From sequence record OQ708376.1: a stretch of DNA of 64,000 nt; one strand, 5' to 3'. Within the stretch, counting starts at the first letter, position 1. Every line of letters begins with the position of its first letter. Below are positions 1 to 64,000 of the stretch, piece by piece. Position numbers and translations under genes: made by a program. The notes beneath the pieces are model-generated. The model saw only the letters and a program-made list of their open reading frames with translations, did not search any database and was not told the DNA's origin. Source of the DNA: Escherichia phage vB_EcoM_CRJP21.

Positions 1-577
1 AGTAGGCAGAGGAAGTCTGCCGTACTTTGTAGTTTCCAAGCTCCTTTTCCATTTTTCAAATTACATCAAATGTAATCAAAAGTAATCACGCAATGATTAG
101 TACTGAATTATTACTTTCACCTTAATTACAATTACCCTTTTACCCTTCGGGGTAAAATTCAATTACCCCTTGAGGCTCCAGCAAAAAGTTGGTTAGTACT
201 CCATCCTAAATCTCGATCCTAAAAATTTTGGAGTACCTATGAAATAAAAGTTGGATCTTCGAAAGTTGAAATTTACGTTGGGACGTTTATGATTTGTGGG
301 ATATAATGATGTTTGTAGACGGGTAGTTCTCAAGAATATCAGTACTGAAAGATGAAAGAAAGTTATTGACTTTATGATTCAGTACTGTATAATGTTCTAC
401 ATAGGGTGATGAGTTGCTGCGAACAATTCATTTACTCTACCTCCTGTCGTGAGACAGTACAGAAAAGATAGTTCCTCCTGTGGTGGTACATCTTTTTGAA
501 CCTCATATGAAAATCGTAATAACAGTACTGATATTAACAGAATGGTGTCAGTACTGATTTTAATCTAAAGCATTATG

Positions 578-597
578 CCACCAGCACAAGCTGGTGG
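578..597. repeat. inverted pair of Chi-like octamers CCACCAGC-acaa-GCTGGTGG (8-bp stem hairpin)
   Basis: direct read of sequence. Confidence 0.6.
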
Positions 598-721
598 ATT
601 CCCTCTAACAGTATTCAGTACTACATGATGGTCTTCATCCTCCTAGGGTAACATAGTGAGGGCTATGATGGCAGTACTGAATACTCCCTTTCAAAAGATA
701 GATCTATGGTATAGTACTGAC

Positions 722-762
722 GGATTTTGGGCGTAGTTACCCTGGATGGATTTTGGGCGTAG
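722..762. repeat. 2x direct repeat GGATTTTGGGCGTAG
   Basis: two identical 15-mers separated by 11 bp. Confidence 0.6.
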
Positions 763-789
763 ATATGTCTAGCCCTCCAGAAGTCTGGA

Positions 790-910
790 AGTAAAGATGG
801 CTATCCATCTAGACGGCTAAACGGCTAGATTTCTGGATGGCTGGATGGCTAGACGTTTGGACGGCTAAACGGCTAGATGGTTACACGTCTGGAAGTATAG
901 ACGGCTAAAT
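790..910. repeat. iteron-like cluster (GACGGCTAAACGGCTAGAT x2, GGATGGCT x3, TCTGGAAGTA x2)
   Basis: short direct repeats in non-coding DNA. Confidence 0.6.
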
Positions 911-1080
911 CAAAATTTTATTTTGTTTTTTCCAATAGTTCCCCTACCGCGTGGGGATAGTTTCCCCGCAGTATCTGGTGTTAGATTTTTCTGAATCTGG
1001 AATCATTATCTTATAAACTGGGGGCAATGTCAACGGCCTGGCCGGATATTTTTAAAAATTTTTTCAGTACTGAATTTTGG

Positions 1081-1145
1081 GCGTAACTATGCACCCGGTG
1101 GGCTTGAGTCTTTCTCGACTTGATGGAACTATTATACAGTACTGG
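1081..1145. repeat. R1 element copy 1 (GCACCCGGTGGG...CTTGATG...CAGTACTGG)
   Basis: about 60-bp element recurring at 3246 and 4778. Confidence 0.5.
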
Positions 1146-1536
1146 AAAAATAAAGCAATACCCTGGAAGCAAAAAAGTTTTAATTAATTTGCTTGCTATC
1201 CTGGGCCGGACTATGGTACTATATTTCAGTACTGAGAAAGTGCGTTTACCTGCTAGGGTGCGGGAGTGTATCCTTTTTTTATATCTTGAATTTTGGACGG
1301 ATCTTCCCACCCCCTGGGGTATCCGCTTTCTCGCGTCTATGTAGTAATTATACGCTTTTTCAGGATCAAGTCAATACCTAAAAACAAAATAATTGAAAAT
1401 AATTTAACGCGTTTAAACGGCCTGTAAAGCCCTGGAATGATTGGAATGGTGCAAATGTATAGCTTATGTGTATTAATGCGTTAGAATGCGTCTGAGGACG
1501 TTTTACGGGGTATAGGGATGATTTAGTGGATTGATT

Positions 1537-1624
1537 CAGTACTGAATAATAGTACTCCTATATAGAAAGATAGTTCCCCTGGATGATTGCAGTACTGAAT
1601 AATAGTACTCCTATATAGAAAGAA
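1537..1624. repeat. tandem direct repeat of a 34-bp unit (CAGTACTGAATAATAGTACTCCTATATAGAAAGA)
   Basis: two copies spaced about 54 bp. Confidence 0.6.
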
Positions 1625-1654
1625 AACTATTTTAAAAGTATTTGTAGAAAGTAC

Positions 1655-1682
1655 TTGCACCGTACTGATAAAAGCGTATAAT
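1655..1682 (+). promoter_or_regulatory. sigma70-like promoter (TTGCAC, 16 bp, TATAAT)
   Basis: consensus-like -35/-10 upstream of first gene. Confidence 0.6.
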
Positions 1683-1696
1683 GTTTTACATCGAGA

Positions 1697-1713
1697 GCGG
1701 GAACACTTCCCGC
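1697..1713 (+). promoter_or_regulatory. palindromic leader hairpin/operator GCGGGAA-cac-TTCCCGC
   Basis: first of about 20 similar GGGGAA-nnn-TTCCCC palindromes placed just after promoters. Confidence 0.55.
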
Positions 1714-1737
1714 TACACATTAAGAGAGATTAAAACG

Positions 1738-2100
1738 ATGGCGACTCAAATCAATAAAATCATGCTTAACCTGGTAAACTTCCGCGATGAGATGAAAGGT
1801 CTTCCGGCTGAAACTGTAAAAATTCACATTGCAGCTTATCGGGAACTTATTGCAATGTTGCCGCTTAAGCGTGAACAATACGCCGCTACTTTGATGCTGG
1901 ATTCAATGATCCATATAATGATCTCAAATGATTTGACGATGGTTTATCAGTATATGGGCGAAAATTTCGCGGTGTGTAGTAAGCCAGTACCAGGGATGGC
2001 AACAACTGAGGAATTGCACGGCTTAAACTTAAAACAAGATGCATGGGATAATATGCCTCGTTTCCTGGTATGGGCTGACAGTGGCAAAATTTACAAATAA
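1738..2100 (+). CDS. hypothetical protein (120 aa)
   Basis: track ORF restarted at internal ATG downstream of promoter and hairpin. Confidence 0.6.
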   Translation: MATQINKIMLNLVNFRDEMKGLPAETVKIHIAAYRELIAMLPLKREQYAATLMLDSMIHIMISNDLTMVYQYMGENFAVCSKPVPGMATTEELHGLNLKQDAWDNMPRFLVWADSGKIYK

Positions 2101-2114
2101 GTTTAATAAAGTAC

Positions 2115-2142
2115 TTGCAAACTATGTTTAATGGCGTATAAT
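2115..2142 (+). promoter_or_regulatory. sigma70-like promoter (TTGCAA, 16 bp, TATAAT)
   Basis: AAAGTACTTGCAA...GCGTATAAT consensus of this region. Confidence 0.65.
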
Positions 2143-2193
2143 GTTTTACATCAGGTGGGGAATAGTTCCCCACTATATAAGAGGATTAAAAAA

Positions 2194-2433
2194 ATGGCTA
2201 AATCAAAAATGTTCTTAGGTCACAAAAACAAAACTCATTGGAATGTAAGCCTTTGGATTAATAACGATGAGGGATTGTATCGGTTGGCCCAGGACTTTAT
2301 TAACGATAGCACTAATCGCAATGATGCGGCCCGTCATATGATGTTATTTTTAGAACAGACTGGACAAGATAAAACACCGGACGGATTCAAATATAGCACT
2401 ACTGCGATCCGTGCGGCGATGGTTGGAATGTAA
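2194..2433 (+). CDS. hypothetical protein (79 aa)
   Basis: internal ATG after promoter, hairpin 2156-2173 and RBS. Confidence 0.6.
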   Translation: MAKSKMFLGHKNKTHWNVSLWINNDEGLYRLAQDFINDSTNRNDAARHMMLFLEQTGQDKTPDGFKYSTTAIRAAMVGM

Positions 2434-2519
2434 TAGAATTTATTTAAAGTACTATCATTTTTTTGCGATAGTACTTTATAATAGTGTTTTATTCATACAC
2501 CAACGATAAGGGCAACAGC

Positions 2520-2786
2520 ATGAAAATTAAGTATTTTGCGACGCGTGAACAAGCTCGGATCGCCGCACGCCAGGACGGGGCAACGTTTAAAGATATGGGC
2601 GTACAATCGGAACGTGGTAAACGTTGGGCCATTGTAAAGCGTAGTACCGCCAGATCATTACAGTACTGGTTAGCGGCCTTAAAAAGTCCCGATAGTGTAT
2701 CGCGTCGAGTGGTAGAAATAAAGCTCGACCGAAAGGGCAACCGCGTGACCGTGTACCGTACTAAAAAGATTGCAGTACTTGAATAA
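2520..2786 (+). CDS. hypothetical protein (88 aa), paralog of 14497..14892
   Basis: shared KYFATREQARIAAR and DRKGNRVTVY motifs; RBS TAAGGG. Confidence 0.6.
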   Translation: MKIKYFATREQARIAARQDGATFKDMGVQSERGKRWAIVKRSTARSLQYWLAALKSPDSVSRRVVEIKLDRKGNRVTVYRTKKIAVLE

Positions 2787-2793
2787 AAAGTAC

Positions 2794-2821
2794 TTGCAAA
2801 CTATGTTTAATGGCGTATAAT
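2794..2821 (+). promoter_or_regulatory. sigma70-like promoter (TTGCAA, 16 bp, TATAAT)
   Basis: near-identical to promoter at 2115. Confidence 0.65.
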
Positions 2822-2873
2822 GTTTTACATCGAGAGCGGGAACTCTTCCCGCCTATAACCTGGAGTAATGAAA

Positions 2874-3104
2874 ATGACTAATATGTATATGACTGAAGTT
2901 AAAACCGTAAAAGATACTACCACGAATAAAACTACTTACTTACAGCGGATCTGTGGTGTATGGCAACGTATCAGCAAATCAAAGTACTTTAAATTAACAT
3001 CATATGCAAACCGTTCGGATTCATTCAGTACTGAAATAAAAGGTAATAAAGTACACCAATACGGCACTTATTATTATTATAGCCTGGACGCGATTGCAGT
3101 ATAA
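2874..3104 (+). CDS. hypothetical protein (76 aa)
   Basis: ATG 8 nt after GGAG; hairpin 2836-2852. Confidence 0.55.
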   Translation: MTNMYMTEVKTVKDTTTNKTTYLQRICGVWQRISKSKYFKLTSYANRSDSFSTEIKGNKVHQYGTYYYYSLDAIAV

Positions 3105-3186
3105 GCAGTTTACAAATCTTTACAATTGCCGGTATTGACTTATTTTGTCAGTACTGGCATAATGTATTCATTGGCAGATAAGCCGT

Positions 3187-3214
3187 AGCCCATAGGGTGC
3201 GGGAGTGTATCTAT
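3187..3214. repeat. R2 motif copy (AGCCCATAGGGTGCGGGAGTGTATCTAT)
   Basis: about 28-bp motif recurring at about 9172, 13194, 16469, 18721. Confidence 0.55.
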
Positions 3215-3245
3215 AGAAAAATTAGTTTAGTATAGTTACAATTGT

Positions 3246-3303
3246 GCACCCGGTGGGTTAGCTGTTGTCATGGGGTATATTATACCAGTACTTGATAATG
3301 CTG
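3246..3303. repeat. R1 element copy 2
   Basis: matches 1081..1145 and 4778..4833. Confidence 0.5.
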
Positions 3304-3354
3304 TCAATACTTTTTTTTTACTATTCAGTACTGAAAACTATTTTTAAAAAGTAC

Positions 3355-3382
3355 TTGCAAACTATGTTTAAAGGCGTATAAT
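3355..3382 (+). promoter_or_regulatory. sigma70-like promoter (TTGCAA-TATAAT), upstream member of tandem pair
   Basis: consensus boxes. Confidence 0.6.
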
Positions 3383-3389
3383 GTTTTAC

Positions 3390-3465
3390 ATCAGGACGGG
3401 GAACGAAATAAGTAACTTCCCGTTAAGTAGCCCAGGAGTAAGGCACACGAAAAACTCCCCTGATA
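3390..3465 (+). ncRNA. candidate structured leader / small RNA (copy 1)
   Basis: about 75-nt element with two imperfect hairpins between tandem promoters; second copy at 13300..13375. Confidence 0.35.
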
Positions 3466-3472
3466 AAATAGT

Positions 3473-3500
3473 TTGACAAATGTTTTTAAAAGCGTATAAT
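3473..3500 (+). promoter_or_regulatory. sigma70-like promoter (TTGACA, 16 bp, TATAAT)
   Basis: consensus boxes, proximal to gene 3533. Confidence 0.6.
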
Positions 3501-3532
3501 ACTTACATCAACTACTGAATGAGGGTTACAAA

Positions 3533-4144
3533 ATGAAAACTATCACTACTACTACTTATGTTATGGCTTTTTCTGAATTGAACGCAGAACAACAAACGTC
3601 AGCTATCGAACTGGTTCGGGAACGTGAAAAAAACTCAAACGACAATTATTTTTCTGAAAGTGAAATTGAATACTATAAAGAAACAGTACTACCGGAATAT
3701 GGCATTAATGACGCTGAAATACAATTCAGTGGTTTTTGGTCCCAGGGTGACGGTGCATCAATCAGTACTGACCACGTTGACGCAGTGAAGTTTTTACGCA
3801 AGGTAAGAGCATTAACTAAGTATCGCTCAATCCGTCACTTGCTGAATGAAGATGATTTGGCGATGAGTGTAAAACGTTCGCACTCCCACTACTCGCATGA
3901 GAATACTGTAAGCGGGTACATTGAATCGGCTTACACTGATTTAACCGCAAAACAAGAAACGTTAGTTAATGAGCTTGAGGAACTACTCACTGAAACTATT
4001 CGTGAATTGTCCCGCAAGTTGTACCGTGATTTAGAGAATGCATATGAGGATCAATTCACTACTGAAAACATTACGGCACTGATTGAGGGTAACGAATATC
4101 AATTCAATGTTATTGATGGCGTAGTAGAATCAATCGAATATTAA
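3533..4144 (+). CDS. hypothetical protein (203 aa)
   Basis: track ORF; RBS GAGGG 7 nt upstream. Confidence 0.7.
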   Translation: MKTITTTTYVMAFSELNAEQQTSAIELVREREKNSNDNYFSESEIEYYKETVLPEYGINDAEIQFSGFWSQGDGASISTDHVDAVKFLRKVRALTKYRSIRHLLNEDDLAMSVKRSHSHYSHENTVSGYIESAYTDLTAKQETLVNELEELLTETIRELSRKLYRDLENAYEDQFTTENITALIEGNEYQFNVIDGVVESIEY

Positions 4145-4156
4145 TTTAAAAAGTAC

Positions 4157-4184
4157 TTGCAAACTAAGTTTAAAAGCGTATAAT
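4157..4184 (+). promoter_or_regulatory. sigma70-like promoter (TTGCAA, 16 bp, TATAAT)
   Basis: consensus boxes. Confidence 0.6.
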
Positions 4185-4236
4185 ACTTTATATCGAGAGC
4201 GGGAATAGTTCCCGCTACTAATGAGGAATACTACAA

Positions 4237-4401
4237 ATGAATACTTTTACCTTCGCTCAATTGAACGCCCTGGATGTATTGTCTGATGCTTTGCGGGATG
4301 CAACTGAAAGCGGTTTATTTGACAATGTTGACATTCACCCTGATGTAATTAATAATTTTTGTGATGCTATCGCAGAAGTACTGGAAGATCTAAAAAAATA
4401 A
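4237..4401 (+). CDS. hypothetical small protein (54 aa, not in ORF track)
   Basis: hand translation MNTFTFAQLNALDV...; promoter + hairpin + RBS upstream. Confidence 0.55.
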   Translation: MNTFTFAQLNALDVLSDALRDATESGLFDNVDIHPDVINNFCDAIAEVLEDLKK

Positions 4402-4411
4402 TAGAAAGTAC

Positions 4412-4439
4412 TTGCAATTAGTTTTCAGTACTGTATAAT
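4412..4439 (+). promoter_or_regulatory. sigma70-like promoter with extended -10 (TTGCAA ... TGTATAAT)
   Basis: consensus boxes. Confidence 0.65.
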
Positions 4440-4489
4440 GGTTTACATCAAAGGGAGAAATGGTTCTCCCTGGTAATGAGGAAAATACA

Positions 4490-4711
4490 ATGGCTAATAT
4501 CACTACTCTTTCCCAACTGGAAGCACTGGTTAAATCTATGCGGGAACATGCTGACAAAATCGGCGTACAAGATCCAGCCGTTTGCTTCTGCGACGAATTG
4601 AATGATGATACCCTGGTAATAGCAGAAGTCCAGGACGTTTCTAACTATTCCTCGCGTTACACTGGCGGCGTAGCAAATAAAGGTGACTTCTGTTTATACC
4701 TTACAAAATAA
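4490..4711 (+). CDS. hypothetical protein (73 aa)
   Basis: internal ATG after leader hairpin 4453-4470; track start lies inside the hairpin. Confidence 0.6.
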   Translation: MANITTLSQLEALVKSMREHADKIGVQDPAVCFCDELNDDTLVIAEVQDVSNYSSRYTGGVANKGDFCLYLTK

Positions 4712-4712
4712 C

Positions 4713-4748
4713 AACGCGGGGAGATAATAACTCCCCGTTACTTTTTCA
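4713..4748 (+). terminator. rho-independent terminator (GC stem + T-run)
   Basis: CGGGGAG-ataataa-CTCCCCG then CTTTTT. Confidence 0.6.
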
Positions 4749-4777
4749 GTACTGAATCATTTAATAGACGGATCTCG

Positions 4778-4833
4778 GCACCCGGTGGGTTAGTGACTGT
4801 TTCGTCTTGATGTAGTAATTATGCCAGTACTGG
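4778..4833. repeat. R1 element copy 3
   Basis: GCACCCGGTGGGTTAG...CTTGATGTAGTAATTATGCCAGTACTGG. Confidence 0.5.
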
Positions 4834-4954
4834 ATGCACTTGTCAACAATTATTTTCCAAATACTTTTTATTAAAATACTTGCAATTAGTTTTTAAACGC
4901 GTATAATGTTTTGCATAGGGGGAGCGGTTCCCCTGGTAACTAAGGAATAATAAA

Positions 4955-5191
4955 ATGCTTGAACAAATCAAATCAACGTCTTCGAATGTAACGGGAACGG
5001 TAGCACACTTTACTAGTGATGAATCGCGGGGCGTTCCCTATTGTGCTGTACATGTAAACACTGAGGGTAACTACTGGTTTACGGTTTACGGATCATATTC
5101 ATTTGGACGGCCTGGACATCAAAAAATTCTGGATAAAGTACAACCAACGGGTAAAAATATCACTGCCGAAATGTTTTATAAAAAATCATAA
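4955..5191 (+). CDS. hypothetical protein (78 aa)
   Basis: track ORF; promoter + GGGGAGCGGTTCCCC hairpin + RBS. Confidence 0.65.
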   Translation: MLEQIKSTSSNVTGTVAHFTSDESRGVPYCAVHVNTEGNYWFTVYGSYSFGRPGHQKILDKVQPTGKNITAEMFYKKS

Positions 5192-5275
5192 AGTACTTGC
5201 AATTAGTTTTTAGTACTGTATAATATTTTACATCGCAAGGGGAAACGGTTTCCCCTGGTAACTAAGGATAATCAA

Positions 5276-5575
5276 ATGAAAATTGCAATCATCGCCCTGG
5301 CTTTATCTGTTTCCTCTTTCGCTGTTAATGCGTCATTAGATGTAAGTAGTGAAAAATTCATTCAGTGCACTGTTGCAATGACCGATGAAAGAACTGGCGA
5401 GATTGTATTAAAGGATTTAGAGATCCAGCCGGAAGCATTTAAAAACGGCCCGTTCCATGAAGAAGACGAAAACGGTAGCACGACAATTTATTATGATGCC
5501 AGTACTAAACGCGGTTCGGTCACTGTAATGGATACCGAGAAAGTAACTCATACCGGCGTTATTAATTGCCGTTGA
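5276..5575 (+). CDS. small secreted/periplasmic protein (Sec-type signal peptide)
   Basis: N-terminus MKIAIIALALSVSSFAVNA with AxA-like cleavage site. Confidence 0.6.
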   Translation: MKIAIIALALSVSSFAVNASLDVSSEKFIQCTVAMTDERTGEIVLKDLEIQPEAFKNGPFHEEDENGSTTIYYDASTKRGSVTVMDTEKVTHTGVINCR

Positions 5576-5596
5576 TAGATACTACGGGGTAACATC

Positions 5597-5827
5597 ATGA
5601 CTAAGCGAATTGTTTTACTTAACGAAAGCAGTACTACACAACTACTTAACGCCGTGCATTATGATATTGAAACGAGCGTTAATCTTATCAGTACTGTAGT
5701 TCTGTTGGACACTGGAAAGGTAGCCAATGATAAAGCGATTGCAGGTATACTAACGGATCTTGTGCCTGGTAGCAGTGCACCAATAACGTTAAATGGTAAA
5801 GTGTTTAATATTTTACTCACTGATTAA
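5597..5827 (+). CDS. hypothetical protein (76 aa)
   Basis: track ORF followed by terminator. Confidence 0.55.
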   Translation: MTKRIVLLNESSTTQLLNAVHYDIETSVNLISTVVLLDTGKVANDKAIAGILTDLVPGSSAPITLNGKVFNILLTD

Positions 5828-5833
5828 GTACAT

Positions 5834-5857
5834 AGCCCACCTGGTGGGCTTTTTTGT
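5834..5857 (+). terminator. rho-independent terminator
   Basis: AGCCCAC-ctg-GTGGGCT + TTTTTTG. Confidence 0.7.
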
Positions 5858-6060
5858 TTTTGTAGTATCGTAGTACTGAGATACTTTGAAAATAGTTTTA
5901 AAAAAGTAGTTGACATTACCACAGAAAAGCGTAGAATGTATTACATCAAGACGGGGAGCACTAAGTAGACCGCCAGTAAGTCGAACGAAAAACTGGACAC
6001 GTCGAGAAAACTTTGATACACTAATAAACGTAAACTAAACTTTAATTGAGGATTTATAAA

Positions 6061-6543
6061 ATGGCTAATGTAAAATCATTCATCAAAGCACTGGTAGCAA
6101 ATGAAACTAACGTCGCGGCTGAGATCCTGGCTGAACTGGATAACGATACCATGAAAGCGGTACGCAACAATTTTAACATTGCGTACAGTGAAGCTAAAGA
6201 ACTGCAAGCCAAAAAGGTAGCAGAACTGGAAGAACAGAAAAAAGCCCGTGAAGCAGAACTACAAGCAACAATTGAAAGTATTCAGGCGGCAGTGTCTGGA
6301 TTGGATCTGGAAGTGGTTGTAGAAATGGCACATAAAGCCCTGGCGGTTAAGTACGGTGAAGATAAGCCGGAATCTAAACCTAAAAAATGGATTCAAGAAC
6401 GTGTTACTGTAGTACTTGATAACGGTGAAGAACATTTGATTCCTGTACGCGGTAACTGCATTGCGGTAGTACTGGACGCTATCAAAGAAAGCGGTATGAC
6501 TCGCGAGGAATGGATCGAAGCTCATCGCAAAGTTGAAGCATAA
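6061..6543 (+). CDS. hypothetical protein (160 aa)
   Basis: ATG 8 nt after GAGGA; promoter TTGACA/TAGAAT at about 5908-5936. Confidence 0.65.
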   Translation: MANVKSFIKALVANETNVAAEILAELDNDTMKAVRNNFNIAYSEAKELQAKKVAELEEQKKAREAELQATIESIQAAVSGLDLEVVVEMAHKALAVKYGEDKPESKPKKWIQERVTVVLDNGEEHLIPVRGNCIAVVLDAIKESGMTREEWIEAHRKVEA

Positions 6544-6564
6544 CAATTAAAGTACTGAATCACT

Positions 6565-6592
6565 AGCCCACCTTAAACAGTGGGCTTTTTTG
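6565..6592 (+). terminator. rho-independent terminator
   Basis: AGCCCAC-loop-GTGGGCT + TTTTTT. Confidence 0.7.
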
Positions 6593-6610
6593 TGTCTGTA
6601 GTATTCCAGT

Positions 6611-6680
6611 CCACCAGCACCGCCTAGAATCGATTCTAACGCATTAAACTGATTATCTGATACATCGCCCTAGCTGGTGG
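6611..6680. repeat. inverted Chi-like octamer pair (CCACCAGC ... GCTGGTGG) flanking inverted R4 motif
   Basis: direct read. Confidence 0.55.
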
Positions 6681-6828
6681 CGTTAAGGTCGTTAGAATGC
6701 GATTGAGAGCGTTTAAAGTATTTTGCAAAAAGTAATAAAAAGTACTTGCACGATTAAGAGATTAGCGTATAATGTTTTACATCGAGAGGGGGAAACGGTT
6801 CTCCTTCCAAATCAAAGGAATCAAAACA

Positions 6829-7056
6829 ATGGCTATTATCATTACTCGCGTATCTGGTACTACTGGCAACGAACAAGTAGTTGCAGTCATTACTAACAAG
6901 GCAGGTGCGGAATTGCAAAATGCAATGAATACCTGGGCCGTTAATGAGTTCGGTCAGTGGGCAAGTGTAGCATACATTGAAACCTATCAAGTGCCGTCGA
7001 TTAGTTTAACTGATTTGGGCGTTGAGCGTATCCTTTGCCTGGATGAATTAAATTAA
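6829..7056 (+). CDS. hypothetical protein (75 aa), MAII-start paralog group
   Basis: internal ATG after promoter and hairpin; N-terminus resembles 7143 and 10054 genes. Confidence 0.6.
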   Translation: MAIIITRVSGTTGNEQVVAVITNKAGAELQNAMNTWAVNEFGQWASVAYIETYQVPSISLTDLGVERILCLDELN

Positions 7057-7142
7057 AAAAAGTACTTGCAAAGTAAATCGAATAAAGTATAATACATTAC
7101 ATCAAGGGGAGAAATGATTCTCCCCACTACAAGGAAACTAAA

Positions 7143-7355
7143 ATGGCTATCATTACTAAAATCAAAGTTAACAAGACTATCGTTAAACTGGCAGAAGTGA
7201 AAGAAGGTTATAAAGTATCTTGGTGCGGTATGTATCGGACGTTCGCAGATATAGATGATGCGATCAATTATTACAGTGACACGGTTAAAAACTTTGTTCG
7301 TGCTGATGTGGTTATGGCAGTGGCAACATATAAAGCAGCGAAAGAAAGTAAGTAA
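7143..7355 (+). CDS. hypothetical protein (70 aa), MAII-start paralog group
   Basis: track ORF; promoter + GGGGAGAAATGATTCTCCCC hairpin. Confidence 0.65.
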   Translation: MAIITKIKVNKTIVKLAEVKEGYKVSWCGMYRTFADIDDAINYYSDTVKNFVRADVVMAVATYKAAKESK

Positions 7356-7374
7356 AAATATTATCACAGTACTA

Positions 7375-7403
7375 TTGACATAGTTTGATAGTACTGGCAT
7401 AAT
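7375..7403 (+). promoter_or_regulatory. class-II promoter (AGTACT-flanked TTGACA, 17 bp, CATAAT), no leader hairpin
   Basis: same architecture at about 9990, 10258, 18047. Confidence 0.6.
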
Positions 7404-7446
7404 AGATTTTATCAAGACGACACATATTAATTTAAGGAATACTAAA

Positions 7447-7770
7447 ATGGCTAAAACTATCATCAACACCGTTTCCCTGGCTGCAATCCATGCAATCAAT
7501 GTTGACGGTAAACGTTGGACTGATTCATATGGCAATACTTATCATTCTTGTCATGTAAGCGTTGAACTGGATAACGGCTTGAATGATCTGGCGGTTGAAT
7601 CATTTACTTATGGCTATGAGGATGCATATCAACAAACGGCGGTATCACTCTTAAAGGAATCAGTAGACGGGCTTGATACTGTTGAAACCTCCCTCTATCG
7701 TTTGTGCAATGATCTTAATATCCCGTTGCATTGTACTGTACAGGATGTAAAACGTAAAAAAGATCTTTAA
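7447..7770 (+). CDS. hypothetical protein (107 aa), paralog of 14078..14401
   Basis: shared RWTD..GNTYHSC..ETFTYGY..DVKRKKD motifs. Confidence 0.65.
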   Translation: MAKTIINTVSLAAIHAINVDGKRWTDSYGNTYHSCHVSVELDNGLNDLAVESFTYGYEDAYQQTAVSLLKESVDGLDTVETSLYRLCNDLNIPLHCTVQDVKRKKDL

Positions 7771-7850
7771 TTAGCTTTACTTTATGCAGATACTTTGATA
7801 TAGTGTCTGCATAGGGGAAAGAAATTAAATCAACTTAAGAGGAAAGTAAA

Positions 7851-8120
7851 ATGAAAAATATCAGTACTTTAATCGATGCAGGTACACATGTTCGTCGGTC
7901 TATGGTTGCAACCAGTTCTACAAAACAAGTAGCGAGCGGTTATCTTGTATTTGTGCACGATGGAAAACTCCTGGAACGTTCAATCAATTTTGATGTTAAA
8001 AACAATTGCCGTTTTATTATCTTTCGCCGTGAACAATATAAAATTGATTTGCCAGCGAAGCCCATTAGCGGGGCGTACAACGTGCAATCATTGTTTGAGC
8101 GTCAACCTTACACCTATTAA
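7851..8120 (+). CDS. hypothetical protein (89 aa)
   Basis: track ORF; RBS AAGAGGAAAG. Confidence 0.55.
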   Translation: MKNISTLIDAGTHVRRSMVATSSTKQVASGYLVFVHDGKLLERSINFDVKNNCRFIIFRREQYKIDLPAKPISGAYNVQSLFERQPYTY

Positions 8121-8171
8121 TCAAAACATCGTTAGCGGTCGATTTAGGCCGCTTATATTGGGGATTATACC

Positions 8172-8444
8172 ATGAACGTTAATCAAGTACTGAATGAGAT
8201 CGAAAGCATCATTAAACCGATGAAGCGTACTGATGCTATGTTAACACCGGAAGAATGCCGCCTTTATGAGCGTTACAGCGTCGAACAAGTCCAGGCAATG
8301 GCTATGGCTACCCCAGCCGTTTCACCGCCTGAGAATGCGTTACAGGACGTTACAGGGGATTATATCATTAATCCAGTACTAGGGAAGATGACTGCAATCA
8401 CCGAAGATCAAAAAGACTACTTAAGCCAGTACTTAAAAGGTTAA
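8172..8444 (+). CDS. hypothetical protein (90 aa)
   Basis: track ORF. Confidence 0.5.
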   Translation: MNVNQVLNEIESIIKPMKRTDAMLTPEECRLYERYSVEQVQAMAMATPAVSPPENALQDVTGDYIINPVLGKMTAITEDQKDYLSQYLKG

Positions 8445-8449
8445 TTAAT

Positions 8450-8659
8450 ATGCTTACTGTACAGGATAAGATCGACATCTTAAAGGTTAATATGTATGTG
8501 ATTGATGCCGTACCTGGTAAAGTATTTGCATACGATGATAGTACTGTAAGCGATTTCTACTATAGCCAGGACGTGGGGGATCTTTCTGTACAGTCGGTTA
8601 TTGAAAACGTAGTTAATGCAGCGTATGAGCATTTACTTTCAAATAGTACTTGCAATTAG
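8450..8659 (+). CDS. hypothetical protein (69 aa)
   Basis: track ORF; next promoter overlaps its 3' end. Confidence 0.5.
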   Translation: MLTVQDKIDILKVNMYVIDAVPGKVFAYDDSTVSDFYYSQDVGDLSVQSVIENVVNAAYEHLLSNSTCN

Positions 8660-8727
8660 TTTTTAAACGCGTATAATGTTTTACATGAAGGGGAGAAATG
8701 ATTCTCCCCAATAACAGGAGAAACAAA

Positions 8728-8880
8728 ATGAAACAATACAACGCTCGGTTTGATGTTACTATCGGTAACGGCAAAGGTCAATTCTCTTTCAGTACTCGCC
8801 GCAGTTATACAGAAAACTTCCTGCGTAATTGTGCACTGACCGCCGCTCAAATTAAACACTATTTTCAGGCTAAAAAATGA
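8728..8880 (+). CDS. hypothetical protein (50 aa)
   Basis: ATG 7 nt after CAGGAG; promoter + hairpin upstream. Confidence 0.55.
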   Translation: MKQYNARFDVTIGNGKGQFSFSTRRSYTENFLRNCALTAAQIKHYFQAKK

Positions 8881-8966
8881 AATCATTAGCTTATTACAGT
8901 TCGGCCCTGGTCGGTGCATTGATCGCGGCATTGTTAGTAACCTATCTATTCTTTATGGTGATTTAA
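8877..8966 (+). CDS. small hydrophobic peptide (29 aa, single predicted TM helix)
   Basis: ATGA overlap with upstream stop; MKSLAYYSSALVGALIAALLVTYLFFMVI. Confidence 0.4.
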   Translation: MKSLAYYSSALVGALIAALLVTYLFFMVI

Positions 8967-9110
8967 ATGAATCCAACAGGTTTAAACTATAAAAGTTGTT
9001 CTGCATTTACGAAAGCAAATAAAGCGAATGCACGTAAAGCGAAAGTACAGGAATACATCAAGCAAGGCATGACGCGAAAAGCGGCGATTATAAAAGCTAA
9101 AAATAAATGA
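8967..9110 (+). CDS. small basic protein (47 aa)
   Basis: TAAATG coupling; K/R-rich. Confidence 0.4.
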   Translation: MNPTGLNYKSCSAFTKANKANARKAKVQEYIKQGMTRKAAIIKAKNK

Positions 9111-9202
9111 AAAAAGTGGTTGACTTCGGTCAGCCATTTTGTTATTATATATTCATTGAGAGATAGCTCACTAGCCCACAGGGTGCAGGAGTGTATCTAT
9201 TG
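9111..9202 (+). repeat. intergenic cassette copy A: hairpin-embedded promoter (R3) + R2 28-mer
   Basis: TTGACT-17-TATTAT inside inverted repeat, then AGCCCACAGGGTGCAGGAGTGTATCTAT. Confidence 0.55.
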
Positions 9203-9320
9203 TATGAGTATTGAGTACTGAAAACTATTTTTAAAAAGTACTTGCAAACTATCTCAATAAGCGTATAATGTTTTACATCGAAAGGGGAAACGGTTTCCCC
9301 TGGTAATAAGGAAACAAATC

Positions 9321-9662
9321 ATGACTATCTCAATTGCTCAATCTAACTTTGAAAATGAAATCATCGCCCAGGCACTGCGTTTAAATGATGGTCGGGCCGA
9401 AATTAATTACGGTTTCAATTCAGGCGGTTGCGAAAAATATCAGTACTTTGTAACGGCTGATGGCGGTGTCCTGGGTATCAATACAGTTATTGTAAACATC
9501 CAAAAAATTAATTTCAATGATCCAGACGATAGCCAGTTTTACATCACTGGCGTAGACGTGAACTATGAGGATGACTCACTAACTGATGATCACACTGGCG
9601 AGCGGTTAGAAAGTGCATACGGTGAAGATGATTATCAGTCCGGTCCAGAAGATTTCGAATAA
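9321..9662 (+). CDS. hypothetical protein (113 aa)
   Basis: track ORF; promoter 9242-9269 + GGGGAAACGGTTTCCCC hairpin. Confidence 0.65.
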   Translation: MTISIAQSNFENEIIAQALRLNDGRAEINYGFNSGGCEKYQYFVTADGGVLGINTVIVNIQKINFNDPDDSQFYITGVDVNYEDDSLTDDHTGERLESAYGEDDYQSGPEDFE

Positions 9663-9758
9663 TATAAAAAAATAGTTTGACAATAGATTATAGTACTGTA
9701 TAATAGTTTACATCAAGGGGAGAAAAACTTCTCCCCACTAACAGAGAGAGAAAACAAA

Positions 9759-9971
9759 ATGGCTAATATCCGGTCGAAATTAAAAAATGCAAAACAAGTT
9801 TTATTTTCAGATCATGAATACTTTAATAAAGATATTACAGGAGTTACAAGTATCAAGGAAGTAAAAGAAAAAACCGGCGTTTTGTGTGATGTGCGATTAG
9901 TTGGAACATTTGGGAATAACGTGCTATATCGCTGCGGTGATTACAATTTTACACTGACTATCATTAACTAA
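9759..9971 (+). CDS. hypothetical protein (70 aa)
   Basis: track ORF; promoter TTGACA...TGTATAAT + hairpin. Confidence 0.6.
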   Translation: MANIRSKLKNAKQVLFSDHEYFNKDITGVTSIKEVKEKTGVLCDVRLVGTFGNNVLYRCGDYNFTLTIIN

Positions 9972-10053
9972 AAATATTATCACAGTACTATTGACATAGT
10001 TTGATAGTACTGACATAATAACTTTTATCAACTACACTATTAAGGAATTAAAA

Positions 10054-10233
10054 ATGGCTATCATCGCAAAAACTGAAATCGTTGGTCTGGATTCTATCAT
10101 CATGACGTTTGAAGATCAAAAAGGTATGTATGTAGTTTCATATGGTGATTATGTTCGGGAGTATGAAACGGTAGACGAAGCCTTTGAAAGTTACATTCGC
10201 CAGGTGAATAAAGCATACGACGATTACCGCTAA
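10054..10233 (+). CDS. hypothetical protein (59 aa, not in track), MAII-start paralog group
   Basis: hand translation MAIIAKTEIVGLDS...; class-II promoter upstream; replaces track minus ORF 10100..10300. Confidence 0.55.
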   Translation: MAIIAKTEIVGLDSIIMTFEDQKGMYVVSYGDYVREYETVDEAFESYIRQVNKAYDDYR

Positions 10234-10332
10234 AATATATTACCAGTACTATTAAAGATATTGACAACGTTTGATAGTACTGTATAATAAGTTTTATCAA
10301 CAGTAGTTAACTTAACCTAAGAGAGAAATAAA

Positions 10333-10476
10333 ATGATCGCACTGGATTCATTCATCGACGCAGTACTGGCAAAAACTGGCGAGGATCTGACCGCAGAACA
10401 ATACGCAATGATCGAGCAATGCCAGCAAGACGGTAAATCGGTGAAAGATACTGTTAAGATTATCCGCAAGATGTAA
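10333..10476 (+). CDS. hypothetical small protein (47 aa, not in track)
   Basis: class-II promoter + RBS AAGAGAGAAA; terminator follows. Confidence 0.5.
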   Translation: MIALDSFIDAVLAKTGEDLTAEQYAMIEQCQQDGKSVKDTVKIIRKM

Positions 10477-10482
10477 GATTAT

Positions 10483-10512
10483 AGCCCACTGGTTAACGCT
10501 GGTGGGCTTTAA
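10483..10512 (+). terminator. candidate terminator hairpin (contains Chi octamer GCTGGTGG at 10498-10505)
   Basis: AGCCCAC-loop-GTGGGCT, weak T-run. Confidence 0.4.
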
Positions 10513-10581
10513 TTCATTACCCTATACAATGCCAGTACTAAACCGTTTATCTCGTTAGAATGCGTTACAGGACGTTTAACA

Positions 10582-10779
10582 ATGATTAGCATGAAATCAG
10601 TACAAAAACAAATAGAAACATTATCAAAAATTAAACGTAAACAGTACTCCTTAGAATATACAATCAATGGTAACTATCATCTAATGAAAGAGAATAATTT
10701 TATAGTCATTGATGAATCATTGCAAATCATTAGTATAGTACTGAAAGCATTAATCAATGACAGAAAAAAATTAAAATAA
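10582..10779 (+). CDS. hypothetical protein (65 aa; alt start 10591)
   Basis: track ORF preceded by R4 motif. Confidence 0.45.
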   Translation: MISMKSVQKQIETLSKIKRKQYSLEYTINGNYHLMKENNFIVIDESLQIISIVLKALINDRKKLK

Positions 10780-10874
10780 ACTATTGACAATATCATCAAG
10801 TACTGGCATAATACTTACATCAAGACGAGAACGTCACTAACCCATAGGGTGCACAAATGTAACTGTATAATATT

Positions 10875-10905
10875 GATCAAAAAATGATCTGATCAATACT
10901 TGATC
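10875..10905. promoter_or_regulatory. cluster of four GATC sites (three TGATCA palindromes) in 31 bp
   Basis: direct read; intergenic. Confidence 0.5.
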
Positions 10906-11110
10906 AATTTGCGTAAAGTAGTATAATTCTATGCAGTTGGTTAGACGAAAGGTTATGATTAGTAGTGCAAGTGTATAAAAATTTTCATGGTGTATCGTTT
11001 CGCACATATGGGGATGAATATGTGGTATCATGTGGATTGGAAAAAGTAAGAACAAGTAATATTATTGTCGCATTACAGTACTATAGTATTTTTATAATGA
11101 GGTTAAAATA

Positions 11111-11368
11111 ATGGCTGTAGGATTCGCGAAAGATGGGGCCGAACAAGACGAGATTAACGCAGTGATTCAGGCCGCCGTTAACCACGCTAGAAAGCAAATT
11201 AACGCACAAATAGAATCACTGATACATTGCCTCGACTGCGGCGATATAATCCCTGAGAATCGACGCCAGGCCGTTAAGGGATGTAAGTACTGCATAACTT
11301 GCCAGGAGGATCATGATAGTACTTTTAAACGTCCCCCGCGTAATTGTTGGCATAGATCTATGAGATAA
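11111..11368 (+). CDS. TraR/DksA-family C4 zinc-finger protein
   Basis: CLDCGDIIPENRRQAVKGCKYCITC matches CxxCG-x3-IP-x2-RR-...-C-x2-C signature. Confidence 0.65.
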   Translation: MAVGFAKDGAEQDEINAVIQAAVNHARKQINAQIESLIHCLDCGDIIPENRRQAVKGCKYCITCQEDHDSTFKRPPRNCWHRSMR

Positions 11369-11431
11369 AAAGTATTGACAGTACTGAAAGATAGTGTATA
11401 ATGTTTTATATCTTAACTGAGGATAGAAATC

Positions 11432-11788
11432 ATGGGAATACAACATATCACGCGTACTACTGACAATGGCGAGATCACTGGTTATCAAGTACAGGGCAAA
11501 GTAGCACAATTGCAGTACTGGTTTGTTAAACGTGGAATCATTGCACCGGATCTTGATTATGACCGTGTAGCGTTTATTGATTCTCTTTATGTTGATCCTG
11601 ATAGTCGGGGCAATGGTGAAGGTAACGAATTAATGAATGCCTTTATTGATGCCGCCGATGATTCAGATTGTATCATTTTAGAATGCGATACGGGAGAAGA
11701 TAACGCCTTTAATCTTAAAGAATGGTACGAAGGTTTCGGATTCGAGGTACTGATCGATAGTGAATATCCTATCATGATTTTATCATAG
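11432..11788 (+). CDS. putative GNAT-like acetyltransferase (small)
   Basis: RGNGEGNELMNAFIDAA resembles GNAT motif A; assignment tentative. Confidence 0.4.
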   Translation: MGIQHITRTTDNGEITGYQVQGKVAQLQYWFVKRGIIAPDLDYDRVAFIDSLYVDPDSRGNGEGNELMNAFIDAADDSDCIILECDTGEDNAFNLKEWYEGFGFEVLIDSEYPIMILS

Positions 11789-11866
11789 TACTTGCATTTA
11801 GTTTTCAGTAGTGTTATAGTACTTACATCAAGGGGAAACATCTTCCCCTACTAAGAGGAAATGAAA

Positions 11867-12055
11867 ATGGAAAACTTATCAAGTATTTTAGTACAAGATG
11901 ATTTCGGTAATCCTGGAAGTGCTATCATTGTTCGGGGTAATAAAGCAACATTTGTTATTGCTGGTGGACCTGTACAGCGTAGCATTAAAAACAATGCCGT
12001 TACTATTAATAATGTACGCTATCGCTTAGATAAAGAATTGATTCATAAACTGTAA
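11867..12055 (+). CDS. hypothetical protein (62 aa)
   Basis: second ATG, 7 nt after AAGAGGA. Confidence 0.55.
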   Translation: MENLSSILVQDDFGNPGSAIIVRGNKATFVIAGGPVQRSIKNNAVTINNVRYRLDKELIHKL

Positions 12056-12082
12056 TATTAATTTAATAGAGGATAACAATAA

Positions 12083-12406
12083 ATGTACATTCATACTACT
12101 ATCACAAAGGAAGTCCGTTGCCAGTTCGAAAGTATTCCGGGCGTATGTTTCATCACTGGTACGTTTTCCCCTGGTGATCGTGATAATCCAGTACTGTTAC
12201 AATTACGCCATCCATCATGGGATAAAGCATTTGATCTACCGTTGAATGAATTCGCAACTACTGCTGAAAAGTACATTAAAAATATTCGCGAGAATGATCG
12301 ACTATTCATTAATGCTTTTAGTGATTCCGCGTTAAGCGAGATCCACGGTGTATTGGTTGCAATCATGGAATCAATGGAGAAAACTAAATTCAAACAAGGT
12401 GAATAA
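12083..12406 (+). CDS. hypothetical protein (107 aa)
   Basis: track ORF; RBS AGAGGA. Confidence 0.6.
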   Translation: MYIHTTITKEVRCQFESIPGVCFITGTFSPGDRDNPVLLQLRHPSWDKAFDLPLNEFATTAEKYIKNIRENDRLFINAFSDSALSEIHGVLVAIMESMEKTKFKQGE

Positions 12407-12412
12407 AAACTA

Positions 12413-12440
12413 TTGACAAGATAATCTAGTACTGTATAAT
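12413..12440 (+). promoter_or_regulatory. sigma70-like promoter with extended -10 (TTGACA, 16 bp, TGTATAAT)
   Basis: consensus boxes. Confidence 0.65.
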
Positions 12441-12489
12441 AAGTTACATGAAGGGGAGAAATGATTCTCCCCACTGAGAGGAAAGAAAA

Positions 12490-12702
12490 ATGCAAGGTCA
12501 ACTAATCGTTCGTAAATGGTCTGATACTAACGCTAAACCGTGGGATGTACAATACATCGGACCGGATGGGGTATCACGTTATCAGCCTGGCGTAACGCAT
12601 AGTACTGAGCAATATGCCGCCGCTCACCGCGAACGCCTGTTAGAATCCATGAAACAGGGATACGGTGAAAAATTCATTCAAGATCATTGGCTGAAAGATT
12701 AA
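12490..12702 (+). CDS. hypothetical protein (70 aa)
   Basis: track ORF; promoter + hairpin. Confidence 0.6.
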   Translation: MQGQLIVRKWSDTNAKPWDVQYIGPDGVSRYQPGVTHSTEQYAAAHRERLLESMKQGYGEKFIQDHWLKD

Positions 12703-12719
12703 TATAAGGAGTACAGCTT

Positions 12720-12812
12720 ATGCAAATGAATCCGATGATTATTGTTTTAGCTGTACTTATGATCATTCATGCAATAGTAGAAGTATTAACGCAATCAGGA
12801 GTAATAAAATGA
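12720..12812 (+). CDS. small hydrophobic peptide (30 aa, predicted TM)
   Basis: strong RBS TAAGGAG 8 nt upstream; MQMNPMIIVLAVLMIIHAIVEVL... Confidence 0.5.
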   Translation: MQMNPMIIVLAVLMIIHAIVEVLTQSGVIK

Positions 12813-12982
12813 TTCAAGTAGAATTATCAGTACTGAAAGATCTGTTTTATCGGTTAGGTACTACTGGCGAGTATCCTAAAAGTGATACCGCAAAACTTTT
12901 TGTATCACTCGACTTATGGCAACGCGAACAATTAGTAATGTCCTGGCGTAAAGGTAAAGCAGATAGCGAGGTGAAAGCATGA
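12809..12982 (+). CDS. hypothetical small protein (57 aa, not in track)
   Basis: ATGA coupling to upstream peptide. Confidence 0.45.
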   Translation: MIQVELSVLKDLFYRLGTTGEYPKSDTAKLFVSLDLWQREQLVMSWRKGKADSEVKA

Positions 12983-13128
12983 AAGAATTCTTATTCGAAG
13001 TAGTGTTTCAAGGTGTCGGTAGTAACCAACTGATTCGCTCAAGTGGTTACAATGTTAACCAGGCATGGAATAACATTAAACAAATGTACCCGAACGCTAT
13101 CACCTATCGCAACCCGAAACAAGTTTAA
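12979..13128 (+). CDS. hypothetical small protein (49 aa, not in track)
   Basis: ATGA coupling. Confidence 0.45.
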   Translation: MKEFLFEVVFQGVGSNQLIRSSGYNVNQAWNNIKQMYPNAITYRNPKQV

Positions 13129-13137
13129 AAATAATTG

Positions 13138-13234
13138 AAAAAGGGATTGACTCCGGTCAGTCCCTTTGCTATTATATACGCATAGAAACAAATCAGCCCA
13201 CAGGGTGCATAAATGTATCTATTGTTTGCTGGTG
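13138..13234 (+). repeat. intergenic cassette copy B (R3 hairpin-promoter + R2) followed by Chi octamer 13227-13234
   Basis: near-identical to copies at 9111, 16409, 18667. Confidence 0.55.
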
Positions 13235-13299
13235 GCTAGTACTGAAAACTATTTTTAAAAAAGTACTTGCATTGTACTTAGAATCAAGTATAATGTTTT

Positions 13300-13375
13300 A
13301 CATCAGGACGGGGAACGAAACAAGTAACCCCGTTAAGTAGTCCAGGAGTAAGACATAAGAAAACCTCCCCTGATA
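13300..13375 (+). ncRNA. candidate structured leader / small RNA (copy 2)
   Basis: about 90 percent identical by eye to 3390..3465; between tandem promoters. Confidence 0.35.
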
Positions 13376-13443
13376 AAATAGTTTGACAATAGAAAGTAAA
13401 CGAGTATAATACTTACATCAACCACTGATAAGGAAACATTAAA

Positions 13444-13719
13444 ATGCGGATTCTACTGACAGCTAACGAAATCGAACAAGTACTGACTACTAACCTGGAA
13501 GACTGGAAACGTGAAGCAGATATCCAGGCGGTTCAACGGCTTAACGATGAGTTAACGCCGGATGACTTAAGCAAGATTGTAGATCCTCAATTCTACGAAG
13601 ATATCCACGACACCGCGTTAAGCGTCGAGGATGTACTAGATAAGCACTACATTGATATTGATTTGCAGGTTTACGGTCGTAAAAACTTTATCACTATTCA
13701 CGACATTTACAATAATTAA
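13444..13719 (+). CDS. hypothetical protein (91 aa)
   Basis: track ORF; promoter TTGACA-16-TATAAT at 13382-13409. Confidence 0.65.
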   Translation: MRILLTANEIEQVLTTNLEDWKREADIQAVQRLNDELTPDDLSKIVDPQFYEDIHDTALSVEDVLDKHYIDIDLQVYGRKNFITIHDIYNN

Positions 13720-13805
13720 GTATTGACAAAGTATCTTAGTACTGTATAATAGTTTACATCGAGAGGGGGAATGGTTCCCCTCCTAACAAAGAGAGAGAAA
13801 TAAAA

Positions 13806-13988
13806 ATGGCTAAATGCACTATCTGTAAGAAAGAAATCGTATTAGTTCCAAGTGCCCGTGAACGTGCCGCTCGGTTCGGTGGCAAAGCGTCAGACTATAC
13901 AAAAATGTTTACTACCCATGCAGCTTGCCAGGTAGCAAAACGTTCACAAGAAAGCGTAGAATTAATGCGTAAACTTTCCAAAAAATAA
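13806..13988 (+). CDS. hypothetical protein (60 aa, Cys-containing)
   Basis: track ORF; promoter + GGGGGAATGGTTCCCCTCC hairpin. Confidence 0.6.
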   Translation: MAKCTICKKEIVLVPSARERAARFGGKASDYTKMFTTHAACQVAKRSQESVELMRKLSKK

Positions 13989-14077
13989 GTATTGACAAAG
14001 TATCTTAGTACTGTATAATAGTTTACATCAAGCGAGGGGAATGGTTCCCCTCCTAACTAAAAGAGAGAGAAATAAAA

Positions 14078-14401
14078 ATGGCTATGATCCTTACCCAGAA
14101 AGTAGAACTGAAAATTGTAACCTCCTTTGACATTAAAGTTAATCGCTGGACTGATCGGAACGGTAACACTTACCACTCTTGCTACGTGTCCGCGTTAATT
14201 GGCGACCGCTGGGAAGACTTGGGACATGAAACCTTTACTTACGGTTACGGTACACAAGGAGAATACACGGGCTTGGAGATCATTAAAGAAACCGTTATAG
14301 GTTTCAACCCGAAAGAAAAAGTTATTCACCGCATCGAAAAAGAGATTAACAAAGAAATAACAGTTCGCTACTACGATGTAAAACGTAAGAAAGACATGTA
14401 A
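14078..14401 (+). CDS. hypothetical protein (107 aa), paralog of 7447..7770
   Basis: promoter/leader duplicated from the 13727 copy. Confidence 0.65.
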   Translation: MAMILTQKVELKIVTSFDIKVNRWTDRNGNTYHSCYVSALIGDRWEDLGHETFTYGYGTQGEYTGLEIIKETVIGFNPKEKVIHRIEKEINKEITVRYYDVKRKKDM

Positions 14402-14496
14402 TAGAATCCATTTAAAGTACTATTTGACATTGCCCAGATAGTACTTTATAATAGACTCTAACTTGTAGTACTAACTCAACTAATAGGATGTATACC

Positions 14497-14892
14497 ATGA
14501 TTACTAAATTCTACGCTACCCGTGAAGCTGCCCGTATTGTTGCACGCGAGGAAGGAGCAGCATTTAAAGACATGGGCAAAGATGCACCGAAAGGTCAACG
14601 CTGGGCCGTACAGTTCAAAGAAATCTCTGATATCGTGAATTCACCGGAGCCAGTACTAACAGCAGCAGAACTAAAACGAGCGGATTTACTGGCGGCAGTA
14701 CTTAACGCACAAGATGAATTTATCGCTGATTCTGATATCAAAGTACAGACAAACCATACCGCTTGGACTCACGCGGATCACCTGGCAAACCTTAAGCGTC
14801 CAAGTGAACTGGTTCGCAACCAGAAAGAGATCCGACACGACCGTAAGGGTAATCGTGTAACAGTATACAGTAAACGCCGCCAGGTTATCTAA
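14497..14892 (+). CDS. hypothetical protein (131 aa), paralog of 2520..2786
   Basis: ATG 8 nt after TAGGA; shared motifs. Confidence 0.6.
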   Translation: MITKFYATREAARIVAREEGAAFKDMGKDAPKGQRWAVQFKEISDIVNSPEPVLTAAELKRADLLAAVLNAQDEFIADSDIKVQTNHTAWTHADHLANLKRPSELVRNQKEIRHDRKGNRVTVYSKRRQVI

Positions 14893-14914
14893 TAACTTGC
14901 AGTACTAACAACAC

Positions 14915-14940
14915 GGCGGGATCAGTTCCCGCCTTTTTTA
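14915..14940 (+). terminator. rho-independent terminator
   Basis: GGCGGGA-tcagt-TCCCGCC + TTTTTT. Confidence 0.75.
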
Positions 14941-14954
14941 TAGGATAAACTAAA

Positions 14955-15209
14955 ATGATTAAGGTACAACTATCTAAAGATAATATCTTGCGGGTACACT
15001 ATAAAGCACCACAGAGAATCATCACAAAGGCCGTACAGCTTGCTAATGAGTTTATTAATGGTAACCTATTACCAAGGAAGTTAAGCAACGGAAAACTGCG
15101 TGTAATCGATGTAGACACTAACAACAGAATAGTAATTGAGAACACAGGAAAGATAAACCTATATGAACACCAACAATATAATAAGAAAATAAAACTAATA
15201 TCACGTTGA
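14955..15209 (+). CDS. hypothetical protein (84 aa)
   Basis: track ORF. Confidence 0.55.
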   Translation: MIKVQLSKDNILRVHYKAPQRIITKAVQLANEFINGNLLPRKLSNGKLRVIDVDTNNRIVIENTGKINLYEHQQYNKKIKLISR

Positions 15210-15262
15210 CAGTACTCAATTGTTTTAGTACTATGTACATATACCAACACGGGAGAAACAAA

Positions 15263-15481
15263 ATGAAATTATCTAAAATCGAAAAGAAAACTATTGATGA
15301 AGCAGTTAAGCACGGTTATACCTTTCGTAATGATTCACATTTTACCAATTTTCAACAAGGGTATCGTACTATTAAAAAACTCATTGACAAAGGTTTATTA
15401 GTTGAAGTCAATAACGGCAATGGTATTGAGTATCAACCAACACAAGACGCATTTTATTTTAAGAAATATAATATTATCTAA
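15263..15481 (+). CDS. hypothetical protein (72 aa)
   Basis: internal ATG after promoter TTGACAGTACTCAA... Confidence 0.55.
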   Translation: MKLSKIEKKTIDEAVKHGYTFRNDSHFTNFQQGYRTIKKLIDKGLLVEVNNGNGIEYQPTQDAFYFKKYNII

Positions 15482-15539
15482 TTGACAGTACTCAAATGTT
15501 TTAGTACTATATGTACATACCAACACGGGGAAAAACAAA

Positions 15540-15782
15540 ATGATTACTTTAGAAAAACGTATCAAAGAAACTACATCGCTGGTGGAACTGTTAACAGTAC
15601 TGAAATGCCGTACTACTCGGTTTAGTACACCGGACTTTATTAATATGGTTGATGTTAATGGTCGCTATCGTATCACGGTCGAACAAGGAGCGGCGAAAGT
15701 ATTCAGTACTAAAAACACTAAGGAAGTGATTCACGCTGTAAGTGTTAAAAAAGTAGTTGCCATTGATAGTAAAGTACTGTAA
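15540..15782 (+). CDS. hypothetical protein (80 aa)
   Basis: track ORF; promoter duplicated from upstream gene. Confidence 0.55.
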   Translation: MITLEKRIKETTSLVELLTVLKCRTTRFSTPDFINMVDVNGRYRITVEQGAAKVFSTKNTKEVIHAVSVKKVVAIDSKVL

Positions 15783-15813
15783 GATAGTTTCATTAACTCA
15801 AGGAGAACATGCA

Positions 15814-16398
15814 ATGCGTAATTATACTAAATTCATCCGTACCCTGTCAGAAATGGAAACCAACAAAGAGATCCTTTCAGCTTGTCGGTTAGCTGGTCTG
15901 GAGATCATCGGTGCGGGTTCTTCCCGTATTGTATTCGCTTTAAATGATCGGTTAGTGATTAAGGTCGCGAATTGTGATGCGGGTGTAGAACAAAATGAAA
16001 CTGAATGTAAGGTATGGAATTTTTTAGATTATGACCGCCCTCAATTGAAACAGTACTTTGCAAAGGTGCATATGCATTTATGCGATCCTGATAATATGTT
16101 TATCGTTATGGATCGGTTGAGTACTGCAAGTAAAGGCAGTGTAAAGCACGTAAACGCGTGCAATGAATTAAAGTACAATATTAAACGTAATGCCATTGAA
16201 CGCCAGCACCGCTTTGCTGATGCACTACAACACGTTGATGATACATTATCAACACTAACGATAAGAGATATCAGAAAACAGAATATCGGCCAGGATCGTA
16301 ATGGCCTTATTAAAGTACTTGATTACGGTTTAACCCGCAATATCTGGAATCAGTACTATAAAAAGCGTGATGTAGAAGCAAGTAAGGTAACACGATAA
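15814..16398 (+). CDS. protein-kinase-like protein (ePK/RIO/Kdo-kinase-like fold)
   Basis: Gly-rich loop IGAGSSRIVF, Lys motif VIKV, catalytic-loop-like IRDIRKQNIG, DFG-like LDYG; RBS AGGAG. Confidence 0.5.
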   Translation: MRNYTKFIRTLSEMETNKEILSACRLAGLEIIGAGSSRIVFALNDRLVIKVANCDAGVEQNETECKVWNFLDYDRPQLKQYFAKVHMHLCDPDNMFIVMDRLSTASKGSVKHVNACNELKYNIKRNAIERQHRFADALQHVDDTLSTLTIRDIRKQNIGQDRNGLIKVLDYGLTRNIWNQYYKKRDVEASKVTR

Positions 16399-16408
16399 AA
16401 AAGATTAA

Positions 16409-16498
16409 AAAAGGGATTGACTCCGGTCAGTCCCTTTGCTATTATATATTCATTGAGAGATAACTCACTGACCCATAGGGTGCGGAAGTGTATCTATT
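16409..16498 (+). repeat. intergenic cassette copy C (R3 + R2)
   Basis: near-identical to other copies. Confidence 0.55.
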
Positions 16499-16619
16499 AT
16501 ATAAGTATTCAGTACTGAAAACTATTTTTAAAAAAGTACTTGCATTGTACTTAGAATCAAGTATAATGTTTTACATAGAGAGGGGGAAATGGTTCTCCCT
16601 GGTAATAAGGAATAAAATC

Positions 16620-16841
16620 ATGACTACAATGACTTGCATTTACGCTTCCAATCTTCTGAATGATGCGGCCTTTAATGTTGATTCAGAATATCAATGTTAT
16701 CGGGATGAAAATAAAAAAGTTTTTGTAGTTGATAATAATGGTTTCCATATTGAATTACAATCCGGTTTCACTGGTGTTGATGGTAAATCAGTGTGGGGCG
16801 TACAGGATGATAAAGGCACATATCATTTTAAACGTAATTAA
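16620..16841 (+). CDS. hypothetical protein (73 aa)
   Basis: internal ATG after promoter and hairpin. Confidence 0.6.
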   Translation: MTTMTCIYASNLLNDAAFNVDSEYQCYRDENKKVFVVDNNGFHIELQSGFTGVDGKSVWGVQDDKGTYHFKRN

Positions 16842-16925
16842 GTATTGACAAAGTATATCAGTACTGTATAATAGTTTACATCAAGGGGAGAATAGTTCTC
16901 CCCGATACTAAAAGGAAACAAAATT

Positions 16926-17198
16926 ATGTCCAGCTACTCCGCTACTATGATCATTAAAGATATGAACGGTAATCCTACTTCTGCTGGTGGATCATTTGGA
17001 AACATTAATTTAGATGGTCGGTTATCCATGCAATCAGCCATCGATGCAGCGAAAGAAGTTTTTAAGAATGAATGTACTGTTAGTAAGATGGATTATATGG
17101 GATTCGCTATCGAGAAAACTAATCGTTTTGTGAACTACAAAAATCCACTGATGATTGATACTAACCTGAAAGCTAACGAAGTGGGGTACTTATTATGA
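16926..17198 (+). CDS. hypothetical protein (90 aa)
   Basis: track ORF; promoter TTGACA...TGTATAAT + hairpin. Confidence 0.6.
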   Translation: MSSYSATMIIKDMNGNPTSAGGSFGNINLDGRLSMQSAIDAAKEVFKNECTVSKMDYMGFAIEKTNRFVNYKNPLMIDTNLKANEVGYLL

Positions 17199-17386
17199 CA
17201 GTAGAAGAAGTTAAAAAAGTACTGGCAGTACTACGCTATCATAATCATTGCAAGGTGAAGAATGATCCTGATTATGTTGATTCATCCCTGGAGGAAGACA
17301 CATTAAACGCAATAAGCCATATGCAAACATTAGCAAAGCGTATGACCGAAAAGAATAGACCGGACTATATCGGAAATAAAATTTAA
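17195..17386 (+). CDS. hypothetical protein (63 aa)
   Basis: ATGA translational coupling. Confidence 0.55.
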   Translation: MTVEEVKKVLAVLRYHNHCKVKNDPDYVDSSLEEDTLNAISHMQTLAKRMTEKNRPDYIGNKI

Positions 17387-17472
17387 AAAGTACTTGCATT
17401 GTAGTTAGATTAACGTATAATGTTTTACATAGAGCGGGGGAATAGTTCTCCCGCCAGTCCAGGAGATACACC

Positions 17473-17736
17473 ATGAACACTATCGAAATCACTATCAATG
17501 CACACGTATACGACAACGTAGTACTGCAAACTACTATGACCGCTAATGATACCAGTACTTTGCGGAATACCGTTGTAAGTGCTGTATGTGCTGCAATCGG
17601 TGATGTAGCCCTGGAAAATGCAGAACACATCAACAACGGTTTCACTATGTGCAAACGTGATAACGCAAAACATATCATCTTAGAAGGTTACGGCGGTGTA
17701 GAATATAATCTTTATATGAAAAAAGTACTTGCATAA
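17473..17736 (+). CDS. hypothetical protein (87 aa)
   Basis: track ORF; promoter + hairpin; RBS AGGAGA. Confidence 0.65.
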   Translation: MNTIEITINAHVYDNVVLQTTMTANDTSTLRNTVVSAVCAAIGDVALENAEHINNGFTMCKRDNAKHIILEGYGGVEYNLYMKKVLA

Positions 17737-17803
17737 TAACTAAAACAAAGTATAATGTTTTGCATAGGGGGAGATATCCTCCCCCACTAAAAGGAGTAAT
17801 AAA

Positions 17804-18028
17804 ATGGCTAACTTTGATGAACTGATGCGGGAAGTAGCTAACCTGGCAGAAGAGAAGAAATCATTCGATTCTATCTATAACACCGCTCACCGTGATTCAG
17901 TACTGGCATGTACTCAGGATCAAAAAGATGAACTAATCGCCACCTATCATGAAGCATGGAAGTACTACCGACAATGGGAGAAAGAAGAAAGTGAGTCTAC
18001 CATTGACGGCCTCAATAATCTAATCTAA
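17804..18028 (+). CDS. hypothetical protein (74 aa)
   Basis: track ORF; promoter overlaps stop of upstream gene. Confidence 0.6.
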   Translation: MANFDELMREVANLAEEKKSFDSIYNTAHRDSVLACTQDQKDELIATYHEAWKYYRQWEKEESESTIDGLNNLI

Positions 18029-18104
18029 AAGTTTTATTTCAGTACTATTGACATAGCTTGATAGTACTGATGTAATAACTTTACTAACTACAAGGGGAAA
18101 CATA

Positions 18105-18362
18105 ATGGAACAGTTCACACAATATCGGGTAAATCCTCAAGCTATGGCCTACGTAGAAGACCATAAAACATTACCAGTACTGCAACCAGTTAAAGGCCAT
18201 ATCTATCGTGCTATGTCGTGGAGTACTGCACAGGATGGATATAAAACCGTTGCCGTGGGTATGTATTGCGGGAATGGTGAATGGTTTGATCCAAATAATC
18301 CGGTAGCCATTGACAGTACTGAAAAAATGAAATGGGCCGACTACATCGAAGATATTTCATAA
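18105..18362 (+). CDS. hypothetical protein (85 aa)
   Basis: track ORF; class-II promoter. Confidence 0.6.
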   Translation: MEQFTQYRVNPQAMAYVEDHKTLPVLQPVKGHIYRAMSWSTAQDGYKTVAVGMYCGNGEWFDPNNPVAIDSTEKMKWADYIEDIS

Positions 18363-18451
18363 AACTATTTGACAGTACTAACCAGTAATGTATAATGTTT
18401 TACATAGAGCGGGGGAATAGTTCTCCCGTCAATAGTTTGGAGTAAAACATT

Positions 18452-18652
18452 ATGTCTATCGCTATCGCCCTGGTTGAAGTACTGAAAGAAGCTAAAGCCA
18501 ACCTTATCGATGTACAGATTAAGGAATTACAAAATGGTTTAATCGGCTGTACTTGTACCGCTGGTGGAGCGGCAGACTATCGGGAATTCGAATCACTTGA
18601 ATCGATGGTCCGTTATCTTACCATGATCGTAGAAGATTGGAGAATCATCTAA
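18452..18652 (+). CDS. hypothetical protein (66 aa)
   Basis: track ORF; promoter + hairpin. Confidence 0.6.
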   Translation: MSIAIALVEVLKEAKANLIDVQIKELQNGLIGCTCTAGGAADYREFESLESMVRYLTMIVEDWRII

Positions 18653-18666
18653 CAAAAAAGAATAAA

Positions 18667-18790
18667 AAAAGGGATTGACTCCGGTCAGTCCCTTTGCTAT
18701 TATATACTCATAGACAAAAACTAGCCCACTGGGTGCAGGAGTGTATCTAAAATATATAGTTAATAACGGTGAGTAACTATCTGCTGGTGG
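18667..18790 (+). repeat. intergenic cassette copy D (R3 + R2) followed by Chi octamer 18783-18790
   Basis: direct read. Confidence 0.55.
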
Positions 18791-18898
18791 GGTGAAAACT
18801 ATTAATAAAAAAAGTATTGACAAAGTATATCAGTACTGCAATAATGTATCTCGTAGGGCGGCAATGGTGCGACGGCCCACAAAGTTAGGAGATTCAAA

Positions 18899-19231
18899 AT
18901 GAGTACTTCAATCGCTATCGTTAAAGCTTTCATCCGTACCAATGTTTCATCTGTATTCATCGACGGTCTGGATCGGGAAGTAGAATACTCAATCATTATC
19001 GCACAGACTGCAAACGGTGCTCGGTATATCCTTAATGATAGTGAAGCAAATCACTACTACTTCACTAAAGCTACTGGCTTTAAACGCATCGATGCTGACG
19101 TAGTATACACTAAGATGAATAAGCTGGTAGACAAGATTAACGCGAAAGGTACTATCGATTTACAGTACTGGACCGAAACCGATCCAGAATATGGATCTCA
19201 CCGCTACCTGAATCCAGGTATTAAAATGTAA
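18899..19231 (+). CDS. hypothetical protein (110 aa)
   Basis: track ORF; RBS AGGAG. Confidence 0.65.
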   Translation: MSTSIAIVKAFIRTNVSSVFIDGLDREVEYSIIIAQTANGARYILNDSEANHYYFTKATGFKRIDADVVYTKMNKLVDKINAKGTIDLQYWTETDPEYGSHRYLNPGIKM

Positions 19232-19320
19232 AAAGTACTTGCATAGTACTTAGAATCAAGTATAATGTTTTACATAGAGAGGGGGAAATGGTTCTCCCTC
19301 CTAAATTAAGGAGTTTTATC

Positions 19321-19722
19321 ATGACCTTCTCAATCAATTCCTTCGCTGACGTTTTAGTACTGGCTCGGACTTTCGGTAAAGATGCACTGGAGTACGCTGT
19401 AAGTAATGGTACTATCCAACCGGAACAGTGCCGCATCATTGGAAACTGCAAACGTTGGGCGGTATCCAATACTATTGCACTGGAAAACTTCCACGATGGC
19501 AACAATGAATATTCTGTTGATGTAGTATTCGAAGCCGTTGATCTCGGCGGTATCTATAATACTAACCTGAATGATGTGCGTATCGTTCGCACGGGGTTCG
19601 GTGCTTATGATGTATCTATTCGTGAAGCTATGAACACCGGATACATTAGCAAGGACTTACTTGCTCACATCATGCAGCTGTGTACGGAACGTAACGAAGC
19701 ACGCACTATCTTAGGACTGTAA
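19321..19722 (+). CDS. hypothetical protein (133 aa)
   Basis: internal ATG 7 nt after AAGGAG. Confidence 0.65.
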   Translation: MTFSINSFADVLVLARTFGKDALEYAVSNGTIQPEQCRIIGNCKRWAVSNTIALENFHDGNNEYSVDVVFEAVDLGGIYNTNLNDVRIVRTGFGAYDVSIREAMNTGYISKDLLAHIMQLCTERNEARTILGL

Positions 19723-19747
19723 GCGTTACACATCACCAAACATCATA

Positions 19748-19767
19748 GGCCGCCTTGTAGCGGCCTT
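19748..19767 (+). terminator. candidate terminator hairpin
   Basis: AGGCCGC-cttgta-GCGGCCT, weak U-run. Confidence 0.35.
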
Positions 19768-19790
19768 AACTATATCAGGAGGGCATACAT

Positions 19791-20000
19791 ATGTTCTATA
19801 CAGTATACAGCGTTCTAGGTACTATTGCAGGCGTACATGATAACGTCAATGATGCTATGCGTACAGTACTGCAACAGGTTCCACTAAAGCCTAAGACCAT
19901 TAAGCAGATGACAGCACGACTAACCAGGGCGACCGATGGCGTGGAAGTATGGCAGGACTACGGGGATACACAGATAATCGTTAGCGTAACGAAGGATTAA
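19791..20000 (+). CDS. hypothetical protein (69 aa)
   Basis: track ORF; RBS AGGAGGG. Confidence 0.55.
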   Translation: MFYTVYSVLGTIAGVHDNVNDAMRTVLQQVPLKPKTIKQMTARLTRATDGVEVWQDYGDTQIIVSVTKD

Positions 20001-20028
20001 TGCGTAAAGGGATCTAGTACTGATTCAG

Positions 20029-20094
20029 AAAAAAGTCAAGGCGTTTTTAAAATTATGCGTTAAAAAAATGCATAGGTAATCCCTTGACTTTTTT
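20029..20094. promoter_or_regulatory. large inverted repeat (13-bp arms AAAAAAGTCAAGG / CCTTGACTTTTTT) at boundary to paralog array
   Basis: direct read; loop about 40 nt. Confidence 0.45.
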
Positions 20095-20192
20095 GAAATA
20101 AAAGGGATTGGACTATGGCAAAATGCGTAGGGGGCTAAAGGGCGGGTAACCTTAGCGACTTCGATAAAGGGGTATTACGAATAAAATGTTAT

Positions 20193-20221
20193 TGACTTTT
20201 TATACAATTCATATATTATAT
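20193..20221 (+). promoter_or_regulatory. candidate promoter of family-1 array (TTGACT + AT-rich -10)
   Basis: TTGACT then TATTAT/TTATAT; exact -10 uncertain. Confidence 0.4.
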
Positions 20222-20249
20222 GATTGATATTATTTTCAAGGGAGTCCCT

Positions 20250-20447
20250 ATGCGTATTTTAACTCAAGCAGAACACCACGAAAGACTTATCAATAACATG
20301 GCTATGATAATGTATAAGTCACATGAACGTGGTATTTCCTATAAGCGTGAATTAATTATGGCACTATTCATTGGAACTAACTTTCAGGAAAGGTATGTCA
20401 AGGATTGGATTTGGTATTTAATTGAAGATGTAACGAGTAAACTATGA
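20250..20447 (+). CDS. family-1 small protein (LGTNYQ-core family)
   Basis: core FIGTNFQERYV; ATG 7 nt after AGGGAG. Confidence 0.6.
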   Translation: MRILTQAEHHERLINNMAMIMYKSHERGISYKRELIMALFIGTNFQERYVKDWIWYLIEDVTSKL

Positions 20448-20644
20448 AAATGCGTAAATTAACCGAAAAAGAATATCAAGCACTGTTACGTAAAAACTTC
20501 ACAAAGATTTATAATACAGACACACACGTAGAACGAATGGAGTTATACCTTTTGATTACATTGGGAACAAACTATCAGGGTAGATGGGTGTGGCAATATA
20601 TGGATACATTGAAAAATAAAATATTGTCCACGAGGAAACAATGA
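20444..20644 (+). CDS. family-1 small protein
   Basis: core LGTNYQGRWV; ATGA coupling. Confidence 0.6.
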   Translation: MKMRKLTEKEYQALLRKNFTKIYNTDTHVERMELYLLITLGTNYQGRWVWQYMDTLKNKILSTRKQ

Positions 20645-20850
20645 AAACTATAACACGAACCCAATCATACGGTCTTATCTTGAAATACATGGACTTAATG
20701 GTGGATATCAGCAAAGACCTTCCTAAAACTGAAATTGAAGTTGCAAGAGCAGAGATCCGCATGTTGGCTGTACTGAACACAAACCATCAGGAAGATTATG
20801 TTGAAGAATGGATTCGATTTTTAATAGAAGATATAAAGAGTAAACTATGA
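20641..20850 (+). CDS. family-1 small protein
   Basis: core LNTNHQEDYV; coupled. Confidence 0.6.
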   Translation: MKTITRTQSYGLILKYMDLMVDISKDLPKTEIEVARAEIRMLAVLNTNHQEDYVEEWIRFLIEDIKSKL

Positions 20851-21062
20851 TTATTATAGAAAACTCATATCAATATACTGAACGCATCGCTGCCAGACAA
20901 CTTGAAATCCTCATAATATACGAAGAGACTTCTGATTTAAACTTAGCCGAGGTATTGGAAAATGAAATACTTTTGGGTGCATTCTTAGGAACAGACTATC
21001 AGAAGTATTATGAGGAAAAGTATTTGTCATCTCTTGAGAAATATATCAGGAGCAAATTATGA
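20847..21062 (+). CDS. family-1 small protein
   Basis: core LGTDYQKYY; coupled. Confidence 0.6.
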   Translation: MIIIENSYQYTERIAARQLEILIIYEETSDLNLAEVLENEILLGAFLGTDYQKYYEEKYLSSLEKYIRSKL

Positions 21063-21271
21063 TTTTTTTAACACCAGAAGAATATAAGAAACGTTTCAAT
21101 TCCGCACAGGGTGAAATCTTACTTATATACCTTTCAAATGCAGACCTTAACTTATCAAGGGTATTAGAAAAAGATTTACTTATGGGTGCATTCCTTGATA
21201 CAGACTTTCAGGTGTATTATGTAGGGGAATACTTAATTGCACTTCAGAATTATATCAGGAGTAAACTATGA
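21059..21271 (+). CDS. family-1 small protein
   Basis: core LDTDFQVYYV; coupled. Confidence 0.6.
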   Translation: MIFLTPEEYKKRFNSAQGEILLIYLSNADLNLSRVLEKDLLMGAFLDTDFQVYYVGEYLIALQNYIRSKL

Positions 21272-21495
21272 AACATTTAAGTAATATTGAGAAGATGAGA
21301 ATTATCATTGATGCATTAAACAAATACGATACCCTTTTACAAATAAAAGGTTTAACTCGATTGGAACACAAGATAAACACCACCGATGTACGCATGATGG
21401 CTGTACTGGGGACGAACTTCCAGGAAGAGTATGTTATTGCACACATAGTTGCACTCAAGAATTACATTATGGACAAATGTAATGAACATCATTAA
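21268..21495 (+). CDS. family-1 small protein
   Basis: core LGTNFQEEYV; coupled. Confidence 0.6.
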   Translation: MKHLSNIEKMRIIIDALNKYDTLLQIKGLTRLEHKINTTDVRMMAVLGTNFQEEYVIAHIVALKNYIMDKCNEHH

Positions 21496-21706
21496 TAACT
21501 TTGAATACGAGGCCCGTGCTAAGAGTGCCAGAAAAAAAGAGAACACCATTTACTTCACTATGATGTACTTACAATGGACTGAAATTGAAGAAAAGGTTGC
21601 TGAAGTATGGATGTTGGAATTCATGGGGACGCAGTATCAGAATAGGTTTGCGGGTGAGTATATCAATGTTCTTATGAAACAAATAGAAAGAAAGGAAAAG
21701 AACTAA
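21482..21706 (+). CDS. family-1 small protein
   Basis: core MGTQYQNRF; internal ATG chosen. Confidence 0.5.
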   Translation: MNIINNFEYEARAKSARKKENTIYFTMMYLQWTEIEEKVAEVWMLEFMGTQYQNRFAGEYINVLMKQIERKEKN

Positions 21707-21864
21707 TGGTTTTCATTAACATATCTGACCAACTCGATACTAAACTAGAAGTCGAGCAGAGTGAGGGATGGATGCTGTACTTTCTTGGAACTTCTCATCA
21801 AAATTTTTATATCCATGAACACATAGTTGCACTCACAAATCTAATAAGGGATAAATGTAAATGA
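21706..21864 (+). CDS. family-1 small protein (52 aa, not in track)
   Basis: core LGTSHQNFY; TAATG coupling. Confidence 0.5.
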   Translation: MVFINISDQLDTKLEVEQSEGWMLYFLGTSHQNFYIHEHIVALTNLIRDKCK

Positions 21865-22118
21865 AACACTTGACGAACGATGAATATTCACTTAGAATTC
21901 GAAAGCTCACCCCAGAAGCAAGAGTAATCTACGATGACGGTGAACTTTCATGGAACGAGATGAAAGTTAAAGTTCATGAGCTATGGTTGCTGTACTTTGT
22001 GGGAACCCAATATCAAGAGAAATATTGTACCGATTATCTTGAACAACTAATGGATCTTATACAGATAAAACTAAATGAACGAATTGTGGAAAAATATGAA
22101 GACTTTATCAAGCACTGA
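21861..22118 (+). CDS. family-1 small protein
   Basis: core VGTQYQEKY. Confidence 0.55.
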   Translation: MKHLTNDEYSLRIRKLTPEARVIYDDGELSWNEMKVKVHELWLLYFVGTQYQEKYCTDYLEQLMDLIQIKLNERIVEKYEDFIKH

Positions 22119-22347
22119 GTATCAGACTGCCCTCTTCTCCCTTCTAAACACTCTCCGCACGAACAATAAACTTTATAATTCCCGTGAAGCTGATATCGTC
22201 AACGGTGATGTTTATCTTATGAAATTCATTGGAACAAACTATCAAGAACTGTTCACTCAACGATATATCTCTGCACTGAGAAACGAAATATCAGATAAAA
22301 CCCGCCAAGCCAGAAGAGAATGGAAGAGACAATGCAACAAAGACTAA
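22096..22347 (+). CDS. family-1 small protein
   Basis: core IGTNYQELF; N-term MKTLSSTEYQ. Confidence 0.55.
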   Translation: MKTLSSTEYQTALFSLLNTLRTNNKLYNSREADIVNGDVYLMKFIGTNYQELFTQRYISALRNEISDKTRQARREWKRQCNKD

Positions 22348-22583
22348 ATCACAAAATGTATTTTAAACTATTACAGAATCTGGGACAAAAACACTATGAT
22401 ACAGTATCTGAAATATTACCCTATGATATCATGCGTTTAATTCATAGTGAGGCAGAGATGCTTGTACTGATGACAGGCACTGATAAAACAGCAATTACCA
22501 AATCTATAGATATGTTCATCGATGCACACTGCCAACACATTAGAACCGAGATATGGAGACGTGAGAATGAAAATCCTGACTGA
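22320..22583 (+). CDS. family-1-like small protein (divergent core)
   Basis: core LVLMTGTDKTAIT; start uncertain. Confidence 0.45.
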   Translation: MEETMQQRLNHKMYFKLLQNLGQKHYDTVSEILPYDIMRLIHSEAEMLVLMTGTDKTAITKSIDMFIDAHCQHIRTEIWRRENENPD

Positions 22584-22782
22584 GCATGAGTATTACAATA
22601 GGTTAAGAACTATACAAGGAAAAGTCTCGTGGACTTTTTTAGATAATTCTATTGCAGAAGCGGACCGATGTGTTATAATAGCTGAAATGAAGCTATTACT
22701 CTTCATTGGGACAAACTATCAAAGTATCTACATAGACGCATGGTTAAGCAGCTTACGTCTGAAGTCGGTGAGTTTAAAATGA
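22567..22782 (+). CDS. family-1 small protein
   Basis: core IGTNYQSIYI; N-term MKILTEHEY. Confidence 0.55.
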   Translation: MKILTEHEYYNRLRTIQGKVSWTFLDNSIAEADRCVIIAEMKLLLFIGTNYQSIYIDAWLSSLRLKSVSLK

Positions 22783-22997
22783 GAAAATTAATAGGTTTCG
22801 AATATGTTAAGCTTCTACAAACCTGTGGAATCAGAAGGAGAATGATTCAAAAGGATAAAAGAATTGCCGAAGAACGAAAGTATATAATGATAACTGAACT
22901 TTATGTCTTAACACTCTTAGGCACAAACTATCAACACACTTATGTAGACCTATGGATCGATGCACTACAGAAAGAGGTTAAAAGTAAATGCAAATGA
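22779..22997 (+). CDS. family-1 small protein
   Basis: core LGTNYQHTYV; ATGA coupling. Confidence 0.55.
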   Translation: MRKLIGFEYVKLLQTCGIRRRMIQKDKRIAEERKYIMITELYVLTLLGTNYQHTYVDLWIDALQKEVKSKCK

Positions 22998-23206
22998 TTA
23001 ATTTAAGTAAAGACGAATTTTATGTTATACTGGCGAAAACTTATCCAGCACGTAAGGCCGTTTATGATAGTAACATTATTGAACCCTCAAAGAAGTTGAT
23101 TTTAGTAAATGAGATAAAGATGCTTTCAGTCTTAGGGACAAACTATCAAGAGAATGCTGTACTGATGTTAATTGATGCCCTCCAGCGAGAGGTTAAACGT
23201 AAATGA
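22988..23206 (+). CDS. family-1 small protein
   Basis: core LGTNYQENAV. Confidence 0.6.
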   Translation: MQMINLSKDEFYVILAKTYPARKAVYDSNIIEPSKKLILVNEIKMLSVLGTNYQENAVLMLIDALQREVKRK

Positions 23207-23433
23207 AAATGATTCATTTAACTTACCATGAATATCAAAAACGTTTAAATGCATCCAGAGATATAAGGATTCAAATATTCAATAACAAAAGATTGAAGCC
23301 TGATATCAGAAAAATCAAAATTATAGAAGCAGAGTTATGCAACTTTCTAGGGACCAACTATCAGGCAGGTAAGGTAAAAAACTATCTTAGAGAACTAATG
23401 AATAGTATTGAAAATAAATGTAAGGGTAATTAA
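23203..23433 (+). CDS. family-1 small protein
   Basis: core LGTNYQAGKV. Confidence 0.6.
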   Translation: MKMIHLTYHEYQKRLNASRDIRIQIFNNKRLKPDIRKIKIIEAELCNFLGTNYQAGKVKNYLRELMNSIENKCKGN

Positions 23434-23434
23434 C

Positions 23435-23674
23435 ATGAAAATGATTAAATTATCTCAAGCAAAATATAAAGAACGCCTGGTGAAAATTGCACCTGGACTT
23501 AATGAAATCCATCACGGAGAAGTCATTAAACACGGAAATAAGATGATTATGAAACTTGAGTTAAAGGTGGGTGCATTCATAGGAACAAACTATCAGGAGT
23601 ATTATGTAGATGAATACATAATCGCACTTAAGAGATACATTGGAAGAAAACTATATCTACAAACTAAAGAATAG
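23435..23674 (+). CDS. family-1 small protein
   Basis: core IGTNYQEYYV; N-term MKMIKLSQAKY. Confidence 0.55.
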   Translation: MKMIKLSQAKYKERLVKIAPGLNEIHHGEVIKHGNKMIMKLELKVGAFIGTNYQEYYVDEYIIALKRYIGRKLYLQTKE

Positions 23675-23703
23675 TATTGAAAATAAATGTGAGGTTGATG
23701 AAC

Positions 23704-23967
23704 ATGCAAATGATCAATTTAAGTAAAGATGAATATACCGAGCGTATGACAAAAATTACGCACAAACGTAATACAATCTATCACAACCCAGAAATTCAAC
23801 ACAGTAAGAAAATGATTATGATGCGTGAGTTAAAGATGGGTGTATTCTTAGGAACAAACTATCAAGATACAGAAGTAAATCGCTTAATCGCGGAGTTACT
23901 ACTGGAAATCAGAGGTAAGCTGTACTTTCATCAAATGACCCAACCACTGAGGTGTACTGATCGATGA
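23704..23967 (+). CDS. family-1 small protein (tandem duplicate of 23435 gene)
   Basis: core LGTNYQDTEV; duplicated junction upstream. Confidence 0.55.
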   Translation: MQMINLSKDEYTERMTKITHKRNTIYHNPEIQHSKKMIMMRELKMGVFLGTNYQDTEVNRLIAELLLEIRGKLYFHQMTQPLRCTDR

Positions 23968-24215
23968 ATACTATGAATAAAATTAATAAAATCGACTTAG
24001 CAGAAAGTTTTGCCAGAATGGGGGAAGCTCTGAAAAGATACGAAAAGGAATATGGTCATTTAAGCTTTTCTATAGAAAAGAGATATGAACTGGAAACAGA
24101 GTTTAAAATGCAGAGTCTCTTAGGAACACAATATCAAACAAGATATGTTCAAACTTGGATTGATTGTTTAATCCAGACAATTCATGTAAGGAACATTAAA
24201 TGCAAAATGAAATGA
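23964..24215 (+). CDS. family-1 small protein
   Basis: core LGTQYQTRYV. Confidence 0.6.
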   Translation: MNTMNKINKIDLAESFARMGEALKRYEKEYGHLSFSIEKRYELETEFKMQSLLGTQYQTRYVQTWIDCLIQTIHVRNIKCKMK

Positions 24216-24454
24216 TATACTTAACCTATAATGAATACGTCGAGAGATTAGTTCGTGCCAAGAGATATACCAATAAACGTCCAATTGACCTAAACCAAAC
24301 CCCAGCAGAAAGGAGTGCAGAAGTATTATTCCAATCACTACCATATCTTCTGGGAACTGATAGACAAGAGGAATATGTTGCACGTATGATTAGATATCTT
24401 AAAATCACTATTAAGGAAAAAGTAAATGCAAATGAAATACTTAACAGACGATGA
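24200..24454 (+). CDS. family-1 small protein
   Basis: core LGTDRQEEYV. Confidence 0.55.
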   Translation: MQNEMIYLTYNEYVERLVRAKRYTNKRPIDLNQTPAERSAEVLFQSLPYLLGTDRQEEYVARMIRYLKITIKEKVNANEILNRR

Positions 24455-24677
24455 GTTAAAAGAACGACTAATTAAATCAAGAAAACATACAAATCAACTT
24501 CCAAACGACACAAACAAGTCTCCAGCGGAAAGGAGTGCAGAAGTTTTATACATTCAACTCATGTACTTTCTTGGCACTGACAGACAAGAGTATTACATTG
24601 AAAGTATGCTTCGATATCTTAAATTCTCTATAAAGGAAAAGATACATGATCAAGTATTTAAAAATCCTAACAGTTAA
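24426..24677 (+). CDS. family-1 small protein
   Basis: core LGTDRQEYYI. Confidence 0.55.
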   Translation: MQMKYLTDDELKERLIKSRKHTNQLPNDTNKSPAERSAEVLYIQLMYFLGTDRQEYYIESMLRYLKFSIKEKIHDQVFKNPNS

Positions 24678-24888
24678 TGAATATCATAAGATTGTAATGA
24701 AAACTAATAGTGATTACGCTAAAAAATCAAACCCAAAGTACATACTGGAACACACATTTGAAGAACGTCAATTAGCTTTAGTTGAAGCAAAACTTCTTGC
24801 ACTATTAGGAACAAACTATCAGGAAGAATACAATAGAAAACTAATATACCTTTTAACTAAACATATAAGAAAAAGAAAAAATGCATGA
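24646..24888 (+). CDS. family-1 small protein
   Basis: core LGTNYQEEY. Confidence 0.55.
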   Translation: MIKYLKILTVNEYHKIVMKTNSDYAKKSNPKYILEHTFEERQLALVEAKLLALLGTNYQEEYNRKLIYLLTKHIRKRKNA

Positions 24889-25115
24889 AACACTTGACAG
24901 ATGATGAACATGGGCTTATAGTAATGGATGTAATCAACATCGAATACAAAAAGTTGATACGCTATCGTTGTTATGAAGATAAGCAACTCGTTCTAGCAGA
25001 ACAGAAGTTGTTTCGACTCTTAAACACAAACTACCAAGCACAATACGAAGAATCGTATATGTACCTTTTGGCGAGGAAAGCAAAAAGAGATTATGAAAAT
25101 TTTAAGCAAAGGTGA
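24885..25115 (+). CDS. family-1 small protein
   Basis: core LNTNYQAQY. Confidence 0.6.
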   Translation: MKHLTDDEHGLIVMDVINIEYKKLIRYRCYEDKQLVLAEQKLFRLLNTNYQAQYEESYMYLLARKAKRDYENFKQR

Positions 25116-25314
25116 TTCAGTAATATTACTTATAGAGAGTTCAAGTAAATTCTTAAACATAACACTGTCTGATATAGATGAAGATGACAAAGAAGTACTG
25201 AGAGCAGATTTAAGAGTACTGTTACATATCGGAACAAACCTACAAGAAGAATATGTAGAGTGCTACATCAATGAACTTAAAGAATCAGTACTGAGAAAAT
25301 GCAAATGCAAATGA
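25093..25314 (+). CDS. family-1 small protein
   Basis: core IGTNLQEEYV. Confidence 0.55.
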   Translation: MKILSKGDSVILLIESSSKFLNITLSDIDEDDKEVLRADLRVLLHIGTNLQEEYVECYINELKESVLRKCKCK

Positions 25315-25532
25315 AAATCATTACCGATGTAGAATACCTAACAATCATAAATGGACTGTTTTTGAAGCTCTTCGTCATTAACACATCAGATATACCAGAT
25401 ATGGATAAAATTATTAAGAGAAATGAAGTCTATGTTCTAGCTACCCTTGGAACGAACTATCAAGAACACGACATTAAAGATTATATTAATACACTTAAAC
25501 GAGCGATTGAACTAAAATGCCAAAACCACTAG
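25299..25532 (+). CDS. family-1 small protein
   Basis: core LGTNYQEHDI. Confidence 0.55.
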   Translation: MQMQMKIITDVEYLTIINGLFLKLFVINTSDIPDMDKIIKRNEVYVLATLGTNYQEHDIKDYINTLKRAIELKCQNH

Positions 25533-25732
25533 GAACAGCAGAATACATTGAACTCATGGGATTACACTTCTCATCCTTTCAGAAACTTATGCGAGAATCA
25601 AAGAATGATTTAGAATATACCATCAGAGGTTCCGATTTAAGAATGCTTCTCACCCTAGACACAGATTCCCAAGAGCGATTTGTCAATGAGCATATTAGAG
25701 CACTTTTAATGGAAATTAAAAGTAAACTATGA
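25517..25732 (+). CDS. family-1 small protein
   Basis: core LDTDSQERFV. Confidence 0.55.
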   Translation: MPKPLGTAEYIELMGLHFSSFQKLMRESKNDLEYTIRGSDLRMLLTLDTDSQERFVNEHIRALLMEIKSKL

Positions 25733-25944
25733 AGATAATATCAAACCAAGAGTACTTGGCACTATTCAGGAAGAATAATCACAAATATATGGCACTTGAT
25801 TCAAGAACTGATATAAGTGAACTTGAAAAAAATCTTTTGCGTTCAGATATGATAGTACTGACACTCTTAGGAACACAGCATCAAGAGAGAACTGTTAATT
25901 CACACATAGGTATTCTTATACAGATTGTACAGGAAAAGATATGA
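25729..25944 (+). CDS. family-1 small protein
   Basis: core LGTQHQERTV. Confidence 0.6.
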   Translation: MKIISNQEYLALFRKNNHKYMALDSRTDISELEKNLLRSDMIVLTLLGTQHQERTVNSHIGILIQIVQEKI

Positions 25945-26162
25945 GAATCATATCACAACAAGATATTCTTAAGTTCACAAGGGTTCATGCATCTGAATTT
26001 GATGCTATATTATCAAAAAGTTACAACAACCCTTATACACAAGATGTACATTACAGTGAATTATGGATGTATATACTTTTAGGTACAAATAAGCAAGAGC
26101 AAGCCGTACAGAAGTATTTGACAGCTTTACGTGATGCTACAGCTAATGGAGTATGTGTTTAA
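25941..26162 (+). CDS. family-1 small protein
   Basis: core LGTNKQEQAV. Confidence 0.6.
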   Translation: MRIISQQDILKFTRVHASEFDAILSKSYNNPYTQDVHYSELWMYILLGTNKQEQAVQKYLTALRDATANGVCV

Positions 26163-26163
26163 T

Positions 26164-26406
26164 ATGAAAGTACTATCTGAATTAGAAATGTATCATAGAT
26201 TTAATAAGTACTATCATTTACTTAAGCCTATACAGAGGATTAAATGTCCATTTGAAGAGAAACAGGTATTAATTTATGAGCATAAGTTATTTGTATCATT
26301 AGGTACGAATGAACAAGAGTATTATTTGAAGTTGTACTTGATTACATTAATAGATTTAATTCACTATAAAACCAAACAAGCTAATAAAGAGAAATATGAA
26401 AACTAA
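26164..26406 (+). CDS. family-1 small protein
   Basis: core LGTNEQEYYL; N-term MKVLSELEMY. Confidence 0.55.
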   Translation: MKVLSELEMYHRFNKYYHLLKPIQRIKCPFEEKQVLIYEHKLFVSLGTNEQEYYLKLYLITLIDLIHYKTKQANKEKYEN

Positions 26407-26740
26407 TATACAACTCAAGGTATATAAATCATTTGAACATACATATATCAAAAGTAGTCTATGTAGAGATGTAATGGATTACAAGGGTAAGCCATTCACA
26501 ATTACCTATGATTCTTATGTTAGTGATTTATATATATCATTTGTTAATTACGAAAATAAAATATACAAGCACGTTGATATTAAAGATTTAAGTACTTTAT
26601 CACCAGAGGAATACTTTCAGGAATCATTAGTATGGGATTTAGAGTTCCCTATGCCATTAGTACATAAGATGATAGTACTAATGAAAGAATCTAAACAGGA
26701 GCCTAATAGTGGTTATGAAGAACACACAGTTGAGTATTAA
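26396..26740 (+). CDS. family-2 protein (EEYFQxSLV-core family)
   Basis: core EEYFQESLVWD. Confidence 0.6.
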   Translation: MKTNIQLKVYKSFEHTYIKSSLCRDVMDYKGKPFTITYDSYVSDLYISFVNYENKIYKHVDIKDLSTLSPEEYFQESLVWDLEFPMPLVHKMIVLMKESKQEPNSGYEEHTVEY

Positions 26741-27110
26741 AAGTACTGATAATACTAAGAGTTATACAAGCTCAAGTACTGTGACAATCGAAGTGAATTC
26801 TATTAATGCTGGTAATGCAGTAGATAAGTTCTTTATTGCTCAAGGGTACAGGAAAGATATTCATCAATACTGTTCAGTATATGGGGAGTACAATTCTACT
26901 GAAGATATAATTTATTGGTCAACACATCAAGATTATATAACTAAAATTGGCGTTCCAGATGTTAGTACTTTATCTGAAGAAGAATACTTTCAGTACAGCT
27001 TAGTACATGATGTACCTATACCTTTAGGGTTAATCAAGGGTATGCAGGAAGAGGTTCATAAGCTTAAATCCATGAGTTCAGGTACTTTCATTAGAACAGT
27101 GCAATACTAG
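26709..27110 (+). CDS. family-2 protein
   Basis: core EEYFQYSLVHD. Confidence 0.6.
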   Translation: MVMKNTQLSIKSTDNTKSYTSSSTVTIEVNSINAGNAVDKFFIAQGYRKDIHQYCSVYGEYNSTEDIIYWSTHQDYITKIGVPDVSTLSEEEYFQYSLVHDVPIPLGLIKGMQEEVHKLKSMSSGTFIRTVQY

Positions 27111-27111
27111 C

Positions 27112-27140
27112 TTGACAGTACTTTTTATTACTGATATAGT
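27112..27140 (+). promoter_or_regulatory. internal sigma70-like promoter (TTGACA, 17 bp, TATAGT)
   Basis: consensus boxes. Confidence 0.55.
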
Positions 27141-27169
27141 GCACCAACGTTAATCATAGGGTACAGATT

Positions 27170-27415
27170 ATGTTAAAATTTTTAAATTTCCTTATCGTCT
27201 TGTGTATTGTTCTTGGAATTGCACCGTTTGTATTAGCGTATCTGGATTCAGATGAAATGCAGAAGATGAATTGCACAAAGACAGGACAGAGTAGAGAAGA
27301 GACGGTTATGATGCCTGTAACGGTTATTGTGAATAACATACCAATTACGAACATGATTCCTACCCTAACGACAACGTACCAGTACTCTTGTGCAGACGGA
27401 GAGAGGTGGAGATGA
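27170..27415 (+). CDS. small membrane protein (N-terminal TM helix)
   Basis: MLKFLNFLIVLCIVLGIAPFVLAYL hydrophobic N-terminus. Confidence 0.5.
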   Translation: MLKFLNFLIVLCIVLGIAPFVLAYLDSDEMQKMNCTKTGQSREETVMMPVTVIVNNIPITNMIPTLTTTYQYSCADGERWR

Positions 27416-27732
27416 AATTTAATATAGCAAAAACATCGAATGTATGTATATTTGGTTATGCAGATGAGTTAGGTGATATTGACATTCTTTTGTACAAAAA
27501 GGATGGTGTTATGCATTTCAAGTACCAGGATGAAGAGGCAGACAATTATCCTTTACCTAATTTAGTACAAATGCAGGAAGAGGAATTATTCCAGTACAGC
27601 TTAGTATATGACATTGATATTTGCACGATGCCAGTACTAATTAATATTCAAAAAGTGATGCTCGATGTGTTTGATAGGCTAATACAAGGCACACAAGGAA
27701 GAACCATATATGTCAATGTACAAGACAATTAA
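27412..27732 (+). CDS. family-2 protein
   Basis: core EELFQYSLVYD; ATGA coupling, RBS GGAGG. Confidence 0.6.
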   Translation: MKFNIAKTSNVCIFGYADELGDIDILLYKKDGVMHFKYQDEEADNYPLPNLVQMQEEELFQYSLVYDIDICTMPVLINIQKVMLDVFDRLIQGTQGRTIYVNVQDN

Positions 27733-27925
27733 TCAAGAATGGAAGACCCAAAAGTACAGGGAATTCAGTACTAGTTTAACAAAAGATGCATTGAATTTAA
27801 AAAGAACAGAGTTTGATATGTTTATTTTTCTTGGAACACGTTCACAGGAACAATACATTCATTATTATATAAGTTCATTGCGAACGGAGATCGTATACAA
27901 AACACAGGGTATTATAAAAAAGTAA
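27710..27925 (+). CDS. family-1 small protein (outlying copy)
   Basis: core LGTRSQEQYI. Confidence 0.5.
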   Translation: MSMYKTINQEWKTQKYREFSTSLTKDALNLKRTEFDMFIFLGTRSQEQYIHYYISSLRTEIVYKTQGIIKK

Positions 27926-27933
27926 ACCAATAT

Positions 27934-28161
27934 TTGTACGCTACAAAGTACAGGGATTTTTGTTTAAAGGGTGGTGATGAAGATTTTTCTTTGCGATTAT
28001 CAGAATTTAATCTGTTATTTTATCTTGGTACATCGGAACAAGAAGAAATGGCACAGAAATTTATCAAGCACCTTGAACAAAAAATTCATATGCAAATTTT
28101 GATGCTTAAGGTACATAATGAGATAAACAAATATGAACCCAACAATAGTACAGGATCTTAA
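27934..28161 (+). CDS. family-1 small protein (outlying copy, TTG start)
   Basis: core LGTSEQEEMA; no in-frame ATG. Confidence 0.4.
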   Translation: MYATKYRDFCLKGGDEDFSLRLSEFNLLFYLGTSEQEEMAQKFIKHLEQKIHMQILMLKVHNEINKYEPNNSTGS

Positions 28162-28522
28162 ACAAGTAATATTCCTTTTGAATACAAGAAGTGAAATGTA
28201 TACAGAGTTTAAAGAGATTAATGCATTTTATCAGAATTTTGTAATTCAAGAGTTCAGTGATTTAATTACAGATGCATTATTTGAATTATCGGAAAAATAC
28301 AAAGGAACAGAGTTCAGTGTTAAGAATGTATTACGTTCTTTATCAAAGCGTATAATAAAATTAGATCATTTTACATTTGACAATAAAGATTTATTCAGTC
28401 ATAATCCAAGTACAGCTTTATATTTTATTCCTGATTCAGACAAAAATCATCCTATTCATTACGGATGGATTTTGTCGTACATAGTACAAGGAAAGGAGTA
28501 TCCTATTAAATGGAACGATTAG
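28133..28522 (+). CDS. hypothetical protein (129 aa)
   Basis: track ORF; no family motif. Confidence 0.45.
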   Translation: MNPTIVQDLKQVIFLLNTRSEMYTEFKEINAFYQNFVIQEFSDLITDALFELSEKYKGTEFSVKNVLRSLSKRIIKLDHFTFDNKDLFSHNPSTALYFIPDSDKNHPIHYGWILSYIVQGKEYPIKWND

Positions 28523-28670
28523 GGCGATTAGATTATTACACAATTAATACAAATTATTTGTTGCGTAATATAAAATCCGATTACAAAATATGGATAAAGA
28601 ACAGAGATAGTATGTGTTATGAATTTTATTTAGATTATGCCATCAAACGCTTTTTAAGAGAAGAACATTA

Positions 28671-28853
28671 ATGCACACACCGCACAAAAATACAAAAACG
28701 ATAAATGTTTTAAATGATTCTTTATTGGTGAGTATAAATTTATATTATAAAATTCATTTAAATGGTGGTATTGAAAATTTTAGTTATTATTTGAGTGCAA
28801 TATCGCAAGAGCATTTAATATACCAAGATCATTTATTGCACCCGAATCCATAA
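28671..28853 (+). CDS. hypothetical small protein (60 aa)
   Basis: track ORF only. Confidence 0.3.
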   Translation: MHTPHKNTKTINVLNDSLLVSINLYYKIHLNGGIENFSYYLSAISQEHLIYQDHLLHPNP

Positions 28854-28861
28854 GGCAAATT

Positions 28862-29407
28862 ATGAATGATATAGAATTATTAGCACACAAGATTAGTACA
28901 ATAATGCTTATCCTCAATAACAACCATCCTATATCGCAGATAGATGGAATCCTGAGTCAGAGGACAGGTGGTAGTTTATATTTGACATTAACAGAGGTTA
29001 TCGCAAGGAATTACATTGATATTGAAATCGAGAACAGTGATGCATCAGGAAAGGTTGATGTAGGTGCATTAATCAGTTCAAATCCAGTATCAGCATCCCC
29101 ATTGACCAAAGGTGTTAGTACAGGATTCGAAGGGTATTTGTGGTACAATACCAATGATGATTATTTTATATATCAGCATTCCAATACAAATTATGATGAA
29201 GACAAATTTCAGTTCATAGACCCTTATGATGAAGCTGAAGTATTTCAAAAATCATTAATCACAAAACCGCATGAGATGATGTATCTAATGTTATTCAGTA
29301 CAATGCATTTGAATCGATTAATTAAAGGTTTAAAATTTTATATTCAATTGAATTTAGTCCATGTAGTTTATGATTTATTAATGCAAGGATATAGTTATGA
29401 AGTATAA
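28862..29407 (+). CDS. family-2 protein
   Basis: core AEVFQKSLIT. Confidence 0.55.
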   Translation: MNDIELLAHKISTIMLILNNNHPISQIDGILSQRTGGSLYLTLTEVIARNYIDIEIENSDASGKVDVGALISSNPVSASPLTKGVSTGFEGYLWYNTNDDYFIYQHSNTNYDEDKFQFIDPYDEAEVFQKSLITKPHEMMYLMLFSTMHLNRLIKGLKFYIQLNLVHVVYDLLMQGYSYEV

Positions 29408-29708
29408 AATGATGTATACCCCAGATATGATTTATGTTGAATTAGAAGATGATGACGATGGGTGGAATTTGATTTATTCAAGAAGTTCAGGTTGGTACAT
29501 GGCACATTTAAATGATTCGATAGTTACAGATTATTTTGTAGATTTCAATACATTATCCGATGAAGAATTGTTCCAACAGCAATTAGTAATTGACACGGGT
29601 GGTTATGATGTTTTATTATTAAAAAAGATACAGAAAGCTGTTATTGATTTTAAGCCCATGATATGGCAAAGGAAATATTATGACCTCGAAGTACCGTACC
29701 AGCAATGA
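29397..29708 (+). CDS. family-2 protein
   Basis: core EELFQQQLVID. Confidence 0.55.
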   Translation: MKYKMMYTPDMIYVELEDDDDGWNLIYSRSSGWYMAHLNDSIVTDYFVDFNTLSDEELFQQQLVIDTGGYDVLLLKKIQKAVIDFKPMIWQRKYYDLEVPYQQ

Positions 29709-30246
29709 AATTCAGTACACCTACGCTAATGCAATCCTTATGGGACAAAAGTTAGCTTGTATTGTTGCAGCCTTATATAATGCACAGAAAGATTACAAGC
29801 GTCACATCCACAAATGTATTGGTATTATTCCATCGAAGTACAATACATATATTGCGTGCACGAGTCATTTTGATAAACGATTCAATACACCTGATACCCC
29901 AAATGCCAGTAGTGTTATTGGTCTTTTGGATTTCGCACCTGGTGCTGTTATTGGAAAGAATGATTTAGAGTACACATGGTATAATAAAAATGCCCCGTTA
30001 GTAATGGTAAAATATGATACAGAAACGAATAAAACAATAGAGTACAATACATATAAATCAGAGGAAGAATTTTTCCAAGGTTCATTGCTTGTGCCAGTGC
30101 GTTTGTTGTTTTATAATGTCCTTATTAGTACAGTACACAATAGTCCATTACACAAGAATCACAAAATTAATTTCAATTTTTGTGCTTATGCGATTGATGG
30201 TGTGTATGAGTGTTTAATGGAGGTATTGAGTTATGAAGCTGAATAA
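29680..30246 (+). CDS. family-2 protein
   Basis: core EEFFQGSLLV. Confidence 0.55.
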   Translation: MTSKYRTSNEIQYTYANAILMGQKLACIVAALYNAQKDYKRHIHKCIGIIPSKYNTYIACTSHFDKRFNTPDTPNASSVIGLLDFAPGAVIGKNDLEYTWYNKNAPLVMVKYDTETNKTIEYNTYKSEEEFFQGSLLVPVRLLFYNVLISTVHNSPLHKNHKINFNFCAYAIDGVYECLMEVLSYEAE

Positions 30247-30574
30247 TACATTTGATATTAATAAGTTAAGAGAATGGTTTTATAGTATTGAAATTGAAGC
30301 CATCCCGTATCATAGATATGAACAATATAATTTAACCAGTATTGATATCAGTGAGTTGTACGCGTATTATCAAAGTGCATTAGAGATGCATAAGTTATTT
30401 TTGAGTACAGATTTTGTTCTAAATTACAATTTTGAGGAATTTAATAATTATAATTTAGTACAGAAATATGTAGTAGCAAAGTACATGTACAATCAAGGTA
30501 TCAAAGGTTGCCTCGAATTCAATACCGTTCTTATTTTAGTTGAGGTAATTTTATGCACCGCATGTCTGATTTAG
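30233..30574 (+). CDS. hypothetical protein (possibly divergent family-2)
   Basis: degenerate ELYAYYQSALEM. Confidence 0.4.
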   Translation: MKLNNTFDINKLREWFYSIEIEAIPYHRYEQYNLTSIDISELYAYYQSALEMHKLFLSTDFVLNYNFEEFNNYNLVQKYVVAKYMYNQGIKGCLEFNTVLILVEVILCTACLI

Positions 30575-31050
30575 AGTTCAGTTTAGATGCAGCCTTTAAA
30601 TTTGTTCACAAAATAGAAACAATATATCGTACATTATGTGCAATAACATCAGTATCAAAAGAGTTTGATGTTGGTGAAAGGTATCAGGTGTGGAATAATT
30701 CATTTTATAATAAAGAACATTCTGCGACGGCATTTTATATTTTAGCATTTAATCCCAGCAATTGTTACCCAGAGAAGCATGAACGTTATCCAAATGACGA
30801 CATGTGGTTTGAGTACAAAGAAGATGCTGATATGTCGTCAATTGTAGTTCCTGATGATTTTAATGCACAAGATTTAACAGAAGAGTGGTGGTTCCAGCAG
30901 AATTTAGTACATGATGATATTGATTTATTTTTCTATATTGCATTTAAAATGCTTTATCACAACAATATAGTTAAAGAAAGTTTATCGTTTTCATGTCTAT
31001 ATATTGATGATTTGTACAATGAAATTCAAATAAACATGCCTGTATCGTAA
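30553..31050 (+). CDS. family-2 protein
   Basis: core EWWFQQNLVHD. Confidence 0.55.
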   Translation: MHRMSDLEFSLDAAFKFVHKIETIYRTLCAITSVSKEFDVGERYQVWNNSFYNKEHSATAFYILAFNPSNCYPEKHERYPNDDMWFEYKEDADMSSIVVPDDFNAQDLTEEWWFQQNLVHDDIDLFFYIAFKMLYHNNIVKESLSFSCLYIDDLYNEIQINMPVS

Positions 31051-31075
31051 GATATGGGCTTTTTTCGTTTTGGTA

Positions 31076-31104
31076 TTGACAAAGAAGTGCAAAGCTGTTA
31101 TCAT
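31076..31104 (+). promoter_or_regulatory. internal promoter (TTGACA, 17 bp, TATCAT)
   Basis: consensus boxes; RBS AAGGAGA follows. Confidence 0.55.
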
Positions 31105-31132
31105 GTGTAATCATTTTAAAGGAGAACATATA

Positions 31133-31645
31133 GTGAGTTTCATAATCCCAAGTACATACGAAGATGCATCAAGTGCAGTTCATAAGATTCATTATATTTT
31201 TAATTTAATTATTAGATCTGCAAAAATTAAAATGTATGCACCTCTTGTGACAAATAATCGAAATGAAGAAATTTTTATTAGCACAGACAAAATTATTTTT
31301 CCATATTTCAATGAAGATAGATTGTGGTTCATACATTTAGCTGCATTACAAAAATATAAGATGTCAATTCGTAATAATTTGGATATACCGTTATATCATC
31401 CTGATATTGGAGAGGATGAATATTTTCAGTACAGTACAGTACACCGCCATGAAGATATCTTTGTTGCTATGCTTATTGCTAAATTGAATACCGTTGATTT
31501 GGAGCAGTACAAATACAATAATAAATCATGTAAGATCATAATCCCTGCATTCATAGCTCTTTATGATTATGTGGTGCATAACAAAAAAGATGATACATAT
31601 GCTTTCAATGAAGAGTATTTGAATTTTTTTAAGGAGAACATATGA
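31133..31645 (+). CDS. family-2 protein (GTG start)
   Basis: core DEYFQYSTVH; GTG 8 nt after AAGGAGA, same RBS context as next gene. Confidence 0.55.
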   Translation: MSFIIPSTYEDASSAVHKIHYIFNLIIRSAKIKMYAPLVTNNRNEEIFISTDKIIFPYFNEDRLWFIHLAALQKYKMSIRNNLDIPLYHPDIGEDEYFQYSTVHRHEDIFVAMLIAKLNTVDLEQYKYNNKSCKIIIPAFIALYDYVVHNKKDDTYAFNEEYLNFFKENI

Positions 31646-32169
31646 GCAGTGAAGTGCTGAAATCAATGACATTCAATGAAATTGGTACATTTAAAGATAA
31701 GATCATTGATTGCATTGAATACATGATTTGTAGTAATATCGAAAGTATCGAGATATTTAACAAGACAAATCGCTCTTACCATATGATGTACATTGCAAAC
31801 AATAATGGTATCATTCCATTTATTTCGGATAGTACAATATGGTACGCATGTGATACGAAAAAAACCACAATAGGTTTACATTCATTTGAGACACATTATG
31901 ATCTAATTATTCCTGAACATTGTATGCAAGAAGAAGAATATTTTCAAATGCAATGTATACATTCACCATTAGTGTTGTTTAGTTTATATATTATACCTTA
32001 TATCACCAAATGTGTTCATGAGAATAAAGCTCCGTGGAATCATGAATTTGTATCGTTGAAGTTATTGTATAATGTATTAGTAGAATATTATGATTACAGG
32101 CACAATGGTACAATCAGTGATGTATGGGATTTTGAATCGCTAAGGGTGAAAACATACACAGGTGAATGA
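31642..32169 (+). CDS. family-2 protein
   Basis: core EEYFQMQCIH; RBS AAGGAGAACAT. Confidence 0.6.
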   Translation: MSSEVLKSMTFNEIGTFKDKIIDCIEYMICSNIESIEIFNKTNRSYHMMYIANNNGIIPFISDSTIWYACDTKKTTIGLHSFETHYDLIIPEHCMQEEEYFQMQCIHSPLVLFSLYIIPYITKCVHENKAPWNHEFVSLKLLYNVLVEYYDYRHNGTISDVWDFESLRVKTYTGE

Positions 32170-32785
32170 TATGACCAGAATTAAAATGTATGATTTGATG
32201 CAGTACAGTAAAATTGCCATTCCAGTGCTTAATAAAGTGCTGGATGCATTCATTGCCAAATACCCTGAGAATTCAGTGTTATGTATTCCATTTAGTGTTC
32301 CAGATAAAGATGATATATTCCAAGTGAATGTCAGTACACGTGGTATTACATTACAGCAGAAATACATGGATACGGAATATTATGGAATAAAGTTGGATTC
32401 AGTACAGGGTTCAAAATCAGCCTATGATTTTTTTGTTCCTAATAATATAGAGTCATGGGAAACAAACATTTCAAAGAAAGATGAAAATGATGTTCCTATT
32501 AGTGGTGTGTTCAACAATAAAGTTTTTTATTATTACGAAACCGACAAATTCCCTGAAGAGTTATATTACAATTCAGAAATGAATGAAGATGTAGATGCAT
32601 TCATGTTTCAATTATCTTTAGTACATGATATCATTGATGTTCAAGAGTTAAGAGCAGAAATCAATTTAGCTAAAGAGTTATCGGACATGCTGCCACCGTT
32701 TAGTATGCTTTTTTGTGAAGGTGGTTATTTTTCAAAAGAAGTGTTTGAACATTTCGTAGATGTTGTAAAAGGGTTGGATATATAG
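32162..32785 (+). CDS. family-2 protein (alt start 32171)
   Basis: core AFMFQLSLVHD. Confidence 0.55.
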   Translation: MNDMTRIKMYDLMQYSKIAIPVLNKVLDAFIAKYPENSVLCIPFSVPDKDDIFQVNVSTRGITLQQKYMDTEYYGIKLDSVQGSKSAYDFFVPNNIESWETNISKKDENDVPISGVFNNKVFYYYETDKFPEELYYNSEMNEDVDAFMFQLSLVHDIIDVQELRAEINLAKELSDMLPPFSMLFCEGGYFSKEVFEHFVDVVKGLDI

Positions 32786-32786
32786 T

Positions 32787-32981
32787 ATGCTTACAGTTGA
32801 TGTTAAACAAAAATACCGTAAGTTTGATTGGTTCACCGACAGTTTCCAGCTTGAATTATTACATTTGAATATCTGTGAAACATTATGTGCAGAAACACAA
32901 GATGAATTTGATGATAGAGTGATGAACATAGTAATGCTTTCTTGCTTTAAACATTTTGGTTATTTTTTCGGACAGAATTGA
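32787..32981 (+). CDS. short family-2-like protein (64 aa)
   Basis: DSFQLELLH. Confidence 0.4.
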   Translation: MLTVDVKQKYRKFDWFTDSFQLELLHLNICETLCAETQDEFDDRVMNIVMLSCFKHFGYFFGQN

Positions 32982-32989
32982 GGTAAAAA

Positions 32990-33505
32990 ATGCATCAACA
33001 CAAGCATCATTCATATGATTTTGCAATTAACATTATGAAGTTTATTCGAGCGTTGGAGGATGGGAAGCTTAGTCATAAGTACAGGAAAGAGGGTAACAAT
33101 TGGTTCAGAAATGATTCCGAGTTCAGTTGTCATAAAATCGTGTATAGTAATCAGTACAGTGCCAATTACCTACAAGATGTAGTGATGTGTTTTGAATACG
33201 TGTTGCAGTTCAGGGGTTCAATCCAAGATGAGTTGATGGAGAACATGTACATCCGATACCTTCCAATGCTCAAAGATGAAAATGTATTATTAAATTCAAT
33301 ATACCAACGAGTTCGTGAAATTGAGTGCAGGGATATATTAGATACAGAAGAATCGTATTTCCAGCAATCCCTGATTTATGCACCTGATTTATTACAGGTA
33401 CATAATTTGTTTAATACATTACGTCAAAACATCAGTACAGACATATTTTTGTCATTATCGGATTATGATACATTTGTCAAAGATTTAGAGGAAATAGGTT
33501 TATGA
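32990..33505 (+). CDS. family-2 protein
   Basis: core ESYFQQSLIY. Confidence 0.6.
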   Translation: MHQHKHHSYDFAINIMKFIRALEDGKLSHKYRKEGNNWFRNDSEFSCHKIVYSNQYSANYLQDVVMCFEYVLQFRGSIQDELMENMYIRYLPMLKDENVLLNSIYQRVREIECRDILDTEESYFQQSLIYAPDLLQVHNLFNTLRQNISTDIFLSLSDYDTFVKDLEEIGL

Positions 33506-33846
33506 GTCGATTTTCGGTTTATATAGTAAACGTCAGTAAAGATGGTAGTTTAATTGAATTTGATGTAGTTGATAACAATGATAATTCATATGGTATTAAG
33601 GTACAGGACAATGATGTACAGTTCAGTACAAGGACAAATTTTGAGAATCCAGTCCAAGTTCCGAATTTCATAGAAGATGAAGCTGCACGATTCCAATACG
33701 AAACGGCATATGACAATGTACATATGCATATTATTATGCAAACGAGTTTAGTTCAATTAGTTCCTTTGTTCAGACAAAATATATATGTACATGAAGTGTC
33801 GATTAATGGCATTCAAAGTTCCGTTTTGTTCGGTACAAATATGTAA
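33502..33846 (+). CDS. family-2 protein (variant core)
   Basis: core AARFQYETAYD. Confidence 0.5.
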   Translation: MSRFSVYIVNVSKDGSLIEFDVVDNNDNSYGIKVQDNDVQFSTRTNFENPVQVPNFIEDEAARFQYETAYDNVHMHIIMQTSLVQLVPLFRQNIYVHEVSINGIQSSVLFGTNM

Positions 33847-33856
33847 GGAAAGTACA

Positions 33857-34399
33857 ATGAGTTTATTAGATACATTAGAAAAAGACAGAAGTGCAATTAA
33901 GCGTTTAAAAGAGCAAGTACAAAAGATTGTATACAACGTTGATAAGTTTGAAGTCCCAGGAAGATTTGGTGATATTTCCCATACGGAGATCAAATCCCTT
34001 AAGTCAGATTTGTTGATTAAAAATAAAAATGGGTTGATTTTAGTTTTGAGTTCAGATATGATGGGGGCAACACATAGTTATAATGCAGTATCGGTGCGTT
34101 CAGAGTGTGAAGGTATATATCTATCACAGGGTTTCAATAGCGAGACACAGGTTTGTTTTTGTGATGCAGTACATGACCCTATGAAGTTCACGAGAAGTGA
34201 AGCCCAAGCGTTATTAGAGCTATCAGACGAGAGTTTGTTTCAGTACAGTACAATGTATGACAATGATAAGCTTCGTTGTATGTACGCTGTAAAGCATTAT
34301 ACACAGGAGTTCTCTGGATTTGCATACCTTTTAGTTAGAACCAATACCATATATATTGATATGTTAGAAGATTACATCGATAAAGTTGTTAATGTATGA
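33857..34399 (+). CDS. family-2 protein
   Basis: core ESLFQYSTMYD; RBS AAGGA. Confidence 0.55.
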   Translation: MSLLDTLEKDRSAIKRLKEQVQKIVYNVDKFEVPGRFGDISHTEIKSLKSDLLIKNKNGLILVLSSDMMGATHSYNAVSVRSECEGIYLSQGFNSETQVCFCDAVHDPMKFTRSEAQALLELSDESLFQYSTMYDNDKLRCMYAVKHYTQEFSGFAYLLVRTNTIYIDMLEDYIDKVVNV

Positions 34400-34411
34400 T
34401 TTTGTGATGGG

Positions 34412-34585
34412 ATGATGCTAATGAAAGAGTTATTTGAAGATCAGTTCAATACATATGTGGATAATATTCTTTATTCCAGTCGTGCCAGTCAACGAGGAAA
34501 TCGTGCTTACAATATTGATTACCTATTGGTGGTGCTGAGTTCACAGTACACCAATGCGGTACAAAGGGTTTATTATGAAAAGTGA
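34412..34585 (+). CDS. hypothetical small protein (57 aa, not in track)
   Basis: hand-translated ORF. Confidence 0.3.
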   Translation: MMLMKELFEDQFNTYVDNILYSSRASQRGNRAYNIDYLLVVLSSQYTNAVQRVYYEK

Positions 34586-34784
34586 AAGTAATAGTGATAT
34601 TGCAAAGGAGAAGTTTAAGTGCAGTTTAGATTACGGTTTAAATAATTTTCTTACATGCACAATGTACAGGGATGAGGATTATGAACAATCCGTAATTTCG
34701 TTGCATCGATATTTCGAAATAATTTACGCAAGATATCTTAGAAGGTTAGAGGGAATAGGGGATTGGTATAATGATTACGTTTGA
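34575..34784 (+). CDS. hypothetical protein (69 aa)
   Basis: track ORF restarted at internal ATG. Confidence 0.4.
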   Translation: MKSESNSDIAKEKFKCSLDYGLNNFLTCTMYRDEDYEQSVISLHRYFEIIYARYLRRLEGIGDWYNDYV

Positions 34785-35007
34785 AGAACCAGAAACAATG
34801 AGTCCATATACGATGAAAGGTTTTGAATTCATGATGGATTCGATTTTGAAGAGTTCGTGTTTAGTACACAATCCTGAGCGTGCAACAGTGAGGGAATATC
34901 AGGACAATGCATTACAGCGTGTAATGAATATGTACAGGAATACGAGTCGCAAGCTTTGTGCGTTGAAAAGGATTGAAGAAATCAAGGTTTCTAGGCTGAA
35001 TAAATAG
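34771..35007 (+). CDS. hypothetical protein (78 aa)
   Basis: track ORF. Confidence 0.45.
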   Translation: MITFEEPETMSPYTMKGFEFMMDSILKSSCLVHNPERATVREYQDNALQRVMNMYRNTSRKLCALKRIEEIKVSRLNK

Positions 35008-35205
35008 AGACGTTTCATTTTGACAGGCCGCAGGGGGGTCAAAAAAATTTCCGCTGAAAAACATGCTAAGGTATATGTTTAATATAAAGTTTTATATTGT
35101 GTTTTTCAGAGTACAGTTCATGTTTCCTTAAACAAAAAAAATACCCCGCCACCGAACGTGCTCCTTATATTGGAGTTTACCTTATTAATTAAAGTTGAGG
35201 ATTAC

Positions 35206-35583
35206 ATGGAAATAAAATATAATCAATATTGTGTAAGGACATGGATGTACACGGGTGAGTTAGTTACGCACTGTAACTTATACAAAGGTGATTTAAACTA
35301 CGCCAGGGACAAGATTTTAAAGTACTGGAATGCTGACTTTTATTTGATGGATTTTAGTACTGGGTTTAGGGGTAAAGCAACCGAGATGTTGGACTATACA
35401 GTACTTGATGATGCTGCACTGTTTCAGGAGGCATTAGTATTTGACAAGAAGTACATCTGTACATTAGAAGAGATGATTGAATTACAGCGTAGAATTAAAT
35501 GTATTCACAGGGAATGTATAGATATCTGGTGCAGTACTGGTGAAGATGATTTTTGTAATCATTTCAATCTAGGGGAAGTGTGA
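35206..35583 (+). CDS. family-2 protein (subfamily B)
   Basis: core AALFQEALVFDKKY; RBS GAGGA. Confidence 0.6.
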   Translation: MEIKYNQYCVRTWMYTGELVTHCNLYKGDLNYARDKILKYWNADFYLMDFSTGFRGKATEMLDYTVLDDAALFQEALVFDKKYICTLEEMIELQRRIKCIHRECIDIWCSTGEDDFCNHFNLGEV

Positions 35584-35744
35584 TGGAATTTGATTTTTTA
35601 ATATCAGTACATACGGTCAAGGGTGCACCTCAGTACCTTTGTAATTTAAACAAAGGTGATTTGATTATGGATACAGATACAGAGGCTGTATACAGTTCTA
35701 ATATTCTGTACAAATTCAGTACTAATCTGAAGGAGATTTTATGA
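35583..35744 (+). pseudogene. truncated family-2 paralog (53 aa N-terminal fragment)
   Basis: MEFDFLISVHT..CNLNKGDL matches N-terminus of 36112 gene but lacks core. Confidence 0.5.
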
Positions 35745-36112
35745 AAAAAGAAATTAGAATTCAATTCGGTATGAGGAAAAAAGAGGTCATCTGTACACTG
35801 AATCATGCGGTCGTGGAAAGCCTTGGTGGTGCATTACAAAAATTCTCCCATTTTGTTCTTGTACTATATGAAAATGGGTCTTTTAAAATCTTCACATATG
35901 ATGATTCAAAAAATTACCGTAATGATTTTGTAAATCTGACAGTACTGTCAGAAGAGGAATTCTTTCAGGAAAGTACTGTCTGGAATTTACCAGGAGCACC
36001 AATTGAATACGTCCGTGCTACACAGGCAGAAATGATCAAAGTAATGCAGAACTATCCAGAAGATTATATGACTAAGTTTCCTGAATCTATTTATGTAGAG
36101 GTTGAGTACTGA
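35741..36112 (+). CDS. family-2 protein
   Basis: core EEFFQESTVWN. Confidence 0.6.
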   Translation: MKKEIRIQFGMRKKEVICTLNHAVVESLGGALQKFSHFVLVLYENGSFKIFTYDDSKNYRNDFVNLTVLSEEEFFQESTVWNLPGAPIEYVRATQAEMIKVMQNYPEDYMTKFPESIYVEVEY

Positions 36113-36468
36113 TGGAATTTGATTTTTTAATATCAGTACATACTTTCAAGCACAGTTATCAGTACTTTTGTAATTTAAACAAAGGTGATTTAATGCACAG
36201 TGCAAATGAGTATATTCATTACACTCAGGGTAAATTTACATTCATTGATTACAGTTCATTACAGTATCCACACCAAGATATGCCGGACTATACATTAATG
36301 GATACCGCAGAACTATTCCAAGAATCATTAGTATTTGATAAGAAGTACTTGTGTACATTTGAAGAAGTTATTGCAATACAAAATGAAATGAAAGAGTATG
36401 CTGCTTTGCATAAACCCAATGCAAGTATTAATCAAGAATACAAATTCAATTTAGGAATTCAAGAATGA
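36112..36468 (+). CDS. family-2 protein (subfamily B)
   Basis: core AELFQESLVFDKKY. Confidence 0.6.
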   Translation: MEFDFLISVHTFKHSYQYFCNLNKGDLMHSANEYIHYTQGKFTFIDYSSLQYPHQDMPDYTLMDTAELFQESLVFDKKYLCTFEEVIAIQNEMKEYAALHKPNASINQEYKFNLGIQE

Positions 36469-36824
36469 CATATGATTATTCTATGTACTATTATAAGTTA
36501 CCTAAAGGATGGGACTTGTGCTGTAATCTTATTAAGGGCGACTCGGAACATGAGTTGAGTTTATATATGCATTACAAAGATTCTTGTTTTAAATTTATTC
36601 ATGTATCACATGACGACTATGACTATGAATCTGAGAGTCTTATAGATTATACAGTACTGGACGATGGTGAACTATTTCAGGCTGCATTAGTGTTTGATAA
36701 GAATAAGTACTCCTGTACATTTGAAGAAATGGTTTCTTTGCAAAATGAAATGAAGAGATTTGAAAAAGAAAACGTATTTAATCCATCCCCATCAAGAACG
36801 AATAATTATTATTTCAATATATGA
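36465..36824 (+). CDS. family-2 protein (subfamily B)
   Basis: core GELFQAALVFDKNKY. Confidence 0.6.
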   Translation: MTYDYSMYYYKLPKGWDLCCNLIKGDSEHELSLYMHYKDSCFKFIHVSHDDYDYESESLIDYTVLDDGELFQAALVFDKNKYSCTFEEMVSLQNEMKRFEKENVFNPSPSRTNNYYFNI

Positions 36825-36833
36825 GATTATAAA

Positions 36834-37328
36834 ATGACATTACAGAGTTCATTGGAAAAAGCAAAGAAGATTCATGAGTACATGAATATGGCAAAAGAAG
36901 GTTCAGTTTACGGTGTTTTCAAAGACACAAGTACTCAATATTATGTGCCGGATAACCTCCTTTATAATGACTGCTCAGATACAGAAACGTGCGTACTGGA
37001 TACAGAAACATGCATACTAGATACCGACCCTAATGATTATGAATGCTTCATTAATATGCATAATGAGTACATGGTCTATATTAATGATGCAGATATTACC
37101 ATATACAGTACTGACAGCGATTCCGATGACATTATAATTCCGAGTGAAGTACTAGAAGGTCCGTGGGATAGTGAAGAGTATTACTTCCAACAAAGTACTG
37201 TATACGATGATGAAGTACTTGAAGTATTAGTTATTATGTGGTACTTTAAAAGTATTGGTTCTGGGAACTTCTATTTCGATTACAGATACGTAACGAAAAC
37301 TGTAGATAACGGTATTAACAGGGGTTGA
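36834..37328 (+). CDS. family-2 protein (subfamily A)
   Basis: MTLQSSLEKAKKIHEY..., core EEYYFQQSTVYD...VIMWYFKS. Confidence 0.65.
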   Translation: MTLQSSLEKAKKIHEYMNMAKEGSVYGVFKDTSTQYYVPDNLLYNDCSDTETCVLDTETCILDTDPNDYECFINMHNEYMVYINDADITIYSTDSDSDDIIIPSEVLEGPWDSEEYYFQQSTVYDDEVLEVLVIMWYFKSIGSGNFYFDYRYVTKTVDNGINRG

Positions 37329-37329
37329 A

Positions 37330-37800
37330 ATGAGTTTAGAAAGAGCATTAGAGATTGCGAAGTTAATTGATTTATGCAGCAAAGAAATTGTAGCAAATTG
37401 TCTCAATGGATATCTATTCAAGGAAGGTAAATCTTATTGTCGAATGAGATACGATGACAGTAGTGAGTACATTCACATGTACGATGAAAACTTAGATTCT
37501 TCTGAAACAACACTCAATGGGTGTGATGTTAATTTGGAAGATAATTACATGTACTTCTGTCGTGATGCTGATATTTTAATACAAGATTCTGACATTCTAA
37601 CTGGTGGTGAAGAGAAACATCTTCCGTATTCAGTACTGGATAATGACTGGGGAAGTGAAGAGTACTACTTCCAGCAGAATACTATCTACGAGGAAGATGT
37701 ACTTGACAAGCTTGTCATTCTGTGGTACTTTAATAATACAGATTGTCCTAGCTTCTATTTGGACTTGGATCTACTACGAGTTATTAAAGAGGATATATGA
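37330..37800 (+). CDS. family-2 protein (subfamily A)
   Basis: core EEYYFQQNTIYE...VILWYF. Confidence 0.65.
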   Translation: MSLERALEIAKLIDLCSKEIVANCLNGYLFKEGKSYCRMRYDDSSEYIHMYDENLDSSETTLNGCDVNLEDNYMYFCRDADILIQDSDILTGGEEKHLPYSVLDNDWGSEEYYFQQNTIYEEDVLDKLVILWYFNNTDCPSFYLDLDLLRVIKEDI

Positions 37801-38240
37801 GTTTAGCAAGTGCACTTGAACTAGCACACAGAATACATCACTTCCACGATAACATAAAAAGTGGGTTCTATGGTGATAAAGTAAGTGCATTTGGTGATGA
37901 GTATTATCTATCAGGTATAAAGACATACTCTGATGATATTTTACTTATGGGACAGGATAAAGACAATACTATACAGTACTCTTCATGTAGTCAATATACT
38001 AATTTTTTTGTATATATTCCAGGTACTAAGATTACTTTTGACACAACAAATACACCTGTTGACTTCGGGGTACTTGATGGCCCGTGGGGTACTGAAGAGT
38101 ATTACTTCCAACAGAGTCTCATTTTTAACCAAGAAATTCTTGATTCCTTGGTTGTGTTGTGGTACTTTAAGGAATTGAATTTTGAACCATTCTTTCTTGA
38201 CTGGGGAGCATGTGAATATTTAAGTACAGGGGATTTGTAA
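37797..38240 (+). CDS. family-2 protein (subfamily A)
   Basis: core EEYYFQQSLIFN...VVLWYFK. Confidence 0.65.
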   Translation: MSLASALELAHRIHHFHDNIKSGFYGDKVSAFGDEYYLSGIKTYSDDILLMGQDKDNTIQYSSCSQYTNFFVYIPGTKITFDTTNTPVDFGVLDGPWGTEEYYFQQSLIFNQEILDSLVVLWYFKELNFEPFFLDWGACEYLSTGDL

Positions 38241-38728
38241 TGTCATTACAAAGTGCATTGAAAGAAGCAAAGAAGATTCATGAGTACATGATTATGGTAC
38301 AGGAAGGTTCAGTACCAGGTGTATATAAAACATCTGATACTGAATTTTTTGTAAAAGACCGTGACGATTATGACGAGTCCGAGATATGTGCAGAAACATT
38401 AGTACTGCACACTGATACTGGTGACAGTGATAACTGTGAATATCATATGTACAATCAGTACATTAGTTATTGCCGTAATGAAGATATTACCATCTACAAC
38501 ACAGATAGTGATGCTGATGACACTATCATTCCTTATTCAGTACTGGAAGGACCGTGGGATAGTGAAGAATATTACTTCCAGAATAGTACGTTGTACAATG
38601 AAGAAGAATTAGATGTTATTGTAATTATGTGGTATTTCAAAAGTATTGACTCCAGTAGTTTCTATTTTGATTATGAATATGTAGAGAATACTGTAGGAGA
38701 AGGTAATGTCATTACAAAGTGCTCTTGA
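38240..38728 (+). CDS. family-2 protein (subfamily A)
   Basis: core EEYYFQNSTLYN...VIMWYFKS. Confidence 0.65.
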   Translation: MSLQSALKEAKKIHEYMIMVQEGSVPGVYKTSDTEFFVKDRDDYDESEICAETLVLHTDTGDSDNCEYHMYNQYISYCRNEDITIYNTDSDADDTIIPYSVLEGPWDSEEYYFQNSTLYNEEELDVIVIMWYFKSIDSSSFYFDYEYVENTVGEGNVITKCS

Positions 38729-39158
38729 AAAAGCAAAAGAACTACATGGATACTTTGACGATATAAAGGCAGGAAAGTTCAAAGAAGTGTACAAAGCCGA
38801 GAACGGCAACTACTACAAGGATGAAATGTATAATAACTCCGTTGGTGTAAGGGTTATTCTTGGGTTGAATTCCAATAGTCCTATATCGTTTTCTGAATAC
38901 AATAGAGATGCAGAATTTATTAGTTATGTTGAAAATGGTAGCATTCGTTTTATTAATCGCAAAAAACCATTAATTTTGAATTATGAAGTACTGGAAGGTC
39001 CGTGGGATAGTGAAGAGTATTACTTCCAAAACAGTACTGTTTACGATGATGAAGTACTTGAAGCATTAGTTATTATGTGGTACTTAAAGAGTGTTAACTG
39101 TCCTCGATTTTATTTGGATTTCGAAGAACTTCGTAAAGATCCAGAAGGTATAGAATGA
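38706..39158 (+). CDS. family-2 protein (subfamily A)
   Basis: core EEYYFQNSTVYD...VIMWYLKS. Confidence 0.65.
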   Translation: MSLQSALEKAKELHGYFDDIKAGKFKEVYKAENGNYYKDEMYNNSVGVRVILGLNSNSPISFSEYNRDAEFISYVENGSIRFINRKKPLILNYEVLEGPWDSEEYYFQNSTVYDDEVLEALVIMWYLKSVNCPRFYLDFEELRKDPEGIE

Positions 39159-39469
39159 AAAACTTATTCAGTGTTCAGTACGTTCCTGGTGAAATTAGTT
39201 TATTGTATCTGTTTGATCATGATAATTCATTATTACTAGTAGTAAAGAAATGCCAAGCTAGTTCGTTTGTTGAATACATTCACGATAGTGAATATATACC
39301 TGATTTTTTAGAGTGTGATTATTACGATGAACATGAATCATTTATTTTCCAGGAATCGCTCGTATGGGATAAATCGATCAACTTCTTTACGTTAATTGAA
39401 TTACAAAAGCAGGTGAAGTATCATTGGAATTACTTAATCACACAGGATTACATTGAGATAGAAATATAA
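39155..39469 (+). CDS. family-2 protein
   Basis: core SFIFQESLVWD. Confidence 0.55.
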   Translation: MKNLFSVQYVPGEISLLYLFDHDNSLLLVVKKCQASSFVEYIHDSEYIPDFLECDYYDEHESFIFQESLVWDKSINFFTLIELQKQVKYHWNYLITQDYIEIEI

Positions 39470-39777
39470 TGACTAAAAATGAATTTGATTCACTTTGTAC
39501 GGTTTATAATTCATTGACAGAAATACCTGACTTTATTAATTACATTTCAGCTTTAAATCAAATTATGCATAGTTTTGAACAATCGTTTGAAGAGAAATAT
39601 GCTGGTAGAAAAGTTCTATGTCATATGTCAATGTACTTAGGAGATGGTGAGCCTTACACTACAAGTACTACATGTGAAATAAAAAAATATAATATATTAT
39701 TGGGGACAATAGAATTCACAGTATCCAATGGTGGTAGTTATATGTACTTTAGAGATGGAGTGGTTGAATTATTATGA
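39469..39777 (+). CDS. hypothetical protein (102 aa)
   Basis: track ORF; no family motif. Confidence 0.45.
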   Translation: MTKNEFDSLCTVYNSLTEIPDFINYISALNQIMHSFEQSFEEKYAGRKVLCHMSMYLGDGEPYTTSTTCEIKKYNILLGTIEFTVSNGGSYMYFRDGVVELL

Positions 39778-40223
39778 GTTACGAAAGTGCAATCAAGAAA
39801 GCAAATGATATTCTACGCGTCGTTAAATTCTTCAAAGAAAATCCTGAATACTTAGCTGATGAAAACCATGATCACGATGAGAGATTGAGACGAAAAATTG
39901 TCGCTTTATTTGACACTAATGCGGATAATTATAGTCTAATTGAGTTAGCATACGATTATATTTCATTGAACCGAAACGGCAATATAGTTAATATAGAAAG
40001 ACATGCAACTGAAGAATCTTTTAAAATTTCAGATATTTTATCCCTGAGTACTGAAGAAGGGTACTTCCAGGGTAGTACTGTTTATGAACAAGGGACACTT
40101 GACAATCTATGCACATTCAGTGTAATATATCAGAAATCTGTACTAGATGTATTTTATCTTGACACTGCTGAACTGGATACACTAACCAATTTTGTTACTA
40201 CTGAAGAGGCTACATTCGAGTGA
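39774..40223 (+). CDS. family-2 protein
   Basis: core EEGYFQGSTVYE. Confidence 0.6.
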   Translation: MSYESAIKKANDILRVVKFFKENPEYLADENHDHDERLRRKIVALFDTNADNYSLIELAYDYISLNRNGNIVNIERHATEESFKISDILSLSTEEGYFQGSTVYEQGTLDNLCTFSVIYQKSVLDVFYLDTAELDTLTNFVTTEEATFE

Positions 40224-40756
40224 TGAAAGTTAACATCAATGACTTTGATGCATTACAAGATTTATCAAAAAAGATTCGCACCATTGTACCAGTACTCAAA
40301 AAATGCAGTACTGGTTTAATCGATCCTAGTACTGTTGTTAATGAGAAGTACAATTTTCATTATGTATTACAGGGTACTGGGGCATTCCAGAAGTGTGAGG
40401 TGCGTGAGACACACGTAATTGATACATCATTGTTTTCTATTGGTGCACCTGTGTCGAATAATACTATTTTCCTAGACAACGCTGGAAATATTCAACAATT
40501 AACATTTAAGAAAAGGAAAAAGAACAATAACATTGGTGTGTATGCGATGAAGTGGGGTCAACCTGATTTGAAGCGTGAAATTCACATCCCTAAGTACAAT
40601 TACAATGCATTTGACGAACAGTGTTTTCAACTATCGTGTACTGACCCTGACTATGCTATCATTCAGTTCTATATGGAATTGCAGATAGCATTTAACAGTA
40701 ATTTGTATATTAACTTATTGGCGATGAACATCGATGAAGTATTCAAAAACATTTAA
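40220..40756 (+). CDS. family-2 protein (variant)
   Basis: core EQCFQLSCTD. Confidence 0.5.
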   Translation: MMKVNINDFDALQDLSKKIRTIVPVLKKCSTGLIDPSTVVNEKYNFHYVLQGTGAFQKCEVRETHVIDTSLFSIGAPVSNNTIFLDNAGNIQQLTFKKRKKNNNIGVYAMKWGQPDLKREIHIPKYNYNAFDEQCFQLSCTDPDYAIIQFYMELQIAFNSNLYINLLAMNIDEVFKNI

Positions 40757-40952
40757 TCGAATTGAATACATGAGAACTGTGAGTGCAGTGTGGGACATAT
40801 GGTTCACTACTAAACCAAAAATGGATTACCATGACTTTAAGCTCTTGTTCTTCGTTGGCTCTAACAAACAGGATGTTGCAATGAAGGGTTATATTCAGCA
40901 CTTACAGGAACTAATCCAGAAGAGAATATATGAAAATAATAGACCAAAATGA
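40734..40952 (+). CDS. family-1-like small protein (outlying copy)
   Basis: core VGSNKQDVAM. Confidence 0.45.
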   Translation: MKYSKTFNRIEYMRTVSAVWDIWFTTKPKMDYHDFKLLFFVGSNKQDVAMKGYIQHLQELIQKRIYENNRPK

Positions 40953-41121
40953 CATTGCTAAACTATTCAATATATATTCTACTAGAATGATGCAAACAGA
41001 CTCATATAGTACTGAATTCAAAGAGTTGAAAGTACTGATGTACTTGGGAACCCAATATCAGGAACAAGTTATTTTGGAATATATTAATTCGCTGAAGAAG
41101 GATATCCGTTATGTACGATGA
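40930..41121 (+). CDS. family-1 small protein (outlying copy)
   Basis: core LGTQYQEQVI. Confidence 0.5.
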   Translation: MKIIDQNDIAKLFNIYSTRMMQTDSYSTEFKELKVLMYLGTQYQEQVILEYINSLKKDIRYVR

Positions 41122-41671
41122 TTTAGATCTTGCGTTTGAACGTATGGTAATTTTAATGCAATGTGCAGAAATGCATGAAACAATCCGTCGCACCAAAGGG
41201 ATTGAATATACAAGTAAACTATTCTCATACGAAAGTCGTCGAGGGATGGATCATTTTTACTGCACTGATTGTTCAAAGTTTTCAGTACTGAAATATTATC
41301 ATCCTACTGTTTCCAATAATAGTTTAATATCCACATATGACGGTGATCTGTTTAGTGTAATGTATGACACATTACATCCATCAATTTCAATCTATAAAGA
41401 TTGCGATAGTAGTTTATCGTATATAATTGAAGATTACTTATCTCCTAATACTGAAGAGAATATTTTTCAGAACAGTGTGTTGCATGATGAATTAAGTATA
41501 AAATGCATCTATATGTTCAATAAGTTAAAAGAGTACGCCGATAATAATTACTTAATTGATAAGTTAGCAGTATTGTCTGTTTCCGTTTTTAATACAAATG
41601 ACATTGATATGAAATACTATAATGAGATTTGTAAAGTACATCATATGTATAAGGAACTATTATGTCAATAA
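41111..41671 (+). CDS. family-2 protein
   Basis: core ENIFQNSVLHD. Confidence 0.55.
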   Translation: MYDDLDLAFERMVILMQCAEMHETIRRTKGIEYTSKLFSYESRRGMDHFYCTDCSKFSVLKYYHPTVSNNSLISTYDGDLFSVMYDTLHPSISIYKDCDSSLSYIIEDYLSPNTEENIFQNSVLHDELSIKCIYMFNKLKEYADNNYLIDKLAVLSVSVFNTNDIDMKYYNEICKVHHMYKELLCQ

Positions 41672-42264
41672 ATGCAAATAAATGTTGTAGTGCAGATGTG
41701 CATTTGTTTTTTAAGAAATTAGCAAATGATATTATATATATGCAGGAAATGATTTATCACAAACGAGCGGATTTAGAAAAAGCATTAGTACAGTTCTCAT
41801 TTATGCTTGATGGTGATATATTTCTAGAGAGTGATGCATTGCGAATAGTATTAGACAAAAATGCTAAAAGATTTTTATTTCATATAGATAATAAATTATG
41901 TTCCTCCGTATGTCGTACTTTTTATAATCGTGATTCGGACTTATATCAATTCCTTTATGCTAAAGGTGCAGTAGAAGCATCATATGGTGATGGTTATGCC
42001 CTAGGAAATAGTATTCCATTTATGAAATCATTTAAAATAGAACACATCAGTACTGATGAAGATGCAATGTTCACAAATGATATAACTATGGGACGTGAAG
42101 ATGCAATGCGATATATTACAAATTCTATGCATACATTCTTTCAACGATCAGAATTTGATAATGTATATATATCAAATGTAAATATTTTCACTGACCTGTG
42201 TCAGTACTTGAGAAGTGTTTGTGATTTTGATGAAAGCTATTGTAAGCTTTATACTGAGGTATAA
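41662..42264 (+). CDS. hypothetical protein (possibly divergent family-2)
   Basis: track ORF; weak motif. Confidence 0.45.
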   Translation: MSINANKCCSADVHLFFKKLANDIIYMQEMIYHKRADLEKALVQFSFMLDGDIFLESDALRIVLDKNAKRFLFHIDNKLCSSVCRTFYNRDSDLYQFLYAKGAVEASYGDGYALGNSIPFMKSFKIEHISTDEDAMFTNDITMGREDAMRYITNSMHTFFQRSEFDNVYISNVNIFTDLCQYLRSVCDFDESYCKLYTEV

Positions 42265-42269
42265 AACAA

Positions 42270-42632
42270 ATGAACACATTAAGTATTACATACTATACAA
42301 CTAAAAAATTAGTTACTTGTTTAATATCATTGAAGACAAACCATGATGATATGTTTGATATGGCGGCATATGAATTAGAATTATCAGAAGATGGCTTCAA
42401 GAGCTATGAAGTATATAGCTATGTTCGTGAAGATGTAATTGACACTACACTAATGCAAGAGGATGAGTTATTCCAAGAAAGTTTAGTATGGGATAATAAG
42501 TACGATTGTAACTTTGATTTCTTATGTTTAATCCAGAAAGAAATGAAAAGAATCTTTGATAATTATCCAGTGAAGAGATTGAGTACTGGACCGGAGCAGT
42601 ACAGGAGAATTTTATTCCGTTATGAAGACTGA
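42270..42632 (+). CDS. family-2 protein (subfamily B)
   Basis: core DELFQESLVWDNKY. Confidence 0.6.
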   Translation: MNTLSITYYTTKKLVTCLISLKTNHDDMFDMAAYELELSEDGFKSYEVYSYVREDVIDTTLMQEDELFQESLVWDNKYDCNFDFLCLIQKEMKRIFDNYPVKRLSTGPEQYRRILFRYED

Positions 42633-42957
42633 ATTAGTGAAAGTAATGTACGCTACTCATATTAAACTACTACTTGTGAAATTTGATTATAATAAAAAAC
42701 ATAATGATTTCTATACTTTAATTCGTGATGAAAATACATTCTCCTTGCGATGCAACAATATACCGTTGAAGATAAATGATTTTACTTCACTTGACGAGGG
42801 TGAATTATTTCAAGAATCATTAGTTTTTAATAGTAATATAAAAATTGATATAGAAGTTATTAAAAAATACCAGATTTTATTGAACAAAATTATGAATTGT
42901 TATCCATGTGAAATAGGAGGTCATATGCAGTTCAAATCAAAAATGTATGAATTATGA
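42622..42957 (+). CDS. family-2 protein (subfamily B)
   Basis: core GELFQESLVFN. Confidence 0.55.
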   Translation: MKTELVKVMYATHIKLLLVKFDYNKKHNDFYTLIRDENTFSLRCNNIPLKINDFTSLDEGELFQESLVFNSNIKIDIEVIKKYQILLNKIMNCYPCEIGGHMQFKSKMYEL

Positions 42958-42964
42958 GGTTTAT

Positions 42965-43501
42965 ATGTTAGATGAAAAAATGAACAATGGAACACAATAT
43001 AATCATCTTAAGTTGGATACATTCGAATCAGCTATCAGTACTGCACAAGATATAATTGATATTATCAAGTTCATTAAAGAAAATAAGTTCAAATGTTTGA
43101 AAATACTAAATCGTTCAATGTACCGTGATAACAATATTCATGTATCAGTACGTAGACCGAAAGATAAAGAAAGTGGGAGAGATTTCTATAACAACAGTGA
43201 GCAGTTCGAATGTGAATATGATCCAGAATTCAGAGGCGGTTTCATGTGTTACAGTATAAAGGATACCTCACACATTGAGATACGTTCATCGAAAGGTGGC
43301 ATACGTACATTAGAGTTCATTGATATAGTTTTAAATCAGGAATACTACTTTCAACTATCATTATTGTTTCCTGCATACGATTTAGGAGTTCTATTCATGT
43401 ATAAGTACTTTTATGAGCACTGGAATGAAGACTTCTATCTGGACTTAGAAGATTACCAATTAGTTTGGAAAGAAATGGTAGAACTTCGCAATCCCTCTTG
43501 A
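42965..43501 (+). CDS. family-2 protein
   Basis: core QEYYFQLSLLF; ATG after GAGG. Confidence 0.55.
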   Translation: MLDEKMNNGTQYNHLKLDTFESAISTAQDIIDIIKFIKENKFKCLKILNRSMYRDNNIHVSVRRPKDKESGRDFYNNSEQFECEYDPEFRGGFMCYSIKDTSHIEIRSSKGGIRTLEFIDIVLNQEYYFQLSLLFPAYDLGVLFMYKYFYEHWNEDFYLDLEDYQLVWKEMVELRNPS

Positions 43502-43518
43502 CACCCACCGATTCTTTG

Positions 43519-43527
43519 TGATATAAT
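43519..43527 (+). promoter_or_regulatory. extended -10 promoter element (TGaTATAAT) followed by leader hairpin 43528-43550
   Basis: no clear -35. Confidence 0.4.
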
Positions 43528-43560
43528 CCCTTTATATTAATTGTAAAGGGTTATAACACA

Positions 43561-44037
43561 ATGTCCAAAGACCTATCATTTAGCAATGCACAAAAAATAG
43601 CAAAAGACATTATCAGGGTTTATAAATTCCTTGCGAATGTTACTGAAGATTTTTCCGTGGGGGAACATAAAGTTATTAAACGAAATGGATACCTTTCATT
43701 TATGGATGGGTTACTCTATAGTTCAGATGAATCAACTTGTAGCATTAGAGTACTTGATGAAGTACCAAGTGGTGATTTTATTTCATACCATTTTCCAAGT
43801 TCAGATAATTTCAAATACTACAATCATCTTCTTATAAATGAAGCATTTAATACGATTGTAATTAACACTGAAGAAGAGTTCTTCCAGTACAGTACTGTGT
43901 ATCCAGAGAGGATTGTTTTCAGTTCAGTGATTTTAACAGCCCTTAAAAATGAACTAAATTCCGATAGTGATCATTTCTACTTGGACCTGAACAATGTCGA
44001 TTGTATTATTGAGTACCTGGAGAAAAATGGTTTATGA
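43561..44037 (+). CDS. family-2 protein
   Basis: core EEFFQYSTVY. Confidence 0.6.
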   Translation: MSKDLSFSNAQKIAKDIIRVYKFLANVTEDFSVGEHKVIKRNGYLSFMDGLLYSSDESTCSIRVLDEVPSGDFISYHFPSSDNFKYYNHLLINEAFNTIVINTEEEFFQYSTVYPERIVFSSVILTALKNELNSDSDHFYLDLNNVDCIIEYLEKNGL

Positions 44038-44519
44038 TTACTACAGAATATGATTACTATGGTGTTTTAGAATTTACAGAAAATATCTATCGCATTGCAA
44101 AGGAGTTCAGAAGTCCTAAGCCTTTTGGTGGAATGCCTTTTGGTGGTATGTTTCAATACGATGAGTTCAGTTCATCTAAAGGAAGACTAGCATTTACTAA
44201 TGGTAGAGGTAATCAAATCTACGCGGAGTACTTTGATGATAATGACTTTCATTACAAAGCCGAATACATTTCATATTGCCCTGGGTCTGATTTGAAGATT
44301 AATATTGATACATTTAGAGAAGCAGTATTTGTTCCGTATAATGATTTAGTCTTCATGTCAGAGGAAATGTACTTTCAGGGTTCTTGTATTCATGATGTAA
44401 AAGTACTTAATGCTATGTTATTTTATGGTGCACTACTTAATCATTACAAATACAATCAACGATTCTTTTTAGATTTAGCAGTCTACTATAAATGCGTGGA
44501 TTATTTGAATGCAAAATAA
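44034..44519 (+). CDS. family-2 protein
   Basis: core EEMYFQGSCIHD. Confidence 0.6.
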   Translation: MITTEYDYYGVLEFTENIYRIAKEFRSPKPFGGMPFGGMFQYDEFSSSKGRLAFTNGRGNQIYAEYFDDNDFHYKAEYISYCPGSDLKINIDTFREAVFVPYNDLVFMSEEMYFQGSCIHDVKVLNAMLFYGALLNHYKYNQRFFLDLAVYYKCVDYLNAK

Positions 44520-44871
44520 GAAAACAATTCAGTACATGACGGATGGCAATGAATGCTTTGCTTCAAGATATGAATTCAACAAGAACCATTTCGTAACCTA
44601 TATCCCTGAATATAATCAGTTTTATCTACAGATTTACCAAAATGATTCATATATGAATGAGATATATTCTGAAATAAAAATCCCGGATTATAGTACTTTA
44701 TCAGAAGAGGAATTGTTTCAGCAGAGCACTATCAGTACTGAAGATGTGTATGAAATAATGGAATACCAGAAGGTACTTAAATATTTCCATGAAGTTCAGG
44801 ATATACAAATGGATAGTGTTAAAGCGTGGAATTATAACACATACGAGGTAAATTATGTTCGAAATGATTAA
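44509..44871 (+). CDS. family-2 protein
   Basis: core EELFQQSTIS. Confidence 0.55.
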   Translation: MQNKKTIQYMTDGNECFASRYEFNKNHFVTYIPEYNQFYLQIYQNDSYMNEIYSEIKIPDYSTLSEEELFQQSTISTEDVYEIMEYQKVLKYFHEVQDIQMDSVKAWNYNTYEVNYVRND

Positions 44872-45268
44872 AATTATGCAACGATGTATTGTAGACCAAC
44901 ACGGGATATATGGATATCGTTTAAGTGCTCCTATTGACAAAAATAAAACAACCTATGTAAGCTATAATGCTGTACAAGGATTTGATATATTCATTGATGC
45001 CAACAATAAAATCAAACAAGCTAAGGATGTGTCTATAATGACCCCTGACGAGCTATTTCAGTACAGCTTAGTTCTGCCTACCTGTATTGATTTACAACGT
45101 CTAGGAGCTATACAGAAGGTTTTACGCGAACATAAAGTACAACCCAATAAAGTCACACACATTCCAGAAACAATCTTCAAAACCATAGAAGTAGAAACTC
45201 CTGATTATATGTTAAGTGATGATGAGTACTACGAGAAACACTTCCCTGGTAAAGTTTGGAGAGACTAA
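44855..45268 (+). CDS. family-2 protein
   Basis: core DELFQYSLVL. Confidence 0.55.
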   Translation: MFEMIKIMQRCIVDQHGIYGYRLSAPIDKNKTTYVSYNAVQGFDIFIDANNKIKQAKDVSIMTPDELFQYSLVLPTCIDLQRLGAIQKVLREHKVQPNKVTHIPETIFKTIEVETPDYMLSDDEYYEKHFPGKVWRD

Positions 45269-45750
45269 TGAACCGAAAGTACAGAGAAACTATGAAGTTC
45301 GCTAAGGAGTGTTTAGAGACAGTTGATTTCATTTTCGATAACAAAGACTCACTGGGTCATCACTTCGTAATTACAAAGAAAGAAGATAAGAGATACAAGT
45401 GTGAAAGATTAGGATACAGTATTGAGTTCTCCTTAATGATTGATGGAATGATAAACTCCTTATATGAATGTGGTAAGACTGATTACCTTTCATTTAGATC
45501 ATGGAGTGAAGGTATCATGTTCTTGAGAACAAATGGAGTTTTATATCCGTTTCTTGATGATTTATCAGAAGAAAGTTACTTTCAAAATAGTTTAATTTAC
45601 ACAGAAAAAGAACTCAAGATGCTATTCATTATGTCGTACTTTAAAAAGTACTGCAAATTTAATACATTATCTTTTGAGATTTCTGCAATGAAAGTATTCA
45701 TTAAAAATGTAAAAGAATTAAAGAGGGCTTTTAATGTACATAGAAAATGA
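45256..45750 (+). CDS. family-2 protein
   Basis: core ESYFQNSLIY. Confidence 0.6.
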   Translation: MERLMNRKYRETMKFAKECLETVDFIFDNKDSLGHHFVITKKEDKRYKCERLGYSIEFSLMIDGMINSLYECGKTDYLSFRSWSEGIMFLRTNGVLYPFLDDLSEESYFQNSLIYTEKELKMLFIMSYFKKYCKFNTLSFEISAMKVFIKNVKELKRAFNVHRK

Positions 45751-46276
45751 GAATGTAAAATGCATTACTGACATTTGTATAAAATTAATGAAAATTTTCA
45801 TTAACCCAAAATACAAGACTCGTTCTTTACATCATAATATTGATGAGCATTGTACCATTAATATACTAGGTAGTATTCTTGATGTAAAATATGATGGTAA
45901 AATGTTATTCGGTATAAGAGAAGAGAAGATAGATGATGCATTCTTTTCTTCTAAAGATAAATTTGAACCTTCTGATTATAAAGTGATTATTCGTGATGAT
46001 AGCATCTATATTAGTAGTGATTATTCAAATTACTTCGATAAAATATACACTGAAAACGTTGACTACCATTATGAAATGATTGATTTACCAGTAACAGACA
46101 TTGATATGGAGAGAATCAAATTTTCATTATCAGATAATGAGTACTTAGGTATACAAACATATTATTCACTACAAGGAAAGATTCCACCTGCTATGTATAT
46201 AAGGATTGAGATTGGTAATGTATTCAATGATAAGGTTATATCAATTGCTGATAAAATATTGAGGGTTGAATTATGA
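45734..46276 (+). CDS. hypothetical protein (possibly divergent family-2)
   Basis: track ORF; degenerate motif. Confidence 0.45.
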   Translation: MYIENENVKCITDICIKLMKIFINPKYKTRSLHHNIDEHCTINILGSILDVKYDGKMLFGIREEKIDDAFFSSKDKFEPSDYKVIIRDDSIYISSDYSNYFDKIYTENVDYHYEMIDLPVTDIDMERIKFSLSDNEYLGIQTYYSLQGKIPPAMYIRIEIGNVFNDKVISIADKILRVEL

Positions 46277-46836
46277 ATATCAATGATTACCAATTTCATA
46301 GGCTTGAATTTCGTCATTGTGTTGCATTTGCAAAAACATTGATGTGCATCATTGACACTCTTTCATCCAAACAATTTCGTAAGGATAATGATTTATTTCT
46401 GAAAAAAGGTCGTGTAACATCATCCGATATCAGTGTTGAACTATTTGTTGATATCAGTGTTGATACCGGAGACAGTACAAGGGTTGGTTGTATAGGTCAT
46501 ATTGGTACACATTGCTTCACATGGAATCCAAATACAAGTCAAGTACGAATTGATTATAGAAATTCACGTTGGGTTGATCTTAGTACTGAATCCGATTTAG
46601 AATCAGCTATGTTCCAGCTAAGTTTAATTCACAATCCTAATGAACTTCTTTACATTATTACTTTCAGTTATCTGTTACAAAACTACGATAATCCATCAGG
46701 GTTTTTCATAGAATCGGATATAGAAGAAATTATGGAAGAGTTTCCTAGTTTAAAGGATATTCTGGAAGAAAAAGATTTCTATGAAGACTTCAGAGATTTA
46801 TACGACATGCACTTGGAGTTATTTAAGAATGGATAA
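46273..46836 (+). CDS. family-2 protein
   Basis: core SAMFQLSLIHN. Confidence 0.55.
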   Translation: MNINDYQFHRLEFRHCVAFAKTLMCIIDTLSSKQFRKDNDLFLKKGRVTSSDISVELFVDISVDTGDSTRVGCIGHIGTHCFTWNPNTSQVRIDYRNSRWVDLSTESDLESAMFQLSLIHNPNELLYIITFSYLLQNYDNPSGFFIESDIEEIMEEFPSLKDILEEKDFYEDFRDLYDMHLELFKNG

Positions 46837-47347
46837 AGATGATATTCTAATTAGACTAATTAAGAGTTTAATAAAGTTCTCAAATAATGATGTCGATACA
46901 TACAAAGTAGGGGATATTGAATTCAAATCATTTGGTATGTACGGTGAGGACAAAACATATTATGCGTCAATGAAATTTCAAGATTTTCACGAGATGTTAA
47001 TATCGTTATCATATGAAGATGTTGATCCAAGATGGAGTTCCAGTATTTCACTATCGAGAATGGTAATTCGTAGTAAGCATCGTTACATTTCGTCAAAGAA
47101 TACTCCTAACTTGATTAATATTGTGTTGAATGAAAATACCAATCCTATATCTAAACTTGATATCGTACCGTTAACCGATGAAGTACTTTTTCAATTGAGT
47201 ACCATTTGTGATGAAGATGTGATATCATGTATGAAAATTTATGAGAAGGTTGGGAGTGATATTCCCATGAACTATTACCTAACTATAGATGGAACGTACC
47301 TTCGAGATGAGGTTCTAGCGTACATTGACAGTGTTTTACCAAAATAA
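46829..47347 (+). CDS. family-2 protein
   Basis: core EVLFQLSTICD; internal ATG chosen. Confidence 0.55.
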   Translation: MDKDDILIRLIKSLIKFSNNDVDTYKVGDIEFKSFGMYGEDKTYYASMKFQDFHEMLISLSYEDVDPRWSSSISLSRMVIRSKHRYISSKNTPNLINIVLNENTNPISKLDIVPLTDEVLFQLSTICDEDVISCMKIYEKVGSDIPMNYYLTIDGTYLRDEVLAYIDSVLPK

Positions 47348-47370
47348 AGACCCGTATGGGTCTTTTTGTG
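47346..47370 (+). terminator. rho-independent terminator
   Basis: AAAGACCC-gtat-GGGTCTTT + TTT. Confidence 0.7.
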
Positions 47371-47378
47371 TTTATGGC

Positions 47379-47407
47379 TTTACAAGAGCATTCAGGTGTG
47401 TTATACT
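47379..47407 (+). promoter_or_regulatory. internal promoter (TTTACA, 17 bp, TATACT)
   Basis: consensus-like boxes after terminator. Confidence 0.5.
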
Positions 47408-47434
47408 TGATTTTAAATAGAGTTGGAGGAATCT

Positions 47435-48001
47435 ATGAGTACTGAATTAATTAAAGAAGTCACATTACTTCTGAAGCATTGTTTTAAGTTCATTCCTGAT
47501 ACTGGTTCCCGCCAGTACATTAAAGTCAATGAGAAATATAACATCAATATCCTTGCATCCGAAACTGCAAGCAGTTATGCTAACATTGAGTTGGATTCTG
47601 AAGAAAAATATACAGTATTACAAATCATATCAGATGTACAACGTAAACAAGATTATCGTTCTTCATTTTACAACGATCATCTGTGTGTTTGCTCAAACTT
47701 CAGTGAGAATAAAATTGTGTATAAGAATTTATACACACATGAAGTGATTGATACATATAATTATAAAATTTCATCTGATGAATACAATGTGCTAATGTTC
47801 AACGCAAACCTTTTGTATGATGCCAGTACTGTACGCTGTTTAGAGTTAGCATATAAAATTCCAAAGATCATGGAAAGAAAAGATTTGATTCACTTTAAAA
47901 CTATTTTAAAATACAGTACAAAAGAATTAGAGGATTTAGTACAGGCTCTTAAGAATTTCATTAATGAACATGTACCTGTTAAATTCGAGGATGCACAATG
48001 A
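47435..48001 (+). CDS. hypothetical protein (possibly divergent family-2)
   Basis: ATG after GGAGG; degenerate motif. Confidence 0.5.
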   Translation: MSTELIKEVTLLLKHCFKFIPDTGSRQYIKVNEKYNINILASETASSYANIELDSEEKYTVLQIISDVQRKQDYRSSFYNDHLCVCSNFSENKIVYKNLYTHEVIDTYNYKISSDEYNVLMFNANLLYDASTVRCLELAYKIPKIMERKDLIHFKTILKYSTKELEDLVQALKNFINEHVPVKFEDAQ

Positions 48002-48582
48002 ACCATATCAGAACTAAAATTTTGAGACTCATGCATGACATTGCAGAACTTTCAGAGATTCATGACATTACAGAAATTGTTGAATTTGATGATTATCGAC
48101 TGAAAATTGAAAACAAATCCAAACATCGTTTTGGATCAGTTCAGTTGGATGTATATAAAACTTATGAATTTTCTAAAAAAATTAAAAGTTCATGGGATAC
48201 GATTACTATGTACATTCGCACATCCAGAAATCGTGAACGTATTGGTTCTATTTCTTCTAATATGGTATTTGCGAATGCATTACATGAAAAAATGAATAAA
48301 ATTGTAGAATCTGATTTCAGTGAAGATGATGGTTTTATTGGGTTGGATGTTCCACCAGAATTAGACCAAAGTGAAGATATTCGAGATGCATTCATTTTCC
48401 AGAAATCATTGTTGGACAATTACAAAGAATTCGAGTACTTAATGCTTTGTTACGATACTGCAAAAGTTCTTGATTGTGGTGAACTAGTTATGTACAATGA
48501 TTTTATCAATTACAAGACTGATGTTCTGAATACACTACTTCAAAATATAGAATCGGTTAAGGAAAAATATGAACGCTTATAG
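47998..48582 (+). CDS. family-2 protein
   Basis: core AFIFQKSLLDN. Confidence 0.55.
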   Translation: MNHIRTKILRLMHDIAELSEIHDITEIVEFDDYRLKIENKSKHRFGSVQLDVYKTYEFSKKIKSSWDTITMYIRTSRNRERIGSISSNMVFANALHEKMNKIVESDFSEDDGFIGLDVPPELDQSEDIRDAFIFQKSLLDNYKEFEYLMLCYDTAKVLDCGELVMYNDFINYKTDVLNTLLQNIESVKEKYERL

Positions 48583-49147
48583 TTATATGACAGAACGCCA
48601 TCAGTTATTATATGATATCAGTACAAAAATGTTATCAATTGTTAGTAGTGCAAAAGAAATTGAAAAACAATACCTCATCCGTGATGTAGCAATTTCATCT
48701 AAATGTTGGTCCAATGAATATTACGATCACGGTATTCTTACTATTTCTGGGGCTAGAAATATTTGTATTGTAAAAAATAAAAATAAAAGTAATGAAGAGT
48801 GTGAGATTATAACCGATATACAAATTAAGGATGATGGAAGTTTTTCACACCACCCATTCCATATTAGTACTATTGGTGTTTTATATAATATTAAAGTACT
48901 ATTCGGTGATGAAGAGTATGTGTTAAAAGCCATCAATCCAGATTCAAGTACAGTTGAAGAAGAACTGTTCCAGATGAGCACTGTTATACCTGAAGAGGTT
49001 CTTAGTACTGTTATTTTTTGTAGTTTAATTTATCATGAATACAAAAAGTACCAGTTCGATTTCCACATGTTAGGAACATACATCTTCAATAATTTGAATG
49101 TAGATCGTTTAACAGCATTAAATGCAGCAATGGATAAGGTGCTATAA
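48569..49147 (+). CDS. family-2 protein
   Basis: core EELFQMSTVI. Confidence 0.55.
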   Translation: MNAYSYMTERHQLLYDISTKMLSIVSSAKEIEKQYLIRDVAISSKCWSNEYYDHGILTISGARNICIVKNKNKSNEECEIITDIQIKDDGSFSHHPFHISTIGVLYNIKVLFGDEEYVLKAINPDSSTVEEELFQMSTVIPEEVLSTVIFCSLIYHEYKKYQFDFHMLGTYIFNNLNVDRLTALNAAMDKVL

Positions 49148-49575
49148 TGACAAGAGATGATTGTTTGTACATATGGGATATAATTGAAACTACACTTTCA
49201 AATCCAGAAAATTATAAAACAAAAAAAAGACAACGACACAAAATATGGATAGATTTGTTCGTTGAGGGCATACACGCAGTGACTATCTGGGATTCACCGA
49301 GGGCATCATCATCTACTCTGTTGGACAATGAATGCATTGATTGCATTAATTCCACTTTTCATCTCTACGGTACTACAATTTTTGGTACATTTCTGGATAT
49401 TGAAAGTAAAGATGATATTGATTCACTTGCGTTACAATACCAAGTACTATATAATACTAAATTAATTTACGATTTAGTACTAGCTTCTTATGTGTATAAA
49501 TTAATGATGAAATATAATCATATTTCTGTTTCAGTTTATACTAAGGATATTCTTTCATTAAGAGACAAAACATGA
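49147..49575 (+). CDS. hypothetical protein (possibly divergent family-2)
   Basis: LALQYQVLYN variant. Confidence 0.45.
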   Translation: MTRDDCLYIWDIIETTLSNPENYKTKKRQRHKIWIDLFVEGIHAVTIWDSPRASSSTLLDNECIDCINSTFHLYGTTIFGTFLDIESKDDIDSLALQYQVLYNTKLIYDLVLASYVYKLMMKYNHISVSVYTKDILSLRDKT

Positions 49576-50081
49576 GTTTATTAAATGCACGCGAATTGGT
49601 TGAGATGTATGAGATTTTGTCTTCATATAAAAATTCTCATGGAGATGTGATTCTCGACAAAAAGTTCCATGTCAGTGTTGAACATATATCAAATATAGAT
49701 ATGATTTCTTTGGTGGAAAGTAATAAGTCAGGTCTTGAACGCGATATCATGCGTTTGATTTATATTCCCAAACCATCATATACTAATGATAGTTCAATTA
49801 GTAATGAGACATTCATGTATAGTCCCGGTACGGATTCTACTATAGTATCGCTGTCCAATAAATCAATGGATACTTTCCAATTCATATATACCAGTACTGA
49901 TAACATTGAAGAAATTGAATTTCAAAACAATACATTAAGTCCATGTAGTAGTGTTATAACCTTTATGTCATATCTATGGTCAACTAAAACAAGTGCTGTT
50001 GTATATAGTTCAAATTATACACAAGATAGTATTGTTGAATCATATAAAGTTCTAAAGGAATACTATGAAAATAACAAATGA
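49572..50081 (+). CDS. family-2 protein
   Basis: core EIEFQNNTLS. Confidence 0.5.
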   Translation: MSLLNARELVEMYEILSSYKNSHGDVILDKKFHVSVEHISNIDMISLVESNKSGLERDIMRLIYIPKPSYTNDSSISNETFMYSPGTDSTIVSLSNKSMDTFQFIYTSTDNIEEIEFQNNTLSPCSSVITFMSYLWSTKTSAVVYSSNYTQDSIVESYKVLKEYYENNK

Positions 50082-50646
50082 TTTTATTAAAAGTGTAGTA
50101 CACCCTATGCTTAGTATTATGAAAAAAATACAGAATCTACCGGAAGATAACGATTACAAGTTTAATCGTTTTGATTCAGATGTGTTTTGTATTGAAATTG
50201 AAATTAATAACAATCGCAATTTACATTTAAAATTCAAAGAATCTTCGAGTCCGTACTACAACTTTGATATGAATTTTAAAATAGATACTGACATTGAAGA
50301 AAACATAATATCAAATCATACTAGCAAAAATGGTTTTATGCATAGAACTACTATGTACAATAATAAAAATAGTATTATATCTAAATGGAATCAACAATTC
50401 ACTAAAATTTGTGAAATTGAATATAATGATTTTGGTGAAGAACATTACTTTCAGTTAAGTACAATTCATGAACTTCCACCATATGATTATGTTAAAACAT
50501 GGTTTGATATTCATAATATAATTGATGATGCAATCAAACTTCCATTTGGTGTGTCAATATCATATACTGCTCCTAAAACATTTGTTTTTACTGAAGATAT
50601 GATTATGAAAAAGATATGGGCAATCATCCCACTTATGATGGATTAA
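50065..50646 (+). CDS. family-2 protein
   Basis: core EHYFQLSTIHE. Confidence 0.55.
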   Translation: MKITNDFIKSVVHPMLSIMKKIQNLPEDNDYKFNRFDSDVFCIEIEINNNRNLHLKFKESSSPYYNFDMNFKIDTDIEENIISNHTSKNGFMHRTTMYNNKNSIISKWNQQFTKICEIEYNDFGEEHYFQLSTIHELPPYDYVKTWFDIHNIIDDAIKLPFGVSISYTAPKTFVFTEDMIMKKIWAIIPLMMD

Positions 50647-50660
50647 ATTTGTACCAGGGG

Positions 50661-50689
50661 TTGACTCTGGTTTTTTTGTATGATACATT
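50661..50689 (+). promoter_or_regulatory. candidate internal promoter (TTGACT + weak -10)
   Basis: follows short hairpin and T-run; RBS AAGGAG before 50708. Confidence 0.35.
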
Positions 50690-50707
50690 GTTCTCAAGGA
50701 GAATTTT

Positions 50708-51259
50708 ATGAACTACAATCATGATCTTTTTACATTATGTGCATCCAAATGTGTTGAAGGATGGGCAGATAAAATCAATACCATAATTCATCGATATCTC
50801 GTCTTTAGTTCCCGTGCACGAAGTGAGGGGGCTATGGATTTCAAATATACACTATCTATTGATGGTGTAACTATCCATGCAGACGAAGAACGTCTGAACA
50901 TTAATTTGTATGATTCCTGTGTATTTGCTATTCACCAAAAGATGGGGAAAGGATGGGGTTGTAATAACATTAACTCCAAAGCTATCTTTTGGGTTGGTCA
51001 CCATCAGACAGTACTTGATCCTTCAATCAAATCTAATCTTTTATCCGATAATATGGTTTATGATTTATTGTACTCCGAAGAACAACATTTTCAGTTAAGT
51101 ACATTGCATGTTCTGGCACAGTACGAGGATTGTTACAAAACATTAGAACTATGCCATTCCCTTGAACTTAAAGATAAATTAATACAAGTTTACCCTTCAT
51201 TCTTTCATGAAGAAGTCCAAAGTACACTAGATCATATTTTATATGGATACGATAAATGA
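50708..51259 (+). CDS. family-2 protein
   Basis: core EQHFQLSTLH. Confidence 0.6.
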   Translation: MNYNHDLFTLCASKCVEGWADKINTIIHRYLVFSSRARSEGAMDFKYTLSIDGVTIHADEERLNINLYDSCVFAIHQKMGKGWGCNNINSKAIFWVGHHQTVLDPSIKSNLLSDNMVYDLLYSEEQHFQLSTLHVLAQYEDCYKTLELCHSLELKDKLIQVYPSFFHEEVQSTLDHILYGYDK

Positions 51260-51858
51260 GAAAAAGTTATCAAGAAGCTATTGACTTAATTCGTGAAGTT
51301 ATCAAGGTGGCTCCTGCTGCTATTGAGTTCAAGAAGTCCATATACAAGAAGTATGGGTCAATGTCGAGTATGTGCTTTCAAAAGAAACGTAGAGCATTCA
51401 CTACCCAGTACTGGAATGATTCTATCATCCTGAGCAATGAGACTCAGCGTATTTTAACACTAGAATCTGAACCTAATGAGTACGGGGAAGGAAACATTTG
51501 TGTACCTGATTATGATGAAATTAACTTCAACTGCGGTGATTTTGAAACAACATTATTACTTCATGAGGGTTATCCAGAAGGTGATGTATTAGCTGAATAC
51601 AATCCAAAAACTAAAATTCTCAAAAGAGGAATTCAGTTCACTATTAATAACAAAGATGATGTTGAAGCAGCACTGATGCAACTGAGTACAAGTGAACCTA
51701 TCACTATTAGTGTAGAAGAGTTATGGGGAATTATTTCAGTACTCAATGAGTGCTACAAAGTAAAATCATTGCGTAAACACAGCATTATATTACATACCAA
51801 TATGGCAAATATAAAATGTAAGCACATTCAAGAAATGGTGGTTCCAGATGGACTTTAA
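51256..51858 (+). CDS. family-2 protein (variant)
   Basis: core AALMQLSTSE. Confidence 0.5.
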   Translation: MRKSYQEAIDLIREVIKVAPAAIEFKKSIYKKYGSMSSMCFQKKRRAFTTQYWNDSIILSNETQRILTLESEPNEYGEGNICVPDYDEINFNCGDFETTLLLHEGYPEGDVLAEYNPKTKILKRGIQFTINNKDDVEAALMQLSTSEPITISVEELWGIISVLNECYKVKSLRKHSIILHTNMANIKCKHIQEMVVPDGL

Positions 51859-52432
51859 AGAAATTGAAAGTAAATTAAAGTACTTCAAAGATATCAAACT
51901 TCTTTGGAAAAAGTATAAAGTTGATTACAATTTCAGTGATGATGAGACAATAAAATACATTGAGATTAATATCAAAATCAAGTTCAAGAATAATAATTAT
52001 GGTGAAGTAACCTTAAATCATACTGGTATATCACTCAAGGACTATGATGGTACAACACTCGCATATTTTGACTTCACACCAGAACCAGGTGAAACACTAC
52101 TTAGTGAGATAAATTCCTATGACATGGAAGTGTTCGGCGGGAATCCGTTACTGTTCCGACTTTCTGAAGAGTGGAGTGAAGAGTACTACACTTACAAAGA
52201 TGGTGTAGTACTTGACATTCATGGAGAAGTTGTGAATGACTTGGAAGAACGTTTGTTCCAAGAATTGTGTGTTTCAAATACTTCATATGCATACAATCAT
52301 ATCCTTGACATGTTTGATTTATATAGTAAAATAGATGCTGAAATGAAGGCACATGGTATTCATTACCTTACAATTAACGACTATGCTCAACTCGAAACCG
52401 CTGTGAAAGCATTGACTAAAGTACTGAAATAG
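51848..52432 (+). CDS. family-2 protein (variant)
   Basis: core ERLFQELCVS. Confidence 0.5.
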   Translation: MDFKEIESKLKYFKDIKLLWKKYKVDYNFSDDETIKYIEINIKIKFKNNNYGEVTLNHTGISLKDYDGTTLAYFDFTPEPGETLLSEINSYDMEVFGGNPLLFRLSEEWSEEYYTYKDGVVLDIHGEVVNDLEERLFQELCVSNTSYAYNHILDMFDLYSKIDAEMKAHGIHYLTINDYAQLETAVKALTKVLK

Positions 52433-52441
52433 GAATGAAAT

Positions 52442-52855
52442 ATGAAACTGTATCATGCGAGTACTGTAAAAATTGATAACTTTTATATCCCGTATGGTGG
52501 TCTTCATATGGGAGGTAAACACAGTGCTTTGGAAGCTGCATTACGCAAGCTGAGAAGCCCACTGAACGTAGTAGACGCATGTACAGTATACTTGCATACC
52601 TTAGAAGTTGATGTTGATAACGTGCTTCTGTGTGAAGATTTAGGCAGTGATGATGAGTGGCGTTCACTTATTGAGAATTGCACTGCTCAAGGTTATGATG
52701 CTGTTCAGTACAAAAATGATTACGAGCCAGACAATGTTCCTAGCTTTATGATTTGGGATGCATCTAAAGTTCGCATCATTGAAGTTGATGCTATGCATAT
52801 GGATGAAGCTGAAATGATTATCGAAGATTTTCTTGATGAATATGAAGGTGTATAA
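52442..52855 (+). CDS. hypothetical protein with possible ADP-ribosyltransferase-like motif
   Basis: N-terminal KLYHASTV...GGLHMG recalls the H-containing strand of H-Y-E ART folds; speculative. Confidence 0.3.
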   Translation: MKLYHASTVKIDNFYIPYGGLHMGGKHSALEAALRKLRSPLNVVDACTVYLHTLEVDVDNVLLCEDLGSDDEWRSLIENCTAQGYDAVQYKNDYEPDNVPSFMIWDASKVRIIEVDAMHMDEAEMIIEDFLDEYEGV

Positions 52856-53391
52856 TGACTGACCCGATGGTAGCACTGGCACGTACTAAGTTACTATTAA
52901 AGATTGGTGAGATTTTTACGGTTCTTCTGTCCAATAATATTGATATTACTGAGCTAGATATTAAGCAACCGTGGGAAGTGACTATGTTCTCGGCGTTCCA
53001 CCGATTGTCATATAAAGGTGAAAGTGTTCTTGATTTTAACCCTAAAGCAAAATTCATAGATTATGCTGCGTTGTACAGAGAGTTGCACCGAAATATTTAT
53101 TCCGGTTGTATAACCAATAACTTCAAAGAAATTAAAGTTCAAACTGCATCACATGAGTTCAATGATTTACTTTATCCAGAATTTAATCTAACGGAAGAAT
53201 TACTCTTTCAGTACTCGTTAATTCTCACAAATCTCGAAACGCTAGAGTACTACAAAGAGTTAGTAGATATTTTTATGAATACACGACTTTCAAAAGATAT
53301 TGTGATATTCTGGTATACAGAGCATGTTACGGAGGAATTGCTTACTGAATTTCTTCTAAATATGACAGCTATAAAGGAGAAGTTATGTTAG
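52855..53391 (+). CDS. family-2 protein
   Basis: core ELLFQYSLIL. Confidence 0.55.
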   Translation: MTDPMVALARTKLLLKIGEIFTVLLSNNIDITELDIKQPWEVTMFSAFHRLSYKGESVLDFNPKAKFIDYAALYRELHRNIYSGCITNNFKEIKVQTASHEFNDLLYPEFNLTEELLFQYSLILTNLETLEYYKELVDIFMNTRLSKDIVIFWYTEHVTEELLTEFLLNMTAIKEKLC

Positions 53392-53858
53392 ATATTTTAG
53401 GAAACATCGATACTGCAAATTATTTTATCCAGGACGCACTGTTCAATACAGTTCAACAAGGATTAGAAGTTCGTCATAACGTTTACCAAGGTGATGGTTA
53501 TTTCGTTGATATTGTTGAGGCACGAAAGAATACGTTTAATGTTAACATTACAACACTGGGTAGACAGAACATTGCACGAATTTTAGTAAGTAAAGATGAA
53601 ATTGTATTGAGATACAGTGCTAAGTTTATGTTGACTTATAAGAAAAAAACTGATATGTTCAGTACTAATTTATTTGATGAGCCATTTGACCTTGAAGATA
53701 TTGAAGCTACTTTCTTTACTCAAAGTACTATGGTAAAATACACTGATGTTCAATTTTCTGCTGATGTAATGTCGGAAACATTACAAATGATCAAGGTATT
53801 ATTTTATGCATTTGAGCAATTTAGAGAAGAAAGAAACAAGGTTAACAACCACAGATGA
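53385..53858 (+). CDS. family-2 protein (variant)
   Basis: core ATFFTQSTMV. Confidence 0.5.
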   Translation: MLDILGNIDTANYFIQDALFNTVQQGLEVRHNVYQGDGYFVDIVEARKNTFNVNITTLGRQNIARILVSKDEIVLRYSAKFMLTYKKKTDMFSTNLFDEPFDLEDIEATFFTQSTMVKYTDVQFSADVMSETLQMIKVLFYAFEQFREERNKVNNHR

Positions 53859-54219
53859 ACTAATAGAGGCGATCACTAAGGAGTCAAAATACCACAAAGG
53901 GATTCGTCTATATTTTATAGATATTGGTTCAATGGAAGGCATATACATTTATGGTTCACAATCTTTATCTTATGATGTAATGCCAAAAAAACATGTAAAA
54001 ATCTTTTTAGGTTCAGATAAAAAAACTTTCTTGACAATTAATGATAAAAACGTTATTATGAATTCGTTGGGTCATGATAAGGTGGAAATTGATCTAAACA
54101 CACTGGAGGATATTGATTTTTTTCAATACGAGTGTTTAGGTGTTGACTTACATGGCATTAGTAGCGATATGATAAAATCATTAATCAAATATTTCGAAGG
54201 TGTTCATAAATGTATCTAA
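53806..54219 (+). CDS. family-2 protein (variant; start uncertain)
   Basis: core IDFFQYECLG. Confidence 0.45.
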   Translation: MHLSNLEKKETRLTTTDELIEAITKESKYHKGIRLYFIDIGSMEGIYIYGSQSLSYDVMPKKHVKIFLGSDKKTFLTINDKNVIMNSLGHDKVEIDLNTLEDIDFFQYECLGVDLHGISSDMIKSLIKYFEGVHKCI

Positions 54220-54707
54220 CTAAATCAATGAAAAATTCATTTGATAAAATCAAGAGTTGTCTTGATGGGGAAAATATTACAAGTGTTACACAAACTGCTG
54301 ACCAAATTCAAAGCAGTTCAAGTGATTGTACTGTTATTTTAGGTTTACATAGTCTACGTTTATCAATAGTAAATAATATTGACAACACTGCTATTGTAAT
54401 CACACCATGCCATATTCAAAATGAGAATGGTGTATATCTTCATCACATGGGAACAGTATTTCATATTTTCAATACAAACGAAAACATTGTTAAGGAATAC
54501 AAATCTCTTAATATTGATTCAGGTGAATTATTTCAAATGAGTACTTTGTACTCATGTAATTTTACAGATACTTCATGTATTTTGCCATTTTTCTTGGAAA
54601 TTATTAAGAAAATGGAAAATTTAAAACGTGAATACAATAAAGAAATGGTTCCTGAAGCTATATTAAATATTACTAATGCTATAGAGAAGTATAATGCAGT
54701 GACTTAA
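54210..54707 (+). CDS. family-2 protein
   Basis: core GELFQMSTLY. Confidence 0.55.
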   Translation: MYLTKSMKNSFDKIKSCLDGENITSVTQTADQIQSSSSDCTVILGLHSLRLSIVNNIDNTAIVITPCHIQNENGVYLHHMGTVFHIFNTNENIVKEYKSLNIDSGELFQMSTLYSCNFTDTSCILPFFLEIIKKMENLKREYNKEMVPEAILNITNAIEKYNAVT

Positions 54708-54749
54708 TAAAAACGCACATGGAGTGCATTAGAAGATCAAGGATAGATC

Positions 54750-55223
54750 ATGGAGATTAAAACTGTTGAAAATGGGAAAATTGATGACATTTTAGAGTTG
54801 GACGCATTCAAAGTTCATGATATAATGTTTAATGTGAAGGACATTATTCAATGTCTATTTTTGTGTAGCAAGACAATGCATGATTTTTTTCACAACCCAA
54901 ATACTAACGTTTTTATACTAACAATCAGTACTGAAAACTCGTTTATCATGGGTATGCCTATGAGTACAAATGAACAATATATTGATTGTGTTATTCGTAA
55001 TAACGATAGTATTACGCCACAATCTGAAGTACGTAAAAAGAAAAACACCTACACAATCAAAGATGATAAAATTATGATGTGCTGTAGTAAAGGGTTTATA
55101 TTAGATAATTTTATCGTCAAAGACAGTTATCACGACTTTAAAGTGTCTGAAAATCAATCCAATGTAGTTCTTTATGCGAGTGACATAGAAAGTCTAACAG
55201 TTAAAGATCCCAGTTTGGAGTAA
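54750..55223 (+). CDS. hypothetical protein (157 aa)
   Basis: track ORF; no family motif. Confidence 0.5.
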   Translation: MEIKTVENGKIDDILELDAFKVHDIMFNVKDIIQCLFLCSKTMHDFFHNPNTNVFILTISTENSFIMGMPMSTNEQYIDCVIRNNDSITPQSEVRKKKNTYTIKDDKIMMCCSKGFILDNFIVKDSYHDFKVSENQSNVVLYASDIESLTVKDPSLE

Positions 55224-55225
55224 GT

Positions 55226-55357
55226 ATGGCTAAGAAAGTAAACAATTTCGTACAGAAACACATGAATGAGTTTAACAAGCCTCAGACACATGTGGACCGT
55301 AAAAAAGCAATGAAGAATGGTAAAGTAAAACACAAGTCGAGATTTATTCTCGACTAA
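55226..55357 (+). CDS. small basic protein (43 aa, not in track)
   Basis: ATG 6 nt after GGAG; K/R-rich; terminator overlaps 3' end. Confidence 0.45.
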   Translation: MAKKVNNFVQKHMNEFNKPQTHVDRKKAMKNGKVKHKSRFILD

Positions 55358-55365
55358 TTTTTTGT
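55336..55365 (+). terminator. rho-independent terminator
   Basis: GTCGAGA-tttat-TCTCGAC + TTTTTTG. Confidence 0.6.
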
Positions 55366-55390
55366 CCGAAATTTAGGAGATTGTATTACT

Positions 55391-56239
55391 ATGGATACAA
55401 CAGATTTTCGTAATTTCAAAAAGTATTCAGTACTTGAACATATCAACGAATTTCTGAATTCCCCAACACCATTTGGTATCAGTACATCAGATACATACGA
55501 TGGATATAGAATCTTCCCATGCAATGACTTTCAAATTTCTGTCAAAAAAGGTACTTCAAAAGAAGTTGCAATTCGTGATGTAGTACTGTATAGCGATTCT
55601 TCTATTTCTTACTGTCATGATGTGAACAATTTTGAATCTCTTTCAACACCTAATTGTTCATACTACAAATCCAATGACACAATGATGTACAAAGAAGAAC
55701 ACATCAATGGGGTTTCGTTTTATAAAACCGCCAGCGATAAATCATATACATCTAGAGATGATTTTGGAAAATATACATGCACTATGTATACGGATGATGA
55801 AAAATCAAATCGTATTCATTCATTCGAATCCAAATTCAAAGAGAGTGAAGTTTCAAATATCACTATACAAGAAAAGGTTACAGAAGATGGTGTTGTGTAT
55901 CGTAGTACTGCATTCTTCCGAATGAAAGATATTGCAACTGGTCGCCCAATGATGTATAATATTGACATATCCATGAAAGGTGAATCATCGGAAGTGGTGA
56001 TTAGTACTGGTTATCGTGCCAACTACACATTTACAATGGAATCACCTGATGCATCGTTGGTACATCTATTCAACAATTTATATACTTTCCAATTCGAACT
56101 TAGTTTCGAAACAAATGAATATCAAATATTTGAGATATTAAAAAGTAATATTATTAATAAATTGGAATATTACTTCAAGTTAGGCGGGAAGATGAACATA
56201 GTTAATACTATGTTACATAACATAAAAGAAACATTATAA
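55391..56239 (+). CDS. hypothetical protein (282 aa)
   Basis: track ORF; RBS AGGAGA. Confidence 0.6.
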   Translation: MDTTDFRNFKKYSVLEHINEFLNSPTPFGISTSDTYDGYRIFPCNDFQISVKKGTSKEVAIRDVVLYSDSSISYCHDVNNFESLSTPNCSYYKSNDTMMYKEEHINGVSFYKTASDKSYTSRDDFGKYTCTMYTDDEKSNRIHSFESKFKESEVSNITIQEKVTEDGVVYRSTAFFRMKDIATGRPMMYNIDISMKGESSEVVISTGYRANYTFTMESPDASLVHLFNNLYTFQFELSFETNEYQIFEILKSNIINKLEYYFKLGGKMNIVNTMLHNIKETL

Positions 56240-56255
56240 ATCTGGAGGATTTGGT

Positions 56256-56549
56256 ATGGATACTAAATTCAAAATTATTTTTAAAACTAAGCCGTATATT
56301 CCACATACAGCAGAACGTTTTATACCACATGGTGCTGAGGAAATTATTCACCAAGATGGTACTAAGTTATACCTTGTTCCTTGTTCTTATGAACGTGCAG
56401 TAGAAATGTTACTAATGAATGCTAGACTATGCAAAAACAAGTACATTAGTTACCTATACAATGAACATATTTTAGATTTCAATGATGAAAATATGTTCAT
56501 TCTAGCAATTGAGGATTTTGATAACTGGTACAATATTATTAAAATCTAA
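56256..56549 (+). CDS. hypothetical protein (97 aa)
   Basis: track ORF; RBS GGAGGA. Confidence 0.55.
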   Translation: MDTKFKIIFKTKPYIPHTAERFIPHGAEEIIHQDGTKLYLVPCSYERAVEMLLMNARLCKNKYISYLYNEHILDFNDENMFILAIEDFDNWYNIIKI

Positions 56550-56556
56550 TGAAAAT

Positions 56557-56604
56557 AATGTGAACATATTAGATTCTTGTGATATAATGTTCACATCTTT
56601 TTTT
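56557..56604 (+). promoter_or_regulatory. hairpin (10-bp arms ATGTGAACAT / ATGTTCACAT) with -10-like TGATATAAT in loop, then T-run
   Basis: direct read; terminator and/or operator. Confidence 0.4.
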
Positions 56605-56620
56605 GATAACGGAGATATAG

Positions 56621-57007
56621 ATGAATACAAGTTCAATCCTAAAAGCAATTGGTGGTGTTTTACTCATTGAAGTAAAAGGTGAACCAAAGCTATGCTGTTT
56701 AGAAGATATGAAGAATACAAAACACTTCAGTACTGGTCAGATTTTCAATGCCATTCGTATTCTAAATGACAAATCCATTGCTGATTATGGAAAAGTTTGG
56801 CCTGTATATCAAAATGCTGATGGTGATATCAGTACTGATTGGAAAACAATTGAGGCGGTACGACAAAGTTGTGAGAGTGATTGGGACTTCATTGTTGAAG
56901 TTTGTGATCAACTACAAGAAGATGTTCCAGAAATTGTTGAACGAAAAGAAGTTCTAGCACGACTTGAAAAATTCCGTCACGGAACACTACAGTATGACAC
57001 AATCTAA
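56621..57007 (+). CDS. hypothetical protein (128 aa)
   Basis: track ORF; RBS GGAGA. Confidence 0.55.
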   Translation: MNTSSILKAIGGVLLIEVKGEPKLCCLEDMKNTKHFSTGQIFNAIRILNDKSIADYGKVWPVYQNADGDISTDWKTIEAVRQSCESDWDFIVEVCDQLQEDVPEIVERKEVLARLEKFRHGTLQYDTI

Positions 57008-57056
57008 TCTGCTTATTAAAAATATCTAATTAACATTATATAAAAGGAATTTAAAA

Positions 57057-57362
57057 ATGGAAGACAATGGAATGAAATTTGATATGTTTGAAGGTGTACC
57101 AGAGTTCGATTTCAACAAACTTGAAGAAGGTGAGGAATCAGAACTAGTTAGTGTTACACTTAAAGCAGATTCTAAAAAGAAATATTCATCATCAGTACGT
57201 TCACGTTCACAAGAAGAATACGAATCATTTATTGAAAGTATTCATTATGAAACATTCCATCACGCAGATGGAACTCCATATGAAGTACGTGTAACAGTAC
57301 TGAAGCCTGAAGTAAATCCAATGGAAAATCTACGTCCTGTTTACTGCTGGGCAAGTCACTAA
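57057..57362 (+). CDS. hypothetical protein (101 aa)
   Basis: track ORF; RBS AAGGAA. Confidence 0.55.
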   Translation: MEDNGMKFDMFEGVPEFDFNKLEEGEESELVSVTLKADSKKKYSSSVRSRSQEEYESFIESIHYETFHHADGTPYEVRVTVLKPEVNPMENLRPVYCWASH

Positions 57363-57370
57363 TAAACCAA

Positions 57371-57402
57371 AGGACGGGATTTGTTATCTCGTCCTTTTTT
57401 TG
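57371..57402 (+). terminator. rho-independent terminator
   Basis: AGGACGGGAT-ttgtt-ATCTCGTCCT + TTTTTTT. Confidence 0.7.
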
Positions 57403-57413
57403 TCTGGAGATGT

Positions 57414-58268
57414 ATGAAACTTTATCTAATCGTTGACTACAATAAGGATTATGCTGGTAACTTCACCGAAGATTCGGATGGATATTGCACATCGACTAAT
57501 GTCAATGTACGTATCAGTAATGCTCATGAACATGAATCTTGTAAAAATCTAAAAGATTTTATCACATACCGAGCATTTGAAAAGAACTTCTGCCGCAGTA
57601 GATATTCGAAGTTTGAGTACCCGTTAATTGATGTTCCTGATGATTTAATGTTCCAGTTAATGCTAACTGGAGTTCAAGATTATGATTACATAGCATATAA
57701 TCATATTACTAAGAAAATTTATATTGGTACATCATCACATGACACTTCTATGTATGCATCATGCCCAGATGATCGAATGAATGATAGAAAATCATACTAT
57801 AGTGGATCAGTTGGTTTAAATGATTCATTAAATGAAAATTTATTCTTTGAGTATGTTTATGATTACCATCATGAGAAAAAAGAACGTGAAGATTACTGTA
57901 TAGCAATTGATAGTACTAATGGGTATGAAGACGTGAAAGAAGCACTTATGCCGTACATTATTGAAAAGTACTACAAAGATTTTCAGTACTGTAGTAATTT
58001 TCTAATCAGAAATTCTATTATAATCGGTCGCCAATCTAGTGCATACTCTCAGTACTATAATGATTCACCAGTAGCATCGGCAAATGAAATGTGTGATATT
58101 TTACAAATTCCACGTGAAGATATGGCATTCATTTTTACATCTTTTATTGAAGATGATGAGTTGTATATTAAAAATAAACACCGTTTCATGCCAAGCAAGA
58201 TTGAGGTTATTCGAAGTTTTAGTGTTGATATACTAACAAATTTCACAGAAAAAACCGAATATAACTGA
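57414..58268 (+). CDS. large divergent family-2-like protein (284 aa)
   Basis: core DLMFQLMLTG; track start inside terminator, so restarted at internal ATG. Confidence 0.5.
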   Translation: MKLYLIVDYNKDYAGNFTEDSDGYCTSTNVNVRISNAHEHESCKNLKDFITYRAFEKNFCRSRYSKFEYPLIDVPDDLMFQLMLTGVQDYDYIAYNHITKKIYIGTSSHDTSMYASCPDDRMNDRKSYYSGSVGLNDSLNENLFFEYVYDYHHEKKEREDYCIAIDSTNGYEDVKEALMPYIIEKYYKDFQYCSNFLIRNSIIIGRQSSAYSQYYNDSPVASANEMCDILQIPREDMAFIFTSFIEDDELYIKNKHRFMPSKIEVIRSFSVDILTNFTEKTEYN

Positions 58269-58296
58269 GACAAATGATAAGTTAATGATATAATAT

Positions 58297-58331
58297 AAGG
58301 TGACAACATAATATGTTAGTCACCTTTTTTT
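58297..58331 (+). terminator. rho-independent terminator
   Basis: GGTGACAACATA-at-TATGTTAGTCACC + TTTTTTT. Confidence 0.7.
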
Positions 58332-58860
58332 AATCCTGAAAGGTTCCCATAAGGAAATGATTAAAAGCCTAATCCACTCGAAAATGTAGAGGGTAGATGA
58401 GTAGTCCTTTCAGTACGAACAGCAGATGAAACCCGTTAGATGATGGCATAGTTTGAACCACTCACGGCAATGCGGCTGTATAAAGAACTCCAATAGGATA
58501 AAGAGAGTTCCTCGATAGACATATAAGGATCGCACCTTACCAATTATCTAAGGGAGATTTCATAAGAAATATGCGGTCGGAATTATACAATATAGTTGCG
58601 TCCAAATTTTGTGAAATCAAATACAAGTACTGGTCATATGGTATTTGTATTATGTGTCGGGATGTTTAAGACCGACGACCGTTGCTACAAGAACCGCGAT
58701 AGAGAGAAACAGAGCAACCCGCTTTCGTCTCGTAAGAGAATTCGTGATATGAACTATGTGAAGGCCACCAGCGTCAAACTTTTTTGTTCTTTCCCCTGCG
58801 GGGGGATGAAATATGCTCAAGCAAACCCCGTCAATATTAATTAAAAGAAAATAGTACTTG
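58332..58860. other. non-coding GC-richer island (candidate structured RNA or decayed gene)
   Basis: no convincing ORF; several GC-rich hairpins (GTCGGGatgtttaagaCCGAC, CCCCTGCGGGG). Confidence 0.3.
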
Positions 58861-58871
58861 TAGAATTAGAC

Positions 58872-59492
58872 ATGCGTAGCATGATAATTCTACTGATGTT
58901 GATGCAATCAACGTCACGTATATTCATTGATGTTTCCATAGGAATAATGATGGCATTTATTAGAAAAGAAAAAACTGTTACTTATAAAACTTTGAATTTT
59001 GATGATTGCATTAATCAATCACAAGACGAAGATATCTTTACTGGATATGTGGTTATTAAAGAAAAAGGATGCATTTCTTATATAAAGGAATTGCAAAATG
59101 GAATTGAAGTAACTTCAGTTAAATTACTTCCTACTCAAAAACCAACAATATCAAAAGCCCAGTATGGTAATTATTTTGAAGAAAGATATAGTAATAATTC
59201 AATAAGTGTTAAGGCTCATATTATTAAAGGAGAACTAGAAGGAGAATATAGAAAATACAACCCACAAGGAAAATGTGTTTGGGTTAAATACTTCAATTCA
59301 GGATATGATGTAACATCTGAAATTATAGAGTTCTTAGGTTTAAAATGTACCCCTGAGACTATTCACGATTACAAGTTCAATACTGAAGAAGAGTTTAATC
59401 TGATGATGCGTTACGGTTCACATTTTAAATTTTTATATGAATATAACATTGACAGTAGTACTTTTGATAAGATAGTACACAACTGTCTCTAA
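58872..59492 (+). CDS. hypothetical protein (alt start 58950)
   Basis: track ORF; hydrophobic N-terminal extension may not be translated. Confidence 0.5.
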   Translation: MRSMIILLMLMQSTSRIFIDVSIGIMMAFIRKEKTVTYKTLNFDDCINQSQDEDIFTGYVVIKEKGCISYIKELQNGIEVTSVKLLPTQKPTISKAQYGNYFEERYSNNSISVKAHIIKGELEGEYRKYNPQGKCVWVKYFNSGYDVTSEIIEFLGLKCTPETIHDYKFNTEEEFNLMMRYGSHFKFLYEYNIDSSTFDKIVHNCL

Positions 59493-59508
59493 CAAAAGGA
59501 ATTATATA

Positions 59509-60030
59509 ATGTCGAAGAAGGATGCTTCGAAAAAACATTCAGTACATTTTAGTACTGGAAAAGATAACTGGACAACTCCAAAGGATTTCTTTGAAGATTT
59601 GGATGAACTCTGGGAATTTACACTAGATGCAGCATGTGTCAAAGAAACTGCATTGTGTGATAATTTTTTCACTCCAGAAGATGATTCACTGTCACAGGAT
59701 TGGGGAAATAATATAGTTTGGTTGAATCCACCATATAGTGACTTGAAAACTTGGTTATCCAAAGCAGTAGATGCATATAATAACGGGGCAACTGTAGTTA
59801 TTCTTGTACCCTCAAGAACCGATACAATTGCTTTTCAGGATTATGCTGCTAAAATATGTGATTGTATTTGTTTTATTAAGGGAAGATTGAGATTTGGTAT
59901 ACCAGAAGAACCCGATAAGAAAACAGATTCAGCACCATTTCCTTCGTGTCTGATAGTACTGGATAAGTACTTAACCACTGCTAAAATCAATTATCTTAAA
60001 TCTCTTGGGTTGGTGATGAAGAATTTATGA
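59509..60030 (+). CDS. phage-type DNA N6-adenine methyltransferase (Dam-like)
   Basis: WTTPKDFFEDL N-terminal motif and NPPY catalytic motif. Confidence 0.7.
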   Translation: MSKKDASKKHSVHFSTGKDNWTTPKDFFEDLDELWEFTLDAACVKETALCDNFFTPEDDSLSQDWGNNIVWLNPPYSDLKTWLSKAVDAYNNGATVVILVPSRTDTIAFQDYAAKICDCICFIKGRLRFGIPEEPDKKTDSAPFPSCLIVLDKYLTTAKINYLKSLGLVMKNL

Positions 60031-60560
60031 AAGAAACATGCGTATTAACTTTTGGACGTGTTAATCCCGTACATCGTGGACATGGTTTAGTTTTTGAAAA
60101 GGCCAAAACATTACAAGAACAGTACAATGCTGATTTAAAAATATATCTAAGCACCAGTACTGACAATATAAAAAACCCACTCCCACCTGAACTAAAAATG
60201 TATTATACAGAGGGATTCTATCCTTCAGTGCAAGAGAACATCTACACAGAAGACAATCTATTTGATATAATGAGAGAACTGGATGGAAAGTACTTAGATG
60301 TTCTTTTCATATGTGGTTCTGACCGTATTGATTCTTTTCAAAAAACTCTTGACATGTACAATGGTAAGTTGTATAATTTTTGTAGTATAAAAGCAATTCA
60401 AGCAGGTATTGACCGTAATGTAAGTCAATATAGCTCAACACAAATGCGTAACTTCGCAAAAAATGAAGATTTTGATAGTTTTCGTGAGTTTTTACCTGGA
60501 AATGACGAGGACTTAAAAATACAATTATTTGAAGACGTTATAAAATACATGAGGAAATAA
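60027..60560 (+). CDS. HxGH-motif nucleotidyltransferase (NMN adenylyltransferase-like)
   Basis: TFGRVNPVHRGH resembles GxFxPxHxGH; SSTQMR resembles the ISSTxxR motif. Confidence 0.5.
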   Translation: MKETCVLTFGRVNPVHRGHGLVFEKAKTLQEQYNADLKIYLSTSTDNIKNPLPPELKMYYTEGFYPSVQENIYTEDNLFDIMRELDGKYLDVLFICGSDRIDSFQKTLDMYNGKLYNFCSIKAIQAGIDRNVSQYSSTQMRNFAKNEDFDSFREFLPGNDEDLKIQLFEDVIKYMRK

Positions 60561-60562
60561 TT

Positions 60563-60856
60563 ATGTCAGTACTGTTCAAAACCAATCCAGTACTTTGGGA
60601 TCAAAATGAGCAATCAGGATTTCGTTCCATCCATGTTGAATACAAAGGTAATACTGTAGTTGCAATTATTGCTAACAAAACTCTAGGAAACTGGACTGCA
60701 CAGGTTGTTCCTATGGGATATTCTTACACATCTGATGAGGTTCAATTCCTGGCTGAACTATATCGTCAAGTGCCGTTTATCATTAATGTACTAGAAGGTA
60801 ATGATACATTATCACATGCAGATGTGATTAATTTTCTTGGAAACTTGCATGTGTGA
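60563..60856 (+). CDS. hypothetical protein (97 aa)
   Basis: track ORF; coupled. Confidence 0.5.
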   Translation: MSVLFKTNPVLWDQNEQSGFRSIHVEYKGNTVVAIIANKTLGNWTAQVVPMGYSYTSDEVQFLAELYRQVPFIINVLEGNDTLSHADVINFLGNLHV

Positions 60857-61136
60857 TGAAATAAATCTTACAGGATATTTTTTACAAGAATCAATGATTA
60901 AATTTAGTGATAAATTTTCAGTACTGGATGGTATCGAAATGTGGCATGTCAAACCACTGTTCCACACTTTCAGTAAAGAGCACAAAATGTTATTGACTGA
61001 AGCCAGTAAATCAAATAACATATGTGAAATCAAAATTGGTGTAAATGTCTATAAAGGGATGGTTATCTTTTTTGACAATAACAGCAACTACTTTTATATT
61101 GTTAAGGAGCATTACGTTGACAAATACAAATACTAA
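60837..61136 (+). CDS. hypothetical protein (99 aa)
   Basis: track ORF; overlaps neighbours. Confidence 0.45.
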   Translation: METCMCDEINLTGYFLQESMIKFSDKFSVLDGIEMWHVKPLFHTFSKEHKMLLTEASKSNNICEIKIGVNVYKGMVIFFDNNSNYFYIVKEHYVDKYKY

Positions 61137-61731
61137 TACATATTTCCGTTATCTTCGCTTAGGTCTTTCCCTACGTCCGATCCGTGGAAAGTGCGATTCA
61201 CTCGCTGACCTTGACTATGCATATGCATTACATCATGAAGGTGTACAGTATGTATTGGGTGATTATGGTGAATTTGAAGAAACAAATGACAGTACTGGAA
61301 TTAATGCTGGTGTAGAAAATCTTAACAACATTGCTAACAGTTCTCGCCATGACATTGTGTTACAGATTCAAAACTTTATTGAGCAGCACACAGGTAAACG
61401 TGTTTGGTGCTATGTCGGTACGGATGCACAAATGTCAATTTCATTCGGTAACGATGAAGGATATGTTGCACAGCTTATTATGGATTTTGAATCTGAAGAG
61501 AAGTTTTTAGAATTCAAAGAAAAGATTATTCAGTCACTTGTTGATATGGGTATCCCCGAAGATAAAATGCCAGAAGTCCAAAACATTGATGAATTTGTTT
61601 TGATTCCATCTGATGAGAAATATGATGCAATGTTTACTGCTCTTAATATTCCAGGAGTTATTGTGGAGTACTTTGATGATGGTGATGATAGTATCTATAT
61701 CGATCTAGATGACGATGACGACGATGAATAA
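61045..61731 (+). CDS. hypothetical acidic protein (C-terminal D/E tail; start uncertain)
   Basis: long ORF ending DLDDDDDDE; first 92 nt overlap upstream ORF in another frame. Confidence 0.45.
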   Translation: MSIKGWLSFLTITATTFILLRSITLTNTNTNTYFRYLRLGLSLRPIRGKCDSLADLDYAYALHHEGVQYVLGDYGEFEETNDSTGINAGVENLNNIANSSRHDIVLQIQNFIEQHTGKRVWCYVGTDAQMSISFGNDEGYVAQLIMDFESEEKFLEFKEKIIQSLVDMGIPEDKMPEVQNIDEFVLIPSDEKYDAMFTALNIPGVIVEYFDDGDDSIYIDLDDDDDDE

Positions 61732-61737
61732 TGTACA

Positions 61738-61766
61738 TAGCCCGACATAAGTTCGGGCTATTTTTG
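61738..61766 (+). terminator. rho-independent terminator
   Basis: TAGCCCGA-cataag-TTCGGGCTA + TTTTT. Confidence 0.75.
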
Positions 61767-61777
61767 TAAGGGGATAT

Positions 61778-62053
61778 ATGAATTATAAAGTTCTACAATA
61801 TACATACAGTGTTTTGTTTGATTTACATCACAATGGAAGATATCTCAATACAATACGAGAAAACACATTCACTCATACTATCTGGATTAATCACTTAATA
61901 ATGATACGTGAATATTTTGTTAATAGTGAGATAATCATTCGTGGTAAAAAACAGAAGATAGAACAAGTTAATAGTTTTGGTGGTAAATTAGTACTATCAT
62001 TTATAGATAGTAATACTAATGAAAGATATAGTATAGATTTGGTGGACATATGA
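61778..62053 (+). CDS. family-3 small protein
   Basis: N-terminal MNYKVLQYTYSVLFDL; tandem paralogs follow. Confidence 0.55.
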   Translation: MNYKVLQYTYSVLFDLHHNGRYLNTIRENTFTHTIWINHLIMIREYFVNSEIIIRGKKQKIEQVNSFGGKLVLSFIDSNTNERYSIDLVDI

Positions 62054-62316
62054 ATTATAAAGATTTCCTACTAACATACAAGATTATTCGAGATTTAGCA
62101 CACGACAATGATAGCCCTAGTCTAGAAGACACATGCACTGAAATGATTCATACGATTCGTGGTAAGATTAAAAAAAAATTCAGTACTGTTATTATTGGTG
62201 ATGACCATGCAGAATTTTCTGATATAATCATTAGACGTGATGGTAAAGTTGAGGTTCAGTACTACACTGATTTTGGATTTACCAGTATTCCGTTGGAGAT
62301 ATTCCCTTGGGATTAA
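62050..62316 (+). CDS. family-3 small protein
   Basis: MNYKDFLLTYKIIRDL; ATGA coupling. Confidence 0.55.
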   Translation: MNYKDFLLTYKIIRDLAHDNDSPSLEDTCTEMIHTIRGKIKKKFSTVIIGDDHAEFSDIIIRRDGKVEVQYYTDFGFTSIPLEIFPWD

Positions 62317-62618
62317 ATTTAAATGATATACAATTCACTTATAAGATCCTATATGATTTGTATGATGTATACCTTGTTAGTAACAACATAGGTTCACATA
62401 ACCGATCCAAAGAACAACCATTTATTGATTTATATATTGAGTACTTAGATTCAGTAGGTGAATATATAAAAAAGAATTACAGTACTTTTATCGATGGAAA
62501 TGATAAATTCGATTTCTATGGTGTGCAATCATATAATGGTATAATCCATGTTCAATTTCAGGAAATAACCGATAGGGGATTTATCGAGATTAAAGTTGTG
62601 AAGTTGGTGAATTTATAA
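62307..62618 (+). CDS. family-3 small protein (TTG start)
   Basis: LNDIQFTYKILYDL; no in-frame ATG. Confidence 0.45.
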   Translation: MGLNLNDIQFTYKILYDLYDVYLVSNNIGSHNRSKEQPFIDLYIEYLDSVGEYIKKNYSTFIDGNDKFDFYGVQSYNGIIHVQFQEITDRGFIEIKVVKLVNL

Positions 62619-62628
62619 GAGGTTACAT

Positions 62629-62940
62629 ATGTTATTAAATGATATACAATTCACATACAAATTTTTGTATATCCAATACGCTACGGTTGATGCTGGAGAA
62701 TATCTCTACAGTGAAATCTATCGTTCGGTATGGATAAAGTTTTTGGATGAATTACATGAATATTACCATGATTTGTGTATAGTTCGTGATAATAAAATAT
62801 ACAAATTCCGCGATATTGTTAGTCATAGCGGTAAGCTACGATTGGAATTAAGTACTGATAGTGATGTTGATTGGATTGGTGTAAATTTACTGGAATTGAA
62901 GAATGAAAAACAACTTAAAGGAAATACAAGTATTTTATAA
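62629..62940 (+). CDS. family-3 small protein
   Basis: LNDIQFTYKFLYIQY. Confidence 0.55.
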   Translation: MLLNDIQFTYKFLYIQYATVDAGEYLYSEIYRSVWIKFLDELHEYYHDLCIVRDNKIYKFRDIVSHSGKLRLELSTDSDVDWIGVNLLELKNEKQLKGNTSIL

Positions 62941-63187
62941 ATTCTTATACTTATCATATGTAAAAGATGAGTACTATGAAAGTGTGTATTATTTTTTATG
63001 GCAACATTACCGTACTATAGTAAGAGATTTATATATAGGAAAATCTATCATATCCAATGGTGAAAAATGTATCTGTACGGATGTAGTTAGTTTTAATGGT
63101 TCTTTAACACTGTGTTTCAGATGCGATAATAATAGTGGGTCATTTTCATTAAACGTATATCAGTTAGAAGGAATAAATTTTGAATAA
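62903..63187 (+). CDS. family-3 small protein
   Basis: LKEIQVFYKFLYLSY. Confidence 0.5.
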   Translation: MKNNLKEIQVFYKFLYLSYVKDEYYESVYYFLWQHYRTIVRDLYIGKSIISNGEKCICTDVVSFNGSLTLCFRCDNNSGSFSLNVYQLEGINFE

Positions 63188-63380
63188 ATGTCCATATTGT
63201 AACAGTACTCAATTAGCTCGTTTCCGTTTAGATTCAGACTGGGCGACTGGTGCTGGTGATTTCTTCCCTATTAATGATGATGCGGAATACACCGAAGAAC
63301 AACACAAAGATTTTGATAAATCATGGCGACCTGACATTGAGTGCATTTATTGCCTTAATTGTGAGCGTGTTCATGACTAA
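63180..63380 (+). CDS. zinc-ribbon-like small protein (two CxxC pairs; TTG start)
   Basis: CPYCNS ... CIYCLNC. Confidence 0.4.
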   Translation: MNKCPYCNSTQLARFRLDSDWATGAGDFFPINDDAEYTEEQHKDFDKSWRPDIECIYCLNCERVHD

Positions 63381-63407
63381 AGCTGAACTAATAGTTCATA
63401 CATATAA

Positions 63408-63636
63408 AATGATATCAAGTACTGAGTTATCATATAGTGCAGATAATCCAGTACTGGATTATTTTGTTGAATTATTGAAAGAGCATTATATTGGTAAATC
63501 ACTGATTCTTAATAATATTAATTTCACGGTAAAGGATGTAGCACCTGGAAAAAACGTACTAATAGTATGTGTTACTTCATCTGATAACCCAGTATACCCA
63601 ATATCAATAATTTTTGAGATATTAGGAGATTTATGA
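63408..63636 (+). CDS. hypothetical small protein (possible family-3)
   Basis: internal ATG of track ORF 63250..63636. Confidence 0.4.
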
Positions 63637-63923
63637 ATATCATTTTAATGCAGAAAACATATGCTATATTGGTGAAAGATTATTCCATTACTTTCGATTC
63701 ACAAGAAAGTGCTCTACATAACCTATACAAAAACGTAACACAAGAATACAGAAATATGTTTTCTGACTTAGTAGTAGGAAGGTATTTCAGTACTAGAAAA
63801 TACCCAAAACTTCAAATAGTTGATGTTTCTTTTTATTTCAATGGTCATATTACTATTCATAGTTTAGACCAAGATTCAACAACGTACTTAAACTTTTCAT
63901 TTGATGAGGTAACATTTTTATGA
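63633..63923 (+). CDS. family-3 small protein
   Basis: MNIILMQKTYAILVKDY; coupled. Confidence 0.5.
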   Translation: MNIILMQKTYAILVKDYSITFDSQESALHNLYKNVTQEYRNMFSDLVVGRYFSTRKYPKLQIVDVSFYFNGHITIHSLDQDSTTYLNFSFDEVTFL

Positions 63924-64000
63924 GAACAGTATTTTTTATCTGGAGTCTTTTTTCATTGGCAGTACTGACAGTATGTGGGATTTGTTTCCTTTCATCAATT

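Follow-up and report, generated by a model that had tools for sequence, protein, structure and literature searches.

The window, the whole stretch of 64,000 nucleotides that was analysed, is the left end of an Asteriusvirus jumbo coliphage (PBECO4/121Q group) and includes the ~20-kb direct terminal repeat. The early region that makes up this repeat is filled, on the + strand from 1696 to 19300, by an array of leader hairpins, such a stem-loop being present in 22 of the ~43 promoter units. The genes behind these units are small ORFans, and a Pfam search of the 47 early ORFs returned four domain families above the curated cut-off, two DUFs and nothing else. The initial annotation had reported about 20 early promoters between 1650 and 19330, each followed by a palindrome; a promoter-anchored scan bears this out with 22 G-rich/C-rich hairpins (stem 7-9 bp, loop 3-5 nt) at fixed geometry, and all four of the palindromes quoted there are present (1696-1714, 7106-7125, 5238-5256 and 13763-13782). 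The units are as follows.

1655-1740 (+): hairpin cassette, TTGCAC-16-TATAAT; hairpin 1696-1714 AGCGGGAA-cac-TTCCCGCT; ATG 1738
2115-2196 (+): hairpin cassette, TTGCAA-16-TATAAT; hairpin 2154-2174 GGTGGGGAA-tag-TTCCCCACT, 1 G·U; ATG 2194
2794-2876 (+): hairpin cassette; hairpin 2836-2852 GCGGGAA-ctc-TTCCCGC; ATG 2874
4157-4239 (+): hairpin cassette; hairpin 4198-4216 AGCGGGAA-tag-TTCCCGCT; ATG 4237
4412-4492 (+): hairpin cassette; hairpin 4452-4471 AGGGAGAA-atgg-TTCTCCCT; ATG 4490
4880-4957 (+): hairpin cassette; hairpin 4916-4935 TAGGGGGA-gcgg-TTCCCCTG, 2 G·U; ATG 4955
5197-5278 (+): hairpin cassette; hairpin 5238-5256 AGGGGAAA-cgg-TTTCCCCT; ATG 5276
6746-6831 (+): hairpin cassette; hairpin 6786-6807 GAGGGGGAA-acgg-TTCTCCTTC, 2 G·U; ATG 6829
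7066-7145 (+): hairpin cassette; hairpin 7106-7125 GGGGAGAA-atga-TTCTCCCC; ATG 7143
8650-8730 (+): hairpin cassette; hairpin 8690-8709 GGGGAGAA-atga-TTCTCCCC; ATG 8728
9242-9323 (+): hairpin cassette; hairpin 9283-9301 AGGGGAAA-cgg-TTTCCCCT; ATG 9321
9677-9761 (+): hairpin cassette, TTGACA-16-TATAAT; hairpin 9717-9736 GGGGAGAA-aaac-TTCTCCCC; ATG 9759
11792-11869 (+): hairpin cassette, TTGCAT-17-TATAGT; hairpin 11831-11849 AGGGGAA-acatc-TTCCCCT; ATG 11867
12413-12492 (+): hairpin cassette; hairpin 12453-12472 GGGGAGAA-atga-TTCTCCCC; ATG 12490
13723-13808 (+): hairpin cassette; hairpin 13763-13782 GAGGGGGA-atgg-TTCCCCTC, 1 G·U; ATG 13806
13992-14080 (+): hairpin cassette; hairpin 14034-14052 GAGGGGAA-tgg-TTCCCCTC; ATG 14078
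16540-16622 (+): hairpin cassette; hairpin 16581-16600 AGGGGGAA-atgg-TTCTCCCT, 1 G·U; ATG 16620
16845-16928 (+): hairpin cassette; hairpin 16885-16903 GGGGAGAA-tag-TTCTCCCC; ATG 16926
17394-17475 (+): hairpin cassette; hairpin 17434-17454 GCGGGGGAA-tag-TTCTCCCGC, 1 G·U; ATG 17473
17729-17806 (+): hairpin cassette; hairpin 17767-17785 GGGGGAG-atatc-CTCCCCC; ATG 17804
18369-18454 (+): hairpin cassette; hairpin 18409-18429 GCGGGGGAA-tag-TTCTCCCGT, 2 G·U; ATG 18452
19239-19323 (+): hairpin cassette; hairpin 19279-19300 GAGGGGGAA-atgg-TTCTCCCTC, 1 G·U; ATG 19321
18817-18901 (+): cassette with a degenerate, bulged leader hairpin at ~18855-18880, -9.2 kcal/mol, no better than shuffles; the homologue in A73 has a clean hairpin, GGGCGGCA-atag-TGCCGCTC

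Before each of the 22 hairpins lies a near-consensus sigma70 promoter (TTGCAA/TTGCAT/TTGCAC/TTGACA-N16(17)-TATAAT), the stem starting 8-14 nt after the -10 hexamer (mean 12.0, sd 1.3) and ending 17-25 nt before the ATG (mean 19.9, sd 2.2). The hairpins have folding energies of -9.6 to -13.5 kcal/mol and are predicted to form an autonomous module that leaves the SD/RBS open. In 1601-19400 there are 17 perfect GC-rich hairpins with stems of 7 bp or more, against 0.5±0.8 (maximum 4) in 200 dinucleotide shuffles of that interval, and 2 in the remaining 44 kb; a covariance model trained on ten of the hairpins recovers 22 of 22, on the + strand at 1689-19305, with no credible match between 20 and 64 kb. 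If transcription begins at the A of a conserved CAT, as promoter geometry and comparison with phage RB49 would place it, the stem would be preceded by ~5 unpaired nt (range 1-7); the RB49 consensus is itself consistent with mapped 5' ends (PMC1524935).

Within this genome the stems differ (GCGGGAA, GGGGAGAA, AGGGGAAA and GGGGGAG, among others), half-sites are spaced by loops of 3, 4 or 5 nt, and the loops comprise at least ten sequences of these three lengths, while UAG, AUGG, AUGA, CGG and ACAUC/ACAAC recur across different stems and genera. The best-conserved parts of the stem are the apical GAA/TTC, nearly invariant as GAA...UUC, and the GGG/CCC base. Read as DNA palindromes, eight of the 22 hairpins are imperfect, but as RNA their 11 G·U pairs make every helix complete, and A·C does not occur inside these eight stems; a mismatch detector blind to the difference between G·T and A·C returned 15 G·U and 1 U·G against a single, register-dependent A·C in the leader hairpins. 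Among 52 distinct copies, 92.2% of the pairing cells are paired against 82.1% in shuffles, double changes number 45 (14.9 in shuffles), and a covariation score of 0.388 compares with 0.186 in shuffles (0 of 500 reached it) and 0.07-0.135 in slid controls, these events being non-independent because many copies are recent paralogues. One stem pair occurs as GC (17), GU (19) and AU (14), with zero unpaired cells, and the sense strand folds more stably than the antisense strand (mean -11.5 vs -10.4 kcal/mol; Wilcoxon p=0.03). These observations support the hairpin, as a structure, as a putative transcribed RNA stem-loop.

The layout is kept, with different stem sequences, in RaK2 (GGGATACA-tag-TGTATCCC and GGGAATGAA-tga-TTCATTCCC), in Munch (GGGGGAA-acaac-TTCCCCC), in A73, in Vequintavirinae phages and in metagenomic contigs (stems GGTAAGCA/TGCTTATC and GGTTAAGGA/TTCTTAACC); the cassette at 7066-7145 has 94-96% identity to a unit in several Vequintavirinae phages. 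Orthologous coding sequences in 121Q, PBECO4, EJP2 and A73 carry different stems, a promoter of the second class described below, or no hairpin, so that some genes, at least, can do without it; cassette type varies independently of the gene. Homology-block boundaries between relatives fall within cassettes in 33 of 66 cases, although cassettes make up 18.6% of the region (p=8e-9), but part of this enrichment is to be expected, as divergence is quicker in intergenic DNA and cassettes that are paralogous give short matches.

It thus appears probable from sequence comparison that these units are a jumbo-phage version of the mobile PeSL (promoter-early stem-loop) cassettes, defined by Arbiol et al. 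2010 (PMC2839356) and Comeau et al. 2014 (PMC4122927) in the T4-type phages RB49/phi1, PST/T4 and nt-1/KVP40. The whole promoter-hairpin unit matches the published cassette, with its AT-rich tract, sigma70-like early promoter, stable Gn-loop-Cn stem-loop with G-T pairs, SD and ATG, a correspondence that the initial annotation had missed; it would be of a known kind, met here in a jumbo phage. PeSLs likewise repeat before ORFans in variable regions and are tied to indels and gene swaps among close relatives, and one described subclass has the stem-loop 3' of the -10. The RB49 cassettes share aaaaagtTGTTGACA...TATAAT...CATCGAAACGA...GGAG...ATG, their leaders begin CATC(G/A)A(A/G)ACGA as do those here, and the stem-loop of RB49 ORF207 follows the -10 by the same 12 nt. 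The differences are that the cassettes here belong to jumbo Asteriusvirus and its relatives (RaK2, Munch) and not to Straboviridae, that the leader-located subclass is dominant here (22 units) whereas the RB49 stem-loop lies mostly inside the promoter, and that the array fills a terminal repeat.

Other known hairpin systems share some traits with the array. The lambda nut boxB and HK022 put sites are also short RNA hairpins just 3' of early promoters, but a genome has only one or two of them, their loops are defined and they act on downstream terminators, whereas here there are 22 copies, with one small gene each and variable loops. Phage N4, too, has small hairpins, with a 5-7-bp stem and a 3-nt loop, at the end of its genome that is first into the cell; however, they are themselves the promoter, upstream of +1 and read by the virion RNAP, while the hairpin here sits at a fixed distance 3' of a consensus sigma70 promoter.

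The reading we favour, with some reserve, is that the hairpin of these PeSL-type cassettes probably acts as RNA that punctuates densely packed, co-directional transcription units, and that the cassette supplies homology for swapping. Each cassette comprises, in order, an A-rich UP-like tract, the near-consensus sigma70 promoter, the Gn-loop-Cn stem-loop, the SD and the ATG. With a start at the A of CAT, ~5 nt 5' of the stem, each such mRNA would open with a hairpin at ~+6 to +26, which would also be the first stable structure past the stop codon of the preceding gene. We infer that in its own mRNA the hairpin would serve as a structured 5' module and, in read-through RNA from the upstream unit, as a 3' barrier or attenuator, while the ~100-bp cassette would give homology for exchanging single-gene modules.

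An exclusive role as a 5' stabiliser, which like the 5' stem-loops of ompA and T7 gene 10 would shield early mRNAs against RppH and RNase E, seems unlikely. Those leaders likewise have, close to the start of the mRNA, a GC-rich hairpin with a purine-rich 5' arm and an open RBS downstream, and the T7 phi10 leader, GGGAGACC-ACAAC-GGUUUCCC, resembles the Munch hairpin; the autonomous fold and its closeness to the predicted 5' end fit as well. However, the ompA and T7 stem-loops begin at or within ~2-4 nt of +1, whereas the typically 5 unpaired nt predicted here suffice for RppH and the 5' sensor of RNase E. Since RNase E moreover bypasses simple stem-loops (PMC9943677), 5' protection is doubtful, and of the proposal in the initial annotation of a 5'-terminal, possibly stabilising stem-loop, the RNA structure is supported, its position is near-terminal and the stabilising role is not established. 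Most RB49 and Munch stem-loops of this cassette family sit upstream of +1, where no 5' stabiliser action is therefore possible, and some orthologues lack the hairpin.

That the stem-loop stops or damps transcription from upstream units, as proposed for PeSLs, is rather improbable as its sole function. The PeSL211/210 stem-loop, placed between promoter and lacZ, cut expression about as rrnB T1 does (PMC2839356), and most gene pairs here have no other terminator between them because stop codons abut the next promoter. Yet canonical termination is unlikely, since the 8 nt 3' of the stem hold only 1-3 T and no U-tract; none of the leader hairpins is called terminator-like on the + strand, whereas canonical terminators with hairpin and T-run exist in the same region (4716, 5834, 6565 and 14915). 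Terminator activity, like mini-circle formation, belongs to the PeSL side of the comparison. From a leader position the stem-loop would also halt the transcripts of its own unit.

Joint marking, protection or shut-off of early mRNAs by an RNA-binding protein or nuclease, of phage or host origin, that recognises the stem-loop could draw on the almost invariant apical GAA...UUC and on the recurring loops, but is quite unlikely given the diversity of loops in one genome, the hairpin-less orthologues and the lack of a detected RNA-binding domain among the 47 early ORFs searched. It is similarly improbable that the hairpin has no expression role and persists only because recombination spreads the cassette: breakpoints cluster in cassettes whose type is uncoupled from the gene, and RB49 crossovers map within or beside the stem-loop (PMC2839356), but the compensatory and wobble changes keep pairing with a strand bias, and the distances to the -10 and the ATG vary little. 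The operator suggested by the initial annotation, at which a dimeric repressor would bind GGGGAA-n3-TTCCCC centred near +16 and shut off early promoters as a group, is highly improbable, because half-site sequence and spacing vary, 11 G·T positions break DNA symmetry yet pair as RNA, compensatory changes occur, other genera keep the structure with unrelated stems and no helix-turn-helix or other DNA-binding domain was recognised in the 47 early ORFs (a regulator could be encoded elsewhere), even though the palindrome overlaps the initial transcribed region with a well-conserved apex and base. Operators such as lac O1 do act in that region.

A second promoter class said to lack the hairpin is present at 7375, 9991, 10261 and 18047, and none of the four has a leader hairpin; the description is only partly true, because at 7375, 9991 and 18047, as well as at 2445, 3127 and 14413, a 12-14-bp inverted repeat encloses the -35 box and spacer. 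Both promoter kinds exist, but the proposed split into two regulatory classes is weakened, since orthologous genes have a hairpin cassette in one phage and, in another, a second-class or hairpin-less one. These and further elements are listed below.

2445-2478 (+): second-class unit, perfect 12-bp inverted repeat TAAAGTACTATC-n10-GATAGTACTTTA, 5' of and overlapping the -10
3127-3159 (+): 13-bp inverted repeat on either side of the -35 of promoter 3135
7367-7396 (+): second-class unit, CAGTACTATTGA-catagt-TTGATAGTACTG around the spacer and -35 (TTGACA) of promoter 7375, which lacks a leader hairpin
9983-10012 (+): second-class unit, inverted repeat as at 7367-7396, around promoter 9991
14413-14448 (+): second-class unit, 14-bp inverted repeat TAAAGTACTATTTG-n8-CAGATAGTACTTTA around promoter 14424
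18039-18070 (+): second-class unit, 13-bp inverted repeat around promoter 18047
13140-13167 (+): terminator-like 12-bp hairpin AAAGGGATTGAC-tccg-GTCAGTCCCTTT, including the -35 TTGACT of the next promoter
3355-3475 (+): promoter and structured leader/RNA of ~75 nt, paired 5' end AUCAGG...CCUGAU; second promoter at 3473

Copies of the terminator-like hairpin lie at 9113-9140, 16410-16437 and 18668-18695, and the structured-leader unit has a twin at 13267-13385.

The early region of Escherichia phage vB_EcoM_CRJP21 carries a real and highly non-random feature. A promoter-anchored scan combined with a hairpin scan recovers 22 units on the + strand, which bears out the initial annotation of some 20 early promoters each followed by a palindrome in the leader. 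Perfect GC-rich hairpins number 17 in 1601-19400, against 0.5±0.8 in shuffles, with two in the other 44 kb. All 22 units have an AT-rich upstream tract and a near-consensus sigma70 promoter, and their common layout reads aAAAAGTAC-TTGCAA/TTGCAT/TTGACA-N16-TATAAT-gttttaCATC(g/a)a, followed by a stem of 7-9 bp with a loop of 3-5 nt, about 10 nt, a Shine-Dalgarno sequence (SD; AGGA/GAGG) and an ATG. Stems begin 12.0±1.3 nt past the -10 box and end 19.9±2.2 nt (range 17-25) before the ATG, and the 22 stem-loops have dG values of -9.6 to -13.5 kcal/mol. Since a MAFFT alignment of the 22 hairpins set copies with 3-nt and 4-nt loops out of register, a covariance-model alignment was used in its place. 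The model, trained on ten hairpin copies, recovers all 22 hairpins (+ strand, 1689-19305) and outside the units nothing credible except one terminator-like hairpin at 4712-4742. An Rfam covariance-model search of 1-21000 returned only three sub-threshold chance matches, and no tRNAs were found in the window. The papers on CBB, Sharanji and fEgEco12 leave the hairpins unmentioned.

The stretch 1600-9600 is 96.9% identical to EC.P1, 97.8% to fEgEco12, 95% to PBECO4 and 88% to 121Q, all Asteriusvirus jumbo coliphages. Window position 1600 aligns with position 1608 of the fEgEco12 genome, the direct terminal repeats of fEgEco12 and its relatives measure ~20.7-21.5 kb (PMC13070987, PMC11895373), and GC content stays at ~0.38-0.39 up to 20 kb before dropping to ~0.32; the cassette array thus spans essentially the whole terminal repeat. 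Moreover, a homologous cassette of vB_Ec-M-J lies inside a feature annotated 'Direct Terminal Repeats'. About 43 promoter units occupy 1.6-19.3 kb, and covariance-model and promoter scans find zero units of the cassette type in 20-64 kb. The terminal repeat is presumed to be the earliest-expressed DNA. A Pfam scan of its 47 early ORFs gave four domain families above the curated cut-off and two DUFs, and no recognisable DNA- or RNA-binding regulator was found among them. The named matches are:

11111-11365, DksA/TraR-type C4 zinc finger protein
11432-11785, GNAT acetyltransferase
14955-15206, ParE-like toxin-domain protein
15814-16395, protein-kinase-like ORF (weak match)

The units are of a known kind, the promoter-early stem-loop (PeSL) cassette, here found in a new phage lineage in which the stem-loop mostly falls within the transcript. 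PeSLs were defined in RB49/phi1, PST and nt-1 and fall into five positional subclasses, one of them downstream of the -10 box (PMC2839356, PMC4122927). Shared with them are the AT-rich tract, the consensus sigma70 promoter, an adjacent stable Gn-loop-Cn stem-loop (in all 22 leaders, with G-T pairs in 8 of them), the SD with its start codon, and repetition ahead of ORFans in variable regions. Junctions of indels and gene replacements likewise fall at cassettes, with intergenic divergence and paralogous matches contributing to this pattern. Inspection of the RB49 cassettes shows that most of their stem-loops occupy the spacer or span the -10 box; that of ORF207 (GGGAG...CTCCC), however, starts 12 nt after it, as in the window, and RB49 leaders beginning CATACCGAAACGA or CATCAAGACGA resemble those found here (CATCGAGAG and CATCAAGG). 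Salmonella phage Munch has leader hairpins as well as -10-spanning hairpins of the form GGGGATAGgtTATACTATCCCC. At Munch 6180, 6404, 8963, 12699, 18385 and 19444, the -10 box (TATACT/TACAAT) lies within the loop and 3' arm of a hairpin GGGGATAG...CTATCCCC, which resembles the commonest RB49 subclass. Release of mini-circles by inter-cassette recombination is a further feature of the PeSL system as described in T4-type phages. N4-type hairpin promoters, in which a virion-packaged single-subunit RNA polymerase reads a hairpin upstream of +1, were considered; the constant place of the hairpin behind a sigma70 promoter speaks against them.

Other promoter units lack the leader hairpin:

2445, 3127, 7367, 9983, 14413, 18039: class-2 promoters, a 12-14-bp inverted repeat enclosing the -35 box and spacer
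9113, 13140, 16410, 18668: four units with the -35 box inside a terminator-like hairpin
3355, 3473, 10261, 10784, 11375, 13383, 15206, 15482: about seven units with no stem-loop by scan

The second, hairpin-less class of the initial annotation exists as regards the leader, but is for the most part not free of structure, as an inverted repeat encloses the -35 box. With these repeats and the -35 hairpins, most promoter units carry some stem-loop, as in PeSLs. The arms of the class-2 repeats are AGTACT (mostly CAGTACTG), of which the window holds 254 copies against ~21 expected, enriched 20-fold in 1-20000 and 8.6-fold beyond; two stretches nearly lack it, 20001-24000 with 1 copy and 28001-32000 with 0. 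The hexamer adjoins many -35 and -10 boxes, and the majority of copies lie within ORFs; it is possibly a binding or modification site. All promoters in the early region have AT-rich discriminators. Only four strong promoter-like sites in the repeat are on the - strand (1033, 1374, 3307 and 4846), each facing a GCACCCGGTGGG element, convergent with + strand units.

It is doubtful that the leader hairpin acts purely as a 5' mRNA stabiliser. The 5' hairpins of ompA and T7 gene 10 are terminal, whereas the one here would lie near the 5' end without being terminal. In the early consensus of RB49, positions -3 to -1 are C, in agreement with mapped 5' ends (PMC1524935), and by this analogy we infer that +1 is the A of CAT, the eighth nucleotide after the -10 box. 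A predicted 1-7 nt, typically 5, would then be unpaired 5' of the stem (d-7, d being the distance from the -10 box to the stem). Further, RNase E gets around a simple stem-loop with ease (PMC9943677), and it is this together with the non-terminal position that makes the role doubtful; the same observation weakens the hairpin as a block to RNase E scanning. Masking of the SD by the C/U-rich 3' arm was also set aside: the complementarity is generic purine/pyrimidine and absent for GCGGGAA-type stems, and when the whole leader is folded together with 30 nt of coding sequence, the hairpin forms in every case, as a module of its own, and leaves the SD mostly open. An RNase III site was rejected too, a duplex of 7-9 bp being too short for that enzyme.

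Canonical intrinsic termination, which calls for a hairpin followed by a U-rich tract, is unlikely, since the 8 nt that follow each stem contain only 1-3 T and no leader hairpin was called as a terminator on the + strand; hairpin-plus-T-run terminators do occur nearby (4716, 5834, 6565 and 14915). Yet one RB49 stem-loop without an obvious U-tract, the only one for which terminator/attenuator activity has been demonstrated, cut lacZ expression strongly (PMC2839356). Because each gene's stop codon directly adjoins the following promoter, no stable structure comes between the gene end and the hairpin. In RB49 and Munch, stem-loops of this cassette family lie upstream of +1. A function common to all subclasses would most plausibly be exerted on transcripts that run in from the preceding unit, for which the stem-loop would be a 3' barrier or an attenuator. 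Where the hairpin lies in the leader, it would also be a fixed 5' module of its own gene's mRNA.

A more speculative role, to which we give little credence, is that of a common label marking the earliest mRNAs from the terminal repeat as 'self'. The conserved GAA-loop-UUC apex would be recognised by an RNA-binding factor, delivered by the phage or made very early, that would either shield the transcripts during host mRNA destruction or later cut or silence them jointly; if so, a cassette swap would move a gene in or out of the regulon.

Variation among the copies argues that the hairpin is a structure selected on the transcribed strand and not a symmetric protein-binding duplex. Eleven G·T positions are spread over 8 of the 22 stems, and internal A·C occurs in none. 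A second detector, penalising G·T and A·C equally and run on the window and its relatives, found 15 G·U and one U·G in promoter-proximal leader hairpins against one register-dependent A·C, its other A·C or C·A cases being unrelated hairpins; as many copies are recent paralogues, such counts overstate independent events, and we put the independent G·U positions at six or seven, against no more than one A·C. In a structural alignment of 52 distinct copies (window, 121Q, EJP2, Munch, A73 and metagenomic contigs), paired cells make up 92.2% against 82.1% in shuffles, cells changed on both sides number 45 against 14.9, and the covariation score is 0.388 against 0.186 shuffled (0/500 reach 0.388) and 0.07-0.135 in slid controls; one stem pair is GC 17, GU 19 and AU 14, with zero unpaired cells. 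Sense folds are more stable than antisense ones (means -11.5 and -10.4 kcal/mol, p=0.03). Moreover, the layout is kept with other stems at greater evolutionary distance, in RaK2 (GGGATACA-tag-TGTATCCC and GGGAATGAA-tga-TTCATTCCC) and in metagenomic contigs (GGTAAGCA/TGCTTATC, GGGTAAGC/GCTTACCC, GGTTAAGGA/TTCTTAACC); the single IMG/VR pattern scan gave mostly chance single matches and is informative at multi-match loci only. The RNA stem-loop of the initial annotation thus stands as a structure, its stabilising role being the doubtful part. Its other proposal, an operator bound as duplex DNA by a dimeric repressor, is highly improbable, because the 22 hairpins have, in place of conserved half-sites, fixed spacing and two-strand symmetry, loops (the half-site spacing) of 3, 4 or 5 nt inside one genome, variable half-sites and G·T asymmetry in 8 of 22.

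Cassettes also appear to move between phages. When the window is compared with 121Q, EJP2, Munch and A73, 33 of 66 homology-block ends fall inside cassettes, which make up 18.6% of the region (p=8e-9), an enrichment to which intergenic divergence and paralogous matches contribute; several blocks stop at the exact first hairpin base (4916, 6786 and 17432). With orthologues anchored on their coding sequences and the leaders refolded, cassette type is uncoupled from gene. For gene 6829, the window and PBECO4 carry GAGGGGGAA-acgg, A73 carries GGGGAGAA-tag, and 121Q shows a leader without a hairpin; gene 7143 has a hairpin here against a class-2 promoter in 121Q; and gene 4955 has three stems, all different, in three phages. 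Two promoter classes do exist, but this uncoupling argues against their being gene-specific regulatory classes, as had been suggested. In ~140-kb Vequintavirinae phages, the unit 7050-7145 recurs at 94-96% identity. Cassette-plus-gene modules at 90-96% identity occur in A73 (19967-19998 and neighbours), W70, A5-4, UPEC06 and LTH01 of that group, which points to recent exchange between unrelated phage families. Judged by sequence comparison, the shuffling pattern fits PeSL-mediated exchange. Overall, we lean towards reading the units as RNA punctuation plus recombination cassette. Substitution rates computed column by column against orthologues were discarded because of gaps in G/C runs, chiefly in phage CMSTMSU ('UNVERIFIED', MH494197). 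This record has many such single-base gaps relative to all relatives and fragmented ORF calls; they are likely homopolymer sequencing errors, which makes it unsuitable for fine comparison.

With these observations the PeSL concept, originally one of T4-type phages, also takes in jumbo phages (Asteriusvirus, RaK2-like and Munch-like) and Vequintavirinae, and near-identical modules in unrelated families fit a cassette-borne exchange of early 'host-takeover' ORFans. The original papers left the stem-loop's role at 'terminator/attenuator' (PMC2839356, PMC4122927), and the main value of the array is that its 22 natural variants in one genome, mostly inside the transcript, form a ready mutational series for testing that role. 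The cassette is also of use for annotation, where it reliably marks early genes and the terminal repeat in poorly annotated 350-kb genomes.

The repeat holds further elements. Within the first 19 kb, the + strand bears nine Chi sites (GCTGGTGG; 590, 6673, 10498, 11960, 13228, 15578, 16983, 18560 and 18783) against 0.1 expected per strand, and the - strand has Chi at 578 and 6611; the remaining 44 kb hold only one copy, reverse. In the right-hand copy of the repeat, + strand Chi would face RecBCD entering from the right end. Repeated non-coding units (1225-1345, 3135-3310, 9120-9215, 10784-10860, 13147-13245, 16417-16500 and 18675-18750) consist of a strong promoter, TTGACT-17-TATTAT/CATAAT, then CCCAYNGGGTGC(R)GGAGTGTATCT. 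Between the convergent promoters at 3135 (+) and 3307 (-), 3164-3260 forms a ~30-bp hairpin (-39.1 kcal/mol, z=-5.9), and 1225-1345 folds at -40.2 kcal/mol (z=-3.0). The units have zero Rfam matches and may be sRNA genes or bidirectional terminators. A long leader at 5945-6065 (unit 5910-6061) showed no significant structure on folding. Two others, 3355-3475 and 13267-13385, have tandem promoters with a ~75-nt structured RNA between them, its 5' end paired (AUCAGG...CCUGAU; -19 kcal/mol, z -1.5 and -2.1). Finally, near the physical left end and upstream of the first cassettes, 808-907 consists of degenerate tandem repeats with periods of 16, 24 and 48 (GACGGCTAAACGGCTAGATGG...).

Follow-up and report, generated by a model that had tools for sequence, protein, structure and literature searches.

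We found that the early region of Escherichia phage vB_EcoM_CRJP21 consists mostly of small promoter-gene cassettes, all of which lie in the equivalent of a direct terminal repeat (DTR), and that this cassette array probably changes by recombination between its repeated promoter-leader units. In the main, single cassettes are gained, lost or replaced by another allele while the slots stay fixed. A sequence-only reading of the same DNA had proposed that the region evolves by shuffling of cassettes. Evolution by promoter-gene cassettes held, but re-ordering is rare, as the order of orthologues is collinear in six of seven relatives and a single transposed cassette was seen in 121Q. Single early genes would thus be swapped at conserved promoter units, while their order and expression signals are kept. 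This gives a testable account of change in the most variable ~20 kb of therapeutically used jumbo coliphages. Throughout, "the window" means the whole analysed stretch of 64,000 nucleotides (record OQ708376.1), and coordinates of the features are collected in Table 1.

The terminal repeat and its promoter-leader units

Position 1 of the window matches position 1 of phage fEgEco12, and the window starts at the left end of the genome of an Asteriusvirus, a jumbo phage of E. coli. Megablast matches to the early region (1-20 kb) were obtained in 225 phage records, and the best of them was fEgEco12 (95.7% identity over 84% of the 20 kb). The DTR was placed by homology with this phage; the right end of CRJP21 lies outside the window. 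The left and right 20,993-bp copies of fEgEco12 are identical, its DTR was verified by PhageTerm and restriction digests (PMC13070987), and the end of the repeat maps to window position 20,152. In the record of vB_Ec-M-J positions 1-21,525 are annotated as DTR, and the length of the DTR in Asteriusvirus is ~21 kb.

The roughly 50 small genes of the early region are all encoded on the + strand, and most of them are self-contained cassettes with their own promoter. The non-coding fraction is 0.291. Pfam scans, which took in 18 of the 50 early proteins, identified a DksA/TraR zinc finger and a GNAT acetyltransferase above the cut-off and a kinase-like protein below it. Rfam detected no known RNA family in 1-22 kb at E <= 0.1. 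The DTR genes are probably expressed early and may have a role in host takeover.

Each cassette has an A-rich upstream element, a sigma-70-type promoter and a conserved GTTTTACAT start region, and then the SD sequence and ORF. The promoter hexamers are TTGCAa or TTGACA and TATAAT, separated by a spacer of 16-17 nt, and the predicted transcript start is the A/C of TTTTACAT in each unit. The promoter pattern GTATAATNNTTTACAT gave 30 matches, while 3.1 were expected; 28 of them were on the + strand, between positions 387 and 19,275. Strict promoter matches (n = 36) were all on the + strand, and these promoters presumably fire early. Repeat families D1-D10 were found among the units, and the AAAAAGTAC upstream tract is conserved among them. 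Identity between units has a median of 73% and reaches 92% over ~85 nt, so the units supply dispersed homology. The units before 13806 and 14078, which had been described as near-identical, are indeed at the upper end of this range (92% over ~85 nt). In total, units cover 27% of the region (0.269), that is ~92% of its non-coding space.

A hairpin is present in 22 units and about 14 units lack it. Its G+C-rich stem of 7-9 bp is located at approximately +5 to +9 of the predicted transcript, before the SD sequence, and has a stability of -10.6 to -15.9 kcal/mol. There are 18 distinct stem-loop sequences among the 22 units, with compensatory GC/AU/CG changes and G-U pairs. For this covariation analysis pairs were counted outward from the loop; a MAFFT alignment of the leaders put stems of unequal length out of register. 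No T-run follows the stem in any of the 22 hairpin units, and the stems lie downstream of the predicted +1, which, as far as the sequence can tell, argues against an intrinsic terminator. The hairpin probably acts in the RNA, as a 5' stabiliser or as a modulator of translation.

A distant Klebsiella phage, fENko-Kae01, is built in the same way: its 19.7-kb DTR holds 37 promoter-like sites and near-identical units. We also scanned IMG/VR for exact GTATAATGTTTTACAT. Mostly single matches in unrelated contigs were obtained, and contigs with multiple matches were mainly ~350-kb jumbo phages. The scan confirmed the clade and gave nothing informative beyond that. Separately, the palindrome AGTACT is over-represented 8-19 times across the window, genes included.

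Table 1. Window coordinates of the terminal repeat, the paralogous genes, the genes starting with MAII, and the units and cassettes that differ among relatives.
Feature	Position	Strand	Description
DTR equivalent	1..20152	+	holds all early promoter-gene cassettes; by homology with fEgEco12
Unit	2110..2189	+	extra ~316-bp cassette in vB_Ec-M-J and A4
Pair 1 copy A	2434..2786	+	promoter 2434-2493 with degenerate -35; gene 2520-2786, 88 aa, phrog_8127, without central linker
MAII gene 1	6829..7056	+	phrog_13850
MAII gene 2	7143..7355	+	phrog_35559
Pair 2 copy A	7375..7770	+	hairpin-less promoter TTGACA-17-CATAAT; gene 7447-7770, 107 aa, phrog_6246
Hybrid unit	8641..8714	+	extra cassette in six relatives, flanked by two units that both align here
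Unit	9233..9327	+	extra ~546-bp insertion in CMSTMSU (95-nt overlap + 451 nt gained)
MAII gene 3	10054..10233	+	phrog_9374; no similarity to the other two
Accessory gene (DUF7247)	12083..12406	+	without own promoter; precise indel (4 of 7 relatives lack the gene)
Accessory cassette	13713..13988	+	unit and gene 13806-13988; absent in 121Q, single hybrid unit left
Pair 2 copy B	13982..14401	+	hairpin-bearing unit 13982-14069; gene 14078-14401, 107 aa, phrog_6246
Pair 1 copy B	14402..14892	+	promoter TTGACA-17-TATAAT at 14424-14452; gene 14497-14892, 131 aa, phrog_8127
Unit	16840..16938	+	extra ~490-bp cassette in four relatives (fEgEco12 g047)

Junctions between relatives

We compared the region with seven relatives, using overlap-tolerant chaining of aligned blocks, and obtained 25 distinct indel or replacement junctions. 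Units occupy 27% of the region and received 35 of the 50 junction ends (binomial p = 2.5e-10). Ten events show an overlap of more than 10 nt, in which a unit of one genome matches both of the units that flank the extra cassette of the other genome. These overlaps are in register over 18-103 nt, and each leaves a single intact hybrid unit. An 11th overlap (24 nt, at 7462|7840) consists of RBS-ATG sequence and not of a unit. The hybrid units could be followed base by base. The single unit of 121Q corresponds in its 5' flank to the unit before 13806 and in its 3' part to the unit before 14078. Likewise, the window unit at 8650 corresponds in its 5' part to the fEgEco12 unit that precedes g020 and in its 3' part to the one that precedes g021. 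Together, the junction ends, the overlaps and the hybrid units support the earlier proposal that repeated promoter sequences mediate these changes.

Comparison with related genomes also agreed with exchange of whole cassettes and of their parts. Gene 6829 has a hairpin-type unit in the window and a different, hairpin-less promoter in fEgEco12. Gene 7143 is replaced by an unrelated gene in fEgEco12, UB and CMSTMSU, with the junction at the ATG. The 7447 slot is accessory, since the gene is missing in phage UB and phage A4 has an allele of 36% identity. On this basis we flagged core and accessory early genes (examples of the latter are those at 7143, 7447, 12083, 13806 and 17473), and this split may aid the choice of host-takeover or anti-defence candidates.

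We propose that general homologous recombination between two units would delete the intervening cassette and leave one hybrid unit, and that a cassette would be inserted or replaced when this reaction runs in reverse or when DNA is exchanged with a relative in the same infected cell. The expected outcome would be cassette-by-cassette presence or absence and a mosaic of alleles among relatives, in which every surviving gene would keep a working promoter.

The positions of junctions could also result from selection only. Gene-damaging indels would then be purged, the events themselves would be illegitimate or microhomology-mediated, and the likeness of promoters would reflect convergence on the sigma-70 consensus. 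Since units fill nearly all of the non-coding DNA, positional enrichment alone cannot distinguish recombination between units from selection for intergenic junctions. Further, in 7 of the 25 events one or both ends fall outside units, at stop codons, at RBS-ATG sequence or inside genes, with at most short microhomology. The case for recombination is carried by the hybrid units and by the overlaps that are in register in 10 events. Moreover, the likeness of units reaches past both hexamers and takes in the upstream A-tract, the spacer, the start region and the leader. We therefore regard selection only as improbable, and suggest that recombination contributes to placing the junctions.

Another mechanism would be integron-like, site-specific exchange with the conserved hairpin as the recombination site. 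A conserved hairpin does lie next to the ORF in about 22 cassettes. However, the crossover intervals are spread between the upstream A-tract and the ATG and show no fixed point, the stems include G-U pairs, a pairing open only to the + strand RNA, and hairpin-less units recombine too (7126-7145, 13371-13425, 18802-18870). No integrase-like protein was found in the Pfam scans (18 of 50 early proteins) or in the relatives' annotations of the region. As crossovers occur at no fixed site and the proteins scanned include no integrase, we rejected this mechanism as scarcely credible.

Recombination between units, as proposed above, may also be part of a wider process. The units might form a clade-wide, actively mobile system of regulatory cassettes specific to the DTRs of Rak2-like phages, from Asteriusvirus to fENko-Kae01. 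In such a system cassettes would be excised as circles and re-inserted, genes for host takeover or anti-defence would move between co-infecting phages, and a phage-encoded factor would recognise the hairpin and AGTACT, which would couple the control of early genes to their exchange. We consider this extension doubtful.

Age and origin of the two paralog pairs

Within 1-20 kb only two pairs of paralogs were detected at E<1e-3 among the ~50 early genes, and both had been recognised in the sequence-only reading. In the first pair, the products of 2520-2786 and 14497-14892 are 35% identical (BLASTP, E 2e-19), contain the N-terminal and DRKGNRVTVY motifs by which they had been recognised, and match phrog_8127 (E 3e-26 and 3e-35, respectively). 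In the second, the products of 7447-7770 and 14078-14401 are 37% identical over all 107 residues without a gap (E 2e-27), and match phrog_6246 (E 8e-40 and 4e-35, respectively). As to the function of these families, Pfam gave nothing above the cut-off, PADLOC gave nothing, and PHROGs lists both under "unknown function".

The pairs had been presented as segmental duplications, which is overstated, because single genes and not segments are involved. In the self dot-plot of 1-20,152, one of 192 off-diagonal HSPs enters coding DNA by at least 40 nt on both copies, and this HSP covers one gene start, that of pair 1. The DNA match of pair 1 (2428-2600 vs 14396-14577, 68% identical) takes in the promoter and ~80 nt of coding sequence, while pair 2 gave no DNA-level similarity in the dot-plot. 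Similarity is thus essentially limited to promoters in the DNA, but in the proteins both pairs are homologous. No multi-gene block duplicated with nucleotide identity through coding sequence was found in the self dot-plot, and the copies are not syntenic. Identity at third codon positions was 0.32-0.35, compared with 0.33 for unrelated gene pairs. As this is the background level, both pairs are old. Both copies of each pair occur across the genus, which also speaks against the paralogs as a sign of ongoing segmental duplication.

Recent copying of early-region blocks within the genome, with the paralogs and the MAII genes as its traces, is therefore most unlikely. It would fit the existence of the two pairs, the promoter and gene start shared by pair 1, and the adjacent location of the second copies of both pairs (14078-14401, 14497-14892). 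On the other hand, 5 kb separate the first copies (2520, 7447), whose order is the reverse of that of the second copies, many members of the genus have both copies of each pair, and third-codon identity and the self dot-plot largely refute it. The three genes starting with MAII (6829, 7143, 10054) do share this start, as had been noted, but they are not paralogs, as we found no BLASTP similarity between them and they belong to three different PHROGs. We therefore ruled out MAII as a signal of paralogy. Since 13 of 50 early genes start with MA, MAII reflects a shared start-codon context.

The paralogs may instead be xenologs, in which case each second copy would be a divergent allele captured by cassette exchange from another phage of the same pan-genome and not a product of duplication within the genome. 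Phage A4 holds a third phrog_6246-type member at the 7447 slot. Its identity to the copies of the window is just 36% and 30%, and its flanks are of about 89-91% identity. Several other slots have alleles of 56-73% identity in some relatives and of 97-100% in others. The 2520-type protein is about as distant from the 14497-type (49% over aligned columns) as homologues of other sources are (43-54%). Against capture, the 22-mer TAGAATNNATTTAAAGTACTAT upstream of the pair 1 genes occurs in the window only at 2434 and 14402, for which the simplest explanation is that promoter and gene were copied within one lineage, and phrog_6246 was found only in Asteriusvirus-type records. We treat capture as a tentative but serious possibility. 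Copying of pair 1 along with its promoter seems the best explanation, one that has to share the question of origin with capture. A captured allele, once fixed, would look like a duplication, and the two origins are hard to separate. The copies of pair 2 now stand behind two different promoter classes. Under recombination between units, the two pairs would be old products of the same cassette process.

Relation to known phage systems

Exchange of cassettes between promoters is a process already known from T4-like phages, in which it was described for promoter-early stem-loop (PeSL) cassettes (Arbiol et al. 2010, PMC2839356; Comeau et al. 2014, PMC4122927). Both systems have repeated units of ~100 bp, with an AT-rich upstream part, a strong sigma-70-like promoter, a G/C-tract stem-loop and SD-ATG. 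In both, the units precede small genes of unknown function and belong to hyperplastic regions. Where close relatives differ by an indel or a replacement, units form its boundaries in both systems, and a hybrid unit is present where a cassette is missing. Unlike in PeSL cassettes, the stem-loop in CRJP21 follows the predicted start, at +5 to +9, and lacks a T-run. Judged from these sequence features, it would be a hairpin in the 5' leader of the RNA and not a terminator or attenuator. Here the cassettes form one continuous block of ~19 kb in the DTR, whereas PeSL cassettes occupy several regions scattered among core genes, and the host genome is that of a Rak2-like jumbo phage and not of a T4-type phage. 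Our results would thus extend the PeSL model to a terminal repeat and to a phage outside the classical T4 type.

In the papers on Asteriusvirus and Rak2-like phages that we searched, we found no description of this cassette architecture, and no data on transcription, RNA structure or recombination. Promoters are not mentioned in the fEgEco12, Sharanji and RaK2 papers, and the CBB paper just lists predicted RpoD-like promoters.

A similar location of early genes is known from SPO1. According to a summary (PMC6873191) of work from 1998, about 24-26 small early genes with promoters and RBS of the highly expressed type are clustered in its terminal repeat, as are about 50 small genes with consensus promoters in the DTR studied here. 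There is no sequence relationship between the two, and the host of SPO1 is Gram-positive. SPO1 genes are arranged in operons and their host-takeover function is demonstrated, whereas here most genes have their own promoter and a role in host takeover is suggested.

Paralog families are known from Rak2-like phages. About 10% of RaK2 gene products have been reported as paralogous to other RaK2 proteins (PMC3622015), and for CBB the reported number of paralogous ORFs is 22 (PMC5259590). The two CRJP21 pairs are ordinary examples of such families. The large paralog arrays of the window, in contrast, are located outside the DTR, at 20.2-28 kb and 35-45 kb.

Terminal repeat and promoter-leader units

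A megablast search with window 1-20,000 as the query matched 225 of 50,697 phage records. The top-ranked records were E. coli jumbo phages of approximately 350-385 kb, mostly of the genus Asteriusvirus, and the best match was fEgEco12 (95.7% identity, 84% of the query, alignment from record position 1). The direct terminal repeat (DTR) of fEgEco12 was established as 20,993 bp with PhageTerm and then confirmed by restriction digests (PMC13070987). We compared the left and right ends of this record and found 0 mismatches in 20,993 bp. The DTR annotation of the vB_Ec-M-J record covers the first 21,525 bp. The end of the fEgEco12 DTR maps to window position 20,152, therefore 2520-14892 lies wholly within the terminal repeat. 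G+C changes from approximately 0.38 to 0.33 just beyond 20,152.

From approximately 360 to 19,300 every gene is on the + strand, and most have a repeated promoter-leader unit upstream (repeat families D1-D10). The 16-mer GTATAATNNTTTACAT was found 30 times with at most 2 mismatches (3.1 expected), 28 of these on the + strand within 387-19,275. A strict scan (TTGCAa or TTGACA, 16-17 nt spacer, TATAAT) gave 36 sigma-70-type promoters; examples of hairpin-less classes are listed in the table. Downstream of the predicted start site, at a distance of 5-9 nt, 22 units have a G+C-rich hairpin of 7-9 bp (-10.6 to -15.9 kcal/mol). An SD sequence and ATG follow approximately 15-20 nt beyond the hairpin, and the predicted 5' UTR of these units is 40-52 nt. 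The 18 distinct stem-loop sequences differ by GC/AU/CG compensatory changes and contain several G-U pairs. We looked for a T-run after the stem and found it in 0 of the 22 hairpin-bearing units. Since the T-run is absent and G-U becomes a C-A mismatch on the opposite strand, the sequence points to a structure formed in + strand RNA and argues against a terminator or DNA cruciform. Only a few of the approximately 50 genes received assignments (DksA/TraR zinc finger, GNAT acetyltransferase, DUF7247, a weak kinase-like match).

Coordinates of paralogs, promoters and repeats in the window
Feature	Positions	Remark
Pair 1	2520-2786; 14497-14892	phrog_8127, both copies
Pair 2	7447-7770; 14078-14401	phrog_6246, both copies
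Genes beginning MAII	6829; 7143; 10054	gene starts
Hairpin-less promoter classes, examples	7375; 9991; 10261	
Second repeat family	1222-1285; 3133-3214; 9113-9200; 10784-10866; 13140-13222; 16410-16497; 18668-18750	7 copies
8-bp-period repeat run	779-906	family D11
Tandem arrays of small paralogous genes	20,220-28,200; 35,100-45,800	just outside DTR

Paralog pairs

The sequence-only reading described segmental duplications in this region. The paralogy of both gene pairs was confirmed by BLASTP (pair 1: 35% identity, E 2e-19, including the motifs quoted in that reading; pair 2: 37% identity, gapless over all 107 residues, E 2e-27), and the units preceding genes 13806 and 14078, described as near-identical, are 92% identical. 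The label of segmental duplication failed on the number of pairs, third-codon identity, self dot-plot and synteny. Within 1-20 kb these were the sole paralog pairs at E<1e-3 in all-against-all BLASTP. Third-codon identity was 0.35 and 0.32 for the pairs, as compared with 0.33 for unrelated genes. The self dot-plot, proposed earlier as a check, gave 192 off-diagonal HSPs, and only 1 of these (2428-2600 and 14396-14577, 68% identical) entered coding DNA for at least 40 nt on both copies. Synteny between the copies was absent. All three MAII genes do begin as claimed, but they are not paralogs, as they share no similarity past the first four codons and belong to three different PHROGs. Because 13 of 50 early genes begin with MA, MAII is a start-context preference. 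The sequence facts noted earlier are correct, while the title given to them over-reads them.

The 22-mer TAGAATNNATTTAAAGTACTAT with the subsequent GATAGTACTTTATAATAG was found at 2434 and 14402 only, and the gene of pair 1 appears to have been copied together with its promoter. At present the copies of pair 2 stand behind two different promoter classes. Relatives of phrog_8127 occur across Rak2-like jumbo phages, with one copy in RaK2 and K64-1 and two per unique Asteriusvirus genome; the homologue in fENko-Kae01, a distant Klebsiella phage, also lies inside the DTR of that phage. Paralogs are nothing unusual in this clade: approximately 10% of RaK2 proteins are reported to be paralogs (PMC3622015). 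The family phrog_6246 was found in Asteriusvirus-type records only, each unique genome having one or two copies. Its slot at 7447 is accessory. Phage UB has a deletion of it; phage A4 has a third phrog_6246 member there, with identities of only 36% and 30% to the two copies of the window, and the flanks of the slot are approximately 89-91% identical. Judged from these alignments, the slot behaves like a hypervariable locus. Because it is accessory and A4 carries a divergent member, the paralogs may have arisen by intragenomic duplication or by capture of a divergent allele, which are indistinguishable with present data.

In A4 (L005, 12938-13282) the first approximately 7 and last approximately 9 codons (DVKRKKDL) and the flanks of window gene 7447-7770 were kept, and the middle of the gene was swapped for the 36%-identical version. 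Structure prediction and fold searches gave no functional assignment for phrog_8127 or phrog_6246. The AlphaFold model of phrog_6246 was confident (pLDDT 89.8), and the sole match of the predicted fold was a generic RNase H-like beta-beta-beta-alpha topology.

Junctions against relatives

Window 1-21.5 kb was aligned by blastn with fEgEco12, vB_Ec-M-J, 121Q, UB, A4, CMSTMSU and Turkey5, and the alignments were chained. A junction was at least 40 nt gained or lost, and the seven relatives gave 25 distinct junctions. Units, defined as the -35 to -10 stretch plus 20 nt before the -35 hexamer and 70 nt after the -10 hexamer, make up 27% of the region and contained 35 of 50 junction ends (13.4 expected, binomial p = 2.5e-10). 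Since units fill approximately 92% of the non-coding space, random indels filtered by selection are compatible with junction position alone. The argument for putative recombination at units is carried by in-register overlaps and hybrid units. In 10 events the genome with the extra cassette (unit and gene) has a unit on either side of it, and both of these aligned in register with one and the same unit of the other genome, over 18-103 nt; an 11th overlap (24 nt, 7462/7840) lay in RBS-ATG sequence and not in a unit. Base by base, the single 121Q unit matches the unit preceding 13806 in its 5' flank and the unit preceding 14078 in its 3' part, and these two near-identical window units flank an accessory cassette. 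Window unit 8650 likewise agrees in its 5' part with the unit upstream of g020 in fEgEco12, and in its 3' part with that upstream of g021. Gene 6829 is behind a hairpin-type unit in the window and a hairpin-less promoter in fEgEco12, so promoters and genes re-assort.

In 7 of 25 events an end fell on a stop codon, on RBS-ATG or within a gene. Six of the 7 relatives have their orthologues in collinear order, and 121Q has a single transposed cassette (4955-type gene). Allele identity at several slots is 56-73% in some relatives and 97-100% in others. In this process genes are mainly gained, lost or exchanged for another allele in slots that keep their place, and re-ordering is not the main mode. 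Evolution by cassettes via repeated promoters, as had been proposed, is well supported by the comparison with relatives.

Among described systems, the PeSL (promoter-early stem-loop) cassette of T4-type phages comes closest. These approximately 100-bp repeats, composed of an AT-rich region, a strong sigma-70 promoter and a stem-loop, lie upstream of ORFans in hyperplastic regions; crossover between flanking units removes or adds genes and leaves a chimeric unit, and mini-circles were demonstrated experimentally (PMC2839356; PMC4122927). The array in the window agrees with PeSL in promoter, stem-loop, location and junctions. However, the stem-loop here belongs to the predicted 5' leader of the transcript and no T-run follows it, and the array fills a terminal repeat. 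The array is a further instance of a known phage mechanism, variant in anatomy. Promoters are absent from the papers on fEgEco12 (PMC13070987), Sharanji and RaK2 (PMC3622015); that on CBB, a Rak2-like jumbo phage, lists 18 RpoD-like promoters and nothing further on them (PMC5259590). There are 37 promoter-like sites in the fENko-Kae01 DTR; 10 of these sites have a leader hairpin, and window unit 19239 has an almost identical counterpart there. Since this DTR has the same units, their architecture is old and clade-wide.

Other repeats and arrays

In four of seven copies of the second repeat family (9113, 13140, 16410, 18668) the promoter -35 lies within a 12-bp hairpin, AAAGGGATTGACTCCGGTCAGTCCCTTT, followed by TATTAT. 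A conserved 29-mer, YAGCCCAYAGGGTGCRGGAGTGTATCTAT, lies approximately 20 nt downstream, and a terminator-like T-run closes copy 1247. The family may consist of short transcripts; Rfam had no match to it, and the seven copies gave no support from covariation. The first 1.6 kb of the terminal repeat has no genes and contains the 8-bp-period run, in which GGCT recurs every 8 nt (e.g. AGACGGCTAAACGGCTAGATGGCT); this run may serve packaging, replication or protein binding.

Outside the DTR, the 20.2-28 kb array has at least 25 members of an approximately 70-aa family, and the 35-45 kb arrays contain several families of 110-165 aa. Here genes frequently share a 4-nt overlap, and none has its own promoter. 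This gene-family expansion is a very different mode from the DTR cassettes. Further, an IMG/VR viral contig (L010, IMGVR_UViG_3300007747_000009, 108.9 kb), far below jumbo-phage size, has three exact GTATAATGTTTTACAT promoter start motifs on one strand at approximately 1.1-kb spacing (5318-7565), and another phage group may have a comparable early-promoter cassette arrangement.

Palindromes are usually avoided by phages. The palindrome AGTACT (often CAGTACTG) has 129 sites in 1-20,152 and 125 in 20,153-64,000; a literature search on its over-representation found nothing. It is the most over-represented DTR hexamer (19x base-composition expectation) and reaches 8x in 20,153-64,000, where GTACTG/CAGTAC is slightly higher. 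In DTR coding sequence alone it is at 12.7x, in all three frames and without a flanking consensus. Coding sites were kept above average hexamers, with some turnover (79% vs 57% in 121Q, 90% vs 69% in A4), and the fENko-Kae01 DTR has 122 sites in 21 kb.

Follow-up and report, generated by a model that had tools for sequence, protein, structure and literature searches.

A predicted structured leader RNA of a jumbo coliphage is a relative of the T7 A1 leader

Introduction

What is the role of an element of about 75 nt, able to fold, that separates two promoters in the genome of a large coliphage? The question is raised by a 64,000-nt stretch of Escherichia phage vB_EcoM_CRJP21 (OQ708376.1; the whole of this stretch is referred to below as the window). 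An earlier note on this DNA had described such an element in two copies, as a local duplication, and had proposed either a cis-regulatory leader or a separate small RNA. The comparisons reported here indicate that a widespread RNA motif, predicted to lie at the start of the earliest transcripts in many enteric phages, includes this element as one of its subtypes.

Three copies of the element in the window

The 75-nt element was found as an exact match at 3390-3464 (copy A), with 0 matches in 100 shuffles. The second copy (copy B), previously placed at 13300-13375, is indeed present, at 13302-13374. Its description as near-identical was slightly generous, since 6 substitutions and a 2-nt deletion leave about 89% identity to copy A. 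The 6 substitutions are confined to predicted loops or the junction, and the deletion changes helix P2 from ACGGGGA/UUCCCGU to ACGGGG/CCCCGU with pairing kept. A divergent third copy (copy C), overlooked by the earlier note, lies at 5945-6017. In the window, the motif TAAGTAG-N8-TAAG-N6-GAAAA gave 3 matches where 0.12 are expected, and covariance model R1 recovered exactly three copies, which scored 54, 50 and 36 bits against 9 bits for the runner-up. All three lie inside the ~21-kb terminal repeat of this Asteriusvirus-type jumbo phage; three copies per repeat amount to six per genome. The features are as follows (promoters by consensus match):

3355-3382, + strand: upstream promoter of copy A, TTGCAA-16-TATAAT
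3390-3464, + strand: copy A, predicted leader RNA module (50.4 bits, E 7e-12)
3390-3395 with 3459-3464, + strand: copy A, predicted helix P1
3396-3402 with 3417-3423, + strand: copy A, predicted helix P2
3424-3430, + strand: copy A, junction UAAGUAG
3435-3438 with 3455-3458, + strand: copy A, P3 (loop 3439-3454)
3473-3500, + strand: proximal promoter of copy A, TTGACA-16-TATAAT (12/12)
3533-4144, + strand: gene 3′ of copy A, phrog_5162 (no assigned role)
5910-5937, + strand: promoter of copy C, TTGACA-16-TAGAAT (11/12)
5945-6017, + strand: copy C, divergent subtype without P2 hairpin (35.7 bits, E 9e-8)
5945-5950 with 6011-6017, + strand: copy C, closing helix AUCAAG/CUUUGAU
5950-5953 with 6000-6003, + strand: copy C, closing helix GACG/CGUC
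5962-5968, + strand: copy C, UAAGUAG
5973-5976 with 5993-5996, + strand: copy C, P3 CCAG/CUGG
5977-5992, + strand: copy C, P3 loop UAAGUCGAACGAAAAA
6013-6041, + strand: weak promoter-like site, TTGATA-17-TAAACT (9/12, consensus match only)
6046-6543, + strand: gene 3′ of copy C, phrog_27871
13267-13294, + strand: upstream promoter of copy B, TTGCAT-16-TATAAT
13302-13374, + strand: copy B, predicted leader RNA module (54.4 bits, E 5e-13)
13302-13307 with 13369-13374, + strand: copy B, P1 (P2 is ACGGGG/CCCCGU)
13334-13340, + strand: copy B, UAAGUAG (P3 is GGAG/CUCC)
13383-13410, + strand: proximal promoter of copy B, TTGACA-16-TATAAT (12/12)
13444-13719, + strand: gene 3′ of copy B, phrog_14947 (no assigned role)

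As had been described, copies A and B are each bracketed by an upstream and a proximal sigma-70-type promoter, ahead of the genes at 3533 and 13444. Both begin about 7 nt past the -10 box of the upstream promoter and end 9 nt short of a perfect TTGACA-16-TATAAT. Judged by promoter spacing, the copy A transcript is predicted to start at A3388 or A3390, and the window copies at about +1 to +3 of their predicted sigma-70 promoter transcripts. At least 24 promoter cassettes of this kind, the upstream promoter of copy A among them, are present in the window, and the cassette of copy B also stands directly 5′ of the genes at 16535 and 19234. Hairpins precede two of the promoters: one at 13140-13167 upstream of the copy B promoter, and a terminator-like one at 5834-5850 just upstream of the copy C promoter. 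The weak site at 6013-6041 overlaps the 3′ strand of the copy C closing helix.

Several other identities were rejected. ARAGORN detected no tRNA or tmRNA in the window, and Rfam 15 gave no match, whether to the window at gathering threshold or to a T7-like locus with E up to 5. The element contains no ATG, GTG or TTG and therefore no small ORF; a 12-codon ORF in the copy A proximal promoter is missing from copy B. A hammerhead-like reading of CUGAUAAG...CGAAAC was discarded, with CUGA not conserved, no stem II and no Rfam match. The best match to rRNA (16S 868-884) was no better than in 4 of 100 shuffles and was treated as chance.

Predicted fold and covariation

The two imperfect hairpins proposed earlier were predicted in copies A and B (MFE -19 kcal/mol, z = -2.4 and -2.7), together with a closing helix P1, AUCAGG/CCUGAU, absent from the earlier note. 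The A-type fold would thus comprise P1, a GC hairpin P2, the unpaired UAAGUAG and P3 with a 16-nt loop UAAGNC....GAAAA. For copy C and two relatives of it, the predicted fold was no more stable than that of shuffled sequences (z about 0). We defined the motif as a single-stranded UAAGUAG and, 4 nt on, a helix of 4-5 bp that closes a loop of 16-17 nt (UAAGNC....GAAAA), a pattern carried exactly by all three window copies. The sequence just 3′ of P3 pairs with an upstream segment, the P2 loop or the 5′ end: AUCAGG/CCUGAU in copies A and B, GACG/CGUC plus AUCAAG/CUUUGAU in copy C, and a pseudoknot in T7-type members.

Covariation between the two copies and homologues had been suggested as a check, and the outcome depended on the sequences compared. 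Among copies A and B and close homologues the stems are invariant and only loops differ, so that the window's own subtype carries no covariation signal because its stems never vary. With divergent relatives added (copy C and T7-type, Munch-type and metagenomic members) the signal is strong. P3, only 4 bp long, is 95-100% paired across five stems (GGAG/CUCC, CCUG/CAGG, CUUG/CAAG, CCAG/CUGG and AUCU/AGAU), with double changes in 3 of 5 pairs; the observed values were reached by 0 of 500 shuffles. In the T7-type pseudoknot, the P2 loop pairs with 6 nt located 2 nt past P3, with compensatory changes at 5 of 6 pairs (variants GUCAA/UUGAC, GUCAAG/CUUGAC, GUCGGU/ACCGAC, GUCAUC/GAUGAC and GAUUAG/CUAAUC). 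It is 87% paired, compared to 15-35% when the partner strand is slid. While stems change, UAAGUAG and UAAG.C....GAAAA are invariant in distant phages. P1 is supported solely by analogous, non-alignable helices in other subtypes; no P1 covariation was found in the window's subtype, which grew by just two near-identical contigs when metagenomes were scanned.

These data also bear on a reading at the DNA level, in which the segment serves the proximal promoter as an upstream activating or protein-binding site, or is an 'empty' cassette scar left where a gene between two cassettes was deleted. Promoter cassettes are repeated and clearly swapped between phages, the proximal -35 has A-tracts (GAAAAA, AAAATAG) on its upstream side, and the A2 -35 of T7 doubles as the 3′ strand of the pseudoknot. 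Nevertheless, 9 of 22 sequences show G-U at one P3 pair on the promoter-sense strand, where the opposite strand would give C-A mismatches. As read from the alignments, these G-U pairs and the compensatory changes reveal that selection acts on pairing within one strand. Moreover, the next -35 lies 2 to ~45 nt from the element across relatives and is missing in two metagenomic ones (L036 and L043), and a scar would not stay 84-100% identical in differing contexts across three phage lineages. We regard this explanation as very improbable.

Relatives in T7 and other phages

The T7 A1 leader is a true relative of the window element in both sequence and structure. The T7 copy covers nucleotides 536-593 (58 nt), +39 to +96 of the A1 transcript, where we take A1 to start at 498 and the A2 -35 to lie at 589-594 (promoters of Dunn and Studier 1983). 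T7-type leaders share with the window copies the UAAGUAG junction, the P3 helix and a near-identical loop, and phiA1122, a T7-like phage, has exactly the copy C loop. They also share the location 3′ of a strong host-type promoter, usually ahead of a second one. The two types differ after P3: the T7-type strand pairs with the P2 loop to form the pseudoknot, whereas that of copies A and B pairs with the 5′ end to form the nested P1. Unlike the window copies, T7-type copies have an extra 5′ hairpin upstream and a boxA downstream.

T7 is among the best-studied phages, and in vitro transcription work uses A1 with its native downstream DNA as a standard template. We found no published name or function for the T7 segment; literature searches with its sequence string returned only template listings. 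Searches by motif string and topic, and of catalogues, likewise yielded no description of the motif.

The core motif was detected by BLAST in 584 Autographiviridae records, with one copy per T7-like left end according to the covariance model. The A-type module is found complete in 44 records, from Asteriusvirus, Justusliebigvirus and Vequintavirinae, and the motif is also present in other jumbo phages. Across three lineages the A-type module is 84-100% identical in differing contexts: homology of phage A7_1 to the window is restricted to 3381-3468, and in outra, A73 and muut the module sits 5′ of unrelated genes. In LIMElight the element lies between two annotated host promoters. Everywhere it occupies the sense strand within about 100 nt 3′ of a sigma-70-type promoter (predicted, except for T7 A1 and A2). 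Thus, what had been taken for a local duplication is a discrete module common to at least four phage lineages, including T7. As for host chromosomes, none of 5,426 E. coli genomes gave a BLAST match to a T7-like leader. Scanning 185,579 species genomes for the pattern yielded at least 120 matches; among the matches listed, all were chance-like except one T7-like contig.

Comparison with known leader RNAs

The HK022 put RNA is about 70 nt long with two stem-loops, putL lying directly after the early promoter, and acts in cis on host RNA polymerase with no need for a phage protein (PMC9378689). The window element, likewise a predicted two-stem RNA of this size directly 3′ of a promoter, is a candidate analogue. 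No similarity was seen by model R1 at putL or by eye against putL and putR, and put folds as two long stems arranged in a V, with a triplex, in contrast to a short helix with a 16-nt loop here. A put-like antitermination activity of the window element is suggested by analogy.

PeSL cassettes of T4-type phages carry stem-loops within or upstream of the promoter, which terminate upstream transcription (PMC2839356). Like the window, they combine repeated strong sigma-70-like promoters with GC stem-loops, flank small genes of unassigned role in a plastic early region and are exchanged between phages (PMC2839356). The window elements have no such terminator stem-loop: their hairpins lie 3′ of the predicted start, lack a T-run and contain conserved unpaired motifs.

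The boxB-boxA leaders (lambda nut, rrn) resemble the motif in having a small hairpin, a GAAAAA-containing loop and an untranslated context. The loop is larger in the motif (16-17 nt versus 5 nt in lambda and 12 nt in rrnB), and the rrnB P1 leader gave no match to model R1. A boxA follows the hairpin by 12-20 nt in L043 and L036 and lies farther downstream in T7, K1F, CR8 and EspYZU05; that of T7-like phages is identical to rrn boxA. The first 31 kb of the window contain no boxA (GCTCTTTA or GCTCTTA), so that a Nus/boxA mechanism alone cannot account for the window copies.

Possible modes of action

These comparisons establish the sequence family, its strand, its location after promoters and its covarying helices; we infer from them the transcription, 5′ end, folding, ligand and effect of the element. 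They also support the earlier proposal of a non-coding structured 5′ leader of the upstream promoter, presumably transcribed, between tandem promoters. Our preferred reading, which we hold with as much doubt as belief, is that each copy would be a ~75-nt 5′ leader domain, folded co-transcriptionally, read by a host factor and acting in cis. Transcripts from the upstream host-type promoter would begin with this folded domain. The ligand of its unpaired nucleotides would most likely be a conserved host component, since these nucleotides are conserved in unrelated phages sharing only enterobacterial hosts, and since T7 makes its A1 leader RNA at a time when no phage protein is yet present. The RNA would preferably act on its own polymerase or transcript, and the effect could be anti-pausing or antitermination, by analogy with HK022 put or Nus/boxA leaders, combined with 5′-end protection. 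Transcripts of the upstream promoter would then behave unlike those of the proximal one. The boxA near the element in relatives can be counted for a link to elongation control. The strong promoter often found right after the element is explained no better by a cis than by a trans model.

The alternative that survives best, possible though rather unlikely in our judgement, is a trans-acting small RNA: an abundant 75-nt species, cut from a read-through transcript, would sequester or redirect a host protein at the start of infection, for example a nuclease, a defence sensor or an RNA chaperone. Its 5′ end is base-paired, the domain closes exactly before the next promoter, the gene behind has its own strong promoter and the module moves independently of that gene. 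The six copies per genome and loops conserved as expected of a protein-binding site also agree with a decoy. Nevertheless, there is no intrinsic terminator (GC hairpin and T-run) in or after any copy, the sequence after P1 being AAAATAGTTTGACA. This speaks against the small RNA ending before the proximal promoter that the earlier note had envisaged, and a discrete RNA would need a processing step; processing from read-through is possible. In addition, T7-like phages have a single copy each, and in L036 and L043 the element runs into boxA and gene with no second promoter.

The element could also be a mere 5′ stabiliser that has no specific ligand, a larger form of the GC hairpin found after most early promoters of this genome, shielding the mRNA 5′ end from RNase E and RppH. 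At least 20 other window promoters have a simple hairpin 3′ of them, which P2 resembles, and pairing of the 5′ end in P1 agrees with such a role. End protection needs neither the invariant unpaired nucleotides nor a covarying pseudoknot, and we consider it improbable as the sole function. A riboswitch-like sensor, in which a small molecule reporting host physiology tunes early transcription, is suggested by the 5′ leader location and the compact fold with pseudoknot or three-way junction and conserved unpaired nucleotides, but is very unlikely, with no expression platform (terminator or sequestered ribosome-binding site) and no Rfam riboswitch match.

Implications

Taken together, these results suggest that the 58 nt between T7 A1 and A2 specify an RNA with a covarying pseudoknot, that hundreds of T7-like phages conserve this RNA, and that jumbo, rV5-like and phAPEC8-like coliphages carry a rearranged form of it. 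More tentatively, and with the balance against it, this may be an undescribed class of host-factor-binding RNA, the first product of phages from T7 to 350-kb jumbo phages, which would either reprogram the elongation complex with no phage protein, as a second put-like system, or neutralise a host defence or RNA-decay factor ahead of any phage protein. Should RNA polymerase or a host factor prove to be the target of the RNA, infection would open with a protein-independent step, which the available T7 genetics and in vitro systems could address directly. The motif would also serve as an annotation marker for immediate-early transcription units, and 'tandem promoters' of phages may bracket functional RNAs.

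Three copies of a predicted structured leader at sigma-70-type promoters

Three related sequences of about 75 nt are present in the window:

3390-3464, copy A
5945-6017, copy C, past a promoter at 5910-5937
13302-13374, copy B

Copy A is the exact 75-mer quoted in the earlier note. The near-identical second copy reported there also exists, as copy B, with six substitutions and a 2-nt deletion relative to copy A. Placement between an upstream and a proximal promoter was confirmed, since sigma-70-type sites flank both copies: each starts 7 nt past the -10 box of the upstream promoter (3355-3382 and 13267-13294, respectively) and ends 9 nt short of a perfect TTGACA-16-TATAAT promoter (3473-3500 and 13383-13410). 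Between the two loci the promoter spacers are unrelated, while hexamers, initial transcribed bases and the element itself are retained. No start codon lies inside the element and no Rfam match to it was found. A tRNA identity was ruled out, as no tRNA was called on it.

In the predicted fold, helix P1 (AUCAGG/CCUGAU) closes the element and hairpin P2 stacks on it. An unpaired UUAAGUAGNCC(A) junction leads to P3, a helix of 4 bp (GGAG/CUCC) that carries a 16-nt loop. The two hairpins suggested previously are thus both predicted, as P2 and P3, with P1 in addition. Folding energy of copies A and B is -19 kcal/mol (z = -2.4 and -2.7), and all six substitutions between them fall in predicted loops or the junction.

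In copy C, P3 is CCAG/CUGG instead of GGAG/CUCC, P2 is missing, and the element is closed by GACG/CGUC and AUCAAG/CUUUGAU. The window holds three occurrences of the pattern TAAGTAG-N8-TAAG-N6-GAAAA, with 0.12 expected, and a covariance model retrieved exactly three sites (54, 50 and 36 bits), the next best scoring 9 bits.

The element is shared by unrelated phage groups, including T7

BLAST with copy A matched 44 phage records. Beyond Asteriusvirus, these include Justusliebigvirus (outra, muut, EmilieFrey) and Vequintavirinae (A73, W70, A7_1, A5-4), at 88-92% identity. The order promoter-element-promoter-gene was found in every Justusliebigvirus and Vequintavirinae case, with different genes and upstream promoters, and in A7_1 similarity to the window is limited to 3381-3468, that is, to the element itself. 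The element is a mobile module. These groups share numerous early gene cassettes at 72-92% identity, so recent exchange accounts for part of its conservation; despite this exchange, the element keeps boundaries of its own.

Copy C also matched positions 553-587 of Yersinia phage phiA1122, which is closely related to T7. The core is present in both T7 and phiA1122, downstream of the A1 start (498) and upstream of the A2 -35 (589-594). The T7 layout is a hairpin CCGG-GGUCAA-CCGG, then A-UAAGUAG-ACAG, then CCUG-AUAAGUCGCACGAAAAA-CAGG, and the P3 loop of phiA1122 is identical to that of copy C. A 66-nt T7-like segment retrieved 584 phage records, from Studiervirinae (of Escherichia, Klebsiella, Salmonella, Yersinia, Citrobacter, Enterobacter and others), Melnykvirinae and Limelightvirus; in LIMElight, two annotated host promoters flank the element. 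Pattern scans of IMG/VR gave further variants, including the 366-kb jumbo contig L021, whose type also occurs in Salmonella jumbo phage Munch, and the short metagenomic contigs L036, L043 and L052. Among the matches listed in a pattern scan of bacterial chromosomes (one genome per species), only chance hits were seen, save one T7-like contig, and an E. coli-wide BLAST of the T7-like leader gave no match. The evidence so far marks the motif as a feature of phages.

Covariation supports P3 and a pseudoknot

The comparison of the two copies proposed earlier as a covariation check was uninformative, since no stem position varies in the window subtype; support came instead from mixed-subtype alignments. 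In an alignment of 26 sequences, pairing in P3 reaches 95%, and three of its five pairs have changed on both sides (CG/GC/AU, CG/GC/UA and UA/AU/CG), values that none of 500 shuffles equalled. Observed P3 stems are GGAG/CUCC, CCUG/CAGG, CUUG/CAAG (independently in L030 and LTH01), CCAG/CUGG, AUCU/AGAU and a U-G variant in the compared sequence L059.

T7-type copies are predicted to form a pseudoknot, as the 6-nt P2 loop is complementary to 6 nt starting 2 nt past P3 and both strands covary.

Pseudoknot strands (P2 loop/3' strand)
T7: GUCAA/UUGAC, the 3' strand being the -35 of A2
EspYZU05: GUCAAG/CUUGAC
L008, a compared sequence: GUCGGU/ACCGAC
K1F and the compared sequence L067: GUCAUC/GAUGAC
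CR8: GUCAUC/GAUGAU
LIMElight: GAUUAG/CUAAUC

Among 22 sequences, compensatory changes occur at five of six pairs, with 87% of cells paired; when the partner strand was slid, pairing fell to 15-35%, and 0/500 shuffles reached the observed values. On the promoter-sense strand, G-U pairs are found at one P3 pair in 9 of the 22, which points to that strand as the RNA. In the window and Munch/L021 subtypes the sequence past P3 pairs with the 5' end, not with the P2 loop (for example AUCAGG/CCUGAU, CGGC/GCCG, GCGGC/GUCGC, GACGG/CCGUC and CAACGAA/UUCGUUG). Nested and pseudoknotted topologies are predicted to bring the same parts side by side.

Genomic setting

Bases 3000-4500 share 99% identity with EC.P1 and fEgEco12, both Escherichia phages (in the latter at the same coordinates, 2792-4507), which identifies the window as the left-hand end of a jumbo coliphage of the Asteriusvirus type (PBECO4/121Q group). 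Since the direct terminal repeats of fEgEco12 are 20,993 bp long (PMC13070987), every leader copy falls within the terminal repeat. At least 24 sigma-70-type promoter cassettes (361-19288) occupy the first 20 kb, most with a short GC hairpin a few nt past the predicted start. In several (e.g. 6741, 13718) the initial transcribed sequence ATCGAGAGGG equals +1 to +10 of T7 promoter A1. Other features of the region are:

779-906, close to the genome end, array of repeats with an 8-bp period (GGATGGCT, AGACGGCT, AAACGGCT and similar)
3307-3279, minus strand, promoter with perfect TTGACA-17-TATAAT and extended -10 TG, directed away from copy A into a stretch without obvious ORF
13127-13221, 16397-16491 and 18655-18749, repeated composite element AAAAAGGGATTGACTCCGGTCAGTCCCTTTGCTATTATATA, whose 12-bp hairpin, flanked by runs of A and T, resembles a terminator in either direction

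The array may be linked to end recognition or packaging. The composite element also holds TTGACT-17-TATTAT and is followed by a conserved CAGCCCAC.GGGTGCA. The palindrome AGTACT occurs 254 times in the whole window (17 expected), in promoter cassettes (spacers, AAAAAGTACTTGCA, CAGTACTG) and in coding DNA. Several families of repeated coding segments are present at 37054-39153, 22703-24162 and 26584-51113. Their periods are about 450 and 270 bp and a peptide motif of the EE.FQ type recurs in them, a sign of paralogous gene families past the terminal repeat.

The E. coli Chi sequence GCTGGTGG is found 12 times against 0.37 expected (578-18790, and 58765). Eleven of these sites lie in the terminal-repeat region, eight of them on the plus strand (6673-18790); the one at 13228 adjoins copy B's upstream promoter on its upstream side, and Chi also adjoins promoters in the related jumbo phages L021 and Munch. 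This enrichment suggests that entering genome ends are shielded from RecBCD.

A cis-acting role is favoured

The invariant positions are the unpaired ones (UAAGUAG and UAAG.C....GAAAA), while helices drift with compensation. This is not the signature of a generic stabilising hairpin and points to a specific partner. Carrier phages have hosts in common but not proteins, and in T7 the first 850 bp entering the cell yield the element RNA before any phage protein; the partner is therefore expected to be a host component conserved in enterobacteria. In all cases, the element falls in the first 100 nt of a (predicted) transcript from a strong host-type promoter. In the short metagenomic contigs L043 (4154-4190, CGCTCTTTAACAATCTGG) and L036 (5429-5470, TGCTCTTTAAAAAC) a boxA follows 12-20 nt past it, then directly a gene, without second promoter; T7-like phages have a boxA of rrn type at a greater distance downstream. 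No boxA was found in the first 31 kb of the window. Together, a probable host partner, the 5' position and the boxA link favour a model in which the leader RNA would act in cis on the elongation complex or on the fate of its own transcript.

A processed trans-acting RNA is a serious rival. A strong promoter usually lies 2-45 nt past the element: the element could help upstream-initiated polymerases pass it, or the upstream unit could equally exist only for making the RNA. The separately terminated small RNA of the earlier note is not supported, as none of the three copies contains a terminator-like site or is followed by one; its reading as a non-coding structured leader between tandem promoters stands.

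For the favoured cis-acting role, the HK022 put RNA offers a comparable logic for an element whose function is predicted only. This RNA, about 70 nt with two stems, lies immediately past PL and needs no phage protein (PMC9378689); it shows no relation to the element by sequence or by model. PeSL cassettes of T4-type phages are different, their stem-loops lying in or before a promoter and terminating upstream transcription (PMC2839356).

In its 5' portion, the A1 leader of K1F type (L069, K1F, 201-255) aligns with the E. coli rrnB P1 leader (L073, about 210-262) through GACACGGnAACAAC and ACGCC..GGGTCA..GGTT (z = 4.2; 0/300 shuffles as good), while other T7-like leaders have only GACACGG in common with it. 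Leader alignment, tandem promoters and rrn-type boxA are hints that T7-like early regions mimic rrn leaders. The resemblance of GUUAAGUCGACCGCCUG (E. coli 16S rRNA 868-884, L204) to GUUAAGUAGACAGCCUG of the T7-type element is probably due to chance, 4-44 of 100 shuffles scoring equally.

We found no Rfam family and no paper describing the motif by T7 sequence, motif or topic, older subscription literature on T7 being outside our reach. Its mechanism we can only infer. The best-supported conclusion is that the element is a conserved, folded leader RNA module common to the window phage and T7. Among the structured leader RNAs at the 5' end of early phage transcripts, a broad kind already known, it constitutes a new family whose dual topology is unusual.
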